From an uncultured Planctomycetota bacterium (GTDB lineage Bacteria > Planctomycetota > Planctomycetia > Pirellulales > Lacipirellulaceae), in NCBI GenBank assembly GCA_963719315.1, contig CAVRBU010000004.1, positions 352,001 through 416,000 of the forward strand: a DNA stretch of 64,000 bases. The letters run 5' to 3'. Shown here one piece after another: positions 1 to 64,000 of the stretch; the first letter of the stretch is position 1; each line of letters starts with the position of its first letter. Below the pieces are notes generated by a model, which saw nothing but the letters and a program-made list of their open reading frames with translations, made no database searches and had not been told where the DNA came from. The position numbers were made by a program, and so were the translations under genes.

Positions 1-141
1 CGGTGCTCTGCCGATTGAAGCTACGCTGGCAAAGGGTCATTTTCGGCGAATTCGCCATTCTATCGCCGATTGGCCCGGCCATCAATCGCGTTGCGGCCTG
101 CCCCCGGATACAATAGTCGGCCAACCCGAGGAGCAACCCAG

Positions 142-1398
142 ATGTGGCGAAAAACTTGTTATTGCATCGTGATCCTGGCCGTGGTGCCTACCCTCGCCGC
201 GGCCAAGATCGACCAGCGGCCGATTAACGTAAGAGTGGTGCCCGCTTTCCCCTCCCTGCAATGGCCCGATTGGACCCGCGGATTGGATGAGGGCAAACCG
301 CAAGACCCGCGACCGCTTCTCATCATGGGCACCGGCGACGGCACGAACCGCATCTTTGTCGGCTCCGAATACGGCACGATCCACGTTTGGCCGAACGACC
401 CGAACATCAAGGAGATGCAAACGTTCATCGATATCCGCGACCGGGTGCAGTACGACGACAAGCAAAATGAAGAAGGCTTCCTGGGCCTCGCGTTCCACCC
501 AAAGTTCAAGGAGAACGGACAGTTCTTCGTCTACTACACTGCCAAACCGACGCCGGAGAATCCGCACCTCTCCGTAATCTCGCGGTTCAGCGTTTCAAAA
601 GATGACCCCAACCGCGGCGATCCGAACAGCGAGGAAGTCATCATGACGATCCCTCAACCGTTTTGGAATCACAATGGCGGCACGCTCGTTTTCGGACCGG
701 ATGGCTACTTATATGTAGGATTGGGTGACGGCGGTCTCCGAGACGACCCACACGGCAACGGCCAAAATCTCAAAACACTGCTCGGCTCGATTCTCCGCAT
801 CGATGTCGATCACAAAGACCCCGGTCTGGGCTACGCCATTCCTAGAGACAATCCTTTCGTCGGTTGCAAGGACGCCCGCGGTGAAATCTGGGCGTATGGA
901 ATTCGCAACGTCTGGCGAATCGCATTCGATCGCGCGACCGGCGACCTGTGGGCCGGCGAAGTCGGCCAGGATACCTGGGAGGAAATCGACATCATCACCC
1001 GCGGCGGAAACTATGGCTGGAACCTGCGCGAGTCTATGCACCCATTCACGCCCAAAGACAGCCCGACTCCCCAAGGCAGTCCGCCGCGGCCCGACCTCAT
1101 CGAACCGATTTGGGAATACAACCACAGTCTCGGTAAGTCGATCACCGGCGGCAGCGTGTACCGCGGCAAACAAGTGCCCGAACTCAGCGGCGCGTACATC
1201 TACGCCGATTACGTAACGGGCCAGATCTGGGCCATCTGGTACGATCTCGACAAAAAGCAAGTCACCGCCAACCGCACGATTCAGGAAAAGGGCCTCCCTG
1301 TCCTCTCGTTCGGCGAAGACGATCAGGGCGAAATCTATTTCCTTACCCAAGCCGGCGGCATCTACAAATTCGCATCGCCAAACGCAGAAAAGAAATAA
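142..1398 (+). CDS. Secreted PQQ-dependent glucose/sorbosone dehydrogenase-family beta-propeller protein
   Basis: Signal peptide MWRKTCYCIVILAVVPTLAAA after gaggag RBS; motifs EEGFLGLAFHP, NHNGG..FGPDGYLYVGLGDGG, IWAYGIRNVWR, GGNYGW, SFGED. Confidence 0.85.
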   Translation: MWRKTCYCIVILAVVPTLAAAKIDQRPINVRVVPAFPSLQWPDWTRGLDEGKPQDPRPLLIMGTGDGTNRIFVGSEYGTIHVWPNDPNIKEMQTFIDIRDRVQYDDKQNEEGFLGLAFHPKFKENGQFFVYYTAKPTPENPHLSVISRFSVSKDDPNRGDPNSEEVIMTIPQPFWNHNGGTLVFGPDGYLYVGLGDGGLRDDPHGNGQNLKTLLGSILRIDVDHKDPGLGYAIPRDNPFVGCKDARGEIWAYGIRNVWRIAFDRATGDLWAGEVGQDTWEEIDIITRGGNYGWNLRESMHPFTPKDSPTPQGSPPRPDLIEPIWEYNHSLGKSITGGSVYRGKQVPELSGAYIYADYVTGQIWAIWYDLDKKQVTANRTIQEKGLPVLSFGEDDQGEIYFLTQAGGIYKFASPNAEKK

Positions 1399-1399
1399 A

Positions 1400-1417
1400 A
1401 AAGAGGATAACCTCTTT
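1400..1417. terminator. Short hairpin between convergent genes
   Basis: aaagagg-ataa-cctcttt directly after the stop at 1398 and before the convergent stop at 1420. Confidence 0.4.
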
Positions 1418-1419
1418 GG

Positions 1420-1804
1420 CTAATCCCTAGCCTTAAGTATCGGCAAAAACGCCGGCGCCTGCTCCGCCAGCCGCGATCCGAGCCTCTCGGTACAATCGCA
1501 TTCGCCGAAGGCCCACGGATCGCTGCCGTTTTCGTCGCGGCAGTTCCGCCGCGTATGAGCGTCTTGCACCTTCACGAGATCAAAATACTCTTCCCAATAA
1601 GGCCGCTCTTCTTCCAGTGGCACGTTGCAATAGCACACTTCCACCCAACGCGCAGTGTCATCATTAAAGAGGCGAGCCTCCCGCATATTGCGCAAGTACG
1701 CATCCCCCGCCACCGAACCTGCCCCCCAACGTGCCGCGCTCGATCGCTTCCAACAGCGCCTGCTCTTTTCCCGGCTTCACCCGTCCACGGACCAAATATC
1801 GCAT
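1420..1804 (-). CDS. Small Cys-containing hypothetical protein (about 127 aa) with one apparent frameshift
   Basis: ATG at 1804 reads MRYLVRGRVKPGKEQALLEAIERGTLG; removing one base from the G6 run near 1722-1727 joins it to the 1420..1713 ORF (AGDAYLRNM..EVCYC..PYWEEYF..CDC). Confidence 0.6.
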
Positions 1805-1921
1805 GAGCTAATTCTTGCGTCACTCAGTTTCATGGCAACCCGCATGTCGCTCTGCGGCTTAGTGATAGCAATCAACTTCGGTTATAATTGCCCGTTGACG
1901 CCAACTCCACGCGAGGCTGCC

Positions 1922-2746
1922 ATGACAACTATGCCCGCCACTCACCTCGACACCCCATACTCACTTGACACCGCTGTCATACAGCGATTCCAAAACGACG
2001 GCTTCGTCCGCCTTTCAAACGTTTTGAGCCAGGAAGTGTTGGCCGAGTTCACGCCGGAAATCACGCGGATGGTCGACGAAGGCAATCGCTTGAAAGACGT
2101 CCCGTTCGAAGAGCGCACGCTCTACGACCAGGCTTTCATCCAGGTGATGAATCTCTGGACGCGCAACGAACGCGTCCGCGAATTCGCGTTCAGCAAACGG
2201 CTGGCCCGCATCGCCGCCGATCTCATGGGCACACGCGGCGTGCGGATGTGGCACGATCAGGCGCTCTACAAAGAACCCTCCGGCGGCTTCACGCCGTGGC
2301 ACGTCGACCAACAGTATTGGCCGATGGCCAACCCTCATTCGGTCACTGCCTGGATTCCGCTCCAACCGGTGCCGATCGAAAAGGGCCCGCTCTGTTTCGG
2401 CCGCGGCAGCCACCGCAAGCGCATCGGCCACGACCTCGAAATCAGCGCCGAAAGCGAGCAGCGAATTCGCGATGCCGTTCGCAAAGAAAAAATCGACGAG
2501 GTGCAAGAGCCCTACGCGCTGGGCGACGTCAGCTTTCACCTCGGCTGGACTTTACACCGCGCCGGGCCCAACACCACGAACGACATCCGCCGCGTGTTCA
2601 CGATCATTTATATGGACATCGACATGCGTCTCGCGCCGCCCAAGAACAAGAACCAACAATTAGACTGGGAGACCTGGACCCCCAGCACCCAACTCGGCGA
2701 AATCATGGCCGACCCGCTGAACCCCATCCTCTACGAGCGCGACTAG
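1922..2746 (+). CDS. Phytanoyl-CoA dioxygenase (PhyH) family Fe(II)/2-oxoglutarate dioxygenase
   Basis: FQNDGFVRL, WHDQALYKEP, TPWHVD (HxD), TAWIPL, FHLGWTLHRAGPN (distal His); gagg RBS before ATG 1922. Confidence 0.85.
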   Translation: MTTMPATHLDTPYSLDTAVIQRFQNDGFVRLSNVLSQEVLAEFTPEITRMVDEGNRLKDVPFEERTLYDQAFIQVMNLWTRNERVREFAFSKRLARIAADLMGTRGVRMWHDQALYKEPSGGFTPWHVDQQYWPMANPHSVTAWIPLQPVPIEKGPLCFGRGSHRKRIGHDLEISAESEQRIRDAVRKEKIDEVQEPYALGDVSFHLGWTLHRAGPNTTNDIRRVFTIIYMDIDMRLAPPKNKNQQLDWETWTPSTQLGEIMADPLNPILYERD

Positions 2747-2869
2747 TGCTTTGTCACAGCTAAAAATGGGGTTGGGCGCATCAGCCGCAGGGCGCTAGCC
2801 CCGGGTTGTGCCGCTCCAACCGGGGGCTAGCGCCCTGCGGCTAATCCCAAAATCAAGACAAAGCACTAG
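2743..2869. mobile_element. 127-bp MITE-like element with IS630-like ends enclosing a REP-type hairpin
   Basis: Perfect terminal inverted repeat CTAGTGCTTTGTC (2743-2755) / GACAAAGCACTAG (2857-2869); internal stem agccgcagggcgctagcccc (2783-2802) / ggggctagcgccctgcggct (2823-2842). Confidence 0.75.
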
Positions 2870-2892
2870 CTCACCGCTTGCGTTTTACCGCC

Positions 2893-4362
2893 TCACCGCC
2901 GCCGCTCTCGCAACCGCGCCGCCAAATCCGCCACCCGCGGATCACGATCTCGAATCGCGATCTGCCACGCGGCTTCCACGAGAGACTTGTCGTCCGACGT
3001 TGCCATCACCGTTACCGCGGAGAGGCGCACGTCGGCATTCTCATCCTCTGCCAGTAGCAGCAGCCAGGGCCGTGCGTCCACACCGGGCTCGGTCAACACG
3101 CTATCGACGACCCGCATCCGCGTTGCCAAATTGTCCGACAGATATTGTTTTATGACTCGCGCCGGCAACCGCCGAAATCCGCGAGCGGCGAGATCTTCCT
3201 CGATTTCGAAGCGTTGGCTCACGCTCGCATCGCGCCAACGTTCGAGCAGCGCCCGCGTTTCCTCAGCAGAAGACGCCGAATCATCCACCCCTTGTTGTTT
3301 GGCATCAAGCTTACGGCCAAGAGGCGGCTTGGCGTCGGTGGCCGACTGCTTTGTGTCACGCACTTTTGCAGTGACCGGCGCTGCCGGCAAAATGCGGTAC
3401 ATCGGTAGCGACCAATCCGGTCGCCACGTCGGATCGTCCGGCGACAGCTTTCTCTCGTTTGAACCAAGATCGCCCAGCCCATCCATAGAAGCTTGACCGT
3501 CGTCGCTTCGATTGACGTTTTTCGACCGCAGCCCCGCATCGTTCGCCGCTGGCGGTTGGAGAGGCTTCGATTCGCTTGGCCCTGAAGCGTCGGAGTTCGT
3601 CCCCACATCATGCATCACCGGCTGCGAAGGAAATTCTGAAAAATCGTGTTCCAGCCGGACTTGCTGCGACTCGCGGCCATCTATCTCGGCCGCCGGCGAA
3701 GCGATTTCTTTTTTTGGCGCCTCGTCCGCCGGCTCGGCACGGCCCGCGATCGGCGCGGCCGAGGGATTAGCTTTCTCCACTACCGACATGATCTCATCAC
3801 AATGCAGGGCCACCATCGGAGTTTTCTTCGCCGGGCATTTGTTCGCCACCCGGACGATCTTCCGTGTCGCGCTCGACAGCCATGGATAGTCGCTTGGTGG
3901 AAACGCATGTCGCTGTGCCGCTAGCGCGGCGGCCAGCTCTGTCACCTGCCCGGCGACACTATTCACACGCTGCTTCTTATCCACCTGCCGTTGCCACAAA
4001 CCCAGCATGCGGTTGATTGCCACCTGTGCGGTGTCGGCCGTTGCGTGCTCGTCCGAAGCGGCCGCTTCCGCAAGGATCGACAACGGCGGATTCGGTATCG
4101 CCGCCAACTGGCGCACGGCCGTTGTCGCCTCGACTTTCTCGCCGTGCGCAACCTGATCCGCCAGGTCCGCAATGACATCGGACCGCTGCCATGCAGCTAG
4201 CCCGACCACCGACAGAAACCCGATCACTACTACCAACGGCAACGTATAGAGAGTTACACGACGCTTCGATGGTGCAAGCACACTAAGTCTCCAGCAGTAT
4301 TCCTTCGAGATGAGGGGGCGGCATTGTCTGTGGACAACCGCCCCGCAAGCAAGATCAATCAA
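2893..4362 (-). CDS. Membrane-anchored hypothetical protein with HEAT-like helical repeats (start uncertain, probably near 4280)
   Basis: Long ORF; TM segment LPLVVVIGFLSVVGLAAW; HEAT-like C-terminus (LLLLAEDENADVRLSAV, DRDPRVADLA); low-complexity linker. Confidence 0.65.
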   Translation of the reverse strand: MIDLACGAVVHRQCRPLISKEYCWRLSVLAPSKRRVTLYTLPLVVVIGFLSVVGLAAWQRSDVIADLADQVAHGEKVEATTAVRQLAAIPNPPLSILAEAAASDEHATADTAQVAINRMLGLWQRQVDKKQRVNSVAGQVTELAAALAAQRHAFPPSDYPWLSSATRKIVRVANKCPAKKTPMVALHCDEIMSVVEKANPSAAPIAGRAEPADEAPKKEIASPAAEIDGRESQQVRLEHDFSEFPSQPVMHDVGTNSDASGPSESKPLQPPAANDAGLRSKNVNRSDDGQASMDGLGDLGSNERKLSPDDPTWRPDWSLPMYRILPAAPVTAKVRDTKQSATDAKPPLGRKLDAKQQGVDDSASSAEETRALLERWRDASVSQRFEIEEDLAARGFRRLPARVIKQYLSDNLATRMRVVDSVLTEPGVDARPWLLLLAEDENADVRLSAVTVMATSDDKSLVEAAWQIAIRDRDPRVADLAARLRERRR

Positions 4363-4597
4363 CGTCCGCCGCCGACCGGCAGCACGCGCGACAAATACAT
4401 CTGAAACCTGCGCAAATCATGGTCCGAAGTCCGGCCGATAGCTGATGACCGATAGCTAATAGCGCCGCCCCGATGCCGATCACCATTTTTACTGACGCCA
4501 AGTCCTTCCGCCGTCCGAATTATTTATCGGATCGACAAAGTTTGACGGCGCGACAGCAACCACGCCGGCCGAACGCGTCGGATTTGGGGGGATTTCG

Positions 4598-5531
4598 ATG
4601 ATGTGGGTTGATCACGCTATCGGCGCGGCGCGCGCAAGTCCGCTCGTTCGGCATCCGGCCGGCATTGTGGCGTCGCGGTGCTTCTGTCGATCGCGCTTGG
4701 CAGTCTCTTGCAAGCAGCGCCGCCAAGTTATGACGGATCAAACACCACCGATGCCACGTCGAGTCGCAGTGTGCGCGATGAAGCCGTGCGCCTGATTCCC
4801 TGGAAGCAGATGTCTCCAGCGAATCGCAAGACTACGCAATCCATCATCAACAATGCCAGCATCTACCGCCGCCTGCCAACGCGGGTCGTCGACTGCGACC
4901 CCGACCTGTTCACGTTCCTGTTGCAACACCCCGAAGTGGTGATCGACGTGTGGCGCATCATGGGCGTCAGCCAGGTGGCGCTCAATAGAGCACCGGACGG
5001 CGTTTACCACGGCACCGACGGCGCCGGCACCACCGGCATCGTGCGTTACTTGTTCAGCAATTGGGGCCAGCAATGCAGAACATGGCCGTCGTATATGCCG
5101 AGGGCGCCTATAGCGGCGCCCCGTTCGTCGTGCCGCTCAAGGCTCAGTCGATCATGTTCGTCCGCTCCAGCGCCGTTCGTGAAACAAACGGCCGGAGTTA
5201 CATCACCGTGAGGATGGATTCGTTTGTCCGCGTCGAGCAGCTCGGCGTCGAGATCATCGCCAAAACGGTCCAACCCTGGATCAGCAAAACGGCCGACCAG
5301 AACCTCATCGAAACGATGACGTTCGTGAGCAATTTTTCGCGCACGGCGGAAAAAAACCCATCCGGCATGCAACGGCTGGCCACGCGGCTCAACTCTGTCG
5401 ATGAGCCCACGCGCAACGAACTCGTGGCGCTCTGTTTCCGCACCGCCGAACGCTCCGCACAGCGTAACCAGCCCACCCGCACCGGCGCGATCCTGACCCA
5501 CCGCGCCGACATTGCCGCCAACGACCGTTAA
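4598..5531 (+). CDS. Conserved hypothetical secreted protein split over three frames (shifts near 4680 and 5065)
   Basis: ORFs 4598, 4678 and 5061 read as one continuous protein (..IYRRLPTRVVDCDPDLFTFLLQHPEVV..GTDGAGTTG..VVYAEGAYSG..KTADQNLIET..). Confidence 0.6.
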
Positions 5532-6394
5532 CGCCGCCCACGCCCGCTTCGCAAAGTAAGCAGCCCACCGCTCGCCAGCAGCGTTAATGCCGCCAATGAC
5601 GGTTCCGGCACCGAAGATGGCGACAACAGTGACGCGGACCCAGCCGCGAACATCGCAGCCTCGTTGTCCGACGCGATGAGCGCACTGCTGACCAGCGATT
5701 TCAGGCTCGACGATGTCCCGCCACTCGTTCCCCCGCCGGCAGCCACGATGTCCGATAAAAATGTTGACACGTCCGTCTGAAACGACTGGTATGTAGGCAG
5801 ATTCGTCTGCAACGTCGACTGCTTTTCGGTCAGCGAAGTAATCTTGCTATCGAGCCGATCCGTAATGTGGTTGATCCACATCGTGATTCGATCCAGCCGC
5901 GCGGCCGACAAGCTGTCGTCCGCCTGATACTTGGCTAGCAGATCATTGAAGAAAGTCACGTCGTCGTTAGCGAAGGTTATAATACTGTCAAGTCGGTCGA
6001 TACTGTGCTCGACACCACTGACAAACAGGCCATACCGGTCGTCCAGCGTCTGCGTCTTGCCGACGATGTTGTCGTATTCGGTCGAGGTAAAGAAGTCGCT
6101 GCTCCCGGCGACTCCGTCGTTGTATTGGGTCATCAAGCTATCGAACCGGTTTTCAAACCGCGTCTGGATTCGATCGGCATCAAAAAAACCCAGCCCGAGG
6201 CCGAAACCGAAGCCCAAGCCATCAAAGCCTTGGTGGTGGTCGCCGGTCCAGCCCCAGCCCCAATCGCCGACACCAAGCCCCCCAAATCCCCGCAGCATCC
6301 CAAATCCACGGTCTTCACCATGCGCGCTGGCGGGCACAGCAATAAGCAATAGGCCCAACAAGGCAAACGTCGTCGTCTTCACGTGATTCCTCAT
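5528..6394 (-). CDS. PEP-CTERM protein with Gly/Phe/Trp-rich N-terminus and helical body
   Basis: Signal peptide MRNHVKTTTFALLGLLLIAVPASA; C-terminal VPEPSLAALTLLASGGLLTLRSGRGRR. Confidence 0.8.
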   Translation of the reverse strand: MRNHVKTTTFALLGLLLIAVPASAHGEDRGFGMLRGFGGLGVGDWGWGWTGDHHQGFDGLGFGFGLGLGFFDADRIQTRFENRFDSLMTQYNDGVAGSSDFFTSTEYDNIVGKTQTLDDRYGLFVSGVEHSIDRLDSIITFANDDVTFFNDLLAKYQADDSLSAARLDRITMWINHITDRLDSKITSLTEKQSTLQTNLPTYQSFQTDVSTFLSDIVAAGGGTSGGTSSSLKSLVSSALIASDNEAAMFAAGSASLLSPSSVPEPSLAALTLLASGGLLTLRSGRGRR

Positions 6395-6602
6395 GGTTGA
6401 ATTGAGTGTGTTGTTTATTTCGGCTCGGCCGAGCCATTTGCCGCTGATCCAAGCGATATTTACACCCTTACGTTTCTTGGACCGGAAAAGTGCGACCCGC
6501 GTCACGAGAATTGCGCACGATTCCACGTAACTCGGTCAACCGACTTTAGCGAACTGAGTGCGACATAGATTACTATCCCGGATAGAGGTTTGCCCAAAAA
6601 GC

Positions 6603-6629
6603 AGGTCCCGCTCGGCAAGCGGGACCTAC
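6603..6629. repeat. GTAG-type REP hairpin, identical to the copy at 8589-8615
   Basis: aggtcccgctcggcaagcgggacctac. Confidence 0.8.
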
Positions 6630-6825
6630 TAAAGCTTGGTTTTGTGCCCCTATTTCCATGGGGAATGCTCGTTCATTCGTGAGCGCAGTTTTTGTACGGT
6701 CGTGTGGGAGTCGCCAAGCAACAATAGCGCCGATCACGGGATTCAGCGAGAATTGTCCGCGGGGTTTCGTGCGCTCGGTTGCTAACAGCTTGTGTGGCCA
6801 CGCGTTAGAATTGGGCGCCTGGTAG

Positions 6826-8381
6826 CAGCCTGTTGAAGAAGTTGGTATTTGGTGATTTTAGGCAGCCAACGCGAGCGGTTGGTTGATGGTTGATTTTTGT
6901 CGGCCGGTCGGCGGCGTGGGCGTCAGCAGACGCTCCAGCGCGGCCAGGGTGTTAAACAACACAACATGCAAGGCGTCGGCAAGCCCGCCGTTCCCTTGCA
7001 GGCTCCTGGCCGTGCCGATTCCGAACAAGTGGCGCAGGACGAGGCCCAGATTGCGTGCCATGGCCGACGTCAGGTATCGCTTTCTCACTTTCTCGATACC
7101 ATGCAGCCACGTTCGCCGACTGCCGCCCGTCTCGCAGACGTGGGCGAAACTCCGCTCGACCTTCTCACTCCTCTCGCGCTGTAGAGCACGTCCTCGCTTT
7201 CCTTTGACCCGGCGGCGGTTGCCCGTCACCGCCCGACGCTCTTCGTCCGCTTTGTTTTTCCAATTGCGACGATGCGCGTGCTGTGGTTCGGCGATGTACG
7301 TTCGTAGACCCTCGGTGAATTCCAATTCGGCCAGCGTCTCGTTCCCCGAGTAGCCTTTGTCCGCCACCGTCTCCTCGATGTCCGCGTCGCTGTCGGCTTG
7401 AATCAAGTTGTCTTGCGCTTGGCTGAGGCTCGGGCCGATCGTGTCCACGTCGGCCGCGTTGGCGTGATAGATCTCGGCCGCCAGGATCAGCTCCGTGTCC
7501 AGATCGACGACGTGTTCGGCCTTGTAGGCCAGATGCGTGCGGCCGTCCTTCATCCGGGTGATCCGGCTGTCTGGGTCGGTTTCGCTCTGCCATTCTTGGT
7601 TCGAGACCTTTTTGTCCTTGCGCTGGCGATCGAACCGAGCAATCTCCTCGGCTGAGGGTTCGTCGCCCGGCTCGATCTGGCCTGCTTCCTGCATCAGACG
7701 CCGAACATACTCCTGCCAGTCCTCGCCCGTGTCGCGCCTGACGATGCTCTTCATGGCCGCGTCGGCCTCCAGGGTCGTGGCGTCGACGCCCACCGTCTTG
7801 CCGGCGAGCAGGCCTTGCTGCTCAGCCACCTCGAGCACGAAGCAGAATACTTGCCGATGAACCGACAACGGCAGTCGGTCGCGGACCCGCGTCAGGCTCG
7901 AATGGTCAGGCGTCTCTTCGCCGAGCGGGACGCCCAGAAATTCTCGCAAGCTGAGACTGTCGGCACACCGCCAGGCGATGCCCCGCTGCGAGCCGAGGCC
8001 CTCGAAGTAGCCCACCAACAGCATCCGGAAGTAGACGCCCGGCGGAATGCCGGGCCGCCCCATCGTTTCGTGATAGTACGGCTCACAGAGCCTTTCGACG
8101 AACTCGTCGAAGCCGGCTGCTCGCAGCAATTGATTGAGCTTGCCGTAAAACACATGCCCTTCCGACCGCGGCAACTGGTCCACCGGGATCCAGAAGGACG
8201 ACTGCTGCTCTTGGTTGCGGTGTCCCAACGCCATCCGTGATCTCCTCAATTCGGCTCTGCGGATGCCTGAGCAAAACAATAATCGCTCTTACACTGGCAT
8301 CCACGCCAACCGCAGGCGACAATTTAGCGCCATGCCGTCGTTAGCGAAAGTCTATCCAAAGGAGACTTCTTCAACAGGCTG
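6826..8381 (-). mobile_element. Intact IS1182/IS5-like insertion sequence (1556 bp)
   Basis: Perfect 17-bp TIR cagcctgttgaagaagt (6826-6842) / acttcttcaacaggctg (8365-8381); 4-bp direct repeat GTAG at 6822-6825 and 8382-8385. Confidence 0.9.
6858..8234 (-). CDS. DDE transposase (DUF772 N-terminal domain; IS1182-like)
   Basis: GRPGIPPGVYFRMLL, TPDHSSLTR, VDATTLEA, TDPDSR, VADKGY, RSEKVERSFA; gaggag RBS before ATG 8234. Confidence 0.9.
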   Translation of the reverse strand: MALGHRNQEQQSSFWIPVDQLPRSEGHVFYGKLNQLLRAAGFDEFVERLCEPYYHETMGRPGIPPGVYFRMLLVGYFEGLGSQRGIAWRCADSLSLREFLGVPLGEETPDHSSLTRVRDRLPLSVHRQVFCFVLEVAEQQGLLAGKTVGVDATTLEADAAMKSIVRRDTGEDWQEYVRRLMQEAGQIEPGDEPSAEEIARFDRQRKDKKVSNQEWQSETDPDSRITRMKDGRTHLAYKAEHVVDLDTELILAAEIYHANAADVDTIGPSLSQAQDNLIQADSDADIEETVADKGYSGNETLAELEFTEGLRTYIAEPQHAHRRNWKNKADEERRAVTGNRRRVKGKRGRALQRERSEKVERSFAHVCETGGSRRTWLHGIEKVRKRYLTSAMARNLGLVLRHLFGIGTARSLQGNGGLADALHVVLFNTLAALERLLTPTPPTGRQKSTINQPLALAA

Positions 8382-8532
8382 GTAGGGGTCCCATAGAACG
8401 CGTACAAAAGTCTTTCGTTTTGCTCGACCAGCCGAGCGCGCCGCTCTGCAAATCCCGCGATGGGGCGCGCACGGCGGCGGGCAAAAGTCGGCAAGTTTGC
8501 GTTCATTGATGCACTAACCGAGCGTCTTTGAT

Positions 8533-8615
8533 GTAGGTCCCTTCTGCCGGAAGGGACCTCCGTGCGGGTGGAGTGCGCACAGCCGCTGAGGTCCCGCTCG
8601 GCAAGCGGGACCTAC
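8533..8615. repeat. REP doublet (REPIN) of two inverted GTAG-type hairpins
   Basis: gtaggtcccttctgccggaagggacct ... aggtcccgctcggcaagcgggacctac. Confidence 0.8.
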
Positions 8616-9853
8616 TAGTGGTCTGTCGTTGTTCAGTAGTTAGGGGATAGCATAACGTCTTCAGGTTTTTCACAGGAGGCGAGAAAATGAACTACAACAC
8701 GAAGTATGTGGTGCGGTTGACTGGGGAAGAGCGAGAGGAATTGGCGGCGGTGGTGGGACGAGGCAAGGTGGCGGCGGGCAAGCGTCGCCGAGCCCAGGTG
8801 CTGCTCAAGGCGGACGCCGGCGTCACGGGGTCGGGTCGGACCGACCAGGAGATTTGCGAAGCGTTGGACGTCAAGCGTGGGATTGGTGCATGACGTGCGA
8901 CAGGCGTACGTCGAGCAGGGCCTGAACGTTGCCTTGGAATGGAAGCCTAAGAGCCGGCATCGCCCTCGAAAGTTGGACGGCCAACAGGAGGCCCGCTTGA
9001 TCGCCGTGGCCTGCGGACCGGCTCCGGAAGGACGCGCCCGCTGGACCTTGCGACTGCTGGCCGACAAGTTGGTCGAACTGGAGATCGTCGAGTCGATCAG
9101 CAAGGACGCCGTGCGCAGCGCACTGAAAAAAACGAGCTTAAGCCCTGGTTGAAAGAGCAGTGGGTTCTGCCTAAGCCGCATGACGCGGACTATGTTGCCG
9201 CGATGGAAGACGTTCTGGAGGTCTATCAGCGTCCCTACGACGAGCAACGGCCAGTCGTGTGCGTCGACGAAGCCACCAAGCAATTGGTGGCCGACGTCAC
9301 GCCGCCGCTGCCGATGGAGCCGGGGCAGCCGGCGCGACAGGATTACGAATACGAACGGCGGGGAACAGCGAATCTGTTCATGGTCTGCGAACCTTTGGCG
9401 GGCCGCCGCCGGGTGAAGGTCACCGAACGTCGCGCGAAGGCGGATTTCGCCGACCTGCTGCGCAACATCGCCGACGAGCAGTACCCGACGGCGGAGAAGA
9501 TCGTGCTGGTCATGGACAACCTGAATACGCACAAGCTGTCCGTGCTGTACGCGATCTTCCCGCCTGACGAGGCGCGACGGTTGTGGGAGCGGTTTGAAGT
9601 GCATCACACCCCCAAGCACGCCAGTTGGCTGAACATGGCGGAATGTGAATTGTCCGTGCTGGGAAGGCAGTGCCTGGACCAACGGATCGATTCCCGAGCC
9701 CGCCTGGAGAGCGAAGTTCACGCATGGGAACAACCCCGCAACCAACAACCAGTCCGCGTCGACTGGCAATTCACCGCCGCCGATGCCAGGATCAAGATTA
9801 AACGACTTTATCCCGTACTAGCACCCGTCAACTAAATCGAGACAGACCACTAG
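8615..9853 (+). mobile_element. IS630-family insertion sequence
   Basis: Ends CTAGTGGTCTGTC (8615-8627) / GACAGACCACTAG (9841-9853); CTAG at both junctions. Confidence 0.9.
8687..9835 (+). CDS. IS630 transposase (HTH orfA + DDE orfB) joined by a probable programmed -1 frameshift; extra indel near 8873
   Basis: RRAQVLLKAD, GRARWTLRLLADKLVEL; A7C at 9126-9133; VVCVDE, LVMDNLNTH, TPKHASWLNMAECE, VDWQFT. Confidence 0.85.
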
Positions 9854-9929
9854 TTACTCCTGGTTGCCAAAGAACGAGCGCCGGGATTTTCGGCGCGGAG
9901 ATCGAATGTAGCAGATTGGGCGCGGATTT

Positions 9930-10650
9930 CTAGATTCGATTTTTGGCCGGCGCTCGGCCGCGGGGGATTGTGAACAACCCCAGAATGGCAGGCAGAACTA
10001 ATACGAGCGATCCTGGCTCGGGAATGGCGGGGGAAACGCTGGACCCAGAGGGTATCCCACCAGTGGCAGCCGAACCGGAGCCGGCCGTTTGGCCGAAGTG
10101 GGGCGCGCCATTGGTTGTACTACGCCGTGCCGATGGTGCCGCCGATGGGATCGTTGGCGAGCGCTTTGTTGGTTCCCTGGTTCTTGCGCCAGACGATGTA
10201 GTCGGCGGCGGCGGCGGCGCCGTTCTGGTTGTAGTCTAGCATCGTGTCCGCGACCAACTGAACCGTAAACGTGAAATTGACCGTGGCGTTTCCTGCAGGG
10301 CCCAACGAAATTGGAGAACTGAACGATCCATTGACGGGAATCGACAAAGATTCGCTATTGGGTGCGATCGTCAATGAACCCATTCCGCTTCCTGTGCTGG
10401 CAAGGCCAACCAGCGATTGCGTTCCGACGGCAGTAATGGCGCGATAGGCGATACTATCGCCGGTGAAATCGAGCGAGGTGGTCGGGAGGCCAAAATTGCC
10501 CGCGCCGCTGAGAGTTAGGTCATCGCTCATGAAGTCGGCGGCAATGTCGCGGGCAGCGAGGATCACCGTGAAGCTAATAGCGGGAAATGCGGCAGCGGCG
10601 GTAGAATGGCGCCGCTTCGACTCCTCATGAAGTATTTTGTGGAGAGTCAA
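9930..10650 (-). pseudogene. Degenerate dockerin-like/PEP-CTERM protein gene
   Basis: DYNQNGAAAAADYIVWRK..GTIGTA then in-frame TAG, YNQWRA, +1 shift, HFGQTAGSG..AIPEPGSLVLVLPAILGLFTIPRGR; no signal peptide at the 5' end. Confidence 0.7.
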
Positions 10651-10725
10651 CCTTTTTCCAGCTTCTGGGCAAAATCTTTGTCACAGTCCGCCCCAAAGCG
10701 TGGGTAGTTACCTAGGGAGGCCAAC

Positions 10726-11358
10726 GTGCCTGAACCTTCCGCCGATTCTGCTGAAACGCAGCGACTCCTCATGAGAATCACCTCCGGCGACCGCAACGCC
10801 TTCAACGACCTATTCGCCCGCCACCGCGACGACCTGCGGCGCGTGGTGCAACTGCGGCTCGACCGCCGACTGCAAGCTAGGGTCGACGCCTCCGACGTGA
10901 TCCAGGAGACGCAAGTGGAGGCATTTTGCCGCCTCGACGATTACCTGGAGCGCCGGCCGATGCCCTTCGGTTTATGGCTACGCAAGACGGCTCAAGAGCG
11001 AATCTACAATCACCGCCGCGCCCACCTGCAAACGGCTCGCCGATCCGTCCGCCGCGAACAACCGTTTCCCGATCAGTCGTCGATGATGATCGCCGCGCCG
11101 TTTCTCGCAGGTAGTTCGTCGCCCAGTCGCCGCCTGGTGAAAAGCGACCATAAGCGCCTGGTGAGCGAGGCCGTCGCGGAGCTGGCCGACCTCGACCGCG
11201 AGATTCTCCTGATGCGGAACGTCGAGGGTTTGTCGCAGCCGGAGATCGCCCAGGTGCTCGATCTCAGCCACGACGCGGTCCGCAAGCGATACGGCCGGGC
11301 ACTGGTGAAGCTCCAACGACTGCTGGCTGTCAAAGGGCTGACGGGGGACGAGTTATGA
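10726..11358 (+). CDS. ECF RNA polymerase sigma-70 factor, planctomycete kinase-associated type
   Basis: RLDRRLQARVDASDVIQE, FGLWLR, SSSPS, DREILLMRNVEGLSQPEIAQVL..RYGRAL; ggagg RBS; overlaps kinase start (ATGA). Confidence 0.9.
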   Translation: MPEPSADSAETQRLLMRITSGDRNAFNDLFARHRDDLRRVVQLRLDRRLQARVDASDVIQETQVEAFCRLDDYLERRPMPFGLWLRKTAQERIYNHRRAHLQTARRSVRREQPFPDQSSMMIAAPFLAGSSSPSRRLVKSDHKRLVSEAVAELADLDREILLMRNVEGLSQPEIAQVLDLSHDAVRKRYGRALVKLQRLLAVKGLTGDEL

Positions 11359-14300
11359 AAACCGTCGCCGAAAAATCCGCCGTCGATATTGAATCGCTCG
11401 TCGCCGAAGTAGCCGACCGCTTTACCGACGAGGTGAAGCAAGGGCGTTCTCCCAGCATCGAAGAGTATGCGCAGCGCTATCCGGAAATCGCCCATATCAT
11501 CCGGCAACTGTTTCCCACGCTCGCCATGCTCGACGATCTTTCCGCACCCGTGCCAAACGATGCCACTACCAGCTTGTCCAACAGTGCCGAGGCGGATGGC
11601 CACGTCGCCGGCGTGTTGGGCGACTTCCGCATCCTCCGCGAGCTGGGCCGCGGCGGCATGGGCGTGGTGTACGAAACCGAACAGATTTCGCTCGGTCGCC
11701 GGGTCGCTTTGAAGGTCTTGCCCTTTGCCGCGATGCTCGACAAGCAACAGCTTGCCCGCTTCAAGAACGAAGCCCGCGCCGCCGCCACGCTCGATCACCC
11801 CAATATCGTCGCGATCCACTCCGTCGGCGTCGAGCGCGGCGTCCATTACTACGCGATGCAGCTCGTCGAAGGACGTTCCCTCGCCGAAGTTATCGCGGCA
11901 ATGAAACCCGGTCGTCCCCCGTCGTTAGTGGATGCTACTCTATCCCACCCTCTCCCACCGGGAGAGGGCCGGGGTGAGGGTGTCTTTTCCTTCAATCATT
12001 CGACGGCCGGCGACACGGTCAAGGCAGCGCTGCCCACGGTCCACGCCAAGGGCAGCGCTCCCTTTTCCGCACCCCACGCTCCCAGCTCCTCGCTCCCCGC
12101 ATTCTCCTCCTGCGAATACTTCCGCGCCGTCGCCCAGCTTGGCATCCAAGCTGCCGAAGCGCTCGACGCGGCGCACCAAAGCGGCATCCTTCACCGCGAC
12201 ATCAAGCCGGCCAATTTGATGCTCGATGACGCCGGAAAACTGTGGATCACCGACTTCGGCCTCGCCCGCATCGAAGCCGATGCCGCCCTGACGATGACCG
12301 GCGACCTGTTGGGCACGCTTCGTTACATGAGCCCCGAGCAAGGCATGGCCAACCGCGTCGTCGTCGATCACCGTAGCGACATCTACTCGCTGGGAGTCAC
12401 GCTCTATGAGCTACTCACGCTTCGGCCCGTTTACACGGCGGAAAATCGGCATGAGCTGTTGCGGCAAATCGCATTCGACGAGCCACGCAAACCACGCCAG
12501 TTCAATCCCCGCATCCCGCAAGATTTGGAAACGATCGTGCTCAAAGCGATCGAGAAAAATCCGGCCGATCGGTATGCCACGGCTAAGTTCTTTGCCGACG
12601 ACCTGAGGCGATTCATCGCGAACGAACCCATCAAGGCCCGACCTGCGACGGTGCGTCAGCGGGCCGCGAAATGGTCGCGCCGGCATGTTGGCGCCTTGTG
12701 GACAATGTTACTGGGATCGCTATTTACCGCCGTATTTTTCGGCATCGGTGCAGTCCTAATCGCTAAATCGCGAAACGATGCGAACCTGCAACGGGTGGCC
12801 GCGACCACGGAAAAAGACAAAGCGATCGATCAACGGAATCTGGCCGTTGAGGAGCGCAACAAGGCCCGCCTTAACCAATACTACGCGGATATCGTTTCAG
12901 GGCAGTCGGACTGGGAACATAAGAATGTGAGTAGTCTTCGTAGCAAGCTGATGGAACAGTTGCCGACGCTTGGGGAGCCCGACCACCGGGCTTGGGAATG
13001 GTACTACTTGTTGTCGCTCTGCCATCCCGAAGTCCGCACACTGCGCAACGATTATCGGCTTGTATACGCCGCGTGCAGTCCGGACGGCAATTACATCGGC
13101 GCTGGGGGAATAATTTGGAAAAGTGATTCGGGCGAGCGCGTTCGTAGCTTCGAACTCTCACGCACATTGGAGTTTCGCGCCGCTTGGAGTCCTGATGGAC
13201 AAAAATACGCCTGGGGAATGGATAAAGCCCTTTATGTCTGGGATCGCACGACCGACACAGTTGATCGCTTCGCGGGCCACACAGGAAGCGTCTGGAGTAT
13301 CGCTTGGAGCCCCGATGGAATGCAAATTGCGACCGGATCAATTGACCACTCAGCCAAGATCTGGGATGTGGAGACCAAATCAACCGTTCGCACGATTCCT
13401 GCAGGCATGAATGTCATGAGCGTGGCTTGGAGTCCGGACTCAAAACTACTCGTTGCCGGCGTTCACTACACGGGGATAAAGATATGGGATCTGGCTACCG
13501 GCGAGGTCCTTGCCGACTTGCCCGAGTCACATGAATTTCACAGTGTCTCCTGGCATCCTGAAGGTAAGCTCCTTGGCGTCGTTGAAGACGGCCGTTGGTA
13601 TTTGTTAGACCGCGCAAATTGGCACTTGAAGGTTGAGCATCCGCTCTCGCGCGGCGGCCGGGCCATTGCCTGTAGCCCTGATGGGAAGCAGATCGCGGTG
13701 GCGCACGGCGAAACCATCACGATTTGGGATGCCGAAGGAATGCAGCAAATCGCCGAGTTGAATGGTCATAGAATGTCAGTCAACTCGGTAGCCTGGGCGG
13801 GCGACAGCCGCCATCTGGTCACTTCCTCGAACGATGGCGAGATCAAGCTGTGGGACCTCAAGTCTCAAATTCAGCCTCCCGTGATCTCTTTGGATTCGAC
13901 GGTCGATCGGCTCGACTGGCTCCCGGACAACAAGACGCTTGTGGCCGTCAACAAAAAAGAAGGTTCGGATTGCTTTTGGAACATTAGCGATAGCACGTTG
14001 AAAAAGCACACGATTTCGGTCGAGAAGCCAGTCTGTATTAGTGCCAGTCGCCGCCTTGCCGCCCAGCTTGCCGCCAGCCAGCGAGCCATCAAAATTCTCG
14101 ATATCGCAAGCGGCGATACTCGCTCAGTGCTGCGCCTTCGTCCAGAATACAAGCTGCGTTCCTGCGAGTTTTCTCCCGACGAGTCGAAGCTCGCCCTCAT
14201 AACAGCACATGAGCACAAATTCGTTCTTGATTTCTGGGACATCGACACAGAACATCAAATATCATCGTGGAATTTTGAGGGTGTTTCCGGAACATATTTA

Positions 14301-15590
14301 GAACAGCTCACGTGGGTCAAGGATGGCTCGCGAGTGGCCCTCATAGGATTAGGCGACGTTGGCGACGACGGAACGCCTTATTGGGCTGGCCATCTGCATG
14401 TGATCGATGTTCGCGACGGGAAACGGGTGCTTAAACACCGCGCTAGCGGAGAGGTTAGATCTGCTATAGACTGCCTGGCCTGGAGCCCAGACGGAAAATT
14501 CGTGGCCCTTGGGACGCCGCAGGGGCGTGTCGAAGTCGTCGAGCTTAAGTCTCGCCAAGCTGTGTTCAGCACTAAGGTCCAAAATTCCGGAATCCATGCG
14601 ATAGCCTGGCACCCGGACGGAAAGCGTTTGGCATGCGGATCAAATGACGGCAGCGTTACGCTCATCACTTCTTCCGGCGGCCAGCCGCTGCTCACGTATT
14701 CGCTGGCAGATAAAAGCGGGACCACTGTGGCGTGGAGCGCAGATGGCAAGCGACTTGCTGCAGTGACCAAAGGCGGATCGGCCCAAGTATGGGATGCATC
14801 ACGCGGCTTTGAATTCACGGCCGACGGTCGGCGACGGGCCGAATTGGCGCGAGCGTATTACGTTCAGGCAGGGACTCATTCGGGCGAATCCATGACGCTC
14901 GACCTGCAAATGATGCTGGCACTGGCTCCCGATACGCTAGATTTTTGGAATGGCCGAGGGTGGGCATTCGCTCGCCTCGGCGCTTTCAACCACGCTGCGG
15001 AAGAGTTCTCCAAGACCATTTCGGCCAACCCTCGTTACTCATTCATTGTGGCGATCGACCAAGCGCTCTGTCGATTGGCGACCGGTGATTTGGATCGGTA
15101 TAGAACGGTTTGCGCATCCTTGGTCGAGCTCGTCCGCGACAGCCCGGTGCCCTCCAACAAAGGGCATGTCGCTTGGCTCTGTTCGTTGGCGCCGAATGCA
15201 CCGGTGAACTCGAAGGATTTAATCGCCTTTGCGGACCAAAATAGCGCGGTCGATAATGATTCCGACGATCAAGACCTGCTCACCTTCGGCGCCACTCGTT
15301 TCCGCGATCGGCATTTAGACGAAGCTGTTCGAATATTGACCGACCTGTCCATAAAGCTGGATCGAGGCGGCGACACAATCGACCAATACGAGCTGGCATG
15401 TTGCCGATACTTCCTGGCACTGGCGCGGCACGAACTCGGGCAGGACTTTCAAGCCCGCCGTCTTCAGGCGTTGGCAGATCGCGCGTCCGACGAGTATCAA
15501 CAGATATCACCGGATTGGAGAGAAAAAGTCATCTTGAACGCGCTCCGCCGCGAGGTCGAGACCAAGTTAGGCAAGCGCGACAAAGGCTAA
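11355..15590 (+). CDS. Ser/Thr protein kinase with TM segment, WD40 propellers and TPR-like C-terminus
   Basis: ELGRGGMGVVY, VALKVL, HRDIKPAN, DFGLA, YMSPEQ, DIYSLG; many AWSPDG / GH..WD repeats. Confidence 0.92.
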   Translation: MKTVAEKSAVDIESLVAEVADRFTDEVKQGRSPSIEEYAQRYPEIAHIIRQLFPTLAMLDDLSAPVPNDATTSLSNSAEADGHVAGVLGDFRILRELGRGGMGVVYETEQISLGRRVALKVLPFAAMLDKQQLARFKNEARAAATLDHPNIVAIHSVGVERGVHYYAMQLVEGRSLAEVIAAMKPGRPPSLVDATLSHPLPPGEGRGEGVFSFNHSTAGDTVKAALPTVHAKGSAPFSAPHAPSSSLPAFSSCEYFRAVAQLGIQAAEALDAAHQSGILHRDIKPANLMLDDAGKLWITDFGLARIEADAALTMTGDLLGTLRYMSPEQGMANRVVVDHRSDIYSLGVTLYELLTLRPVYTAENRHELLRQIAFDEPRKPRQFNPRIPQDLETIVLKAIEKNPADRYATAKFFADDLRRFIANEPIKARPATVRQRAAKWSRRHVGALWTMLLGSLFTAVFFGIGAVLIAKSRNDANLQRVAATTEKDKAIDQRNLAVEERNKARLNQYYADIVSGQSDWEHKNVSSLRSKLMEQLPTLGEPDHRAWEWYYLLSLCHPEVRTLRNDYRLVYAACSPDGNYIGAGGIIWKSDSGERVRSFELSRTLEFRAAWSPDGQKYAWGMDKALYVWDRTTDTVDRFAGHTGSVWSIAWSPDGMQIATGSIDHSAKIWDVETKSTVRTIPAGMNVMSVAWSPDSKLLVAGVHYTGIKIWDLATGEVLADLPESHEFHSVSWHPEGKLLGVVEDGRWYLLDRANWHLKVEHPLSRGGRAIACSPDGKQIAVAHGETITIWDAEGMQQIAELNGHRMSVNSVAWAGDSRHLVTSSNDGEIKLWDLKSQIQPPVISLDSTVDRLDWLPDNKTLVAVNKKEGSDCFWNISDSTLKKHTISVEKPVCISASRRLAAQLAASQRAIKILDIASGDTRSVLRLRPEYKLRSCEFSPDESKLALITAHEHKFVLDFWDIDTEHQISSWNFEGVSGTYLEQLTWVKDGSRVALIGLGDVGDDGTPYWAGHLHVIDVRDGKRVLKHRASGEVRSAIDCLAWSPDGKFVALGTPQGRVEVVELKSRQAVFSTKVQNSGIHAIAWHPDGKRLACGSNDGSVTLITSSGGQPLLTYSLADKSGTTVAWSADGKRLAAVTKGGSAQVWDASRGFEFTADGRRRAELARAYYVQAGTHSGESMTLDLQMMLALAPDTLDFWNGRGWAFARLGAFNHAAEEFSKTISANPRYSFIVAIDQALCRLATGDLDRYRTVCASLVELVRDSPVPSNKGHVAWLCSLAPNAPVNSKDLIAFADQNSAVDNDSDDQDLLTFGATRFRDRHLDEAVRILTDLSIKLDRGGDTIDQYELACCRYFLALARHELGQDFQARRLQALADRASDEYQQISPDWREKVILNALRREVETKLGKRDKG

Positions 15591-15647
15591 GAGTTCCCAA
15601 AAACTATCATTCGATTACAGGTTATTACAGCAACGAGTCAAAAAATC

Positions 15648-15690
15648 GGCCGGTGAGGCAGAAGCGGGCGAGCAACCTCCTCACCGGCCG
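15648..15690. terminator. GC-rich hairpin with an A-tract on the + strand (T-tract on - strand); probable intrinsic or bidirectional terminator
   Basis: aaaaaatc-ggccggtgagg..cctcaccggcc downstream of the kinase stop. Confidence 0.5.
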
Positions 15691-15756
15691 GGCACAAGCT
15701 CCAGCGGTCGCGTTGCGCCGGGGCCTACTTGTTTTGATTGTACCGCAACGCACGAA

Positions 15757-15939
15757 TTGCATGCAATCGTGATGAACTATTACCAGTCGGGAGACTTGCC
15801 CACTGATTTTCCCGCGGGCGCGAAAGCATTTACCATTCGTGGCCGCTTCGTGCCGGAGCCGTCATCCGTATCGCTCGCGATCGTGATGTTGATCGGCACG
15901 GCACTACGCGGCAATCGCTTGAGTGTAAACCAAAAATGA
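15757..15939 (+). pseudogene. Orphan 3' fragment of a PEP-CTERM gene
   Basis: ..FTIRGRFVPEPSSVSLAIVMLIGTALRGNR with no signal peptide or body. Confidence 0.55.
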
Positions 15940-16002
15940 ACGATTACGATCGCCAACAGATCAAACAACGTATTTGTGATACTTCGAGAAAAGGAGATAG
16001 CA

Positions 16003-18811
16003 ATGCCCCGAAATAACGTGCTCTTCACGAGTCGAACCTTTAGTTCACTATTCCGACGAGGTCGCCTGCGCCGTCAACCGCGGCGGCGGAGTCCATCAGC
16101 CACGCGCGCCAGAGCACGATTCGAAACGCTGGAGGCGCGATTGGCCCTCTCGGTAAACCTGGGATTCGCCGGCGCGTTCGACATCATCGGCGGAAGCGCG
16201 GGCGGCATTTACACCAGTAGCGGACCGAACTCGGGCAAAGGGGACGGATTGGTCACGGACTCGGCCGGAAATCGCTATGTGACCGTCAACGGCGCGTTTC
16301 ATATTAGTAGTTACGATCCATTTGAAGCCAGCGAGAACATAGACCTCGATCCCGGGCCGGGCGTGAACGCTACGAACATGACCGCCGGCCTCGTGAAGCT
16401 CGATCCCAATGGGGCGGTCGTTTGGAAGGCGGCATTTAGCGCGACGGGCGGCGCGGGCGGACCGGTGCGGATCGTTCCTGCCGTCGATGCCAATCAAAAT
16501 GTCTACTTGGTCGGCGATTTCCGCGGCACCGTTGATTTCGACCCCGGCCCGGGCGTGGCCAACGTGACATCGACCGCCAATGGGAACGATTACGCGTTTT
16601 ACATGATGAAGCTGAACAGCTCGGGCCAACTGCAATGGGTCCGTAGCCTCGCGGCTAACGAGCTCACGCCGTTCCGGGTCGACGTGGATGGGGCCGGAAA
16701 TCTCATCGTCGCCTCCAATTTCACGGCCGTGCCGAGTGACCCGCCGATGGACGTCGACGCCGGCCCTGGCCAGTTCCTTGTCCAGGAGAAAGGCGACTAT
16801 GATCTGGTCGTCCTCAAATACAGCACGGATGGCAACTTTGTTTGGGCGCGCCAGTTCGGCAATACGGGGTCATCCCAATACGGCAACGTTCCGACGCTGG
16901 GCGTGAACGCGCAAGGCAACGTCTTCGTCAGCGGCGCGTTCAAAGGAAGCATCGACCTTGACCCGGGGGCGGGCGTGAACACGGTCACCAACAGCGATAC
17001 CACGTTCGACCGTTACTTAGTGCGGCTGGACCCCGCAGGAAATTACGTGTGGGGTTACGCGACGGAGGGCCCCGGGCAAGTTTCGTTTAGAGATATTGCG
17101 TTTCAAGAGGATGGATCGCTCATTCTGGGCGGATTCTTCACCGGCACGACCGACTTTCAGCCTGGGGCTGGAAGCACGTCGCTCACATCGACGGGCACTT
17201 ACTCCAACGGCCTGGTCCTCAAGCTCAATAGCGATTCGTCGGTCGCCTGGGCGCGGCAGTTCGGCGGTTACGGCGAAAATGTTACGGAAGTCGACCTCGA
17301 TGACGCTGGAAACATCTATCTCGGCGGATCATTCGGAAGCATAAGCCAGCCTGGCGCGACGGCCGATTTCGACCCTGGGTCTGGCGTTTACGAACTCGTC
17401 AGGCCGTCAACCTTTGAAACGGCCTATGTGCTCAGTCTTACCAGCGAGGGCGACTTTCGTTGGGCCGTTCCGCTCGGCGGAAACACGGGCCGCAGCCAGG
17501 TCGAAGGGTTGAGCGTCACACCCAACGGCGACGTGCAGATCTCCGGATCGTTTCGAGGAACCGGGGATTTTAATCCTGATCCTGCTTTGGAAACGTGGCT
17601 CGTCAGTACCGGAATAAATCAGACGGTCTTCACCGCCACGCTGACACAAAGCGAACCGAATCCGGGCGCACCGATGGTGGACGCCGGCGAAGGCCAAACC
17701 GTCCTGATCACCGGCACCGCAAACCTCGACGGCACCGTCACCGACGATGGCTTGCCCGGCCCGCTCGTCACGACCTGGAGCCTGCAAAGCGGCGCGGGCA
17801 TAGTCACGTTCGGCAACGCTTCGGCCATCGATACGACGGCGACGTTCAGCACGATCGGCACTTACTTACTGAAGCTCGAAGCGACCGACGGGCAGTTTAC
17901 GACGGCGGACTACGTCCAAATCACGGTGAACCCGCTAACTGCATCGCTAACTGCCACAGCCGATACATACATCGACGGCGGCAGCAAGACCACCAACTTC
18001 GGCGGCTCGACGAATCTCATCGTCGATGGTAAGCCGGATGACGCCACGATCCTGAAATGGGACCTGAGCAGCATTCCGGCCGGCAGCACACTGCAGTCCG
18101 CCGCGCTCTCGATCAACGTAACCAACACGAGCAGCAACTCCTATGAAATCTACGAGGTGAAGCGGAACTGGACGGAATCGCAAGCCACTTGGAAGAAGGC
18201 CGTCAACGGAACCAATTGGCAATCCGCCGGCGCAAGGCGCGCTCGACGCCGGTTCCACCGTGCTGGGCACCATCACGGCAACGGCGACCGGCTTGCGGAC
18301 CATCACGCTCAATGCGGCCGGACTGGCCGTCGTGCAGGGCTGGATCGACAACCAGGCCACGAACTTTGGGTTCATCATTCGAGACTTTGCCAACTCGAAC
18401 AAGGATGACCTGATCTTCGATTCCAAGGAGACGACCGTCGCCGCCAACCGTCCGCAACTCAGCGTAGTCTACAACCCGCCGATGGCACCCCAGTCGCTCA
18501 GGTCGGCTGCAGCAACGGCGAGCGGTACGAGTATTAGCAACGCGTCTGCGCCGCAGTTCGTCCCGACCAGTGCCAGCGGCAAAGCCACCATCGGCTCGAA
18601 GCTCGCGAAAACAGTTTCGCTGGCAGCGACTCAACGCCAGGCGTCCAGCTTGCTGCTGGCGACCGAGCAAGCCTCGAAGCTGCGAAGCGCGTCGGTGGAC
18701 AGTGCCCTCGCAGGCCTCGGTGAGGACACATCGACGGGATGGAGCAAGTCGCTAGACGACGAGTTGCTCCTGGACCTCGCGCTAGCGCAGCCCATGTCAC
18801 TGGCATTGTAA
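16003..18811 (+). CDS. Large exported protein: planctomycete export signal, SBBP-type beta-propeller repeats, PKD/Ig domain, DNRLRE-like domain; frameshift near 18235
   Basis: aaggag RBS; RARFETLEARLALS; repeated VDxxGNxYxxGxFxGTxDFDPGPG; DGTVTDDGLP..TTWS; TADTYIDG..LKWDLSSIP..WTESQATW, continuing in the 18260 frame (VVQGWIDN..NFGFI..DSKE..NRPQL). Confidence 0.75.
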
Positions 18812-19281
18812 GCTTAGGCGAAGTGGACATCCAAAGTCGCCCTTGGAACAATCCGCCGCCAGCGAGCGAGCGCGCCGCTGGCGGCGAGAGCCAGCCAGGG
18901 AACACTATCTTCATTTTTTATGACACGCCGCTATGAAAGTTCCACAATGATCGGGGCTGGATTTGCTCGGCCAGCCCGCGCTTGGCAACTTCAACGTCGA
19001 ACTCGCATTGGTTGGACCGGCCGTCGATCTGCGCACCGGCCAACTCGGGCGGGCATCCGTCCAAATTCAGGCGATCGTATCCCGGATTCTCTGCGTCCAG
19101 GACCATCTGTTTTAGGTGGCCGGGTTCTTGGTCGTGGTTGTCTTCTCCTTAGCCATCATTCATCCTTCCAATCTTCTTCGTTCGAGCAACATCTTCGAGG
19201 TGCGACGATCGCAACGCGACAACTAGGCCCGCTTCGCCAGTTCGAATCTCATCCGCGGAGGAAATCACGTGAGCATGCAAG

Positions 19282-20343
19282 TTAACGTGCCGCGGAAGGT
19301 CTCGCCGTCGAGTTACGAACAATAAGTTCCGCGGGAACCTTAATCGTGGTCGGCGCATCATCATCGGCAATGATGCCATCGATGCGATCCGTGATGAGTT
19401 TGGCCGCAAGTCGGCCAATTTCGTAAGGTTTTTGACGCATTGTCGTGAGTGGCGGACTCATCGTGTCCGCGAAGTCGAGATCCGCGAACCCGAGAATCGA
19501 AATGTTGCTGGGGATCTTCATTCCCAGTTCACTGGCGACCTGGTAGACAAAGGTCGCCTCATGGTCAGAGACCGCAAAGACGGCAGTCGGACGCAGATCG
19601 TCGCCCAGCAACTCGCGCACTACTTCGAGGCCGTTGCTGCCTTGCGCGTTTAGATGCCAGCTCTTCACTTTGGCATCAGTGCAACGTCGCACCGCCTGTT
19701 CGAACGAGCTACGGCGTTTTATCGCCCAAGTTTGCGAAGGCGTTTCGCGGCTGGAGAGACAAGCGATCCGACGATGCCCGAGATTGAGCAGGTGTTCGGC
19801 AATGGCAAACGTCGCCTGTTCCTCGTCCGTTTCTACCGAGTCGGCCACGGACGAATAATGGTCGATTACGGCAACTGGTACGCGGCGTTCGACGAATTCG
19901 GGGAAGTGGTGGTAATAGGCCACGCTGAACGGCGGCCACATGATGAGCCCATCCACGCGGCGGTCCAATAGCCGATTGATCTGCCGCAGGCCTTCTCCTT
20001 CTTCCTTTTCAAAATGCGGCATGTCGCCGAGATTGCCAATCCAGACAGTAATCGGCAGGTAGTCGCATTCCGCGAGTGCGTCGTGAATGCCGGAGAGCAC
20101 GCTCACCCAAAATGAGTCGAAGGGCGGAATCATCACGCCGATCGTCTGGGTCCGGCCCGTTTGCATGCCGTTGACCAACAAGTTTCGACGCCAACCCAAT
20201 TGACGTGAGGCCTCCAAAACGCGGCGACAGGTTTCTTCGCCAAAGCGTTCGCGGTCGCCACGCAGGATACGAGAAGCGGCGGCCAGCGAGACATTGGCCG
20301 CTTTGGCCACGTCTTTCAATCGCGGGACTTGCGAAGTAGCCAT
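19282..20343 (-). CDS. LacI-family transcriptional regulator
   Basis: RLKDVAKAANVSLAAASRIL HTH; HLLNLGHRRIA; PTAVFAVSD; ISILGFAD..SPPLTTMRQ; divergent from the GH130 operon. Confidence 0.93.
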   Translation of the reverse strand: MATSQVPRLKDVAKAANVSLAAASRILRGDRERFGEETCRRVLEASRQLGWRRNLLVNGMQTGRTQTIGVMIPPFDSFWVSVLSGIHDALAECDYLPITVWIGNLGDMPHFEKEEGEGLRQINRLLDRRVDGLIMWPPFSVAYYHHFPEFVERRVPVAVIDHYSSVADSVETDEEQATFAIAEHLLNLGHRRIACLSSRETPSQTWAIKRRSSFEQAVRRCTDAKVKSWHLNAQGSNGLEVVRELLGDDLRPTAVFAVSDHEATFVYQVASELGMKIPSNISILGFADLDFADTMSPPLTTMRQKPYEIGRLAAKLITDRIDGIIADDDAPTTIKVPAELIVRNSTARPSAAR

Positions 20344-20455
20344 TTTTGTCCACACGGAGTCGAGCGTCGCACAGTAGGCCAATGATGCTCACGACGGTCG
20401 GAGAGCAGTCGGTGAGTGGCTCTTTGGTGGTCGTAGACACCCGCGGACCGACTGG

Positions 20456-20469
20456 GTAAACTAGTTTAC
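20456..20469. promoter_or_regulatory. Probable LacI-type operator
   Basis: Perfect palindrome GTAAACTAGTTTAC, extendable to actggg..cccagt, between the divergent regulator and GH130 genes. Confidence 0.65.
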
Positions 20470-20556
20470 ACCCAGTGTTCATTATTCTCTGCCCCGAACC
20501 GATGTCAATTGGACGTGCGGTTTCTACGGACAGAGTCCTGTCCAAAGTCGTAATCC

Positions 20557-21618
20557 ATGAAGAGTGACGTGAAATCGCGGGTGCGCTTGGAGACAGGGCG
20601 TACTGGAGAGGGCGCCAATGGCGTGTCGGCCTCATCCAAGCAAGGCCTCGTTGCGATTCCCTGGCAAGAACGCCCGCCCCTCTCGACGGATGTTGTTTGG
20701 CGGTACTCCGCCAACCCGATCATTGGCCGACATCACATGCCCGGCGTGCAGGGTGTGTACAACAGCGCGGTCGCTCCCTATGGCGACGGGTATGTTGGCG
20801 TTTTCCGTTTGGAAAAGCGTTCCCGATTTCCTCATCTTCACATTGGCTGGAGTGAGGACGGAATCGATTGGAACATCGAGTCAGAACCGATCGAGTTCGC
20901 CAAAGGCGATTCCGGCTCGCCGGCCGATTACGCCTATGATCCGCGTTTGTGCAAGATCGACGGCACGTACTACATCACCTGGTGCGGCGGGCACAACGGG
21001 CCCACGATCAGCGTAGCCGCGACGCGCGATTTTCGATCCTTCGAGCGACTGGAAAATGCATTTCTGCCGTTCAATCGCAATGGCGTGCTATTTCCACGGA
21101 AAATCGGCGGCAAGTTCATGATGCTGAGCCGACCGAGCGATGACGGCCATACTCCGTTTGGCGACATCTATTTGAGTCAAAGCCCAGACATGTGCCATTG
21201 GGGCATGCATCGTTTGGTGATGCGGCGAGGCGGCTGCGACGTTGGACAGTGGTGGCAGCGGACCAAGGTCGGCGCCGGTCCCATCCCAATCGAAACAGCC
21301 GACGGCTGGCTCATGATTTATCACGGCGTGATGGACACTTGCAATGGATTCGTCTACAGCATGGGGGCCGCACTATTGAATCTCGACGAGCCGTGGCGCG
21401 TGCTGTATCGCACGAATCAGCACATTTTAACGCCGGAGGCCGATTACGAAGTGTCAGGCCACGTGCCGAATGTCGTTTTCCCGTGTGCGGCGTTACACGA
21501 TGCGGCGGCCGATCGCCTGGCCATTTATTATGGTGCGGCCGACACTTCGTGCTGTCTGGCTTACGCCCACCTGGGTGAATTGGTCGCATTCGTCAAAGAG
21601 AACTCGCAGGTGTTCTAG
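20557..21618 (+). CDS. GH130 glycoside phosphorylase (beta-1,4-mannooligosaccharide phosphorylase-like)
   Basis: IPWQERP..VVWRYSANPII, YNSAV, YDPR, NAFLPFNRNGVLFP, LSRPSDDGHTPFGDI, KVGAGP, YHGV, VPNVVFP, YYGAADT. Confidence 0.9.
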   Translation: MKSDVKSRVRLETGRTGEGANGVSASSKQGLVAIPWQERPPLSTDVVWRYSANPIIGRHHMPGVQGVYNSAVAPYGDGYVGVFRLEKRSRFPHLHIGWSEDGIDWNIESEPIEFAKGDSGSPADYAYDPRLCKIDGTYYITWCGGHNGPTISVAATRDFRSFERLENAFLPFNRNGVLFPRKIGGKFMMLSRPSDDGHTPFGDIYLSQSPDMCHWGMHRLVMRRGGCDVGQWWQRTKVGAGPIPIETADGWLMIYHGVMDTCNGFVYSMGAALLNLDEPWRVLYRTNQHILTPEADYEVSGHVPNVVFPCAALHDAAADRLAIYYGAADTSCCLAYAHLGELVAFVKENSQVF

Positions 21619-21665
21619 CGACGGAGAGATTCGCTTCTCATCGTGGGCCGCGGGGAGTTCAGAGC

Positions 21666-23516
21666 GTGAACTTAACGAGACTCGACCTGGCGATTATTGC
21701 GATTTACTTCGCGGTCACACTTCTTGCGGGTTTTTGGATTTCGCGGCGAGCCTCACGCAGCCTGCGCAATTATTTTCTCGGCGGCAACGCCGTGCCGTGG
21801 TACGCGCTGGGGCTTTCGAATGCCTCCGGCATGTTCGATGTGAGCGGCACCATGCTGATGGTCGCGTGGATGTTTGTCTACGGGCTCAAAAGCGTCTGGC
21901 TGCCGTGGATGTGGCCGGTTTTCAATCAGGTGTTCATGATGGTCTTCCTTTCTACCTGGCTCCGCAGGTCGGGAGTAATGACCGGCGCCGAATGGATCCG
22001 CTTTCGATTCGGCGATGGCCCTGGTGCACATTTGTCGCATCTGATTGTCGTAATGTATGCGATGCTGATAGTGATTGGCTTTTTGGCGTACGGCTTTGTC
22101 GGGATCGGAAAATTCGCGGCCACCATGCTCCCCTGGCATCTCGCCGCCGATTCTTACGTCAACGACAACTTGTACGGTCTGATTATTACGGCGATTACGA
22201 CAATTTATGTCGTCAAGGGGGGCATGCTGAGCGTCGTATTCACGGAGGTCCTTCAATTCTTCGTGATGACGGTCGCTTGCGTGTGGATCGGCATTATAGC
22301 GATCGAGCGCGTGTCGCCCGAACTGCTGGCCACGAAGGTGCCGGCCGGCTGGGACAGCATTTTTTTTGGCCGCACTCTCGATCTCAACTGGAGTGGCATA
22401 TTCGAGGCGGCCAATGCACAGATAAAGGCGGACAAGTGGGAATATTTTTCCGCGTTTTGGGTCATCTTGCTGGTCAAAGGCTGGCTGCAAAGCATGGCCG
22501 GGCCGCGGCCGGACTACGACATGCAGCGAGTGCTTTCGGCTCGCACGCCTAGCGAGGCGGCCAAAATGAGCTGTCTAGTCAACATTGTCTTGCTGATTCC
22601 CCGTTACATGCTGATTACGGGCCTCACGGTGCTCGCCCTCGCGTTTTTCACCGACCAGTTGACGCCGCGCGACGGTGCGGTGGACTTTGAAAAAATCCTG
22701 CCGCTGGTGATGCGCGAGTTCGTGCGGCCGGGTTTGCTCGGGCTAATGATCGCGGCACTATTGGCGGCGTTCATGTCCACGTATGCCGCGACCGTAAACG
22801 CCGCGCCCGCGTACATCGTAAACGATATTTACAAGCGCTATCTCAACCCGAACGCACCCGAGAAAACATATATTCGCATGAGCTATGCGACGTCGATCAT
22901 CGTGGTGTTGATCGGTACGGCGTTCGGGTTCGCTTCGACGTCGCTCAACAGTATCGTGGAATGGATCGTGACCGCCCTCTACGGCGGTTATACCGCGTCC
23001 AACGTATTAAAATGGTACTGGTGGCGATTCAACAGTTATGGTTACTTCGGCGGTATGGTGACCGGCCTCGTGGCGATGGCGATCGTACCTCATTTCTTCC
23101 CGAAACTGGCGGTGATTTACAATTTCCCACTGATATTAGCCATTTCGCTGGTCGGTTGCGTCGCGGTCAGCCTGCTGACGCCGCCCGACGACGTTGACGT
23201 ACTCAAACAATTCTATCTCCAAGTGCGACCTTGGGGCTTCTGGCGGCCGATTCATGACTTGCTTGTCGCCGAAAATCCTCGGGTTGAGGCAAACAAGGCG
23301 TTCGGCCGCGATATGATCAATGTAGTGATCGGGATTGTCTGGCAAACGGCGCTCACGACGACCGGCATCTATCTTGTAACTCAAGATCACTACCGCTTGA
23401 TGTGGTCGCTCGTCCTGGTGGCGATCACTTCGGCATGGTTGAAATTCAACTGGTATAACAAGCTGGAAGAATACCCCAGCGGCTTTACGCCGGTTGGAGC
23501 ACAGGCGGAAGTCTAA
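21666..23516 (+). CDS. Sodium:solute symporter family sugar transporter
   Basis: Many TM helices; YFLGG..PWYALGLSNASGMFD, GGMLSVVFTEVLQF, MQRVLSAR, AAFMST, VNDIYKRY, LKWYWWRFN, VRPWGFW. Confidence 0.9.
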   Translation: MNLTRLDLAIIAIYFAVTLLAGFWISRRASRSLRNYFLGGNAVPWYALGLSNASGMFDVSGTMLMVAWMFVYGLKSVWLPWMWPVFNQVFMMVFLSTWLRRSGVMTGAEWIRFRFGDGPGAHLSHLIVVMYAMLIVIGFLAYGFVGIGKFAATMLPWHLAADSYVNDNLYGLIITAITTIYVVKGGMLSVVFTEVLQFFVMTVACVWIGIIAIERVSPELLATKVPAGWDSIFFGRTLDLNWSGIFEAANAQIKADKWEYFSAFWVILLVKGWLQSMAGPRPDYDMQRVLSARTPSEAAKMSCLVNIVLLIPRYMLITGLTVLALAFFTDQLTPRDGAVDFEKILPLVMREFVRPGLLGLMIAALLAAFMSTYAATVNAAPAYIVNDIYKRYLNPNAPEKTYIRMSYATSIIVVLIGTAFGFASTSLNSIVEWIVTALYGGYTASNVLKWYWWRFNSYGYFGGMVTGLVAMAIVPHFFPKLAVIYNFPLILAISLVGCVAVSLLTPPDDVDVLKQFYLQVRPWGFWRPIHDLLVAENPRVEANKAFGRDMINVVIGIVWQTALTTTGIYLVTQDHYRLMWSLVLVAITSAWLKFNWYNKLEEYPSGFTPVGAQAEV

Positions 23517-23527
23517 TCGAGAAATCC

Positions 23528-26500
23528 ATGTCCAGGCATTGTTTTGCCGTTGTTTTCCTGTTGTTCGGCGGCGTCTGGTGTGCAGCGCAGCCCCAAGCTG
23601 GCGCAAGCCAACTTTATTACTCGCCGGGGCGACAAACTTTTCGACGGGAAGCGCGAGTTTCGCTTCATCTCGTTCAACATTCCGAACTTGATGGTCATCG
23701 AAGACGCGTACGAATTCACCAAGCCCAATCCGTGGCGCTGGCCGGATGAATTTGAGATCGAAGACGCTCTCGAATCGGTCCGTCAGATGGGCGGCCAGGT
23801 CGTGCGAACGTATGTCCTAAGCGTGTACCGGGAAGGCTCCGACATGGGCGAGTGCGTGCATGTGCGAAGGCCGGGCGAATTCAATGAGGAAGGGTTTCGC
23901 GCGCTCGACAAAGTGATTGATGTCGCCCGGCGAAAAGGAATTCGCGTCATTATTCCGTTTGTCGATCAAGCCAAGTGGTGGGGCGGTATCGGCGAATACG
24001 CGGCGTTCCGCGGTAAGCCGGCCGACGCTTTTTGGAGCGATCCACAGGTCATCGACGATTTCAAGGCGACGGTACGTTACTTGCTGACCCGCAAAAATAC
24101 GTACACCGGCGTCGAGTACCGCGATGAGCCGGCCATTTTCGGTTGGGAGACCGGTAATGAAATTGACGCGACGCCGTCATGGACGCGGGAAATCGCGGCT
24201 TACATTAAGCAACTCGATCCGAAGCATCTCGTCATCGACGGCAAATCGCTGAAAGGCGTTCCGCAAACTTCGCTGGACGATCCGAACATCGACGTGATTA
24301 CAACGCACCACTATCCGTGGGGCGACGACCATGATTTCGTCAAGCCTATTCGGGCGGCCCACGCTCTCACGAAAGGCAAGAAGGCGTATTTCGTGGGCGA
24401 ATTCGGGTTCGTCGAAACGCCGCATATCGCCAGCGCAATTCAAACGGTGATCGACGACGGGATTTCAGGCGCACTGCTGTGGAGCCTGCGAATGCATCGT
24501 CGCGAAAGCGGCTTCTATTGGCACATGGAAGTCGGCACGGGTCGGAATATTTATAAGGCGTTTCATTGGCCAGGATTTGCCTCCGGCGACCGCTACGATG
24601 AGCGGACCCTTATGCCCCTCATGCGCGATAAGGCGTATGAGATTCGTGGGCTACAACCACCGCCCCTTGAGCGACCGGCGCCGCCAAGGCTATTGGCGAT
24701 CGAATCCGCGAGCGCAATATCGTGGCAAGGGTCGGCCGGCGCGGCCGGTTACGATGTATGGCGTGCCGCGACTGCGAAAGGGCCTTGGATCAAGATCGCG
24801 GAAAACGTATCCGATGCCGGCGTGCAGTATCGGCCGCTATTTCACGATGTCGGCGTGGCGCCTGGCCAGCACTATTGGTACCGCGTCGTTGCCCGCAACT
24901 CGGCGGGCGAATCGGAGCCTTCCAACATTAGGGGCCCGGTTTCCGTCGATTGTAGAGCCTTCGTGGATGAGTGCCGCGATCTTGCGCTAACGGCATCGAC
25001 GGAAGGCAACGTTACGCCAGTGAGCGAGAATGCGCGAACCGTGCAGGAAGATTGCCATCGGCTGGCTCTCCGGCCCGGATCGGCCGTCACCTATCACGTC
25101 GAAAAGCCGATCAGTCGTTGGCGCATTTATGCCTTTGCGTCCGACGAGTCGACTCTGGCGATTGAAACATCCGCGGATGGTAGGAGTTTCCAATCCGCCA
25201 AGGTCGAGCGCAAGGCATTTCCCTCGAGCCAAACGATCTATGGCTATTCAACGCCTATCCTGTTCAGCGGAAATGGCGACGGCGGAAACTTCACGTATTT
25301 GCGAATTGCACTCCGCGAGGCGCCTGCTGAAGAGAAACACAAGAACGACAGGCGGCCGACGAACGAACGCAAGCCGGCGACCGTCGAGATCTCGCGCGTT
25401 GAAATCGAGTTCGATCGCGAGGCAAATCCTGCGCCTGCGCCTGATCCTGAAGTGAAAAGAGCCGCTCAGCTCAATTCATCGATTTTTATCGACGGTCGGC
25501 CGCTGAACGACACGCTGGCCACCATCGATGCGGCCGCCGCGCGCGGCGAGCGGCGCCTCAATGTCGTGGTGACGATCCTCGTGGATTTGACGGAGGATCT
25601 GCGAATCAAAAGTTTTGGCAGCTTTTCCGGTTCGCGGCTCGCCTATAAACCCTTCGACGACGCGATGCGCGATGAACTGAAGGGCAAGCTCCAACAGGTT
25701 TTCGCGCACATGGTGAAGCATGGCATGGATATTTCCATTCTCCCGCACATCGATGCGGGTGGTCATGTGCGCCAGTGGCGCAATTGGGTCGATTTTGACC
25801 CGCTCGAATCATACAGCGGCTACACCTACGACGACTTGATGATCGGCACGATCGTTAACGCGCTCGCCAAGACTGCCAATGACGGATCCGATATCGAGTT
25901 GGCCCTTTCGGGCGAGATGGGTACCAGCCTGTTTCTATATCCGGAGTCTTATCGAACCATAGTTCGTCGACTGCGCGAGCGACCGGAGCTAAAGAGACTG
26001 AAAATCGGCATCAGCCTGAACCACGGCGGCATTGCGGGTCGGGGCAATCCCACGGGAGCCAAAGAAGTTCGCTTATCGGACGCTATGCGGCAGCAAATGC
26101 AATTGCTGATTGAGGAATGTGATTTCATCGGCATGTCGTTCTACGCTCCGGTCAGCGTCGCGCCGACGCCTGATGACTTCGTCCGCGGCATTGAACGGTT
26201 CATGAGTGAATTCCAACAGTACGGATTGTCGGTGCCGACCACCAAGCCGATGCAATTCTCGGAAGTCGGTATCGGTGGCCGACGGGCGAGGGGCGTTGCC
26301 GTCGATCCAGCCAAAGCGGTCGAGACGCCGTGGGAAGGAACGGCGAATCCGCGTGAAAATCCCTGGGGACAACCGTCAATGCAACAGCTTCGCCGCCAAT
26401 ATCACGGCGCACTCCTTCGTTTCCTAGCCGAGCAGCCTGCCAGGTGGCGGGTTTCAGGCGCATTCTTGTGGAGTATGGGTTCGTGGGATCCGCTGGGACA

Positions 26501-26621
26501 CGGCCAGCCAGAATTCGCCGATCCTGAGATTATGGCTGCGATTGAAATGCAGAACAGGGCTAAAGCGGTGAACCCCCCCCTCCTCCCCCCCCCCCGAAAG
26601 ACGGGAGCTACCTCTCCTTGA
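23528..26621 (+). CDS. Multidomain GH5 beta-mannanase-like enzyme (GH5 + Fn3 + second putative TIM-barrel domain); frameshift between signal peptide and catalytic domain near 23600
   Basis: Signal peptide MSRHCFAVVFLLFGGVWCAA in the 23528 frame; 23544 frame has FISFNIPNL, WWGG, WETGNE (acid/base), THHY, VGEFG (nucleophile), LLWSLR; Fn3 YWYRVVARNSAGESEPS. Confidence 0.8.
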
Positions 26622-26946
26622 GCGTGCGGGAATCGCTGTACCTGTCAATACGGTACGGGAACATTCTGCAGAATTTTTCTTGCGAGCTGTTACAGAATGA
26701 TGGACAATGTAATTTGGCTCAGTTAGATTATGTTCAAGTAGTTGAGCAGTGGAGGCTGGTCCACTGGTTCCCAATTCTTTTTCGTACAAATTCGAGTCGG
26801 TTGGAAGTGGAATTCTTTTTTAGCGTGCGCGGCCAACGCCCTTCGTGCGTTCCGTGCCTCAATCGAGAACGAGCGCGAATACGCTTCGTTGTAAACGTTA
26901 GCAATCGATCACGGCCTTGTAATTTCACAATGGTGGAGGAGCTCTA

Positions 26947-28143
26947 ATGAAGTCGCGTCATTGGTTGGTTATTTCTCTTGCGCTGGCATGCCTTGTGGTT
27001 TGTACGCAGGCGCAAGCGCAGTCACCGAGCGTGTTGTACACATTTGATAACACCGGCAACGCGGTGCCAAACATTGAGGCCTGGATTCGCAGTTTTGGGG
27101 CCGGTAGCACTTCTGCCACACTGGACAATAACATTGTTGGCTCCCTGACCCTTACGGAAACCAGCACTGCATTGGGCGGGAGTCAAGCATTTAGCGATGG
27201 CTTTAATCGAGTGCGTGAATCTTCAACAGGCGCCAGCGGCGGCCTCGATTTGACCGGTTTGGATTTCCTCGAATGGGACCTTGGGCATAACGGCGTCGGC
27301 AACGTCAACGTGCAGTTTTACGTACAGGCTACAACCGCGAGTACATACGTCGCGCTCGGGCCGGATCTTGCAGTTGCACCAGGCATCAGTACGTACCAAG
27401 TGCCCCTTACCGGATTGACGCCAAGTCAGTTGGTTTATGTTCGCACACTGGGCATCAACATTCGCGACCATGCGGCCGAAGGAAACTTGATTTGGAACAT
27501 CAACGAAGTGAGGTCTGGCGGCACGCCGCTGACTGTGCGTGACTTGGGCACCTTTGATAATGGGACGGCGGAAGGTGGCTTGCAAGGCATGATCGCCAAC
27601 TTCGACGTGGGTTCGATTGTCGGCAACGATGGCGGGCAAAACCAGACTGGTTTGTCGCACAATGCGGCCGGCAGCGGTTCACTGCAGTGGACCGATGCGG
27701 CCGGCGGCGCCGGCGGCGCCGTTAGCATGGGCAACGGAACTGCCTGGAACGGCAATACGTTCAACAACCGGACGACGGATCTGTCGAACTATCAAACGAT
27801 GCACGTGCGAATCAGCGCCACGGAAACCACGACCAGCAATGGTGGCTCAGTCAACGTGCAGCCTTTCATGCAGGTGAACAATTTTGGTTCATTCCTGTCG
27901 CTTGCAACGCAGGCGCTGCCGATTGACGGACAATTCCATGACCTCTATTTTTCGATGCCGATCAATGCGTTTTTGAACGTGGTTGATCAAACGGGTTTGA
28001 ACTTGGGTAGCCACACCGACGAACTCACGATCAATGTGGACTTGATTCAGTTGGTCGTGCCGGAACCAGCGTCGATGACTCTGATTGGGGTCGCCTTAAT
28101 TGGTTGCTGGGGCCTGGTCGGCCGGTCCCGACGTGGTCAATGA
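26947..28143 (+). CDS. PEP-CTERM protein with two tandem CBM-like beta-sandwich domains
   Basis: ggagga RBS, signal peptide ending AQAQ, VPEPASMTLIGVALIGCWGLVGRSRR; internal duplication (GSLTLTE..LDLTGL..VNVQFY / GSLQWTD..DLSNY..VNVQPF). Confidence 0.85.
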   Translation: MKSRHWLVISLALACLVVCTQAQAQSPSVLYTFDNTGNAVPNIEAWIRSFGAGSTSATLDNNIVGSLTLTETSTALGGSQAFSDGFNRVRESSTGASGGLDLTGLDFLEWDLGHNGVGNVNVQFYVQATTASTYVALGPDLAVAPGISTYQVPLTGLTPSQLVYVRTLGINIRDHAAEGNLIWNINEVRSGGTPLTVRDLGTFDNGTAEGGLQGMIANFDVGSIVGNDGGQNQTGLSHNAAGSGSLQWTDAAGGAGGAVSMGNGTAWNGNTFNNRTTDLSNYQTMHVRISATETTTSNGGSVNVQPFMQVNNFGSFLSLATQALPIDGQFHDLYFSMPINAFLNVVDQTGLNLGSHTDELTINVDLIQLVVPEPASMTLIGVALIGCWGLVGRSRRGQ

Positions 28144-28335
28144 TTAGAAGTTTGAATTCCCAGCGGAGATTCTTGGAACGCCGTGCTATATAAATCACGG
28201 CTGGGTCTTGGTGCCCCCACGGTCCGTCGGACGCGCGCCGAGACGACTGAGAGTATTACTGAATCGAGGAAGGGTGCCGACGAAAAGTCGGTTGCTCGGT
28301 TGGAAGGAATTTGGCTGGAATTGAGGAGAGCGATC

Positions 28336-29784
28336 ATGTGGCGGTTGCATTTCACGTTGGCAACGGCGGGTTGCTTAGTAAGCTGCGGCATTGCTGCGGC
28401 CCAGTCGCCTGGAGTCCTTTATACCTGGCCAGGGACGGGGGATACGGCGGCGTGGGCTACGAGCGGCACCAATCTGTCGACGCTTGCTAATTCGACTGCA
28501 GGGCAATTGACGGTTACGGAAATGGGAGACGAACTCGACCCAATGATCGTGGGCGGTCCGCTTGTGATTCGTGACGGATTCAATCGACGGCTGGAAAGCT
28601 CCATAGCGCAAGGCGGCCTGGATGTAACCGGCTTGAGTGCGATCGAGATCGATCTTCAGCATAGCGGCGCGGGAACGGTGGACGTGCAATTCTTTCTACA
28701 GGCCACGCCCGCCTTCAATTATCTGTGGGCGGGTAGCAATGGCGCGCTCAGCGGTCCTGATTGGGCGATCGGACCAGGCGTACAAACGCTGACTTTTCCG
28801 CTCGGTCTACTCTCATCCGCGCAGCAGGCGTACATCCGTACGGTCGGTTTGAGCGTTCGCAATCACGCCGCTTTAGGAAACTTGACGTGGGATATACTCG
28901 ACGTGCGTACGATCGGACCTTCTGCGTCCTCGCGCATTCTGGCGTCGCACGATGCCGGCTCACCCGAAAACGGCCTGAACGGGGCCATCGCCAATTTCGA
29001 TCAGGCTGCGATTGTAGGCAATGACGGTGGCCAAAACCAATCGGGTTTGTCGCAAGTTACTAATGGTAGCGTCGGTTCGCTTCAGTGGACCGACAAAGGC
29101 AACGCTGGCAACACTGCCAACCCAAGCGGCGCCGCCCTAAGCTGGGGCAATGGACAACCGTGGGATGGCAATACGTTTAACGACCGATTGAGCGATTTTT
29201 CGAATTACGGCACGGTCACGTTCCGCGTCTCTGCCACGGATGCGCTCAATGCGGGCGGCTTGCTCGGTGTCCAAGCCTGGTTTCAAACCGGCGAATACAA
29301 CACGGCAGAAGCCTTGTTTCAGACGACATCCGGAAATGGCGTCGGAGCGAGTGGCGAAATAAATCTTCCGATCGACGGGCAATATCACGATCTCGTGTTC
29401 CCCTTGAGCGCGGTAACGAACCGACTGAACGTTCAGCAATTCGGGTTGAACCTGTTTGCTCACACAAATGACCTCGTGATTAACGTCGACTTTATTCAGT
29501 TTGACGAAGTGGTTGGGGTGCCGGGCGATTACAACGGCAATGGCGTAGTGGACGCGGCCGACTACGTGCTTTGGCGCAATGGCGGCCCGCTGCAAAACGA
29601 AGTGGATACACCGGGTACAGTCAATGCGGCCGACTACACGGAATGGTGCGCCCGGTTCGGCAACACGAGCGGCAGCGGCAGTCTAGTCGGTAGTGCAGTA
29701 CCGGAACCGGCCTGGGCAGTGCTGATGTTGGCAGCGGCTATTGGATATTTTACTTCGAGATGCAAAAGAATTGAAAACCTGTAA
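28336..29784 (+). CDS. Paralogous PEP-CTERM protein with tandem CBM-like domains plus dockerin-like module
   Basis: Shares QSPxVLYT, GGLDxTGL, IVGNDGGQNQxGLS, GNTFNxR, LPIDGQxHDL with the upstream gene; GDYNGNGVVDAADYVLWR; VPEPAW. Confidence 0.85.
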   Translation: MWRLHFTLATAGCLVSCGIAAAQSPGVLYTWPGTGDTAAWATSGTNLSTLANSTAGQLTVTEMGDELDPMIVGGPLVIRDGFNRRLESSIAQGGLDVTGLSAIEIDLQHSGAGTVDVQFFLQATPAFNYLWAGSNGALSGPDWAIGPGVQTLTFPLGLLSSAQQAYIRTVGLSVRNHAALGNLTWDILDVRTIGPSASSRILASHDAGSPENGLNGAIANFDQAAIVGNDGGQNQSGLSQVTNGSVGSLQWTDKGNAGNTANPSGAALSWGNGQPWDGNTFNDRLSDFSNYGTVTFRVSATDALNAGGLLGVQAWFQTGEYNTAEALFQTTSGNGVGASGEINLPIDGQYHDLVFPLSAVTNRLNVQQFGLNLFAHTNDLVINVDFIQFDEVVGVPGDYNGNGVVDAADYVLWRNGGPLQNEVDTPGTVNAADYTEWCARFGNTSGSGSLVGSAVPEPAWAVLMLAAAIGYFTSRCKRIENL

Positions 29785-30022
29785 GCGGCGTTTTCGTTCA
29801 GCACAAGCGAGATTGAGTAGAGATCGCCAAACTGAAAGTGCTGAATCATCGCCGGGGGTTTGTCGGCTTTTCCCGACCGGCATATAATGCACGGTGTGGC
29901 GGCCAGGCGCGAGTTCTTTTGGAGAATACCGGCTAGCAAAAAGCAACCAGGATTCTTATCATTTGCTAAAGTGCTTTAACAAGAGAAAATCGGTACTGGT
30001 AGAGCAGGCGGAGGAACGTGAA

Positions 30023-31123
30023 ATGTTGACCTCGTCTCGTCGGCGTTCGAGCAGCGGTTTCACGTTGGTCGAATTACTCGTTGTCATTGCCATCATCGGC
30101 ATCCTGGTGGCGTTGTTGCTACCGGCGGTCCAGGCGGTGCGCGAGTCGGCACGTCGAGCGCAATGCACGAACAATCTGAAGAATATAGCGCTGGCCGTGC
30201 ATAACTATCACGATGCGCACAAAGAACTTCCAGCCGCCGCCTGGCTGCGGCCCCAAACGACCCCCAGCGACAGTATCCTGACGGATAACCGTCTCTTCTG
30301 GAATTGGGCGATTCGAATTCTGCCTTATCTGGAAGAGCAGAGTTTGTTGGACCAGTTCACGATTAACAATACGACGCCGATCAGCAAGGATACAGGCACG
30401 AATAATAAAGCGGCGCGCGGAACTGAAGTTTCGGTAATGCTTTGTCCCAGTGATATCGGGCGCGGTAATCCCTTCCAGGGCACAAACGGTAATTGGGCAA
30501 GAGGTAATTACGGTTACAACGCGATTGAATTCTGGCCAAATGAGTGGTGGAAGCTATTCTCGAGCGATGCCAAGTACGCACCCTATTTCAAGTACAATCT
30601 CGGCATGGGTGGCATCGAAGACGGGGTCGAGAGACAAGTCCTGAGCTTGGCAAAAATCACTGATGGTACGACGAAGACCGTTATGTTGGCTGAGCTGCGG
30701 GTGGGATTGAGTGAACGGGATCGGCGCGGGGTGTGGGCGATGGGAATGTGCGCCTCGAACTTGCATTGCCGCCATGCCGCCAGCAGCATCAATGGTTGTT
30801 TCGAGGATGATGACGTTTTGGGGAGTGCCGATATTATTGCCGATGTTGGAATGTCAAATTTGCGGGCTGAATGTATGCTGCCCGCCGTAGGCTTGGAGTT
30901 AAGCGGCCAATCGATAGTACGCAGCCGACATCCGGGCGGCGCTAATTGTGCCATGGCAGATGCCAGTGTCCGTTTCATGAGCGACTTTATCGATCAGGGA
31001 AACCTACGCATCGGTGGCTATATCGGTGATGGAGGACCGAGCGACATCGACCCGCAGAACTTTCGCATCTGGCAGCGATTGTTGGTTTCGCGCGACGATC
31101 TTCCAGTGGATGACAATTTCTAG
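30023..31123 (+). CDS. DUF1559 (SBP_bac_10) prepilin-type protein
   Basis: GFTLVELLVVIAIIGILVALLLPAVQAVRESARRAQCTNNLK; ILPYLEE; CPSD; ITDGTTKT..AE; RSRHPGGANCAMADASV (H-X9-DG-like). Confidence 0.93.
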   Translation: MLTSSRRRSSSGFTLVELLVVIAIIGILVALLLPAVQAVRESARRAQCTNNLKNIALAVHNYHDAHKELPAAAWLRPQTTPSDSILTDNRLFWNWAIRILPYLEEQSLLDQFTINNTTPISKDTGTNNKAARGTEVSVMLCPSDIGRGNPFQGTNGNWARGNYGYNAIEFWPNEWWKLFSSDAKYAPYFKYNLGMGGIEDGVERQVLSLAKITDGTTKTVMLAELRVGLSERDRRGVWAMGMCASNLHCRHAASSINGCFEDDDVLGSADIIADVGMSNLRAECMLPAVGLELSGQSIVRSRHPGGANCAMADASVRFMSDFIDQGNLRIGGYIGDGGPSDIDPQNFRIWQRLLVSRDDLPVDDNF

Positions 31124-31146
31124 ATCAAACTTTGTCTGGTCCGCAA

Positions 31147-31623
31147 ATGATTTGCCTCCGTCGCGTTACAAGTGGTCGCCGACCAGCTTGGATAACACCA
31201 AGCGTGTGTGGTCTGTTGTCGCTGTTGGCATGCGGATTTGTTGCCGGATGCGGTTCGAACAGTCCCTATGCCTATCAGAAAGTTAGCGGAAAAATCACGT
31301 ATGAGGATGGTTCACCCATCTCCGGCAGTGGCTTGATACTACGCTTTGCCGCCCAAGACGCGCCTAAGTTAGAGAGTGCCGTTCCCCGGCCCGCATTTGC
31401 AAGAACCAACGCGCAGGGAGAGTTCGAGTGTGTCACAAGTTATAAGTTTGGCGACGGATTGATCCCAGGCAAGCATAAGGTAGCGATCGAACCGCAAGGC
31501 TCTCTGGACGCCGCCCCGGCTGTGCCCAAGGAATATCGCTCCATTTCTACAACGACGCTTGTGATCGACACTGCCGACTCGCCGCTGGAGATCAAGGTGC
31601 CGAAGCCTAAGGCTAAGCGGTGA
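31147..31623 (+). CDS. Small lipoprotein of the type that follows DUF1559 genes (carboxypeptidase-regulatory-like fold)
   Basis: Lipobox VAGC; VSGKITYEDGSP; TNAQGEF; DGLIPGKHKVAI; VPKEY. Confidence 0.8.
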   Translation: MICLRRVTSGRRPAWITPSVCGLLSLLACGFVAGCGSNSPYAYQKVSGKITYEDGSPISGSGLILRFAAQDAPKLESAVPRPAFARTNAQGEFECVTSYKFGDGLIPGKHKVAIEPQGSLDAAPAVPKEYRSISTTTLVIDTADSPLEIKVPKPKAKR

Positions 31624-31626
31624 ACG

Positions 31627-33138
31627 ATGACGCGAGCCTTTGCGATTCTGTGCTTCGCGGTCTTTGCAGCGGGCGTCGGTGGCATATTGCCGCGGGCCGT
31701 GGCCAACCCGGCCGTGTATGAAATCGGCAGCGATCCGGCCGTCGGGTTCAACCTCATCTCGTGGTTCAACTTCGGCTCCAGCGGCGTTTCGACATGGCAG
31801 AACGCGGTGCAGGGCCTGTACGACGCCGGATTTCGCAGCGTTTCGATCAGCCCGGTGCGCTTCGTGAATATCAATACGGGGCAGATTCTGACCACATCGC
31901 CCAAGGGGCCCGAGCTGAGCCACATCGACGCCGCCGTCGCCCGCGCAAAGTCGCTCGGCATGCGGGTGACGCTCAATCCGTTCGTGGAGCTGTTCGATGC
32001 GCACGGCCCCGGCACGGGCGACGATGAATACTTTGCAGATTTGCCGGGCGGCTGCACCTGGCGCGGCTGTTGGAATCCGACCGCCGGCAGCGCGGTTTCG
32101 AATCAGTTTTGGAGCGATTACCAGAGCTATATGGTCGCTGTCGCCGGGATCGCCGCCACGTACAACGTCGATGCAATGACCGTGGGCACCGAGTACAAGG
32201 CGCTCGACGGCAACAGTGCGCATAACGGGAGCTGGAATACGTTGATTAGCGCCGTCAATGGAGTGTATTCGGGGCCGCTCGGTTATGCAGCCAACTGGGA
32301 CGACTACAGCAACAACAATGTGAAAACAGCGATTTGGGATAATCCGGCGATCGACTTCATCGGCATTGATTCGTATTTCAAGAATTTGGCTACCACCGCG
32401 CAAGCCGACGCCTCGGGCGCGTATCCGAATGCGACGTTCATCAACACCATGACGGCGGCCTGGAACAATAAGCTCAACAATGAGATTCTGCCCTATGCTG
32501 CCGCGCGTAAGGGTGGCGCTGGAATGCCGGTCGCGTTTACCGAAGTCGGCTACCTTCCCTACAACCGCACCACGGTTAATCCGCAAAACAGCAGTGGCCA
32601 GGCGGTGGATACGGACGAGCAGAAAATGGCGTTCAATGGCTTGATCAACGCGCTCGATGGCCGAGGGGATAAATTCCCGGCGATGGATATCTGGCAGTGG
32701 GGTATGTCCGGCTCAGACGGGAGCCTGTGGAATATGGATACGACGGTGCCGGCGAATCAACCCAACAATGTCCCGGCGGCGCAATGGCTGGCTAGCTTTG
32801 TTGCCACGGGGATACTCCCGTTGGCCGGTGAATATAACCGCGACGGCGTGGTCGACGCGGCCGACTACGTCTTATGGCGTAAAAACAGCGGTAAGAATGT
32901 CCTCCAATACAGCGGGGCCGATGGCGATGGCAGCGGCATCGTGGACCTCGTCGACTACAACGTGTGGCGCGCACATCTCGGCGCCGGGAGCGGCGTTGGC
33001 GCGGCCGTCGCGGTCCCAGAACACGCGACAATGTGGCTGATTTTGAGCGCGACACTCATCGCCGGTGGGTGTCGTGGTCGTCGATTCGTCAAATGCGGAT
33101 CGCTCTCTACTGCTTTCGATCTTAATCGTGCAGATTGA
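31627..33138 (+). CDS. GH113-family beta-mannanase-like enzyme with dockerin-like module and PEP-CTERM-like anchor (VPEH)
   Basis: MRVTLNPFV, WRG, TVGTEY, YAANWD, DFIGIDSYF, FTEVGY; GEYNRDGVVDAADYVLWRK..ADGDGSGIVD. Confidence 0.8.
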   Translation: MTRAFAILCFAVFAAGVGGILPRAVANPAVYEIGSDPAVGFNLISWFNFGSSGVSTWQNAVQGLYDAGFRSVSISPVRFVNINTGQILTTSPKGPELSHIDAAVARAKSLGMRVTLNPFVELFDAHGPGTGDDEYFADLPGGCTWRGCWNPTAGSAVSNQFWSDYQSYMVAVAGIAATYNVDAMTVGTEYKALDGNSAHNGSWNTLISAVNGVYSGPLGYAANWDDYSNNNVKTAIWDNPAIDFIGIDSYFKNLATTAQADASGAYPNATFINTMTAAWNNKLNNEILPYAAARKGGAGMPVAFTEVGYLPYNRTTVNPQNSSGQAVDTDEQKMAFNGLINALDGRGDKFPAMDIWQWGMSGSDGSLWNMDTTVPANQPNNVPAAQWLASFVATGILPLAGEYNRDGVVDAADYVLWRKNSGKNVLQYSGADGDGSGIVDLVDYNVWRAHLGAGSGVGAAVAVPEHATMWLILSATLIAGGCRGRRFVKCGSLSTAFDLNRAD

Positions 33139-33190
33139 GGTCGCGGCGACATATAATGCGTGTTGGTGCAGAGTTGTTCGGGAGGCGGCC

Positions 33191-34988
33191 GTGAAATTCG
33201 TTGTTGTGGTTATTCTTGGACTGCTTGTCGCTACGCCTGTGATTGCGCAGGTGTATCGCTACGAGGCGGAGGACGGCCAACTGTTTGGTGGCCTCGTCCG
33301 TAGTTCGTCCGTCCCCGGTTATCAAGGCACCGGCTTCGTCACGAATTTCACCAACACCAGCGACTACTTTCTAACCAGCGCCACCGTGCCGAGCGGCCTG
33401 TACGAGTTGTGGGTCGGCTATCGGTCGCAGTTCGGTCAGAAAGGCTACAAGTACCGGGTCGGCAACGAATACGGCAGCGGCATGTTCGATCAGTCAACGA
33501 CCTTCACCACCGATCGAGCCGGGCTGTTCAACATCACTGCTCCCACCACAACGCTCGGAATCTATAAAGATTGGGGTTACCACGACGTCGACTATCTGGA
33601 GCTGCGACCATTCACGCCGCCCGCCGTGCTTCCCATTGCCCCGCAACTGACCGACGCGTCGGCGAACGAGCGCACGCAGCAGCTCATGAACTACATGACC
33701 AGCATCTACGGCCAGAAAACGCTCTCCGGTCATCAACACGATAGCAGCAAGAACCTGCCGTTTCCCAGTTCCACCTACCTCAATCTCTCGGGCGGATTGA
33801 AGCCCGCGATTCGCGCCTCCGACTTCATCGAGTACTCGCCAACGCGCATCGCCAACGGCTCGAATCCGAACAACGAATCGGAACAATCAATCGCCTGGGC
33901 TAAACAAAACAACGGCATCATCAGCATGAGCTGGCATTGGAACGCACCGGCGAATCTGGTGAACACGCCGTGCGGCAGCAATTGCGGCGCGAATGACTAT
34001 CCTTGGTGGCGCGGCTTCTACACCCAAGGCACGACCTTTGACCTGCCCGGCGCTCGCCAATCCAGCCGGCTCCGACTATCAACTCTTGCTCCGCGACATC
34101 GACGCCATCGGCGTGCAGCTCAAAAAGTTTCAAGATGCCGGCGTTCCCGTCATCTGGCGACCGTTGCACGAAGCCCAAGGCAGTTGGTTCTGGTGGGGCG
34201 CTCACGGCCCCGACACGTTCAAACAACTCTGGCGGCTAACCTACGATCGGCTCACCAACCACGACGGAATCCACAATCTGATCTGGGAGTTCACCTCTTC
34301 GGCCGCCGAAGGCAACTTCCAAGCCTGGTATCCGGGCGACGATGTGGTCGACATGATCGGCCTCGATATCTACACCGACCCCACCAGCAGCATGAGCGGC
34401 CAGTGGTACGACGTGCTCAATGAGTACAACGGCCGCAAAATGATTGCCCTGTCCGAATCGGGCACGCTTCCCAATGCGACCTCGATGAGCACGTTCAACA
34501 TCGACTGGAGTTACTTTTCGATGTGGCAGGACGGCTTCTTGGACGACTTCACTGCTCAACAAGTCCAAGCTCTGCTCAACAGCGATAGAATCATCACGCT
34601 GGACGAACTGCCCACGTTGCCCTGGAGCAATTCCGCATTCATCGCCGGCGACTTCAATCGCGATGGCACGGTGAACGCGGCCGATTACATCGTGTGGCGC
34701 AACTCGAACGGCCAAACCGGCTCCGGCCTCGCCGCCGACGGTGACCTCAACGGCCAAATCGACAACGCCGACTACGCCCTCTGGCGTTCCCACTTCGGCC
34801 CAACCGCCGGCAGCGGTACTGGAACCAGTCCTGCCGCCATACCCGAACCCGCCATTTTCCTCTTGCTCATCGTAGGGGTGAGTATCTCATTAGTTGGTGA
34901 CATTAGACTGCGGTCTGGTACCAAAAGGCTTCCCACTGACCAAGCTGGCCGAGGTATAGGGCGCGGAGGTAGTAGAGGCTGGCGCTGA
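33191..34988 (+). CDS. GH26 beta-mannanase with N-terminal CBM35-like domain, dockerin-like module and PEP-CTERM; frameshift near 34050
   Basis: RYEAEDG, SWHWNAP, WWRGFYT (33065 frame); VIWRPLHEAQGSWFWWG, HNLIW, WYPGDDVVDMIGLDIY, IALSESG, WSYFSMW, IPEP (33993 frame). Confidence 0.85.
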
Positions 34989-35277
34989 CGGGCTCTCGCC
35001 AGCGCATGCCGCTGCCTTTGAGGCGTCCGCCCACGACCTGCTTGCCAGCGGCTTCCACCGGGCCGGAGCCAAGCATCCACCCGCGAGCCAAGTACCTGGG
35101 AACAACGGCTCCGCCGCCGCTTCCTCTTCCGCAGTGAGTTCCTGATCCAACGCGTTGTTCTGCTTGGCCAACGATCCGATCTCCTTTCAGCAAGTTCGAG
35201 AATTGCCCCGCTTGTCACTACTTCTCCAGCAGAGTTGATTTTCCTCCCGGAATCGAGACGTTCACCATACGACACCC
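34876..35277 (-). mobile_element. Internally deleted ISKra4-family element (402 bp) with transposase C-terminal remnant
   Basis: Minus-strand RYLARGWMLGSGPVEAAGKQVVGGRLKGSGMRW..LRALYL..WEAFW; ends GGGTG..CACCC; flanks tcgtag / tcgaag. Confidence 0.7.
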
Positions 35278-35376
35278 TCGAAGGGGTGTCGCGTCTTGCC
35301 TTTCTGCCCGCGGCGCGATTACGCTAAGCATTACCGGAACGATTCGGGCCGGAAGGAAACAGAGGGGATTTTCTAG

Positions 35377-36024
35377 ATGAATATGGTTTTCGCGACGACG
35401 ATTAACGACATCGCCAAACACTTGGGCGATGCCTGTTACGCATTTCTGGCTCTTAACTTTTTGTGGGGCCTCTATAATGTAATCATGGGCTTCCGCCGCG
35501 TGCGCGAGCTGGACTTTGGAGGGCATGAGGAGCAGGCCGAATACGTGGATGAAGTTGTCCAGGATTTACAATCCGGAAACTATCGCGCGATCGAAGAACT
35601 CACGAACGACGATCCCCGCGCATTGCCGCAGCTTATCGAGCTGGCGGTAGCAAATCGCCAACTTAGTTACGATCAGATGCGGCAAGTCGTGATGGAGATT
35701 TTGCAGCGCGATGTGATGGGCGACCTCGAATACCGCACGAACTGGATCGCGACCTCGATCAAGTGCGGGCCGCTGCTCGGGCTGTTCGGCACGGTGCTGG
35801 GCATGATGGCGGCATTCGGCCGCATCGGCACCGGCGAGAAAGTCGAGCCGTCGATGATCGCGGCCGAAATCAGCATCGCGTTGATTTGCACGGCGATGGG
35901 GCTCGGTACGGCTATTCCGTTTAATTTCCTGCTGGCTAGCCTGACGACCAAAATCCGGAACCTGCAGGATGCGCTAGGCGCCGGGCTGATGCGGGTGCTG
36001 GATTTCTTTAAACCTCGCGGATAA
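35377..36024 (+). CDS. exbB: MotA/TolQ/ExbB proton channel protein
   Basis: GPLLGLFGTVLGMMAAFG, ISIALICTAMGLGTAIP. Confidence 0.85.
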   Translation: MNMVFATTINDIAKHLGDACYAFLALNFLWGLYNVIMGFRRVRELDFGGHEEQAEYVDEVVQDLQSGNYRAIEELTNDDPRALPQLIELAVANRQLSYDQMRQVVMEILQRDVMGDLEYRTNWIATSIKCGPLLGLFGTVLGMMAAFGRIGTGEKVEPSMIAAEISIALICTAMGLGTAIPFNFLLASLTTKIRNLQDALGAGLMRVLDFFKPRG

Positions 36025-36039
36025 CTGGGGAAACGTCCC

Positions 36040-36522
36040 ATGGATTCCTCCGTCTTCGGCCTCGGATCGACCGGCGCCGACGAATTGATGGCGCGTCGCC
36101 CCGATCATGAACCGCCCGAGTTCGATATCACGGCGATGGTCGATCTGGTGTTCATGATGAACATCTACTTTCTTGTGACGTTTGTGACCGTGGCGATGGG
36201 CGGGCTGAACCTGCCGTCGGCAACGCACGTCGCCGCGCTCGATGGAGATACGGCCGTCATCCTCTCCCTCGTGCGGAGCCTCGATGGAAAGTCGGTGTCG
36301 GTCTACCTGGGCGACGGCACCGAAAGCGAAGCGATCAACGATCCGGCTCAGCAAGAACAGCGAATTCAAGCGGCGGTCGAGCAAGGCCTTGCGGAGGGCA
36401 AGAAGGCCGTGCTGCTCAAGGCGGAAAAGAAGGTGCGGCTGGCGGACTTGTTTCGCGTGGCGACGGCCGCGACCGTGGAAGGTGTAAAGCTCCACGTGGC
36501 CGTGCTGGAGAAGGACAAGTGA
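36040..36522 (+). CDS. exbD: ExbD/TolR biopolymer transport protein
   Basis: FDITAMVDLVFMMNIYFLV, LNLPSA, VLLKAEK. Confidence 0.85.
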   Translation: MDSSVFGLGSTGADELMARRPDHEPPEFDITAMVDLVFMMNIYFLVTFVTVAMGGLNLPSATHVAALDGDTAVILSLVRSLDGKSVSVYLGDGTESEAINDPAQQEQRIQAAVEQGLAEGKKAVLLKAEKKVRLADLFRVATAATVEGVKLHVAVLEKDK

Positions 36523-37157
36523 CAAAGATCACCTTCGCATGTCGGTACTGCGGCAAGAAGCTGTCGGCGTCGGAGACGAGTGCCGGCCGGGAGAAGACGT
36601 GCCCTAACTGCCGTGCGCGGGTGGTAGTTCCGACGCCGGAAGCCGCGGCTCAAAAGACCGCGACGGGCGAGACGAAGCCCCGACAGGCCGCCGACCATCC
36701 AGTTCTGATGATGGGCCGCCGTCCGGAGCATAAAGACCTGATCGACATGACGGCGATGGTCGACATCGTATTCTTTTTGTTGATTTTCTTTCTGGTCACG
36801 TCGCTGCAGTCGATCGAGGCCGTGATTGATCTGCCGGCCCCGCAAATTCCGGCGAGCGCGCCCGATAGCGTGCAGGCGGTGCCCGATATCGCCAACGATC
36901 CGAATTACGTGGTTGTGACGATCGACGACAACGACGCGGTGGATGTCGACGGCGAGGAAGCGATTGGCGAGCAGGACCTGCGTGCGAAACTCCGCGCCGC
37001 GCACCAGGAACACGACAAGGATGGGATGATGATCAACGGCTCGGCCGATTCGACGCACGGCAAATTCGTGATGGTTCTCGATGCCGGGGCCAGCGCGGGA
37101 ATGACGCAGATCCTGTTCTCTGTGCCCCGCACCGACGAGGCGTCCACCGGGGGCTAA
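36519..37157 (+). CDS. exbD: Second ExbD/TolR protein with N-terminal Cys4 zinc ribbon
   Basis: CRYCGKK..CPNC; IDMTAMVDIVFFLLIFFLV; HGKFVMVLD. Confidence 0.85.
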   Translation: MTKITFACRYCGKKLSASETSAGREKTCPNCRARVVVPTPEAAAQKTATGETKPRQAADHPVLMMGRRPEHKDLIDMTAMVDIVFFLLIFFLVTSLQSIEAVIDLPAPQIPASAPDSVQAVPDIANDPNYVVVTIDDNDAVDVDGEEAIGEQDLRAKLRAAHQEHDKDGMMINGSADSTHGKFVMVLDAGASAGMTQILFSVPRTDEASTGG

Positions 37158-37327
37158 CCCCCGAATTCCGACAGGCAGCCGAAAAGCGGGGCAGACATTC
37201 TCCTCAGCAAAGCCGCTAGAAAACCACCCGCCCACCGATTGTATTTTCCGCCCCAGTCGGTAAGATGTCGGCTTCGTCAACTCGCCAATGTTCATCATCG
37301 AAGTCGACACCAATATGAGGTCGTGCC

Positions 37328-39105
37328 ATGTCGAGGCGCACAATGCTGTTTCTGGCTCACTGCACGAGCCGTAAGGCGCGCGTGGATCGCCGCGCGACGA
37401 AGCGGCCCGGCCGCCGGCTTCGGTTCGAGCCGCTCGAAGACCGCCGCGTGTTGGCGACGATTACGGTAACGAGTCTGAATGATGCAGCAGTCACCGGCCC
37501 CAACAGGCGCCGGGCACACTGCGGCAAGCAATTTATGACGCCAATGCGTTGCCCAACGCTGACGTGATCGAGTTCGCTCCTAACCTGAGCGGCAACGTTA
37601 GTTTGTCCGTGATGGACGATACGGCAGCAGGCAGCTCGGCTCTGTTGATCGCGACGCCGATAACGATTCGCGGCAACGCGAACGGCATCACGATCGCCCG
37701 CGACTCGGCGGCGGTCGAGATGCGGCTGTTTCGCGTCACGGCAGCCGGGGATCTGACGTTAGAAACGATTTCGCTCACGGGTGGAATCGTGCGCGGCATG
37801 GATGCCACGTTGCCCGATCAAGAGGGTGGAAGCAGCCGGGGCGGCGCCGTGCTGAACGAGGGCAAACTGCAAATCGCGGCGAGCACGATTTACGCGAATC
37901 AGGCAATCGGGGGCAACGGTGGTGTGCTTGGGCGGGGCGGCGCCGGCCTGGGCGGAGCCGTTTACAATGACGTAGGGATACTCTCGATATCCAGTTCTAC
38001 GTTCTCGGGCAACGCCGTCATCAGCGGTTCGGGATCAACGACACCCAGCAGCTTCGGCGGAGCGATCTACTCAAAGAATGGGTCGCTCTCGGTTCACAAC
38101 GTCACGATCACCAACAGCACAGCATCGACGGGGCGCGGAATATACATGTTGGCCCAGGAAGGCACGGCGTCGGCCGATATTCAGAGCACGATTATTGGCC
38201 AGAGCGATTTGACGGCTCAGGCCCGTGAATTCCTGACCGCGCTCGATACAAACGGTCAGTTCATCATCACGGGAGCGAACAACTTGATCCGGTCACAGGG
38301 AGACTTCCAGTCGATAACGTATTCCACGGACGACCCATTGCTCGGTCCACTCGCAGCCAACGGCGGACCGACGCTCACGCATGCCGTGGGGGCCGATAGC
38401 CCAACGATCGACCACGGAAATAATGCGCAAAGTTTCGCGCACGATCAACGCGGCGCCGGCTACTCGCGCGTTGTCGGCGTCGCGGCCGATATCGGGGCCT
38501 ACGAACTGCAAACGGACGTCGCCCCGTCGCTGCTGGGCGATTACAACGGCAACCACATTGTAGATGCCGCCGATTACGTGCTGTGGCGGAAGACGCTCAA
38601 CACGAGTGTGCCGCAATACTCCGGCGCCGATGGCAGCGGGGATGGCACGATAGATGAAGCCGATTTCGGCGTTTGGCGCGAGCACTTCGGTGCGACGTCA
38701 CCACCCGGCGCAGCGGCTTCGTCGTCGTTGAGCGCATCGGTGATTGGATCCGATTTGGGCGTGACGCAGAATTCGCCGCGATTCGCTTCCGAGGCAATGG
38801 CAATTGCGGCGGCGCCGGATGCGGTTTTTATCGACTCAGTCCTGGCTGCCGGCGTGAGTGTCACGGTGAACAACCGGCGTGGTGCGAGGCCGAATCGCGG
38901 TGCGAATTTCGCGTCAACGAGCCGCGGCAACCTGGCTCTCGCGGAGCTATCACCAGCGACCCATCGAAGTCGCGCCCGCGGCGATGCATCTTTCGTGCCT
39001 CCAAATTCAAGTGGGTTGGAAGTAGAACCACCAATCGATTGCGACGCACTTGTCGCGGAGTCGGTTTGGGCCGAGTGGCCGAATACCTTGGAGCGCGGGG
39101 CTTAG
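37328..39105 (+). CDS. Exported beta-helix (polymorphic-membrane-protein/choice-of-anchor-Q-like) protein with dockerin-like module; frameshift near 37510-37545
   Basis: RRLRFEPLEDRRVLATITVTSLND; GGAVYN/GGAIYS repeats; DPLLGPLAANGGPTLTH..DQRG..DIGAYE; GDYNGNHIVDAADYVLWRK. Confidence 0.75.
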
Positions 39106-39118
39106 TTGGCTCGGACGG

Positions 39119-40180
39119 TTACTCTAGCGTTTCGCCGAACGGCGTTGTGCGCCGTGGCATCCATTTGCAGAGCAGGATGCCGAAGAAGAAGAGCCCCACG
39201 AGCGGAGCGGCCATCAGCATCATGCTGTACGGGTCGCTCGGCGTGAGCACCATGGAGAGGAAGCAGATCACCAGCACCGAAATTCGCCAATTTCCCAAGT
39301 ACGTTTTGACGGTGAAGATGCCGATCCGTTCCAGGAATAGCATCACGAGCGGCAATTGGAAGCTGATGCCGAAGCCCAGCGGCAGAACCAGCACGAACGT
39401 CAGCCAATCGGTGATCCGCGGATCGGGGTCGATGCCCATCCAGTCGAAGAACGTGAACAAGAATGCCAGCACGTATTTGAAGACGACGAAGAATGCGAGC
39501 GCGGCGCCGGCCAGGAATAGCCCCGTACTAAATGGCAGGAATATGCGCACATATCGCTGCTCATGAGGATAGAGCCCGGCCGCGATGAACTGCCAGATGA
39601 AGTAGAACACAAACGGGCTAGCCAAGATGATGCCCAACACGATCGCGGCTTTTATGTAAACAACGAAGGGTTCCTCCACTTTTAGGCCGATGATCCGCAC
39701 TCGAGGATCGTCTTCCACATGGTGATACATGCGTACTTTGACGAGGTTTTTGCGATCGATACCTTGGTCTTCAGCTTCATGCGGCAACGCCGATTTTTCG
39801 ATTGCATTGGGCGCGATATCCTTCATCGCCTGCACCATCTCCCGCGGATCGACATAGTGTTCTTCCGTCACCAACTGCTGTTCGGCAAACAATTTCGCGG
39901 CGGCGTCGATGTCCTCGGGCACCGGTTTGCCATCCTGTTGCTGCTTGATCAAATACCTGCGATATTCATCGCCGGCGGTGCGACTGTAAAATTCCTTGAG
40001 CGCATTCTTGAGCGGGGTCTGCACGTAATCGACCAAGCTGCCGGCGAACAACAGTCCAACGAGAACCCCCACCACTAGCGATATGATCGCCTTCACCAAC
40101 GACATTCGGAGCTCCTCAAGGTGCTCTCCGAAGGTCATCTTCGTGTGTTCGAACAGGTCTTCGTTGTATTGACGATGCAC
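39119..40180 (-). CDS. tatC: Twin-arginine translocase subunit TatC
   Basis: MTFGEHLEELR, IWQFIAAGLYPHE, FGISFQLPL, VLTPSDPYSM. Confidence 0.92.
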   Translation of the reverse strand: MHRQYNEDLFEHTKMTFGEHLEELRMSLVKAIISLVVGVLVGLLFAGSLVDYVQTPLKNALKEFYSRTAGDEYRRYLIKQQQDGKPVPEDIDAAAKLFAEQQLVTEEHYVDPREMVQAMKDIAPNAIEKSALPHEAEDQGIDRKNLVKVRMYHHVEDDPRVRIIGLKVEEPFVVYIKAAIVLGIILASPFVFYFIWQFIAAGLYPHEQRYVRIFLPFSTGLFLAGAALAFFVVFKYVLAFLFTFFDWMGIDPDPRITDWLTFVLVLPLGFGISFQLPLVMLFLERIGIFTVKTYLGNWRISVLVICFLSMVLTPSDPYSMMLMAAPLVGLFFFGILLCKWMPRRTTPFGETLE

Positions 40181-40306
40181 GGGTGCAAGGGGGAAGGGGA
40201 GGGGGGAGGATGGTAGGCCGGAAGCGACTGACTGGAGACGCCTATTAGCGATGATAGCCACGCACGTGCCGGGCGACAACGAGTAGAAGTCCGTTCGCTC
40301 TACGGG

Positions 40307-40424
40307 TGGTTTTTTAATTTGGCACCGTTCGGACCGGAACTTTGTAGCACGGACTTCAGTCCGTACGAGAATCACGGACTGAAGTCCGTGCTACCAGGTT
40401 GTTGTGCCGCAAATTAGGACACCA
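40307..40424. mobile_element. 118-bp MITE-like element enclosing a GTAG REP doublet (copy 1, left end degenerate)
   Basis: Aligns without gaps to 60014-60131; core gtagcacggacttcagtccgt-acgagaatc-acggactgaagtccgtgctac; right end aaattaggacacca. Confidence 0.8.
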
Positions 40425-40503
40425 CCGCTCAGGGAGCGGAATTGCGTCTCGTGGAGCGAGACGACTACACTGTGGGAAGAATACCCCATCGTACGAGAGA
40501 TTC

Positions 40504-41473
40504 ATGACCTCACTTCCGCCATTGCGATTTCGACCGATTTTGCGCGAGTATTTATGGGGCGGCCGGCGGCTCGGCACGGAACTCGGCAAACCGATCGGCA
40601 ACATGGAGCGCTGTGCCGAAAGCTGGGAGATCGTGGACCACGGCGATGATCAGAGTATCGTGGTAGACGGACCACTCGCGGGCAGACGGCTTCACGACCT
40701 CGTTACGCACGATGGCGCGGCGCTCTTCGGTCGTCACCAGCCGAAGCGGCAATTCCCGCTGCTGTTGAAATTTCTCGATTGTCGGCAGACACTCTCCGTG
40801 CAAGTGCACCCAAACGACGAGCAGGCGGCACAACTCGATCCGCCCGATTTGGGCAAAACGGAAGCCTGGGTCGTTCTTGCCGCCGAGCCGGGCAGCAAAG
40901 TGTACGCAGGCCTCAAGCCAGGCGTGGATCGAGCGACGCTCGCGCGAGTTGGCTCGCGGGACATGCGATGCGTGTCTGCACGAGTTCGAGCCGAGTGTGG
41001 GAGACTGCGTGCTGATCGAGGCCGGCACGGTCCATGCCTTAGGCGCGGGCCTATTGATCGCCGAAATCCAGCAGGCGAGCGACACGACATATCGACTGTT
41101 CGATTGGAACCGCGTCGATCGTGACGGCAAACCGCGTGCGCTGCACATTGAGCAGGCGCTAGAGACGATCGACTTCGATCGAGGGCCGGTGAATCCGAGT
41201 CGGCCGGAAGCCACGGAGCGAATCGACGTTGAACGCCTCGTGGAGTGCGGTAAGTTCGTTCTCGATCGGTGGCATCTTGATGCGGAGGATGAGCTACCGC
41301 GCGATGACCGTTTCCACATACTGTCGGTGGTGGAGGGCAGTGCATCGCTAAGCGCAGACAACATTCGCCAAGACTTACACCGCGGAGATTCGATACTTGT
41401 TCCGGCGTCCACGCCGCATGTGGATCTCGTGCCGCAGGGCAGGGCGGAGTTGCTGGACATGTATTTGCCCTAG
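40504..41473 (+). CDS. manA: Class I mannose-6-phosphate isomerase; frameshift near 40945
   Basis: YLWGGRRL, AESWE, FPLLLKFLD..LSVQVHP, GKTEAW; AGTVHALG..EIQQASDTTYRLFDWNR..RALH. Confidence 0.88.
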
Positions 41474-41575
41474 AATTCCAGCATCAACTTCGGTTGGCCG
41501 TTTTATTGCGGGTCGCCTATAATCCGCGGCCCGATTGGCTCGTCGGGTCGCACGTGATTTGCCGGAAGGACCGCC

Positions 41576-42139
41576 ATGCGATTTGTTCGCGCTTGCTGTT
41601 GGCCGACGATTGTCGCGCTCACGATGGTGTGCGTCGTGGGTTGCAGTGCGGAAGCGCAGCGGTACATTCGCTTTCCAAACCTAATCCACCCGGGGCCCGC
41701 GGCCGTTCAGCGGGCGGAAGCGATTCAGCACGATCCGTATCCGCTCAACGATATAGGGCCTGAGATCGTGGGTGGTCGACCGCTGGCGTATCAACAGCCG
41801 TTGACGGAGGTGGACCGAGCGAGACTGCTTCCCAGTCGCCCAGTCGTCTTACAGCCGGCGCCGGTTCCCGGGGCGACGGTTTTTGCTCCGCCAGTGGGTA
41901 GTTCGCCGTTTGCCGTCGCGCCTGCACAGCCGGGCGCGCCGCTTGCCCCCGCTCCGATGGCGCCTTCGGCACAGCCAATGCCTGGACCGCCGGTGGTAAC
42001 GTCTGCCATTCCCGCCGCGCCGGCGCCAGTAGCGGCGCCGTATTCGGTGCCGCCCGCCCCGGTGATAACGTCGCCATATCCTGCCGCGGCGGCGCCCCCT
42101 GCCGGACCGCTGCCTCTTCAGCCGCGCGCTCCGTATTAA
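41576..42139 (+). CDS. Lipoprotein with Pro/Ala-rich C-terminal tail
   Basis: Lipobox VVGC; HDPYPLNDIGPEIVGGRP; Pro-rich tail. Confidence 0.7.
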   Translation: MRFVRACCWPTIVALTMVCVVGCSAEAQRYIRFPNLIHPGPAAVQRAEAIQHDPYPLNDIGPEIVGGRPLAYQQPLTEVDRARLLPSRPVVLQPAPVPGATVFAPPVGSSPFAVAPAQPGAPLAPAPMAPSAQPMPGPPVVTSAIPAAPAPVAAPYSVPPAPVITSPYPAAAAPPAGPLPLQPRAPY

Positions 42140-42257
42140 CACGGTTGCGATGTTCGGCAGAACACTGCCCCTATAAATCGGTCGGCGTGGCACTTATCAT
42201 AGGTTATCCGCCCAAACGCCTGTTTCGGCGAGGACGCACGCTTGGTAATGAATCAAA

Positions 42258-43220
42258 ATGCGATCGCGCGACTCACAGCCTGGCAATCGATTTTCAGCGC
42301 GACCCAAGCGTTCGCGGCCGTTTCGTGTGCCAGTGAGGCAATCGAAAGACTCGACTGAAGAAAGTTCGTCGGTGGAAGGGGGCGATCGGCTGCAAAAGGT
42401 TTTGGCCCAGGCGGGCATCGCCAGCCGGCGGGAGTGTGAAGAACTGATTCGCGAGGGCCGCATTGAAGTGGACCGGCATGTCGTGACGGAGTTGGGCACG
42501 CGCGTCGATCCGCAGCGTCAAGAAATTCGCGTTGATGGCGAGGCACTTGCACGACAGAAGCTTGTGTACTTTGCCGTTCATAAGCCAGTGGGAGTCGTTT
42601 GCACGTCGCGCGATCCGGCCGGCCGGCCGCGGGTGATCGACATGCTGCCGCCGAACACGCCGCGCGCGTTTTGCGTGGGCCGTCTTGATCTCGCGACGGA
42701 AGGGCTGATCCTCGTTACCAACGATGGCGAGCTAGCGAACGGCCTGACGCATCCGCGGCACGGCGTGGAGAAAGTCTACCACGTGCAGGTTGCGGGCGAG
42801 GTGAAGCACGAGGTGCTGGCTAAGCTTCATAAGGGAGTTCATCTGGCCGAAGGCTACGCGAAAGTGAAGCACGTGCGGATCAAGAGTCGCAGGAAGCGCT
42901 CGACGATATTGGAAATGGTACTGGATGAAGGACGCAACCGCGAAGTTCGCCGCTTGTTGGCCCGCGTGGGGCATAAGGTGCAGCGGCTCACACGGATTGC
43001 CGTTGGGCCGGTGCGGCTGGGAGAGTTGCCGGCGGGCGCCGTGCGGCCGCTGTTGAAGAAGGAAATCGTGGCGCTGGAGGCGGCCATCGCACACGGGCCC
43101 CGAAAAGTTAACGAATCTGATCAAGGAGTTGATGGGCCACGCCGCAAGCCGCAGGGAAGGGCAAAAGCTAGCCACAAAGACAGCAGAGATCAGAGCCAGA
43201 AAAGAGTCATCCTTGGTTGA
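42258..43220 (+). CDS. rRNA pseudouridine synthase (RsuA/RluB family, S4 domain)
   Basis: RLQKVLAQAGIASRRECEELI, HKPVG, VGRLD, LTHPRHGVEKVY, EGRNREVRR. Confidence 0.92.
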   Translation: MRSRDSQPGNRFSARPKRSRPFRVPVRQSKDSTEESSSVEGGDRLQKVLAQAGIASRRECEELIREGRIEVDRHVVTELGTRVDPQRQEIRVDGEALARQKLVYFAVHKPVGVVCTSRDPAGRPRVIDMLPPNTPRAFCVGRLDLATEGLILVTNDGELANGLTHPRHGVEKVYHVQVAGEVKHEVLAKLHKGVHLAEGYAKVKHVRIKSRRKRSTILEMVLDEGRNREVRRLLARVGHKVQRLTRIAVGPVRLGELPAGAVRPLLKKEIVALEAAIAHGPRKVNESDQGVDGPRRKPQGRAKASHKDSRDQSQKRVILG

Positions 43221-43288
43221 GGATTTGCTTTTCTGAGTGCTCGGCGAACTCTGAGCGATTGCGTTTTGTAGCGACATGGAGGAATGCA

Positions 43289-44185
43289 TTGGCCAGTATT
43301 GCCCCAATTGCTCGCAACCCGCTTCACGCGGATTTTTATGCGGACAACGCTTCTCAGTTGCGGGTACGCGTGATCGAAAATGTGCGGCTGGCGCGCGACA
43401 CGTACCGCGTTCGCTTCGAGTGCCCGGAGATTGCGCGGGGGATTGTGCCGGGGCAGTTCGTCATGCTGCGTTTGGCCGATTTAAACGATCCGCTGCTAGG
43501 GCGGCCGTTGGCGCTGTACGACGTTGTGCGCGATGAGAGTGGCAAGGCGACCGCGATCGACGTCGTCTATTTGACGCTCGGCAAGATGACCCATCGACTC
43601 GCGCGGTTTTCGCCCGGCGACGAGCTTGATATTTGGGGGCCGCTGGGCAATGGGTTTCCACCGCGGGCGGCCGATCATCTCATCATGGTCGCCGGCGGGA
43701 TCGGCCAAACGCCTTTTTTGGCGCTCGGCCAGGAGTATTTGGGACTGCGCGCGTACGGCGATCCGCCGCGTTCCTTGCCGCGGGCTCGGCGAGTGACGTT
43801 GTGTTATGGAGTGCGGTCGGCCGAGTTGATGGCGGGCGTGCCCGACTTCGAGGCGGCTGGGTTTGATGTTCGCCTCAGCAGCGATGATGGGTCGGTGGGC
43901 CATCATGGGCTGGTGACCGATGTTCTAAGGGAAGTGCTCGATAAGCCGGCAAGCGGAGAGCGGCTTGTCGTGTGCTGCGGGCCGGAACCGATGATGCACG
44001 CGGTGGCCGAGTTGTGCGGGCTGATGGAGACGCCGTGCCTCGTCTCGCTGGAAACGCCGATGGCCTGCGGCATCGGCATCTGCTTTAGTTGCGTGACCAA
44101 GGTCCGCCAACCCGATGGCGGTTGGGACTGGAAGCGGACGTGCGTCGAGGGGCCGATCTTCGATGCGGCAAAGATCGAGTGGTGA
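43289..44185 (+). CDS. pyrK: Dihydroorotate dehydrogenase electron transfer subunit
   Basis: PGQFVML, GPLGNGF, VAGGIG, CGPEPMM, MACGIGICFSC..CVEGP. Confidence 0.88.
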   Translation: MASIAPIARNPLHADFYADNASQLRVRVIENVRLARDTYRVRFECPEIARGIVPGQFVMLRLADLNDPLLGRPLALYDVVRDESGKATAIDVVYLTLGKMTHRLARFSPGDELDIWGPLGNGFPPRAADHLIMVAGGIGQTPFLALGQEYLGLRAYGDPPRSLPRARRVTLCYGVRSAELMAGVPDFEAAGFDVRLSSDDGSVGHHGLVTDVLREVLDKPASGERLVVCCGPEPMMHAVAELCGLMETPCLVSLETPMACGIGICFSCVTKVRQPDGGWDWKRTCVEGPIFDAAKIEW

Positions 44186-44249
44186 TCAGCAACGGTTGCC
44201 GCATCACCCCTGCTCGCGCAGGCTGCAATCCTTGGTTGCGCAGGAGGGC

Positions 44250-44519
44250 CTATTTGGCTTTAAGGCCCTTAATCACGTGCGAGAGCCGCGACTTGGTGCG
44301 GGCGGCGGCGTTGGCGTGGATCACTCGATTGCCGGCGGCCTGGTCGAGCTTTTTCACGAGCGTGCGATACTCGGCTACGCTCTCGTTAAGATTCTTGGCC
44401 TTGATGGCTTCGCGAACTTTCCGCATCTGGGCGCAAAGGCGCGACTTGGTGGAACGATTGCTGGCGCGGCGAACTGCGTCTTGCCGCATGCGTTTTTTGG
44501 CGCTGGATGTATTGGGCAT
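44250..44519 (-). CDS. rpsT: 30S ribosomal protein S20
   Basis: MPNTSSAKKRMRQ..NRSTKSRL..LDQAA..IHANAAARTKSRL. Confidence 0.95.
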   Translation of the reverse strand: MPNTSSAKKRMRQDAVRRASNRSTKSRLCAQMRKVREAIKAKNLNESVAEYRTLVKKLDQAAGNRVIHANAAARTKSRLSHVIKGLKAK

Positions 44520-44639
44520 GTTCGGGTGTTGGTTGTCCGTAGTCAGTTGTCCGAAGTAGGGTTCCACAGAACCGAGATTCCGTGGCCAACTATAGCACGC
44601 AAGAAACGGCTTGCAGCGGACATCGGACAAATTTCAGAA

Positions 44640-46091
44640 TCACCCACTATCGCGTAAAGCGGCCAGTTTGTCTAGCCTTTCCGCGACGTCGCGATAGCCG
44701 AAGTCCATGGCGGCCAGTTGGGTGAGGTATTTTTCAGCTTTCTCGCGGTCCTTCAATTCGGCGGCCAGAACGCCGGCCCGATATAAGGCCAATTTTTTCG
44801 TATCCGCCTGGAAATCGTCGGAAGCCTGTACAGCGGCCTCGTAGCTCCCCAGGGCTAATGTGAATTGTTTGACGTACTGAAACGATTCGCCTAGATGGAG
44901 CTGAACTTGGGCCTTGTGGCGGCTTTCGTCGCGGGCTGCTTGGAAGGCTTGGATGGCTTCTTTGAACTTGCCCGCTTTTTTGCAGCGCAAGCCGAGTTCG
45001 TATTGCAGCATCGAGTTGCCCGGATTGCGTTCGACGCGGGCGGCGTAGACTTCCAATTCCGCCTGATTGGCCTGAACCGTCATGCGTTTTGCCAAGTCGA
45101 TTGCATCCGCCGTTTTATCGCGTTCGGCCCGGCTCTGTGCGACGGCCACCCGGTGTTGAGCCAGTCGCAGGTGGGCGTCTTCTAGTTTTTCGCGGATCTG
45201 CAAATCGCCGCCGCCGGAGGCGGCTAGCACGCGGGTGAGAATCTCCGAGGCCTCGCGCAAGCGGTTTTGTCCGTTGAATAGTTCGGCAAGTTCCAGGTAA
45301 TTGGCCGTCTCGGCGGGCTGGCTTTCGATCGCGGCGAGCAACTCTTTTTCGCGGCCGCCGTCCGTTTTGTCAGACTTCGATGAGGTTGTCTTGGGAGCAT
45401 CGGCTCGGCCTTGCGAGACACGCTCACGGGTGGAGTCTTCCATCTCCTTCGATGCCGCGGCGGTCGCGTGGAGCATGTCTTGGTTGTAGCCGCCTTTTTG
45501 AATCGTCTTTTCGACGCTTAACTTCGAAATCGCCTTAGCGGCTTCTTCATCGTTCGGCTTGCCTTGCTCGACGCGACGCCAACAACTGATGGCCTGATCG
45601 AACTGACCGAGCCGAGTGAGAATATCGGCCGCCTTGCGATTGACGGTCAGGTCTGCGGGCGCGGCATCGAGCGCCCATCGGAGCACGAAGAGTTGGCATT
45701 CGTCGCTGCCGATTTGTTGATAGGCTTCGGCCACATCCAGCAGAGTCGAGGTCTCCCAAGGATTGGCTTTGAAGGCCTCACAGGCGGCGGTGAAGGCTTC
45801 GCGCCATTGCCCTTTGCCGGCCGCTTTGTTGAGTGTCATTCGCGTGGTTTTGGTACGCAGACCGGCGAAGCGGGAACCTTTCTTGTTGTTGCCGTATTTC
45901 TGGGCGAGATTGCCGAGGAAGTGTTGCAAATAAATCAAGTTGGCCGGATCTTCCACGAGGCACTGTGCGAACAAGTCGTGCGCGTAGTCGTAGTCGGCCT
46001 TTTCGGCGCTGCGCTTTCCGTGCTCGAACACGGCTTGCAATCGCTGGCGCACGGCCGTGGAAACCGGCGGCAAAGTATTGCGAGTCGACAT
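44640..46091 (-). CDS. Tetratricopeptide-repeat protein
   Basis: Helical TPR-like repeats (LGQFDQAISCW, YELGLRCKKAGKFKEAIQAF, DFGYRDV). Confidence 0.8.
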   Translation of the reverse strand: MSTRNTLPPVSTAVRQRLQAVFEHGKRSAEKADYDYAHDLFAQCLVEDPANLIYLQHFLGNLAQKYGNNKKGSRFAGLRTKTTRMTLNKAAGKGQWREAFTAACEAFKANPWETSTLLDVAEAYQQIGSDECQLFVLRWALDAAPADLTVNRKAADILTRLGQFDQAISCWRRVEQGKPNDEEAAKAISKLSVEKTIQKGGYNQDMLHATAAASKEMEDSTRERVSQGRADAPKTTSSKSDKTDGGREKELLAAIESQPAETANYLELAELFNGQNRLREASEILTRVLAASGGGDLQIREKLEDAHLRLAQHRVAVAQSRAERDKTADAIDLAKRMTVQANQAELEVYAARVERNPGNSMLQYELGLRCKKAGKFKEAIQAFQAARDESRHKAQVQLHLGESFQYVKQFTLALGSYEAAVQASDDFQADTKKLALYRAGVLAAELKDREKAEKYLTQLAAMDFGYRDVAERLDKLAALRDSG

Positions 46092-46393
46092 GTGGCATCA
46101 GCCCTTCGAAGAACGCTCAGGGTGCCGCTGGCGCTACCAGTGTTACGACGCCACTGCGAATATTTGTATGCAGTGCTATTTGTCGCGCCACGCTGCGAGG
46201 CTATCGCACCGCTGGAAGTTGCTAACCATTTCCCGCCGCAAGGTGCTCGCCGCGACGCATCACTACTGCACCCAGGCGTACCTAGCCAGCAGTGGCACCC
46301 GATCAGCTTTCATTCTACCAAGTGGCTATCATCGCACAATCTGATGAGTTACCGTAAGTTTAGAAGCACACAGTAGTTCGGCGCGGGGCATCC

Positions 46394-47911
46394 ATGATCG
46401 AATCTAGCGGCAAAGTGTATCTCGTCGGCGCGGGGCCGGGCGACCCTGGGTTGCTGACACTGCGCGGGGCCGAATGCCTGCGCGAGGCCGATGTCGTTCT
46501 GTACGATTACCTGGCCGCTCCGGAATTGCTGACGCACACGCGGCCTGGAGCCGAGCTTGTTTGTCTGGGCCGGCACGGACACGGCCGGTTGATGTCTCAG
46601 ACCGAAACCAGCGAGGCCATGATACGCCCCGCAGTTGAAGGTCGGACGGTGGTGAGATTGAAAGGTGGCGATCCGGCAATTTTTGCCCGGCTGGCGGAGG
46701 AACTTGATGCGCTCGAATCGGCGGGTGTGCCGTATGAGATCGTGCCCGGCGTAACGGCTGCATCAGCGGCAAGCAGCCACGCGGGCGTGCCGCTTACAAA
46801 TCGGGATGAGGCATCCTGCGTGGCGTTCGTGACGGGCCAAGAATGTGGCAACAAGCGGCCAGGCGAAGCGCTCGATTACGCCGCGTTGGCCAATTTCCCC
46901 GGCACGCTGGTGTTTTACATGGGTATCACGACGGCCTCGCAGTGGAGCACCGCGTTGGTCGAGCACGGCAAGCCGGCGGAAACGCCGGTGGCGATTGTGC
47001 GGCGTACGTCACTGCCCGATCAAGAGACGATCTTTACGACGTTGGGTAAGTTGCCAAGTCTGCTGACGAAAAGCAAGCTGCGGCCGCCGGCCGTCGTCGT
47101 CGTGGGAGACGTCGCCCGCGAACGGTCCCAATTTAGCTGGTTCAATACGCGGCCGATGTTCGGGAGAACGGTGCTCGTGACGCGGCCTGAGCATCAAGCC
47201 GACAATCTTTCTCATCGCTTGCGCAATCTAGGCGCTAACGTGTTGTGCCAGCCGGCGATCGAAATCACGCCGCCGGCCGATTGGTCGCCCGTCGACACGG
47301 CGATCGGGCGACTCGGGAATTTCGATTGGCTGGTGTTCTCCAGCAGCAACGGCGTGCATTTTTTCATGCAACGGTTGTTTACGCGCGGCCACGACACGCG
47401 GCGGTTGGGCGGAGCAAAACTGGCCGCCATCGGGCCGGCTACGTTGGAAGCACTCTCAAAGTTTCATCTAACGGCGGATGTGCAACCGGACACATACCGG
47501 GCCGAAGCCTTGGCCGAGGCGCTTGTTCCACACGTTCGCGGAAAGCGCGTTCTGCTGCTGCGGGCTAGTCGCGGGCGCGAGGTGTTGGCCGAAATGCTGT
47601 CGGCCGCGGGCGCCGTGGTCGAACAAGTCGTGGTCTACGAAAGTCGCGACGTAACTTCGCCCGAGGCAGATGTCGCGGCGGCTCTTGAGGCCGGGAATAT
47701 CGACTTTACAACCGTCACAAGTTCCGCAATTGCCCGCAGTCTCGTAGGTATGTTCGGCGCATCGCTCAGGAAAACGCGACTGGCGGCGATCAGCCCGCTA
47801 ACGGGGGAAGTACTCGCGGAACTCGGTTTTCCGCCGGCGATTGTGGCGAATCAGTACACGAGCGACGGATTAGCGACGGCAATTCTCGCCGCCACGTCTG
47901 GCGAAGTTTGA
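46394..47911 (+). CDS. cobA: Fused uroporphyrinogen-III C-methyltransferase / uroporphyrinogen-III synthase (CobA-HemD)
   Basis: VYLVGAGPGDPGLLT, VVRLKGGDP, IVPGVTA; VLVTRP, WLVFSSSNGV, AIGPAT, TSSA. Confidence 0.92.
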   Translation: MIESSGKVYLVGAGPGDPGLLTLRGAECLREADVVLYDYLAAPELLTHTRPGAELVCLGRHGHGRLMSQTETSEAMIRPAVEGRTVVRLKGGDPAIFARLAEELDALESAGVPYEIVPGVTAASAASSHAGVPLTNRDEASCVAFVTGQECGNKRPGEALDYAALANFPGTLVFYMGITTASQWSTALVEHGKPAETPVAIVRRTSLPDQETIFTTLGKLPSLLTKSKLRPPAVVVVGDVARERSQFSWFNTRPMFGRTVLVTRPEHQADNLSHRLRNLGANVLCQPAIEITPPADWSPVDTAIGRLGNFDWLVFSSSNGVHFFMQRLFTRGHDTRRLGGAKLAAIGPATLEALSKFHLTADVQPDTYRAEALAEALVPHVRGKRVLLLRASRGREVLAEMLSAAGAVVEQVVVYESRDVTSPEADVAAALEAGNIDFTTVTSSAIARSLVGMFGASLRKTRLAAISPLTGEVLAELGFPPAIVANQYTSDGLATAILAATSGEV

Positions 47912-48016
47912 CGTTGACGAAGAATCTCATTGGTACCCTGATTAGGACCATCACGGCAAGTTTGCGGCGAAACGTCTGACGTTTGATGAATCGTGCGCCA
48001 ACGTCCGATGCTATCT

Positions 48017-48083
48017 GTAGGTCGGGCTTTAGCCTGACGACCGTAGGTCGGGCCGAAAGTCGTTAGACTAAAGCCTGACCTAC
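48017..48083. repeat. GTAG-type REP doublet (different family)
   Basis: gtaggtcgggctttagcctgac ... gttagactaaagcctgacctac. Confidence 0.7.
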
Positions 48084-48230
48084 TGCATCCGCTGGGCGTG
48101 AACTGCGAGCGCGCCGGGCGATACACCGTGCCGGTTCATGATGGACCGGTCCTCGATTGGCAAGGACGTTTGTTCCCCCCACTTGCCTGCCATCCTTCCC
48201 CACCGCTCGCGCTCTTTGGGAGCCAGTGTT

Positions 48231-48479
48231 ATGTCCGGTGAATTCCCCGCCGCATCGCCAAAGGTTCGTGCAACCTTGTACTTGCCGCAGGATTTGCTGG
48301 AAGAAGCCCGCGATGCGGCCGTCCATTTGGGCGGCTTCCCATTACGGCTTACGCTCACGAAGTTTGCGGAGCGCGCCTTTCGTGCCGAATTGCAGAGGCT
48401 CAAAGATACATACAACGCCGGCTGCGACTTTCCGCCGAGAGACGAGGATTTGAAGGGTGGCCGACCCATCGCAGCGTAG
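48231..48479 (+). CDS. Small ribbon-helix-helix-like DNA-binding protein
   Basis: KVRATLYLPQDLLEEARDA..TLTKFAERAFRAELQRLKDTYNAG.DFP..LKGGRP; start may be 48138. Confidence 0.65.
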   Translation: MSGEFPAASPKVRATLYLPQDLLEEARDAAVHLGGFPLRLTLTKFAERAFRAELQRLKDTYNAGCDFPPRDEDLKGGRPIAA

Positions 48480-48495
48480 CGAGAAAGAGTTTCCC

Positions 48496-48741
48496 ATGCT
48501 CCGCAGTATAAAACGCAACGGCGGCAAACCCGTCGTAAAACTGTATCCGCGGTTAGCGACCGTGAATGCAGTGCAAAAATTAGTGACGCTCGATCGACGA
48601 CCGGCCGCCGGTCGTGAACACATTGTCGCAGTGCTTAGCGAGCGCGACGCCGAAACAATCCAAGTTCGAGCACGATTGTTGCAAATGATCTTGGACAACG
48701 AGCGAACTCGCCACAACGCGTGGCGACCGAACGCGAGTTGA
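48496..48741 (+). CDS. Small hypothetical protein
   Basis: 81-aa ORF filling the gap between co-oriented genes, purine-rich upstream sequence. Confidence 0.45.
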   Translation: MLRSIKRNGGKPVVKLYPRLATVNAVQKLVTLDRRPAAGREHIVAVLSERDAETIQVRARLLQMILDNERTRHNAWRPNAS

Positions 48742-48814
48742 GAGCGATTGAAATTAGTCTATTTGAATGAGATCTTTGCTTGAAATATCCGCTTGAGAGA
48801 TCTCGGCTGCTTCG

Positions 48815-49848
48815 ATGTCTTACGGCTTTCGAAAACTTCTGGTTTGCGCGTGTTTGATCGCGGCAGGAGCGAACAACACTACCGCGGCTGCATGGCCGTT
48901 TCTGTTCGGGGGCGGCCACCAGGCGGTTTATGACTCGTTGCCAGGCGATGCGAAGCCGCATCCGTCCGTCGCGCGGATCATTGTGCCGGAGGATGGCTCG
49001 ACGGCGTTTGGGAGCGGGACGCTGGTCGGCGTTCGCGATCAGCACGGTTTGGTCGTCACGAATTGGCACGTCGTGCGGGACGCGGTCGGACTGGTGGAAG
49101 TCGTATTTCCGGATGGCTTCCGGTCGCACGCGCGGCCGCTCAAGGTTGACCAAGATTGGGACCTGGCGGCGCTAGTGATCTGGCGGCCCAATGTAGAGCC
49201 AGTGAAGATTGCGGCGCGACCGCCGCGGCCGGGCGATTTGCTCACGATCCACGGTTACGGTCGCGGCAAGTATCGCATCGCGACGGGCCGCTGCACGACG
49301 TACTATGCGCCGCAGCCGAATTTCCCGCATGAGATGGTGGAGCTGGATGTGGAAGCTCGCCAGGGCGATTCGGGCGGGCCGATATTCAACCAATCGGGCG
49401 AGTTGGCCGGCGTGTTGTTCGGGGCAGGGCAGGGGACCACGATGGGAAGCTTCGCCCCGCGCGTGCGAAATTTTCTAGCGGCGGTGGCGCCGGATATCGA
49501 CCATGCCAACTCGCAGACGCAGGTGGCTGTCGCGGATCGGCCGGCGCCGGTGGTTATCTTGCCGAATGGCGGCAAGGTGGATGAGTCGAGCTCCAGGTAT
49601 CCAAGCGCACCGTGGTCGCCGAGTTCACCGTGGTCGCCAAAAACGGGGACAGGAACGGCAACGAACAATCGATCTAGCGCCAGCGGTGCGAAACTAGCTT
49701 CTACTACCTCTCCGAACGAAGGGGCAAAGAATCAGTCGCTCTCCTGGAGCGACTTGGGCGCGCGGGTTGGTTCGAACCGCTGAAATCACTCTTGGCCGTC
49801 GTCGGGCTGGCGGCTATCGCGCTGCGATTGGTGAAGAAGATTCATTAA
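48815..49848 (+). CDS. Trypsin-like (S1) serine protease with signal peptide; probable frameshift near 49765 restoring a C-terminal TM anchor
   Basis: TNWHVV, DLAAL, GDSGGP; alternate frame WFEPLKSLLAVVGLAAIALRLVKKIH ends at 49848. Confidence 0.8.
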
Positions 49849-49891
49849 GAAGGCTCTCACAGAGTCACGACCCCTTCACATCTGAGTGAGA

Positions 49892-50386
49892 TCAGCTCAG
49901 CGCTGAGATCTTGGCGCGCAAATCGGGGATGATCACTTGCGGGATGAAGCGAGCCAGCTCGGCGTCGCTGGCGAGCGGCGTGATCTGTTTGATAAGCGAA
50001 CTCGAAACGTGTGAGAACTCTTCGTCGGCCATCAGAAAGACCGTCTCGATACTTGGGTCGAGCTTACGGTTGGCGAGTGTCATCGTGAACTCGGTGTCCA
50101 TGTCGGAGAGCGAACGGACTCCGCGAATGATGACGCGGGCGTTGCACTCGCGCACGAACTGGACGGCCAACCCGGCAAACTGACGAACTTCAACGTTCCC
50201 CAGCTGCTTGGTGACGCGCTCGACCAACTCGGCTCTTTCGTCGCCCGTGAACAGTGACTGCTTGTCAATGTTCGTGCCGATACCGACGATCAACCTATCG
50301 ACAAGCCGGCTGCTGCGCTCGATCACGTTGAGATGCCCGAGCGTAATCGGGTCGAAGGAACCAGTGTAGACGGCGCGGCGAGACAT
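49892..50386 (-). CDS. coaD: Phosphopantetheine adenylyltransferase
   Basis: AVYTGSFDPITLGH, IIRGVRSLSD, VSSSLIK. Confidence 0.95.
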   Translation of the reverse strand: MSRRAVYTGSFDPITLGHLNVIERSSRLVDRLIVGIGTNIDKQSLFTGDERAELVERVTKQLGNVEVRQFAGLAVQFVRECNARVIIRGVRSLSDMDTEFTMTLANRKLDPSIETVFLMADEEFSHVSSSLIKQITPLASDAELARFIPQVIIPDLRAKISALS

Positions 50387-50475
50387 GGGGATGAAGCTAT
50401 TAACTGTGAGCTATCAACTTTTAGCTAGAGGATTCAAAGGATTAGCTAATAGCTAAAAGCTATGAGCTGACAGTT

Positions 50476-51639
50476 TCAACTAAACGACGTCAGTGCCTCC
50501 ACCAACCGGTCGAGATCTTCTTCATTGTTGTATGCATGGGGGCTGATCCGCAATCGGCCAGCACGGCAGCCGAAGATCACGTTTTGTCGCAGGGCGTGGC
50601 GTTTGAGGGCCTTGGGGTCGCGGCCGGGTAGCTCGAACGCCACGATTCCAGAGCGTTGCTCGCCGTTTCGATGGTCCAGCCGGCGGTCGGAGACGATCGT
50701 GGCCCCGATTTCGGTCAGCCGCTCGCATGCTCGGTCGGTGATGTCAAGGATGGCCGCCGCGATGTTTTGGACTCCCAATTCATTGAGTAGTTTTATGCTC
50801 GCGCCGAACGCGAGAATGCCGCCGCTGTTTTGTGAACCTCCTTCGTAGCGGGCGGCGGTAGGCCGCAAGTTTAGTTCGATGTGCGTGAAATCCTGGGCGG
50901 GATTCACGCTATGCCAGCCGGGGCCAACAGCCCGCAGTTGATCGAGATGTTTGCGGCGGATGTAGGCGATGCCGGCGCCTTCCGGGCCGAGCAGCCACTT
51001 GTGCCCGTCAGCGGCCATGAAGTCGATGTCAAATTCGTTCACGTCGAGCGGAAACACGCCGAGGGCCTGAATGCCATCGAGAAACAAGAGCGCGCCGCGC
51101 TTGTGGGCGATATCGGCGATCCGCCGTACGTCTTGCCGGTAGCCGGTCGTGAAGCCGACCCAACTGATCGTGACGATCCGCGTTCTCGCGTCGCAGGCTT
51201 CAGCAAGCCGTTCCAGGTCGGGCCGGCCAGTGACGTCGGTCTGTACGAGCCGTGTTTCGACGCCGCGATTGGCGAGGTTCATCCACGGATAGACATTGGA
51301 CGGAAACTCATTGGCGAAAGTGACGACGTTGTCGCCTTCGCGCCAGTCGAGCCCTTCGGCAATGAGGCTGATGCCGCCGGTGGTGTTGCCGACCAGGGCG
51401 ATCTCGTCCGGATGGGCACCGATCATTTGCGCGGAAGAGGCCCGCATCGCTTCGATGCCCTTCACCCACTCGCCCCAAACGGGGTTGCCGATTTCGACGG
51501 CCTCCTTCAACCATCTCTGGAAAACGTCGGCCGTTGGGTGCGGAAGCGGCGCCATGGCCGCGTGGTCAAAATAGGCGTATTTCGCGGCGGCCGGCATTTC
51601 GGCTCGCAACCGCGCGCGCGTCTCATCAACCGATGTCAT
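50476..51639 (-). CDS. Class V PLP-dependent aminotransferase / cysteine desulfurase-like enzyme
   Basis: YFDHAAMAP, EFPSN, LDGIQ, ADGHKWLLGP, LRISPHAYN. Confidence 0.88.
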   Translation of the reverse strand: MTSVDETRARLRAEMPAAAKYAYFDHAAMAPLPHPTADVFQRWLKEAVEIGNPVWGEWVKGIEAMRASSAQMIGAHPDEIALVGNTTGGISLIAEGLDWREGDNVVTFANEFPSNVYPWMNLANRGVETRLVQTDVTGRPDLERLAEACDARTRIVTISWVGFTTGYRQDVRRIADIAHKRGALLFLDGIQALGVFPLDVNEFDIDFMAADGHKWLLGPEGAGIAYIRRKHLDQLRAVGPGWHSVNPAQDFTHIELNLRPTAARYEGGSQNSGGILAFGASIKLLNELGVQNIAAAILDITDRACERLTEIGATIVSDRRLDHRNGEQRSGIVAFELPGRDPKALKRHALRQNVIFGCRAGRLRISPHAYNNEEDLDRLVEALTSFS

Positions 51640-51780
51640 GCGATTTCCAAATAGTGAGAGGTGGCACGGAAAGCAACGGAAAGCAGGAGAGTCTGCCGCG
51701 CCAAATCATCGGGCGTTTGTCCTGAACGCCGAATTGCAGCGCTCCGATTTTAGCCGCAAATTTGCCGGGCGCTAACGGGC

Positions 51781-54700
51781 TCAGCGGCCATTTCGGCCGC
51801 CTAGCAAAACGAGCGCAATGCCGATTCCCAGCATGGACCACGTCGCCGGCTCGGGCACGGCGGCCGATAACGAGGCGCCGGTTGCGAATGCTTGGCCGAA
51901 ATGAATTCGCCACGTTTCGTAGTCGGCCGGTGTATATGTGGTGCCCAAGCCTTTTCGCCAGACGACGTAGTCGGCCGCATCGACTCGGCCATCGTCATTG
52001 AAGTCGCCCAGGGCCTGTACCACCAGATCGACGGATGTATTCGTTGCGTTGTTAATCAGGCTGTAAGCGAAACCGGGCGGGGTGATCCCGAATGAGATGT
52101 TGCCGAGATTGCCATTGAGCGTTCCCGAGTAATCGATGAGGGCGTAGGTGCCGCCGGTCATGCTGCCGGCGTTCGTGAGATTCAGTGTTCCACCGTTGAT
52201 CGTCAGACCGTTCGTCGCGGTGACGTTGATCAGGTCGCTGGAATCTACATCCAGGATGGTATCCAGTTCGAAGTCCAGGATCGAACCGGCGGCTAATGTC
52301 AGTGATCCGACGTCCAGTGACTCGAGGCTCGCGCCTGGAGCCATATGAGCGCCGGCGTTGACGGTGACAGCGCCTGCAATCGCGCCCGTTCCGCCGAGCG
52401 TGGCCCCGGAATTGACGACGACTGGCCCGGAGCCCGTGCCGCTGTTGGCAATGTTGTTCACCAGCAGTTTGCCGCTATTGATGATCGTGCCACCGCTATA
52501 GGTATTGGAACCGCTCAGCTCGAGCGTGCCGGCGCCGCTCTGCGCGACAGCGCCGGCGCCGCTGACAACGCCGGCAAAGGTCAAGTTGTCTGAGCGGTCG
52601 AAAGCGAGGGTGGCGTTGTTGAGAAAGTTGCCGGAAATCGCGCCGGTCGTGCCGCCGCCGCCGACTTGCAGCGTGCCGCCTACGATGGTCGTGCCACCGG
52701 AGTGCGCGATCGTTCCGGTGAGCACCAGTGTGCCTGAGAATTCTTTGAGCAGCGCGCCCGTGCCGTTGATGGCGCCGGGAAATGTCGAGAGGTGATCATT
52801 CGAAAACGTGAGCAGTCCACTGTTGGCGATAGCAGTCGCGCCAGGCCGCCGGTGTTGAGAGCGCCACCCCAGCCGATGCGCAGGCTCGAACCGCTGTCGA
52901 TCGTTGTGGTCCCGGTGTAGGTGTTGTTGGCGACGAAGACTTCGGTCTTTGCGCCGGAAATGAGGACGCTTCCGGCACCGGAAATGACGGTGGCGTTGGT
53001 TGTGTTCTGCGTCGGACCGCCGGCGGCGTGGTTAAACTCGAGCGTCGTGCCGGCGGCGAGCGAAATCGTCGGTAGCGTCGGCGGCAAACCGGCGTAGGCG
53101 ATCGGGTCGTAACCGGGCAGGAAGCCCATCGAGCCGCCATTGCCGACCTTCAAAGTGCCGCCACTGACCATTATGTTGCTGAGCCAGGAGCTGGATAGAC
53201 CGCTGCGCGGTGTCGATTGTACCAGGACCAGCGTACCGCCGCCGGTTTTGATTAGAGTGTTGGCCGCGGCGCCGCCGATCGTGCCGTCCAACGACGTAGT
53301 AATGCCCGCTGCGTTGTCAATGGTCGCATCGACGCTGTTGATGCTAACGGCACGCGTGGACGAGAAGCTGGCAGTGGCAGTGAGCGTTCCGCCGCCGAAT
53401 GTGACACCCCCGCCGCTGCCAAGGTTTGCATCCGCCGCGACAAGAAGCGTACCCTCATTGATGATTGTTCCACCACTGTACGAGTTGGCGGCACCTAGCA
53501 CGAGTGTACCCGCGCCGGTTTTGGTCAGCGAGCCTCCGCTGATTGCGCCGAGGATTCCATTGTTGACGTCGGTGTCGATCACCCCTCCGCCAGCGCCGAG
53601 CATGATCTGCCGCTGTGCGGTGAGTGTTAAATTGTTCTGATTGAAGCGTAGCGTCGCGCCGTTGTTGATGACGACGTTGACGGCGGGCGAGGCCGGGTTG
53701 GCGCCAGGGCGCCGCTGATGATCCCCAGCACGCCTGCATTGATCGTCGTGCCGCCGGTGTAGGAGTTATTCACGGCAAGATTGAGCGTGCCCGGGCCGTT
53801 CTTGACCAGCCCCGCGCTGCCGGCGACGTCGGAGCTGATCATGGCCGTGACACCGGCATCGGTGGTGATGGTCGGTCCGGTCAGCGTGAGCGTCGATCCG
53901 GCGATCGCGTAGCCGTTGGTTTTGAACGCGAGGCTATTCGCCGATTGCGGCGCGGATAGCGTTACCATGCCGGGCGTGCCCCAAAAGACGGCGTTATTGC
54001 CCGCGGCCCAGGGCTCGTTGGTCGTGCCGTTGTACCACTTGCCGGCGGAGGTGTCCCAGTTGCCGCTTCCGCCCAGGCCGCCACCGGTCGAGAGATTGTT
54101 GTTGGCGGCGTTGCCGTCGCTGTCCCAATAGCTGGTGGATGCGGAAAATGGCGCGCCGACGAACGGTGTTCCGTCGTTGTACTTGAACAGATCGCCCGTT
54201 CCACCTTCGAGATCGAACGTCAGTCGATATTTGTTAGCGCTAAGGTACGTGAGCGGTACGACTTCGACCTGCCCATCGTTGCGATTAAGGCGCTGCAGCG
54301 AGTTGATTGTGCTGGCGCCGAAGTCGAAATCGAGCGTGATCCGCTGCGTGCAGTCGGTCGCCAACAACGTGGGGTCCTGCAAATACGCGCCCAGTGCGTT
54401 GGTGACCATGAAATACGCCGTCCCCGCGGGGTCGCCGTACGAGGCCAACAACGGATTGAAGTATCCGATGTAAACGTCGCCCGGATTCCCGCCGTTCTTT
54501 GTCCCCAGGTTTTGGGCCGACACAGATGTCAGGTACCGCTGATTGGGCGGTGCGTGGTCCTTGTTGAACGTGAGCCAATCGATCGGCACGGCATTCGGAT
54601 TGCCGGAAGGGTCCTTTCCCAGCACGATATCTGGCCCGTATCCATAGCTGATGAGCTTCGTCAGTGCCGGGCCGAGGTTCTTGCTCTGACGGGACGTTTC

Positions 54701-55556
54701 CTTGAACTGATCGTAGGTCGGCTGGTGGGGGCTGTTGCCGTTGCCCGAATTGAACAGGTCGGTATTTCCGCCGCCGGCAGTGAAGGCATCCACAAACGTA
54801 TAGCCCAGCGTCCAGGCGGTGAACTGCTGCCAACGCATTTCGAGGTCGCCGGGGTCGCGAGCGCCGTCGCCGCCGTGATAGGTCTGAAGGTACAACCCAT
54901 ACGGCCGCGGCGACGTGCCGCCGGCGCCGATGTAGCTGCCCAGCGCCACGCGGCGGAACAGTTGCGCCTTACCCAGCCAGTTGTTCGGGTAGACCCCGGT
55001 CGTACCGAATGGATACGCGTCCCATGAAATGGCGTCGGGGTTCGCGCTGGCCACGAAATTGAAGTACGCATTGACGTTGCCGATGAACGTGGAATTGACG
55101 TAGAGCAGCTTGTCGGTGAAATAATTGCCGTTGTGGGCGGCGTCGAACCAGGCCTTGGTTGCGCCATTGGGGTTTTCAATATCCGTCTGCTGTTCGTCGC
55201 CGACCTGAATTGCGATCAGATCGGCGTAGTGGGCGGTTTCGGTGCTGTCGAGCGCGGTAGCCGGGCTACCGGTCTCCAGCACCCACTTGCCCCACTTTTG
55301 TCCGGCTGAAAGAACGCCGGGGTTCGACTGGCCGTGACTCCACATCACGGCGTTCATATTCGCGGCGGTGAAGTTGTTGTAGTTGAACGGGTACTGAAAC
55401 GAGTCGGTGTTCAGTCCCCAGATCTGCAACCCGTTGTTGACGAGGAGTTGGTGACCCTTATCGAGCGCGGCGATTTGCGCAGGCGAGCGGCGCTAAAACG
55501 CCGGCAACGGCTGTGGCAATCACGGCTTGGTGGAGTTTTGCTCGGACGCTTCTCAT
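51781..55556 (-). CDS. Giant surface protein: uncharacterised N-terminal domain, autotransporter-associated beta-strand repeats, dockerin-like module, PEP-CTERM; about three frameshifts
   Basis: Signal peptide MRSVRAKLHQAVIATAVAGVLA; repeats LxKxGxGTLxLxxxNxYxGGTxINxG; GDFNDDGRVDAADYVVWRK; VPEPATW; ORFs 53627..55429, 52680..53603 and 51781..52725 abut. Confidence 0.75.
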
Positions 55557-55816
55557 CAAATGAAAGATCGATTCAAGGGCGGCGCACGGTTCCGAGGCGC
55601 CGCCGCATGGAACGAATTTGCCGACTGGTGAGGAGTTCACCTGCTCGCCCCAGTTGTCCCTGCGGAACATCGCCGGGCCATCGGCTGCTGGGGCAAGTAT
55701 TTGGTATGGATTTTCCTCGATTTTCCACGCAAATGCTGCGGAGCACCGCCCGCATGCCGCCCCAACGTGCGATAATGAGATTGTAACCACAAACGATAAT
55801 TGCGGCACGAAATTCG

Positions 55817-57055
55817 ATGAAGTTCCAGTGGGTATTGAGCACGATTTTCGTTTTTGCGGCGGCTCGCGGGCTGGCAGCACCTCCGGCGGATCAGACGATG
55901 CCGGATTGGCGTCATCGTGCCAGCGAGATGGTGGATAAGGAAATCTTGGCGGCCGGTGTGAAGAACGAGCGGGTCGTCCGGGCGATGCGCAGCACGCCCC
56001 GGCATGAGTTCGTGCCCTCGAACGAGCGTGAGCGGGCCTACTTCGACATGGCCCTGCCAATCGGCAATGGGCAGACGATCTCGCCGCCGTTCGTGGTGGC
56101 CACGATGACCGAAGCGATCGATCCGCAGCCGGGTGACCGCGTGCTCGAAATCGGCACCGGCAGCGGATACCAGGCGGCCGTGTTGAGTCCGCTGGTCAGG
56201 GATGTGTACACAATCGAAATTGTGGACGACCTCAGCAAGCGTGCCACGCGAGTGCTGAAGCGGCTCCACTACGACAATGTCCACACACGCGCGGGCGACG
56301 GTTACAAAGGTTGGGCCGAGGCGGCGCCGTTCGACAAGATCATCGTCACTTGTTCGCCGGAAAAAGTACCGCAACCGCTTGTTGACCAACTGCGCGAAGG
56401 CGGCCTGATGGTCGTACCGGTCGGCGAGCGGTATCAGCAGACCTTGTACTTGATGCGGAAGACAAAGGGCGAGTTGAAATCGGAGGCATTGCGGGCGACG
56501 CTCTTCGTGCCGATGACCGGCGCGGCGGAAGAGCAGCGGAAAGTGAAACCCGATCCGGCCCATCCGCGACTGGTCAACGGCAGCTTCGAAGACGTGGCGA
56601 AAGACAAGGACGGCAAAGACGAGTTGGTCGGTTGGCACTATCAGCGACAACTAGAATTGAAATCGGATTCGACCACGCCCGCCGGCAAGCGGTTCGCCGA
56701 TTTCCACAACGTTGATGTCGGGCGCGGTTGCCACGCATTGCAGGGTTTCGCCGTTGATGGACGCCAAGTTTCCTCACTGGAACTGAAATTCTGGGTGCGA
56801 GGCGACAATATCCGGCCGGCAGTGGGGACGGCTGACTGGCCTCGGATGGTGGTCACTTTCTACGATGAGCGGCGGGCCACAGTCGGCGAGGAATCGGTGG
56901 GATCGTTTGCCGGCACCTTCGACTGGCGAGAGGAAACGGGCCGAATTCGTGTCCCCCTGAAAGCCCGCGAGGCCATTCTACGAATCGGGCTTTTGGGCGC
57001 GGTGGGCGAGCTATCATTCGACGATTTGCGGCTGCAAGTAGCTACAGCAAAATGA
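55817..57055 (+). CDS. pcm: Protein-L-isoaspartate O-methyltransferase with N-terminal signal peptide and C-terminal CBM-like domain
   Basis: PRHEFV, ALPIGNGQTISPP, VLEIGTGSGYQAA, GDGYKGW..APFDKI, FVPMTG; LVNGSFE..GW..GTFDW..SFDDL. Confidence 0.88.
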   Translation: MKFQWVLSTIFVFAAARGLAAPPADQTMPDWRHRASEMVDKEILAAGVKNERVVRAMRSTPRHEFVPSNERERAYFDMALPIGNGQTISPPFVVATMTEAIDPQPGDRVLEIGTGSGYQAAVLSPLVRDVYTIEIVDDLSKRATRVLKRLHYDNVHTRAGDGYKGWAEAAPFDKIIVTCSPEKVPQPLVDQLREGGLMVVPVGERYQQTLYLMRKTKGELKSEALRATLFVPMTGAAEEQRKVKPDPAHPRLVNGSFEDVAKDKDGKDELVGWHYQRQLELKSDSTTPAGKRFADFHNVDVGRGCHALQGFAVDGRQVSSLELKFWVRGDNIRPAVGTADWPRMVVTFYDERRATVGEESVGSFAGTFDWREETGRIRVPLKAREAILRIGLLGAVGELSFDDLRLQVATAK

Positions 57056-57324
57056 CTTGCCGCGATTGGCGATGGCGGAAAAATCGCCACCAAAGCGCCA
57101 AGTTTTTCGTCGAATACGCCAATCAAAATCCCAAGGCTCGCTAGCATTCTCCATTTGCCTGCGTCATCGCTCGAAACCCTACTGTCTACGAAGGCGGACA
57201 ATTTTCTCCAGCTTACTTGAATTATGCAGACGTGCTGTTATCCTAGACCCCAGGTTCGCGCTAGCGGACGCCATTGGAAGAACGGGTGTTCTTCGGTTCA
57301 CGGAAAATAGGAGGATTCTCACAC

Positions 57325-57921
57325 ATGTCTTTGAAAAAGAGTTTGTTCGCCGCTTTGGTCGCCGTTACCGCGCTATCGCTGACAGCGGACAGCAGCTACG
57401 GCTTCTTCGGCCGTCATGGTAGCTGCGGTTCTTGGGGCGGGTCGGGTGGTTCTTGGGGCGGCTCGCGCGGCTCCTGGGGCGGCGGTTCCTGTGGTTCTTG
57501 GGGTGGTTCCTACGGATCGGGTGGTTCTTGGGGAAGCTGCGGTAGCTGTGGTGGCTACTCGAGTGTTGGCAATGTGTACTACGGAGGATATTACGGAGGA
57601 TATGCTGTCAGCCGTCCTGTTACGACGACCGTCGTTGCCTCGACACCTGCTGTCAAAACTCGTTTGACGCTCCACGTGCCGGCCGATGCGAAAGTGACGC
57701 TGGCCGGTGTCGCGACGAAGCAGACCGGCGAAGTTCGTCAATTCGCCACCAGCCGTCTGGCCGCGGGTCAGAACTGGGACGACTACAAGGTCGTCGTCGA
57801 AACGACTCGCGGCGGCAAGACGTTGCGTGAAGAGCGGACGCTCAAGCTCACCGGTGGCCAGGACCAAGACTTGGCCGTGAACTTTGAGAACGACAGCAAT
57901 GCTCAGGTCGCGCAGCGTTAG
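57325..57921 (+). CDS. TIGR03000-type planctomycete secreted protein with Gly/Ser/Trp/Cys repeats
   Basis: aggagg RBS; signal peptide; GSCGSWGG repeats; C-terminal LTLHVPADAKVTLAG..TGEVRQFAT..Y.V..L..G. Confidence 0.85.
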   Translation: MSLKKSLFAALVAVTALSLTADSSYGFFGRHGSCGSWGGSGGSWGGSRGSWGGGSCGSWGGSYGSGGSWGSCGSCGGYSSVGNVYYGGYYGGYAVSRPVTTTVVASTPAVKTRLTLHVPADAKVTLAGVATKQTGEVRQFATSRLAAGQNWDDYKVVVETTRGGKTLREERTLKLTGGQDQDLAVNFENDSNAQVAQR

Positions 57922-57980
57922 TTTTGATGCTGGCATGCCGGCCATGAATCTGCCCGCACTGCCTCGAATTCGAAGTTTAC

Positions 57981-58018
57981 AGCCCTCGCTCCGGCGGCTA
58001 GTCGGTGCGAGGGCTTTT
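57981..58018 (+). terminator. Intrinsic terminator
   Basis: agccctcgc..gcgagggct followed by a T-run. Confidence 0.75.
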
Positions 58019-58090
58019 CATTTTGATGGCCACTGATTGATCTGGCCTCTTTTACCGCCCGATTGCTAGTATTCGGGGCCGCAGATCAAG

Positions 58091-58168
58091 GATCGGAGCC
58101 CGAAGCGCAAGCAAGGGAGTAATGCGACGCGGTTCGAAAGTCCCTTGCTTGCGCTGCGGGCTCCGATC
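58091..58168. repeat. Long REP-like inverted repeat
   Basis: gatcggagcccgaagcgcaagcaaggga / tcccttgcttgcgctgcgggctccgatc, 28-bp arms with one mismatch. Confidence 0.8.
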
Positions 58169-58189
58169 ATGGTCTTTGAAGGAAGCAAC

Positions 58190-58972
58190 ATGGTCGGAGC
58201 TCCCGTCAAACCAACCGCTCAGCCGATTCCGCCGCAGAAGTCGCGTCCGGCGGCGCCGCAGCGTGAAACCGGCGCGCTGCGCCGCAATGGCCGGCCGGGG
58301 CCGATCTTTCGTATCGCAGTCAGCCTGCTGATCGTGTGGCACTTTGCCGGCGTTTTTCTGGCTGGATTGGCCATTCCCGCGACGTCGCCGTTGGTGCTGA
58401 AGATCTCGCAGCAGGGGCCGATGCTGTGGTATCTCGACGCTTTGTATTTGAATCAACAACACTCGTTCTTTGCCCCCGACGTTGGGCCGGGCCACCTCAT
58501 TCGTTATCAACTCTTCGACCAGAGCGGGCGGGTGATGGAGCAGGGGGAGCTGCCGAATCGGAAGAACGAATGGCCGCGACTGTTTTACCATCGCCACATG
58601 ATGCTGGCCGACCAGTCGGAGTTTCCAATCGACGACAAGCAGTACCACGACTATTGGGAGAGGAAGTTCCTGGAGGCATATGCCGATCACTTGCTCCGCG
58701 TGAACGACAACGCCCAGAGCGTGCGATTGCAGCGGATTGCCCATCAGCCGTTGCCGCGCGACTTGGCGTTGCAGGGCAAGCAAATGACGGATCCTGAGTC
58801 GTACCAGTTGCTGATGGAAGTGACGCGTTCCCGGTCGCAACTCGTGCCACCGCCGCCGCCACCTTCTGCGCCGGCTGCCACTCCGCCGCCCGTCAATACG
58901 AACCAGAGTTTGAATTGGCAACGGGATCGCGCGAACGTTGCTAGCCGCTGGTCGGGAGGACCACTGCGATGA
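58190..58972 (+). CDS. Single-TM partner of the HTTM protein (DUF5819/SdpA-like)
   Basis: TM IAVSLLIVWHFAGVFLAGL; QQHSFFAPDVGP; WPRLFYHRH; overlaps next start (ATGA). Confidence 0.65.
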   Translation: MVGAPVKPTAQPIPPQKSRPAAPQRETGALRRNGRPGPIFRIAVSLLIVWHFAGVFLAGLAIPATSPLVLKISQQGPMLWYLDALYLNQQHSFFAPDVGPGHLIRYQLFDQSGRVMEQGELPNRKNEWPRLFYHRHMMLADQSEFPIDDKQYHDYWERKFLEAYADHLLRVNDNAQSVRLQRIAHQPLPRDLALQGKQMTDPESYQLLMEVTRSRSQLVPPPPPPSAPAATPPPVNTNQSLNWQRDRANVASRWSGGPLR

Positions 58973-59982
58973 TTGCCGCGGCACGCGATTACCTGTCTGA
59001 AGTTTGGGAAGCGTGGAACGAATTCTGGTTCACGCCCTCGAGCCCGACCACGCTGTCGGCTATTCGCGTGCTGGCCGGAGCGATGTTGCTCTACACGCAC
59101 CTGATCTGGTCATTCGGCCTGACCGATTTCTTCGGCGAGTATGGCTGGCTGCCGCAGCAGTTGATGCACGACGCACATCAATTCGTCAGTGATCCGGATG
59201 GTCCCGGTCCGGCTACCGGTTACGCTAATCTGGCCTGGTCGCACTTCAATTACGTCCACTCGCCCAAATTGATGTGGACCGTCCACATCGTTGCGCTCGT
59301 CGTCTTCTTCCTGCTGACGATCGGATTCTTCAGCCGCACGATGGCAATGCTGGGTTTCTTGTTTGCGGTATCGTACGCCAATCGCGTTTCGCCCGGTGCA
59401 TATTTCGGCCTCGATAAAATCAATTGCATGCTGGCGATGTACTTGATGGTGGGGCCGTGCGGAGCGCGGTATTCGCTCGATCGACTCTGGCGTCTCAGGC
59501 GTGGAAACACGGAAGTGCCGCCGACCTCTAGCGCGAACCTGGCGATCCGCCTGATCCAGGTCCATATGTGCATCATTTATTTCTTTTCGGGCGTGGCCAA
59601 AATTCAAGGCCCGCAATGGGTCATGGGTGAAGCGAGTTGGTTGTCGTTCGGCATGCTCGAATATCAATCGCTCGACATGACCTGGCTGGCGAGCCATCCG
59701 TACATCCTGAATTTCATGACGCACGCCACCGTGTTTTGGGAGCTGTCGTACTGTGCGCTCGTGTGGCCCGCGCTCACGCGGCCGTGGGTGCTACTGATGG
59801 CGATCTTCGTCCACGGCGGCATCATCATCGCGTTGGGGATGCCGACGTTCGGCCTCGTGATGCTGATCGGCAACCTGGCGTTCGTCTCGCCGAAGATGGT
59901 CCGCAAGGTGTTCGACCCGCTGGCCCGCCGCGTGTCGCTGGCCGTGGTGGGAAAGGCGACCAAAGCGGCGGCTGGGGAATGA
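58969..59982 (+). CDS. HTTM-domain membrane protein (vitamin-K-dependent carboxylase/SdpB-like)
   Basis: LSAIRVLAG, FGEYGWLP, IGFFSR, YSLD, IRLIQVHMCIIYFFSGVAKIQGPQW..GEA, WEL, HGGI..GMPTFGLVM. Confidence 0.8.
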   Translation: MIAAARDYLSEVWEAWNEFWFTPSSPTTLSAIRVLAGAMLLYTHLIWSFGLTDFFGEYGWLPQQLMHDAHQFVSDPDGPGPATGYANLAWSHFNYVHSPKLMWTVHIVALVVFFLLTIGFFSRTMAMLGFLFAVSYANRVSPGAYFGLDKINCMLAMYLMVGPCGARYSLDRLWRLRRGNTEVPPTSSANLAIRLIQVHMCIIYFFSGVAKIQGPQWVMGEASWLSFGMLEYQSLDMTWLASHPYILNFMTHATVFWELSYCALVWPALTRPWVLLMAIFVHGGIIIALGMPTFGLVMLIGNLAFVSPKMVRKVFDPLARRVSLAVVGKATKAAAGE

Positions 59983-60013
59983 GAGAGGCCCTCTCGCGCC
60001 GCGAGCGGTCTGG

Positions 60014-60131
60014 TGGTGTCCTAATCTGGCTCTGTTCTGACCGGTACTTTGTAGCACGGACTTCAGTCCGTACGAGAATCACGGACTGAAGTCCGTGCTA
60101 CAAGCTTGTTGTGCCGCAAATTAGGACACCA
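60014..60131. mobile_element. 118-bp MITE-like element enclosing a GTAG REP doublet (copy 2, intact ends)
   Basis: TIR tggtgtcctaat / attaggacacca; same core as 40307-40424. Confidence 0.85.
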
Positions 60132-60247
60132 TCAGCGGTCTACCCTCGTTGTCCGCCTGGCCGGTCGAAACTATACTGAATCGTCTGCCACATTCGTGGC
60201 TAAATACTTCCCGCCTCGTTACTTTTTCCCCTTTAGGAGATCTGTCC

Positions 60248-61266
60248 GTGTTCGATTCGATCGCCATCGTCGGCGCAACCGGCGCCGTGGGCCAGCTCAT
60301 TCGTTCGATGCTCGAGGAGCGGGAGTTCCCGTACGAGAAGATCACGTTTCTCGCCTCCGCTCGGAGCACGGCAATACGATTGAATTCAAGGGCGAAAAGC
60401 ACAAAGTTAAGGAGTTGAAGCCCGAGGCGTTCGAGGGCGTCGAACTGGCGATCGGGAGCACGCCGGACCCAGTGGCCAAAGACTTCGTGCCTTGGGCAGT
60501 GGAGCGGGGCTGCGTCGTGGTGGATGAGAGTGGTTACTGGCGAATGGACCCAAAGGTGCCGTTGGTGATTCCGGAAGTGAACCCCGACGCGGCTCAGAAT
60601 CATCAGGGCATTATTGCCAGCCCGAACTGTTCGACGACTCAAATGGTGGTGGCGCTCAAGCCGCTGCACGATGCGGGCCGCGTTCGGCGGGTCATTGTCA
60701 GCACGTATCAGGCCACGAGTGGTGCCGGCGTCGGCGGCCAGCGCGATCTGCTCAACGGCAGCCGTGCGGCGCTTGAAAACAGGGATCACAAGTACGAAGT
60801 GTTTTCCCACGCGATCGCGTTCAATCTCATTCCGCAGATCGGCTCGGCGAAGCACGCCGGCTACACCTCTGAAGAAATGAAGATGGTGCATGAGACGCAC
60901 AAGATTCTGGAAGATGACACGATTCGGGTCTGTCCGACTTGCGTTCGCGTGCCCGTTTCGAATTGCCACAGCGAGAGCATTCTGGTCGAAACCGAGCGAA
61001 AAATTGGCGTCGACGAGGCCCGCGAGTTGTTTGCATCGTTTCCGGGCATCAAGGTCATCGACGACCTGGCCAACGGCAAATACCCAAAGCCGAGCGATTG
61101 CGATGGGGACGATGGCGTGTTCATCGGCCGCATCCGCGAAGACCTCTCGTGCGACAACGGCTTGGCGTTCTGGTGTGTGAGCGACAACCTCCGCAAAGGC
61201 GCAGCAACGAACGCGGTGCAAATCGCGGAGTTGCTGGTGCGAACGCAGGCTGCCGTCGCGCGTTAA
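60248..61266 (+). CDS. asd: Aspartate-semialdehyde dehydrogenase; frameshift near 60360
   Basis: IAIVGATGAVG..FLASARS (60149 frame); PLVIPEVN, SPNCST, STYQATSGAG, TCVRVPV, DNLRKGAATNAVQIAE (60106 frame). Confidence 0.92.
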
Positions 61267-61302
61267 TGCTCGGCAATGGCTGCCCGAAATTAGTGCCACG
61301 CT

Positions 61303-61386
61303 GAATTTGTCATTGCAAATTTGTAATTTGTCATTGGCCATTTTCGGAAATGACCAATTTCAAATTACAAATGACCAATGACAAAT
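61303..61386. repeat. Inverted array of AT-rich heptamer repeats
   Basis: tttgtcattgcaaatttgtaatttgtcattggccat / atgaccaatttcaaattacaaatgaccaatgacaaa. Confidence 0.75.
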
Positions 61387-61397
61387 CCTTTTTTTCA

Positions 61398-62210
61398 ATG
61401 GCAACCCGCTGGCTTAAGTTGAGCGTGGCCTACGATGGCGGTGCGTACTCCGGTTGGCAGGAGCAGCCCGATAGGCCGACGGTGCAGGGGGCGCTCGAAG
61501 CGACGTGGCAGCGGCTTACGCAGGAGACGATACGCGTGACGGCCGCTGGGCGGACCGATGCCGGTGTCCATGCACTCGGTCAAGTCGTGGGTCTCTCGAC
61601 GGAGACGCGGCTATCGAACGAAGACTTGCACCGCGGATTGAATGCTCTACTACCAAACGACATCGCAGTCACAACGATCGAAGACGCATCGGAAAACTTC
61701 CACGCAACGTATGATGCGATCGGCAAGAGGTATCGCTATCACATCCACACTGGGCGCGCGCCCTCGGTGTTCAGCCGGCACTATGCGTGGCACTATCCGC
61801 AATCGTTGGATGTGGCCGCGATGCACTCGGCGGGGCAGGGGCTCGTCGGGAGGCACGATTTTTCGAGCTTCGAAACCGCCGGCTCCGAACGGCCCGATTC
61901 AATTCGCACGATCCATGAGCTAACAGTTGCAGGCGGCGCCTGTGTAGCCGAGTTTCTCCGAAAATCGGATTTGGCAGTTTCGGAGAAACTGCCCTACGCG
62001 GCGTCTTCCAGCCACATAACGATTGACGTCGCCGGCGACGGGTTTCTTTACAACATGGTGCGGACCATTGTCGGCACGCTCGTCGAAGTCGGCGTCGGCA
62101 AGCGCGGCACTGCCTGGCCCGCCGAAGTGCTTGCGGCACGGGATCGCCGCCGGGCCGGCCAGACCGCGCCGCCGCATGGATTGTTTTTGGTCGAAGTGTA
62201 CTATCCGTAG
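61398..62210 (+). CDS. truA: tRNA pseudouridine(38-40) synthase
   Basis: YDGGAYSGWQ, AGRTDAGVHALGQ, GRHDFSSF, GFLYNMVRTIVG, TAPPHGL. Confidence 0.95.
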   Translation: MATRWLKLSVAYDGGAYSGWQEQPDRPTVQGALEATWQRLTQETIRVTAAGRTDAGVHALGQVVGLSTETRLSNEDLHRGLNALLPNDIAVTTIEDASENFHATYDAIGKRYRYHIHTGRAPSVFSRHYAWHYPQSLDVAAMHSAGQGLVGRHDFSSFETAGSERPDSIRTIHELTVAGGACVAEFLRKSDLAVSEKLPYAASSSHITIDVAGDGFLYNMVRTIVGTLVEVGVGKRGTAWPAEVLAARDRRRAGQTAPPHGLFLVEVYYP

Positions 62211-62397
62211 ATCCGCCGAGCCGAAACGCAGCTTGAAGGATGGCACCGCTCGACTCGCGGCACGGACAACGGCCGACGTATCCAGCTTTCCGCATCTTCG
62301 GCTGCGGGCTAGACTTAATGCAACGACAAATTACGTGGCAACGTCGGCGAACGGCTTCCAAACCCTCGACTCTCAACCTTCGACCCTAGACCGTCCA

Positions 62398-63294
62398 GTG
62401 GCTGCAACTCAACAAATCGTCGGCAACTACCGCTTGTTTCATTTGATTCGTGCGGGTGCGATCTACGAGATCTGGGCCGTGCGGCCCGTTTCGGATAACA
62501 CACCATATGCCATCAAGTGGCTGCCGCCGGGGCCAAAGCACACGCGCTCCAACATCGGCGAGTTGAAGCACGAGTACACGGTGGGTGTTTTGCTCGATCA
62601 CTCGAACGTCATCAAAACATTGGATTTCGGCAACACATCCAACGGCGCGTTCATGTTGCTCGAGCTGTTCAAGGTCCCCAACCTCAAACAGCACATCATT
62701 TCGAACGGCTACAAGAAGCTGCAGTATCGGGCGAAAAACATCCTCGTCGCGGCGGCCGCATCGCTGGCGCATTTGCACGATAAAGGGTGGATTCATCGCG
62801 ACATCAAGCCGGATAATTTCTTGCTTCGCGATGACGATATGATCAAACTCATCGACTTCAACCTTGCCCGGAAACCGACCGGCGGATTGAGCAAATTGTT
62901 CGGTGGCAAGACCAAGGTAATCCAGGGCACTCACAGTTACATGTCGCCCGAACAAATTCGTGGCCAATCGCTGGATTTTCGAGCCGACATTTATAGCTTC
63001 GGGTGCCTAATCCACGAATTTTTCGCGGGCAAGGCGCCGTTCACGGCCAATTCGCCCAATGAATTGCTGCAGCGTCACCTGAGCACACGGCCGCAGCCAC
63101 TAACCGTGTTCGACAAGAATATCACGCCCGAGTTCGCGACCTACGTGCAGCGTCTGATGGCCAAGGATCCGAAAGATCGCCCGGCCAACATGAAAGATGT
63201 GATGATGGAGCTCAAGACGCAGAAAATGTTTTACAACCCGCCGCAACCGCCGAGCGCGGAGGATGAAGCGAAAACAACCTTGGAGGAGGATTGA
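62398..63294 (+). CDS. Single-domain cytoplasmic Ser/Thr protein kinase
   Basis: YAIK, HRDIKPDN, LIDFNLA, GTHSYMSPEQ, DIYSFG. Confidence 0.88.
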   Translation: MAATQQIVGNYRLFHLIRAGAIYEIWAVRPVSDNTPYAIKWLPPGPKHTRSNIGELKHEYTVGVLLDHSNVIKTLDFGNTSNGAFMLLELFKVPNLKQHIISNGYKKLQYRAKNILVAAAASLAHLHDKGWIHRDIKPDNFLLRDDDMIKLIDFNLARKPTGGLSKLFGGKTKVIQGTHSYMSPEQIRGQSLDFRADIYSFGCLIHEFFAGKAPFTANSPNELLQRHLSTRPQPLTVFDKNITPEFATYVQRLMAKDPKDRPANMKDVMMELKTQKMFYNPPQPPSAEDEAKTTLEED

Positions 63295-63358
63295 GGATGA
63301 AGGAGGCAGGTTGGTTTTCCCTGCATCCCCCATCCGGCATCCCGTATCCTAGCTCAAC

Positions 63359-64000
63359 ATGGCAAGCTCTACTTACCGCTTAGCATTTGAACAACCGATG
63401 TATCGGCTCGAGGAGCAAATTGCTCAGCTCGAAGCGACCGAGCCGAAGACGCCCGAGTTGCGCGATCAGGTGCGCGTACTGAAGCGAGAGTTGGCCGACA
63501 CGACGCGGCGGGTTTATAGCCAGCTCGATCCTTGGGAAACGGTGCAAGTCGCTCGGCATCCCGATCGCCCGATGCTGACGGATTATCTCAACTTGTTGTT
63601 CGACGAGTTCGTTGAGTTGCACGGCGACAAATTCTACGGCGACGATCGCGCGCTGCGCACTGGTTTCGCCAAGCTCGACCGCTACAAGGTGCTCGTCGTC
63701 GGCCATTACAAAGGCAAGACGCTCAAAGAGCGGAACGAGTGCTTTTTTGGCTGTGCGCATCCCGAAGGCTATCGCAAGGCGATCGCCAAGATGCGGCTGG
63801 CAGCCAAATACAAGTTGCCGATTATCTGCCTGATTGATACGCCGGGCGCGTATCCGGGCATCGGCGCCGAGGAGCGCGGCCAGGCGCAGGTCATCGCCGA
63901 GAGCATGCTCGAGATGTCGCGCCTGCCGACGCCGATCATCTGCGTAGTGATCGGTGAGGGCGGCTCCGGAGGGGCGCTCGGGATCGGCGTCGGCGATCGC
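63359..64000 (+). CDS. accA: Acetyl-CoA carboxylase carboxyltransferase alpha subunit (truncated by window end)
   Basis: Read directly from the sequence: LAFEQP, WETVQVARHPDRP, ELHGDK, FGCAHPEGYRKA, IDTPGAYPGIGAEERGQ, IGEGGSGGALG. Confidence 0.95.
   Translation, partial: MASSTYRLAFEQPMYRLEEQIAQLEATEPKTPELRDQVRVLKRELADTTRRVYSQLDPWETVQVARHPDRPMLTDYLNLLFDEFVELHGDKFYGDDRALRTGFAKLDRYKVLVVGHYKGKTLKERNECFFGCAHPEGYRKAIAKMRLAAKYKLPIICLIDTPGAYPGIGAEERGQAQVIAESMLEMSRLPTPIICVVIGEGGSGGALGIGVGDR

Follow-up and report, generated by a model that had tools for sequence, protein, structure and literature searches.

A predicted beta-mannan regulon of Lacipirellulaceae that includes PEP-CTERM proteins and a DUF1559 prepilin-like protein

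Genes of the locus

The window analysed here is a stretch of 64,000 nucleotides from an uncultured planctomycete of the family Lacipirellulaceae (GCA_963719315.1, contig CAVRBU010000004.1). It contains a locus in which the CAZymes, the transporter, and the regulator for one glycan are co-localised, as in a SusC/SusD PUL (Table 1). Comparing the locus proteins with profiles and with PDB sequences confirmed the gene order, strands, and families given in a preliminary description. The GH130 protein is closest to TM1225 (4e-132), UhgbMP (9e-131), and the beta-1,4-mannooligosaccharide phosphorylase 5ayd (1e-112), whereas the match to a mannosylglucose phosphorylase is merely 4e-23 and those to mannosylglucose or beta-1,2 enzymes are all at 1e-39 or weaker. 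The beta-1,4-mannooligosaccharide phosphorylases make up subfamily 2 of GH130. The GH5 protein has its best PDB matches among GH5 mannanases, and its C-terminal domain is linked to a GH113 cluster (Atlas, 0.96). For the lipoprotein, the nearest named Atlas cluster is CarboxypepD_reg (0.89), which is a lead only. Across 40 related loci, the lipoprotein is present in 34, the symporter in 28, and lacI in 26.

Table 1. Positions of genes and predicted operators in the window.
Feature	Position	Strand	Remarks
LacI-family repressor, divergent	19282..20343	-	PF00356 + PF13377; likely ATG 20343, though the frame is already open at 20382
Operator 1, between lacI and GH130	20454..20471	.	Core TnAAnTAnTTnA; 21.6 bits, genome rank 2; a training site of the motif; below 11 bits with the out-of-genus matrix
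GH130, beta-1,4-mannooligosaccharide phosphorylase type	20557..21618	+	PF04041 2.5e-68; no evident signal peptide
Sodium:solute symporter, presumed mannooligosaccharide importer	21666..23516	+	PF00474 (SSF) 2.1e-32
GH5 mannanase	23528..26621	+	Signal peptide, Fn3-like region, GH113-like domain at the C terminus; lacks a PEP-CTERM tail
Operator 2, upstream of PEP-CTERM/DUF1559 module (before P5)	26731..26748	.	Best site of the genome with both matrices
PEP-CTERM protein P5	26947..28143	+	Signal peptide, two tandem CBM-like beta-sandwiches
PEP-CTERM protein P6	28336..29784	+	P5 paralogue (47% identity), dockerin-like repeat ahead of tail
Operator 3, 42 bases ahead of DUF1559 ATG	29964..29981	.	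18.3 bits, tied third in genome
DUF1559/H-X9-DG prepilin-like protein	30023..31123	+	Mannan-linked clade
Small lipoprotein, usual DUF1559 partner	31132..31623	+	Lipobox Cys at 31249, from sequence
Divergent GH113	31627..33138	+	PF22612 57.9 bits (cut-off 27); dockerin-like repeat, PEP-CTERM-type tail
CBM35-GH26 mannanase	33191..34988	+	Dockerin-like repeat, PEP-CTERM tail; frameshifted near 34050 in assembly
exbB-exbD-exbD	35377..37157	+	Adjoins locus, outside regulon

A frameshift splits the GH26 gene, and others lie within the signal peptide of the GH5 gene (near 23600) and in manA (near 40940). Assembly error is likely, because two extra bases are present at the manA site in a short-read contig and homologous GH26 genes run uninterrupted through the position of the GH26 frameshift. 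For the GH5 and GH26 shifts, the reads pointed neither way.

The preliminary description had also listed exbB-exbD-exbD, and manA about 3.3 kb beyond, past tatC in our annotation. Membership of these genes in the locus was not supported. The exbBD genes are in none of 40 and none of 20 related loci, lie far from the locus in relatives, and have no operator in the genome scan; manA is present nearby but outside the locus. From this sequence evidence, both are judged to be chance neighbours. We rejected uptake energised by ExbB-ExbD-TonB for this locus, given the lack of linkage in relatives, the lack of an operator, and the failure to find TonB or a receptor in the 90.7% complete genome.

Predicted operators and regulon membership

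We trained a palindromic operator motif on GH130 promoters only, and used a second, out-of-genus matrix alongside it. Scanning the 5.9 Mb of the genome gave four sites of at least 18 bits, of which three are in the mannan locus. Operators 2 and 3 are among the four best sites: the former scores 22.5 bits (29.1 bits with the out-of-genus matrix) and the latter ranks second with the out-of-genus matrix. A site at the position of operator 3 is found in 10 of 40 relatives. In this in silico map, one operator precedes each of three promoters, those of GH130-symporter-GH5, of P5-P6, and of DUF1559-lipoprotein-GH113-GH26. A site of at least 16 bits lies upstream of 36 of the 40 related DUF1559 modules and of none of 46 paralogues. 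Operators are retained despite inversions and splitting of the locus among relatives, including three loci where the module is physically apart from the GH5 gene (L076, L086, and L089).

The distribution of the DUF1559 clade points the same way. A mannan enzyme is found within the fetched locus for 36 of 40 close DUF1559 relatives, so that the absence of linkage named in the preliminary description as a refuting result did not occur; these counts are not independent events, because the genomes are kin. The exceptions are four relatives without a neighbouring mannan enzyme and four without a 16-bit site, with one locus (L090) lacking both. By genome, the mannan GH5 accompanies 45 of 52 strong matches to the clade, 13 of 17 and 3 of 13 weaker ones, and is present in 4 of 37 genomes with no match. 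The DUF1559 tree has a clade of 38 rows (SH-aLRT 99) that includes 33 mannan-linked rows and none of 39 paralogues from the same genome. The sequence of this clade is kept while its upstream partners switch between families whose profiles hardly resemble one another (the P5 family matches cluster 8 at 14.7% probability and cluster 11 at 1.9%), and one sister branch pairs with its own partner set (clusters 11/12). Cultured carriers include Adhaeretor mobilis (HG15A2), Lacipirellula limnantheis, Bythopirellula polymerisocia (Pla144), and two Botrimarina species. All carriers are in one family, and outside it the GH5 was found at E 1e-80 in merely 1 of 400 sampled genomes of the phylum.

On these comparisons, the DUF1559 of the locus belongs to a clade of Lacipirellulaceae that goes with mannan genes, a link to a mannan regulon for which our literature search found no report. 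The claim that the four central non-enzymatic genes (P5, P6, DUF1559, and the lipoprotein) belong to the mannan system is supported by clade linkage, by the operator shared with the GH130 promoter, and by the CBM fold predicted for P5; we regard their membership of the regulon as very probable. In silico evidence supports this membership well, in what we read as a family-conserved regulon for beta-mannan (gluco- or galactomannan).

Predicted structures of the central proteins

We compared the structure model of P5 with known folds and aligned P6 to it. P5 is predicted to fold as tandem CBMs nearest to mannanase modules: its best matches are the C-terminal module of the mannanase 1wky (Z 16.0, rmsd 2.2, 136 aligned) and CBM27 (Z 14.5 for 1pmj, 14.1 for 1of3). 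The mannanase-associated profile PF21253 matches 17 of 29 members of the P5 family, P5 itself not among them. The fold cannot fix the ligand, because the CBM27-like Z-scores are only about 2-3 units from those of xanthanase, cellulose, and xylan modules. P5 differs from the mannanase-associated CBMs in that its tandem modules stand alone and are followed by a PEP-CTERM tail; identity is 10-13%. P5 and P6 are candidate mannan binders and may represent a new family of mannan-binding modules. PF07589 is above cut-off in P5, and the tails of P6, GH113, and GH26 are recognised by pattern. PEP-CTERM-type tails occur in 27 of 29 members of the GH113 cluster and 18 of 22 of GH26, against none of 36 of GH5. 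The genome has one exosortase match (PF09721), and the tailed proteins qualify as PEP-CTERM/exosortase substrates. The relevant passage of PMC4960237 treats the orientation of PEP-CTERM proteins, towards the surface or towards the periplasm, as unsettled.

The DUF1559 protein is a full member of DUF1559/SBP_bac_10 (PF07596, 166.3 bits, cut-off 23.3) and of H-X9-DG-CTERM (TIGR04294, 38.9 bits, cut-off 19). It also matches N_methyl (33.3 bits, cut-off 21.2) and has a complete class III signal, G12|F13-T-L-V-E17, with E5 conserved. Its model has a 52-residue N-terminal helix (residues 15-66), and all 19 structural matches are pilins or pseudopilins, weakly (best Z 3.9, rmsd 3.4, 119 aligned). The model shows no lectin, carbohydrate-binding, or periplasmic-binding-protein fold, and the head has no Foldseek match at E 0.001. 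It is the model of a pilin whose head is unfamiliar, rather than of a lectin. Residues conserved specifically in the clade are W158, W171, W350, H248, R250, H251, and three cysteines.

Transport, pili, and DUF1559 paralogues across the genome

Profile searches of the locus gave no match to TonB receptors, to SusD, or to ABC families, as first described. Neither did they find a TonB-dependent receptor elsewhere that could do the uptake: PF00593 (TonB receptor), PF07980 (SusD), and PF03544 (TonB) each gave zero matches in this 90.7% complete genome. The absence of SusC/SusD is not special to the locus, as had been supposed, but a trait of the whole genome and largely of the family. The locus has no outer-membrane pore and no pilus assembly gene. 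Elsewhere, the genome encodes one OprB and one BBP2 porin, and pilus/T2SS-type machinery (two PilT above cut-off, nine PF00437 matches, six secretin matches, and a prepilin peptidase).

The genome has about 56 DUF1559 genes, and the PEP-CTERM/DUF1559/lipoprotein layout recurs at many loci. A PEP-CTERM gene is adjacent in 28 of 56 cases (103 of 1,000 controls) and within 5 kb in 42 of 56 (273 of 1,000 controls), leaving 14 without; this pattern is expected of an export adaptor also. The lipoprotein is found in 24 of the 56 loci. Other cassettes lie in beta-glucan, chitin, glycerophosphodiester, and nucleoside loci, e.g., beside nucleoside phosphorylases/DeoC (L103) or a glycerophosphodiesterase/MFS pair (L097).

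Discussion

The beta-mannan PULs of Bacteroidota combine a regulator, GH5/GH26 mannanases, GH130, an inner-membrane symporter, and envelope glycan binders under common regulation. The present locus has the same components, with candidate binders, but no SusC, SusD, or TonB was found in locus or genome, nor any PF07221 epimerase in the genome; its candidate binders and enzymes bear PEP-CTERM tails, and a prepilin-like gene with a lipoprotein stands at its centre.

We propose a model, to which we give a probability of about 0.45, of a mannan regulon with a capture arm of PEP-CTERM proteins and a dedicated pilin in place of SusC/SusD. From family knowledge, the divergent LacI would bind the operators until mannan-derived sugars relieve repression; envelope-anchored P5/P6 would hold mannan; anchored GH26 and GH113 would cut it and the unanchored GH5 trim it; and the symporter would import oligomers that GH130 phosphorolyses to mannose-1-phosphate. 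The most speculative steps concern DUF1559, which might be cleaved by prepilin peptidase to become a mannan-specific minor subunit of a shared type IV pilus/T2SS-type machine (PilB/GspE, PilT, and secretins encoded elsewhere) and, with the lipoprotein, might bind mannan or large oligomers and deliver them to the outer membrane or across it. Since the genome has porins and the locus no pore, anchored endo-mannanases and porins could suffice.

The main rival to capture is export or display of the PEP-CTERM proteins. DUF1559 and the lipoprotein would then be a locus-specific pseudopilin set that delivers P5, P6, GH113, and GH26 to the surface through a T2SS-like machine, where they bind and cut mannan whose products enter by porins. 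GlyGly-CTERM provides a known case in which the T2SS secretes C-terminally sorted proteins. On this point, the pertinent passage of PMC3237569 reports only co-occurrence with the T2SS. The excess of PEP-CTERM genes near DUF1559 loci, the pseudopilin-like core without a lectin fold, the tails of GH113 and GH26, the porins, and the sister branch with its own partner pair all fit this reading. It is nevertheless somewhat unlikely: the clade sequence stays constant while its upstream partners switch families, and a quarter of the DUF1559 loci (14 of 56) lack any PEP-CTERM gene within 5 kb.

DUF1559 might instead form no fibre. Anchored in the inner membrane through the N-terminal helix, it would face the periplasm and, with the lipoprotein, act as a binder or relay that passes porin-imported mannooligosaccharides to the symporter or GH5. 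The missing assembly gene and the cassettes beside small-molecule pathways agree with this, as do the family's former solute-binding label (as given in a passage of PMC2754498) and the fractionation of Tuwongella proteins with both domains with detergent-soluble membranes (in the part of PMC8567305 concerned). The model, however, lacks a periplasmic-binding-protein fold, and the cleavage motif is complete. Such class III motifs mainly serve filament assembly, and we consider a fibre-free role improbable. We give very little credence to a passenger or generic adhesin, inserted once into the mannan operon of a family ancestor and co-inherited with no mannan-specific role. A single origin is possible because carriers are confined to one family, and the cassette is common across the genome; against this, dedicated operators survive rearrangement, P5 has a mannanase-type CBM fold, and clade-positive and GH5-positive genomes largely coincide.

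The capture model resembles the 'fishing rod' hypothesis of Boedeker 2017 (PMC5394234; reviewed in PMC12078418), which proposes that pilin-like proteins attach to polysaccharide and draw it into the periplasm; pili-like fibres of planctomycetes are described there as binding dextran (PMC5394234). The passages concerned name no genes, whereas the locus offers a candidate subunit and ligand. Akkermansia, also a PVC bacterium, uses type IV-pilin-like parts for mucin at MUL2, described in the pertinent section of PMC13174399 as a four-gene machinery locus with PilM-like MUL2B and archaeal-pilin-like MUL2A. Here, in contrast, a paralogue-rich subunit lies inside a CAZyme operon with machinery in trans, and no locus protein has a PilM-type Pfam match. 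As in the DUF1559 family described by Seeger et al. (in the portion of PMC8567305 on gene neighbours), signal-peptide genes flank the member; what sets this clade apart from the family at large is its tie to the regulon of a defined polysaccharide, which has an operator of its own.

By extension, DUF1559 proteins could be interchangeable, ligand-specific subunits of a pilus-driven machine for nutrient capture and import, a PVC counterpart to SusC/SusD of Bacteroidota, with dozens of paralogues per genome, each induced with its own catabolic locus and plugging into shared PilB/PilT/secretin machinery. We advance this tentatively, as a possibility that we doubt. Passages of a recent review call the players of planctomycete polysaccharide uptake unknown (PMC12673574), and those of another call planctomycete CAZyme clusters uncharacterised (PMC11131199); fucoidan loci have since been studied (PMC11685898). 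The locus bears on such uptake without SusC/SusD, with import and export models that are separable experimentally. DUF1559 is among the phylum's largest unexplained families, and the locus would tie one member to a defined sugar. In locust bean gum, konjac, or ivory-nut mannan this paralogue would have an inexpensive, defined inducer; its operator is predicted, and some of its carriers are in culture.

Conservation of the locus in the Lacipirellulaceae

Profile searches and gene calls on the source genome (5.93 Mb in 20 contigs, 90.7% complete) recovered the genes that the preliminary description had listed for the mannan locus: a divergent LacI gene, then GH130, a symporter, GH5, two PEP-CTERM proteins (hereafter P5 and P6), DUF1559, a lipoprotein, GH113, and GH26 (see table). 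The close relatives of this DUF1559 protein come from Lacipirellulaceae, Adhaeretor, Bythopirellula, Lacipirellula, and Botrimarina. With its soluble part as query, we obtained mostly one strong match per genome, and 83 of 120 family genomes, the source genome included, matched at E 1e-30. Of the 44 best matches, four lay on short contigs or close to a contig end and were left out; around the other 40, and around 20 weaker matches, we retrieved as much as 20 kb of sequence. A mannan enzyme was scored as present at 40% identity or more over half of the query. Such an enzyme was found in 36/40 close and 8/20 weaker loci. Among the 40 close loci, the lipoprotein is present in 34, GH130 and GH5 in 29 each, the symporter in 28, LacI in 26, GH113 in 23, and GH26 in 21. 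The gene maps share a fixed core in which one or two PEP-CTERM genes are followed by DUF1559 and the lipoprotein; GH113 and/or GH26 usually come next, and the LacI-GH130-symporter-GH5 block occurs in either orientation or is relocated. Two of the fetched loci, L070 and L071, have a second, distant DUF1559 gene with a different small partner between symporter and GH5.

GH5 is present in 45 of the 52 genomes with a DUF1559 match below 1e-55, in 13/17 and 3/13 of those in the weaker bands, and in 4/37 without a match; because scoring was limited to 19 candidates in each genome, these counts may include misses. A quick IQ-TREE reconstruction of 103 rows places the DUF1559 protein in a 38-row clade (SH-aLRT 99). 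Of these rows, 33 are mannan-linked and 5 are not, and none of the 39 paralogues from its own genome falls among them. The clade and the linkage counts, which come from kin genomes of one family, bear out the proposed co-occurrence with mannan genes. No mannan genes accompanied the distant DUF1559 matches from Gemmataceae, Anatilimnocola, and Thermoguttaceae. Outside the family, GH5 was found at E 1e-80 in one of 400 sampled phylum genomes, and the locus may therefore have a single origin.

Coordinates of features in the window (352001-416000 of contig C4), in the source genome (contigs C2, C4, and C5), and in fetched loci (L070, L071)
Feature	Position	Strand	Remark
Transposase-like ORFs	6858-9835		5' of an ECF-sigma-like gene and a WD-like-repeat Ser/Thr kinase, read from gene calls
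Flanking large secreted-type protein	15976-18811		apparently frameshifted
Operator before GH130	20454		21.6 bits; training site
GH113-like domain of GH5 protein	25464-26573	+	
Operator before P5	26731		22.5 bits
P5	26947-28143	+	
Operator before DUF1559	29964		18.3 bits
exbB-exbD-exbD	35377-37157		second ExbD has an N-terminal CxxC..CxxC zinc-ribbon-like extension
Flanking large secreted-type protein	37343-39105		apparently frameshifted
Further operator-like site	C2:1812179		outside the mannan locus
Additional GH130 genes	C4:728615, C4:732856, C2:10004		
Locus L092	C5:65000-84999		
Locus L103	C2:379001-393000		
Second, distant DUF1559	L070:3513-4622		
Second, distant DUF1559	L071:4046-5062		

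A shared operator

Palindromic motif discovery in 28 regions upstream of GH130 yielded the palindrome TnAAnTAnTTnA. Only four sites of at least 18 bits occur in the whole source genome, three in the mannan locus and one at an unrelated place. The latter, the sole further site, lies between an SppA-like peptidase gene (a label read from its sequence) and an unrelated protein, which speaks against a co-regulated receptor elsewhere. A second matrix, made from 12 sites of other genera that had themselves been located with the first, ranks the P5 site first and the DUF1559 site second in the genome; the GH130 site is a genus-specific variant, scoring below 11 bits with this matrix. Sites of at least 16 bits within 4.2 kb upstream, those near GH130 starts being excluded, were found in 36/40 close relatives, 8/20 weaker ones, and 0/46 own paralogues. 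The close relatives devoid of one are L056, L088, L090, and L057, the last of which has no upstream DNA. In 10 of the 40, a site stands immediately before DUF1559. Sites are also retained in L076, L086, and L089, where GH5 is encoded on a different contig or at a distance of 865 kb. The position of the divergent LacI makes it the presumed binder of this operator, which has TA rather than CG at its centre, an unusual feature among LacI operators.

Related cassettes carry the operator as well. L031, some 15 kb from L079 in one genome, holds a second DUF1559 cassette of the clade with operator sites and adjoining GH5 cellulase and GH3 genes, which suggests a glucomannan arm of the mannan regulon. 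A sister DUF1559 branch (L035, L040, L042, L044, L045, and L046) combines the same operator with a different pair of PEP-CTERM proteins, of about 230 and 800 aa.

Enzymes of the locus

GH130 is nearest to TM1225, UhgbMP, and beta-1,4-mannooligosaccharide phosphorylase (E 1e-112 or better), with mannosylglucose phosphorylase distant (4e-23). The source genome has additional GH130 genes, and no PF07221 epimerase was found in it (90.7% complete). The GH5 domain matches GH5 mannanases, and the C-terminus of the protein is a second catalytic-type domain, GH113-like, that Pfam did not pick up (Atlas 0.96). This long form is found in 16 of 36 cluster members. The separate GH113 gene is a divergent member of its family, and GH26 bears a CBM35. 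We take the catalytic glutamates to be those of WETGNE and FVGEFG in GH5, GTEY and FTEVG in GH113, and PLHEA and LSESG in GH26. GH113 and GH26 bear PEP-CTERM-type tails (27/29 and 18/22 cluster members, respectively), which are absent from GH5 (0/36); the GH5 protein has a signal peptide.

GH5, GH26, and manA each have one frameshift in this assembly. These are probably assembly errors, because a short-read contig has two inserted bases at the manA site and the GH26 homologues have an uninterrupted frame at the corresponding point. The runs listed for the stretch are four soil metagenomes from one study, with no RNA run among them; one may be the source sample, and their coverage is patchy. 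Of the two secreted-type proteins flanking the locus, one has beta-propeller-like/PKD/CBM96 features and the other is of the choice-of-anchor Q type with a dockerin-like repeat.

The exbB-exbD-exbD genes, manA, and the missing receptor

Two proposed members of the locus were not upheld. The genes exbB-exbD-exbD accompany none of the 40 close and 20 weaker related loci, and no operator site precedes exbB. Their candidacy as energiser was dropped: in three relatives (G102, G103, and G115), 1.3-1.8 Mb separate them from the DUF1559 gene, and TonB was not found. The gene manA is single-copy in 42/42 genomes irrespective of the locus, and unlinked to it; at 0.5-2.3 Mb from it in well-assembled relatives, it was excluded from membership. 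It accompanies exbB in another relative (G070), on a different contig from the mannan locus. The second ExbD of the window has a zinc-ribbon-like extension in a genome with no detected TonB.

Searches across the source genome (90.7% complete) found no TonB-dependent receptor, SusD, or TonB, and none of the receptors in 43 of the 64 family genomes that are at least 92% complete. The gap noticed where SusC/SusD would be is thus real but not special to the locus: being genome-wide and shared by these family genomes, it is a lineage trait.

Predicted structures of the module

The predicted structure of P5 (pLDDT 85.7) has two beta-sandwiches. Its top match is a module of the alkaline mannanase 1wky (Z 16.0, rmsd 2.2, 136 aligned), followed by a xanthanase domain (15.2), CBM27 (14.5 and 14.1), and cellulose/xylan modules (12-14). 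Foldseek put tandem CBM22 on top, with a Bacteroides surface glycan-binding protein also among the matches. PF21253 matches 17/29 members of the P5 family, P5 itself excepted. The predicted fold supports the early label "CBM-like"; that mannan is the ligand rests on context.

In the DUF1559 model (pLDDT 92.2), an N-terminal helix of 52 residues is joined to a head rich in loops. VIA gave 19 matches, which are all pilins or pseudopilins, and weak (best Z 3.9); in Foldseek only the helix was matched, and neither search returned a lectin or solute-binding fold among the matches listed. Several residues are conserved across the clade but seldom occur in the 39 paralogues, among them W158, W171, W350, R234, H248, R250, H251, and C243/C249/C259; they suggest a clade-specific site at the level of sequence. 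The lipoprotein falls in unnamed planctomycete clusters.

DUF1559 cassettes across the genome

The 61 PF07596 matches of the source genome merge into 56 loci. A PEP-CTERM gene, its tail recognised by pattern on our own gene calls, lies within 3.5 kb upstream in 28/56 versus 103/1000 controls, and a member of the lipoprotein family occurs no more than 2.5 kb away in 24/56 versus 19/1000. These enriched neighbours make the PEP-CTERM/DUF1559/lipoprotein cassette a repeated unit. PEP-CTERM-like tails end some 230 of 5248 called genes, many after a dockerin-like repeat, with one exosortase match in the genome.

We scanned neighbours at 20 hand-picked loci of the 56 (121 of 147 neighbours of at least 230 residues, from 18 loci, with no random control), which gives a lead that several are catabolic; about six had no catabolic neighbours. 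L092, where DUF1559 sits amid PEP-CTERM genes with GH94, GH1, and PF10091, is a candidate beta-1,2-glucan locus. Other cassettes adjoin GH18, a symporter, and ROK (L101, chitin-type), or two BNR proteins, a symporter, and GntR (L091). That of L103 lies within a nucleoside catabolism cluster (three PNP-family genes, pyrimidine nucleoside phosphorylase, and DeoC). L096 has GH39, L097 a glycerophosphodiesterase and MFS, and L102 and L108 sugar regulators with oxidoreductases.

Possible roles of the module

Our tentative reading, with a probability of about 0.45, is that mannan or large oligomers are captured by a pilus-type machine of shared use, in which DUF1559 and the lipoprotein form the mannan-specific subunit. 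Anchored CBMs and mannanases would act beside this subunit, and the captured material would feed the symporter and then GH130. Machinery is encoded in trans: two PilT above the cut-off, further PilB/GspE-type ATPases, six secretin matches, a prepilin peptidase, and an exosortase. DUF1559 might instead act as an adaptor for cargo, exporting or displaying PEP-CTERM proteins, which we find rather unlikely; the upstream partners turn over under a constant DUF1559 clade, an argument that weighs only weakly because most directly upstream partners form one related group (clusters 8, 11, 13, and 24). OprB and BBP2 porins in the source genome are in line with a membrane-bound periplasmic relay behind porin entry, in our judgement an improbable role for DUF1559. 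That the cassette is a passenger seems very improbable.

Our literature searches, mainly of open-access papers, yielded none that links DUF1559 to a glycan locus or regulon, and the family's names gave no hit in 4 supplementary files of PMC11131199 or 5 of PMC11685898. Passages in earlier work (Klimek 2024 among it) touch on the subject: dextran is bound by planctomycete fibres (Boedeker 2017, PMC5394234), a 2025 review has the "fishing rod" wording (PMC12078418), and PMC12673574 calls the "mechanisms and players" of planctomycete uptake unknown. Excerpts of Seeger 2021 (PMC8567305) describe scattered DUF1559 genes with signal-peptide genes on their flanks, and those of two older papers (one PMC2754498) mention the family as solute-binding proteins. 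Sections of other papers concern PEP-CTERM location in Akkermansia (PMC4960237), GlyGly-CTERM and the T2SS (PMC3237569), fucoidan loci with the T2SS up-regulated in one strain (PMC11685898), and MUL2 (Wilkie 2026, PMC13174399).

On in silico evidence, the mannan locus is a genuine regulon, conserved among relatives, that contains an as yet undescribed module, and its DUF1559-mannan link is well supported. The regulon is PUL-like in its working, yet it is not a SusC/SusD PUL.
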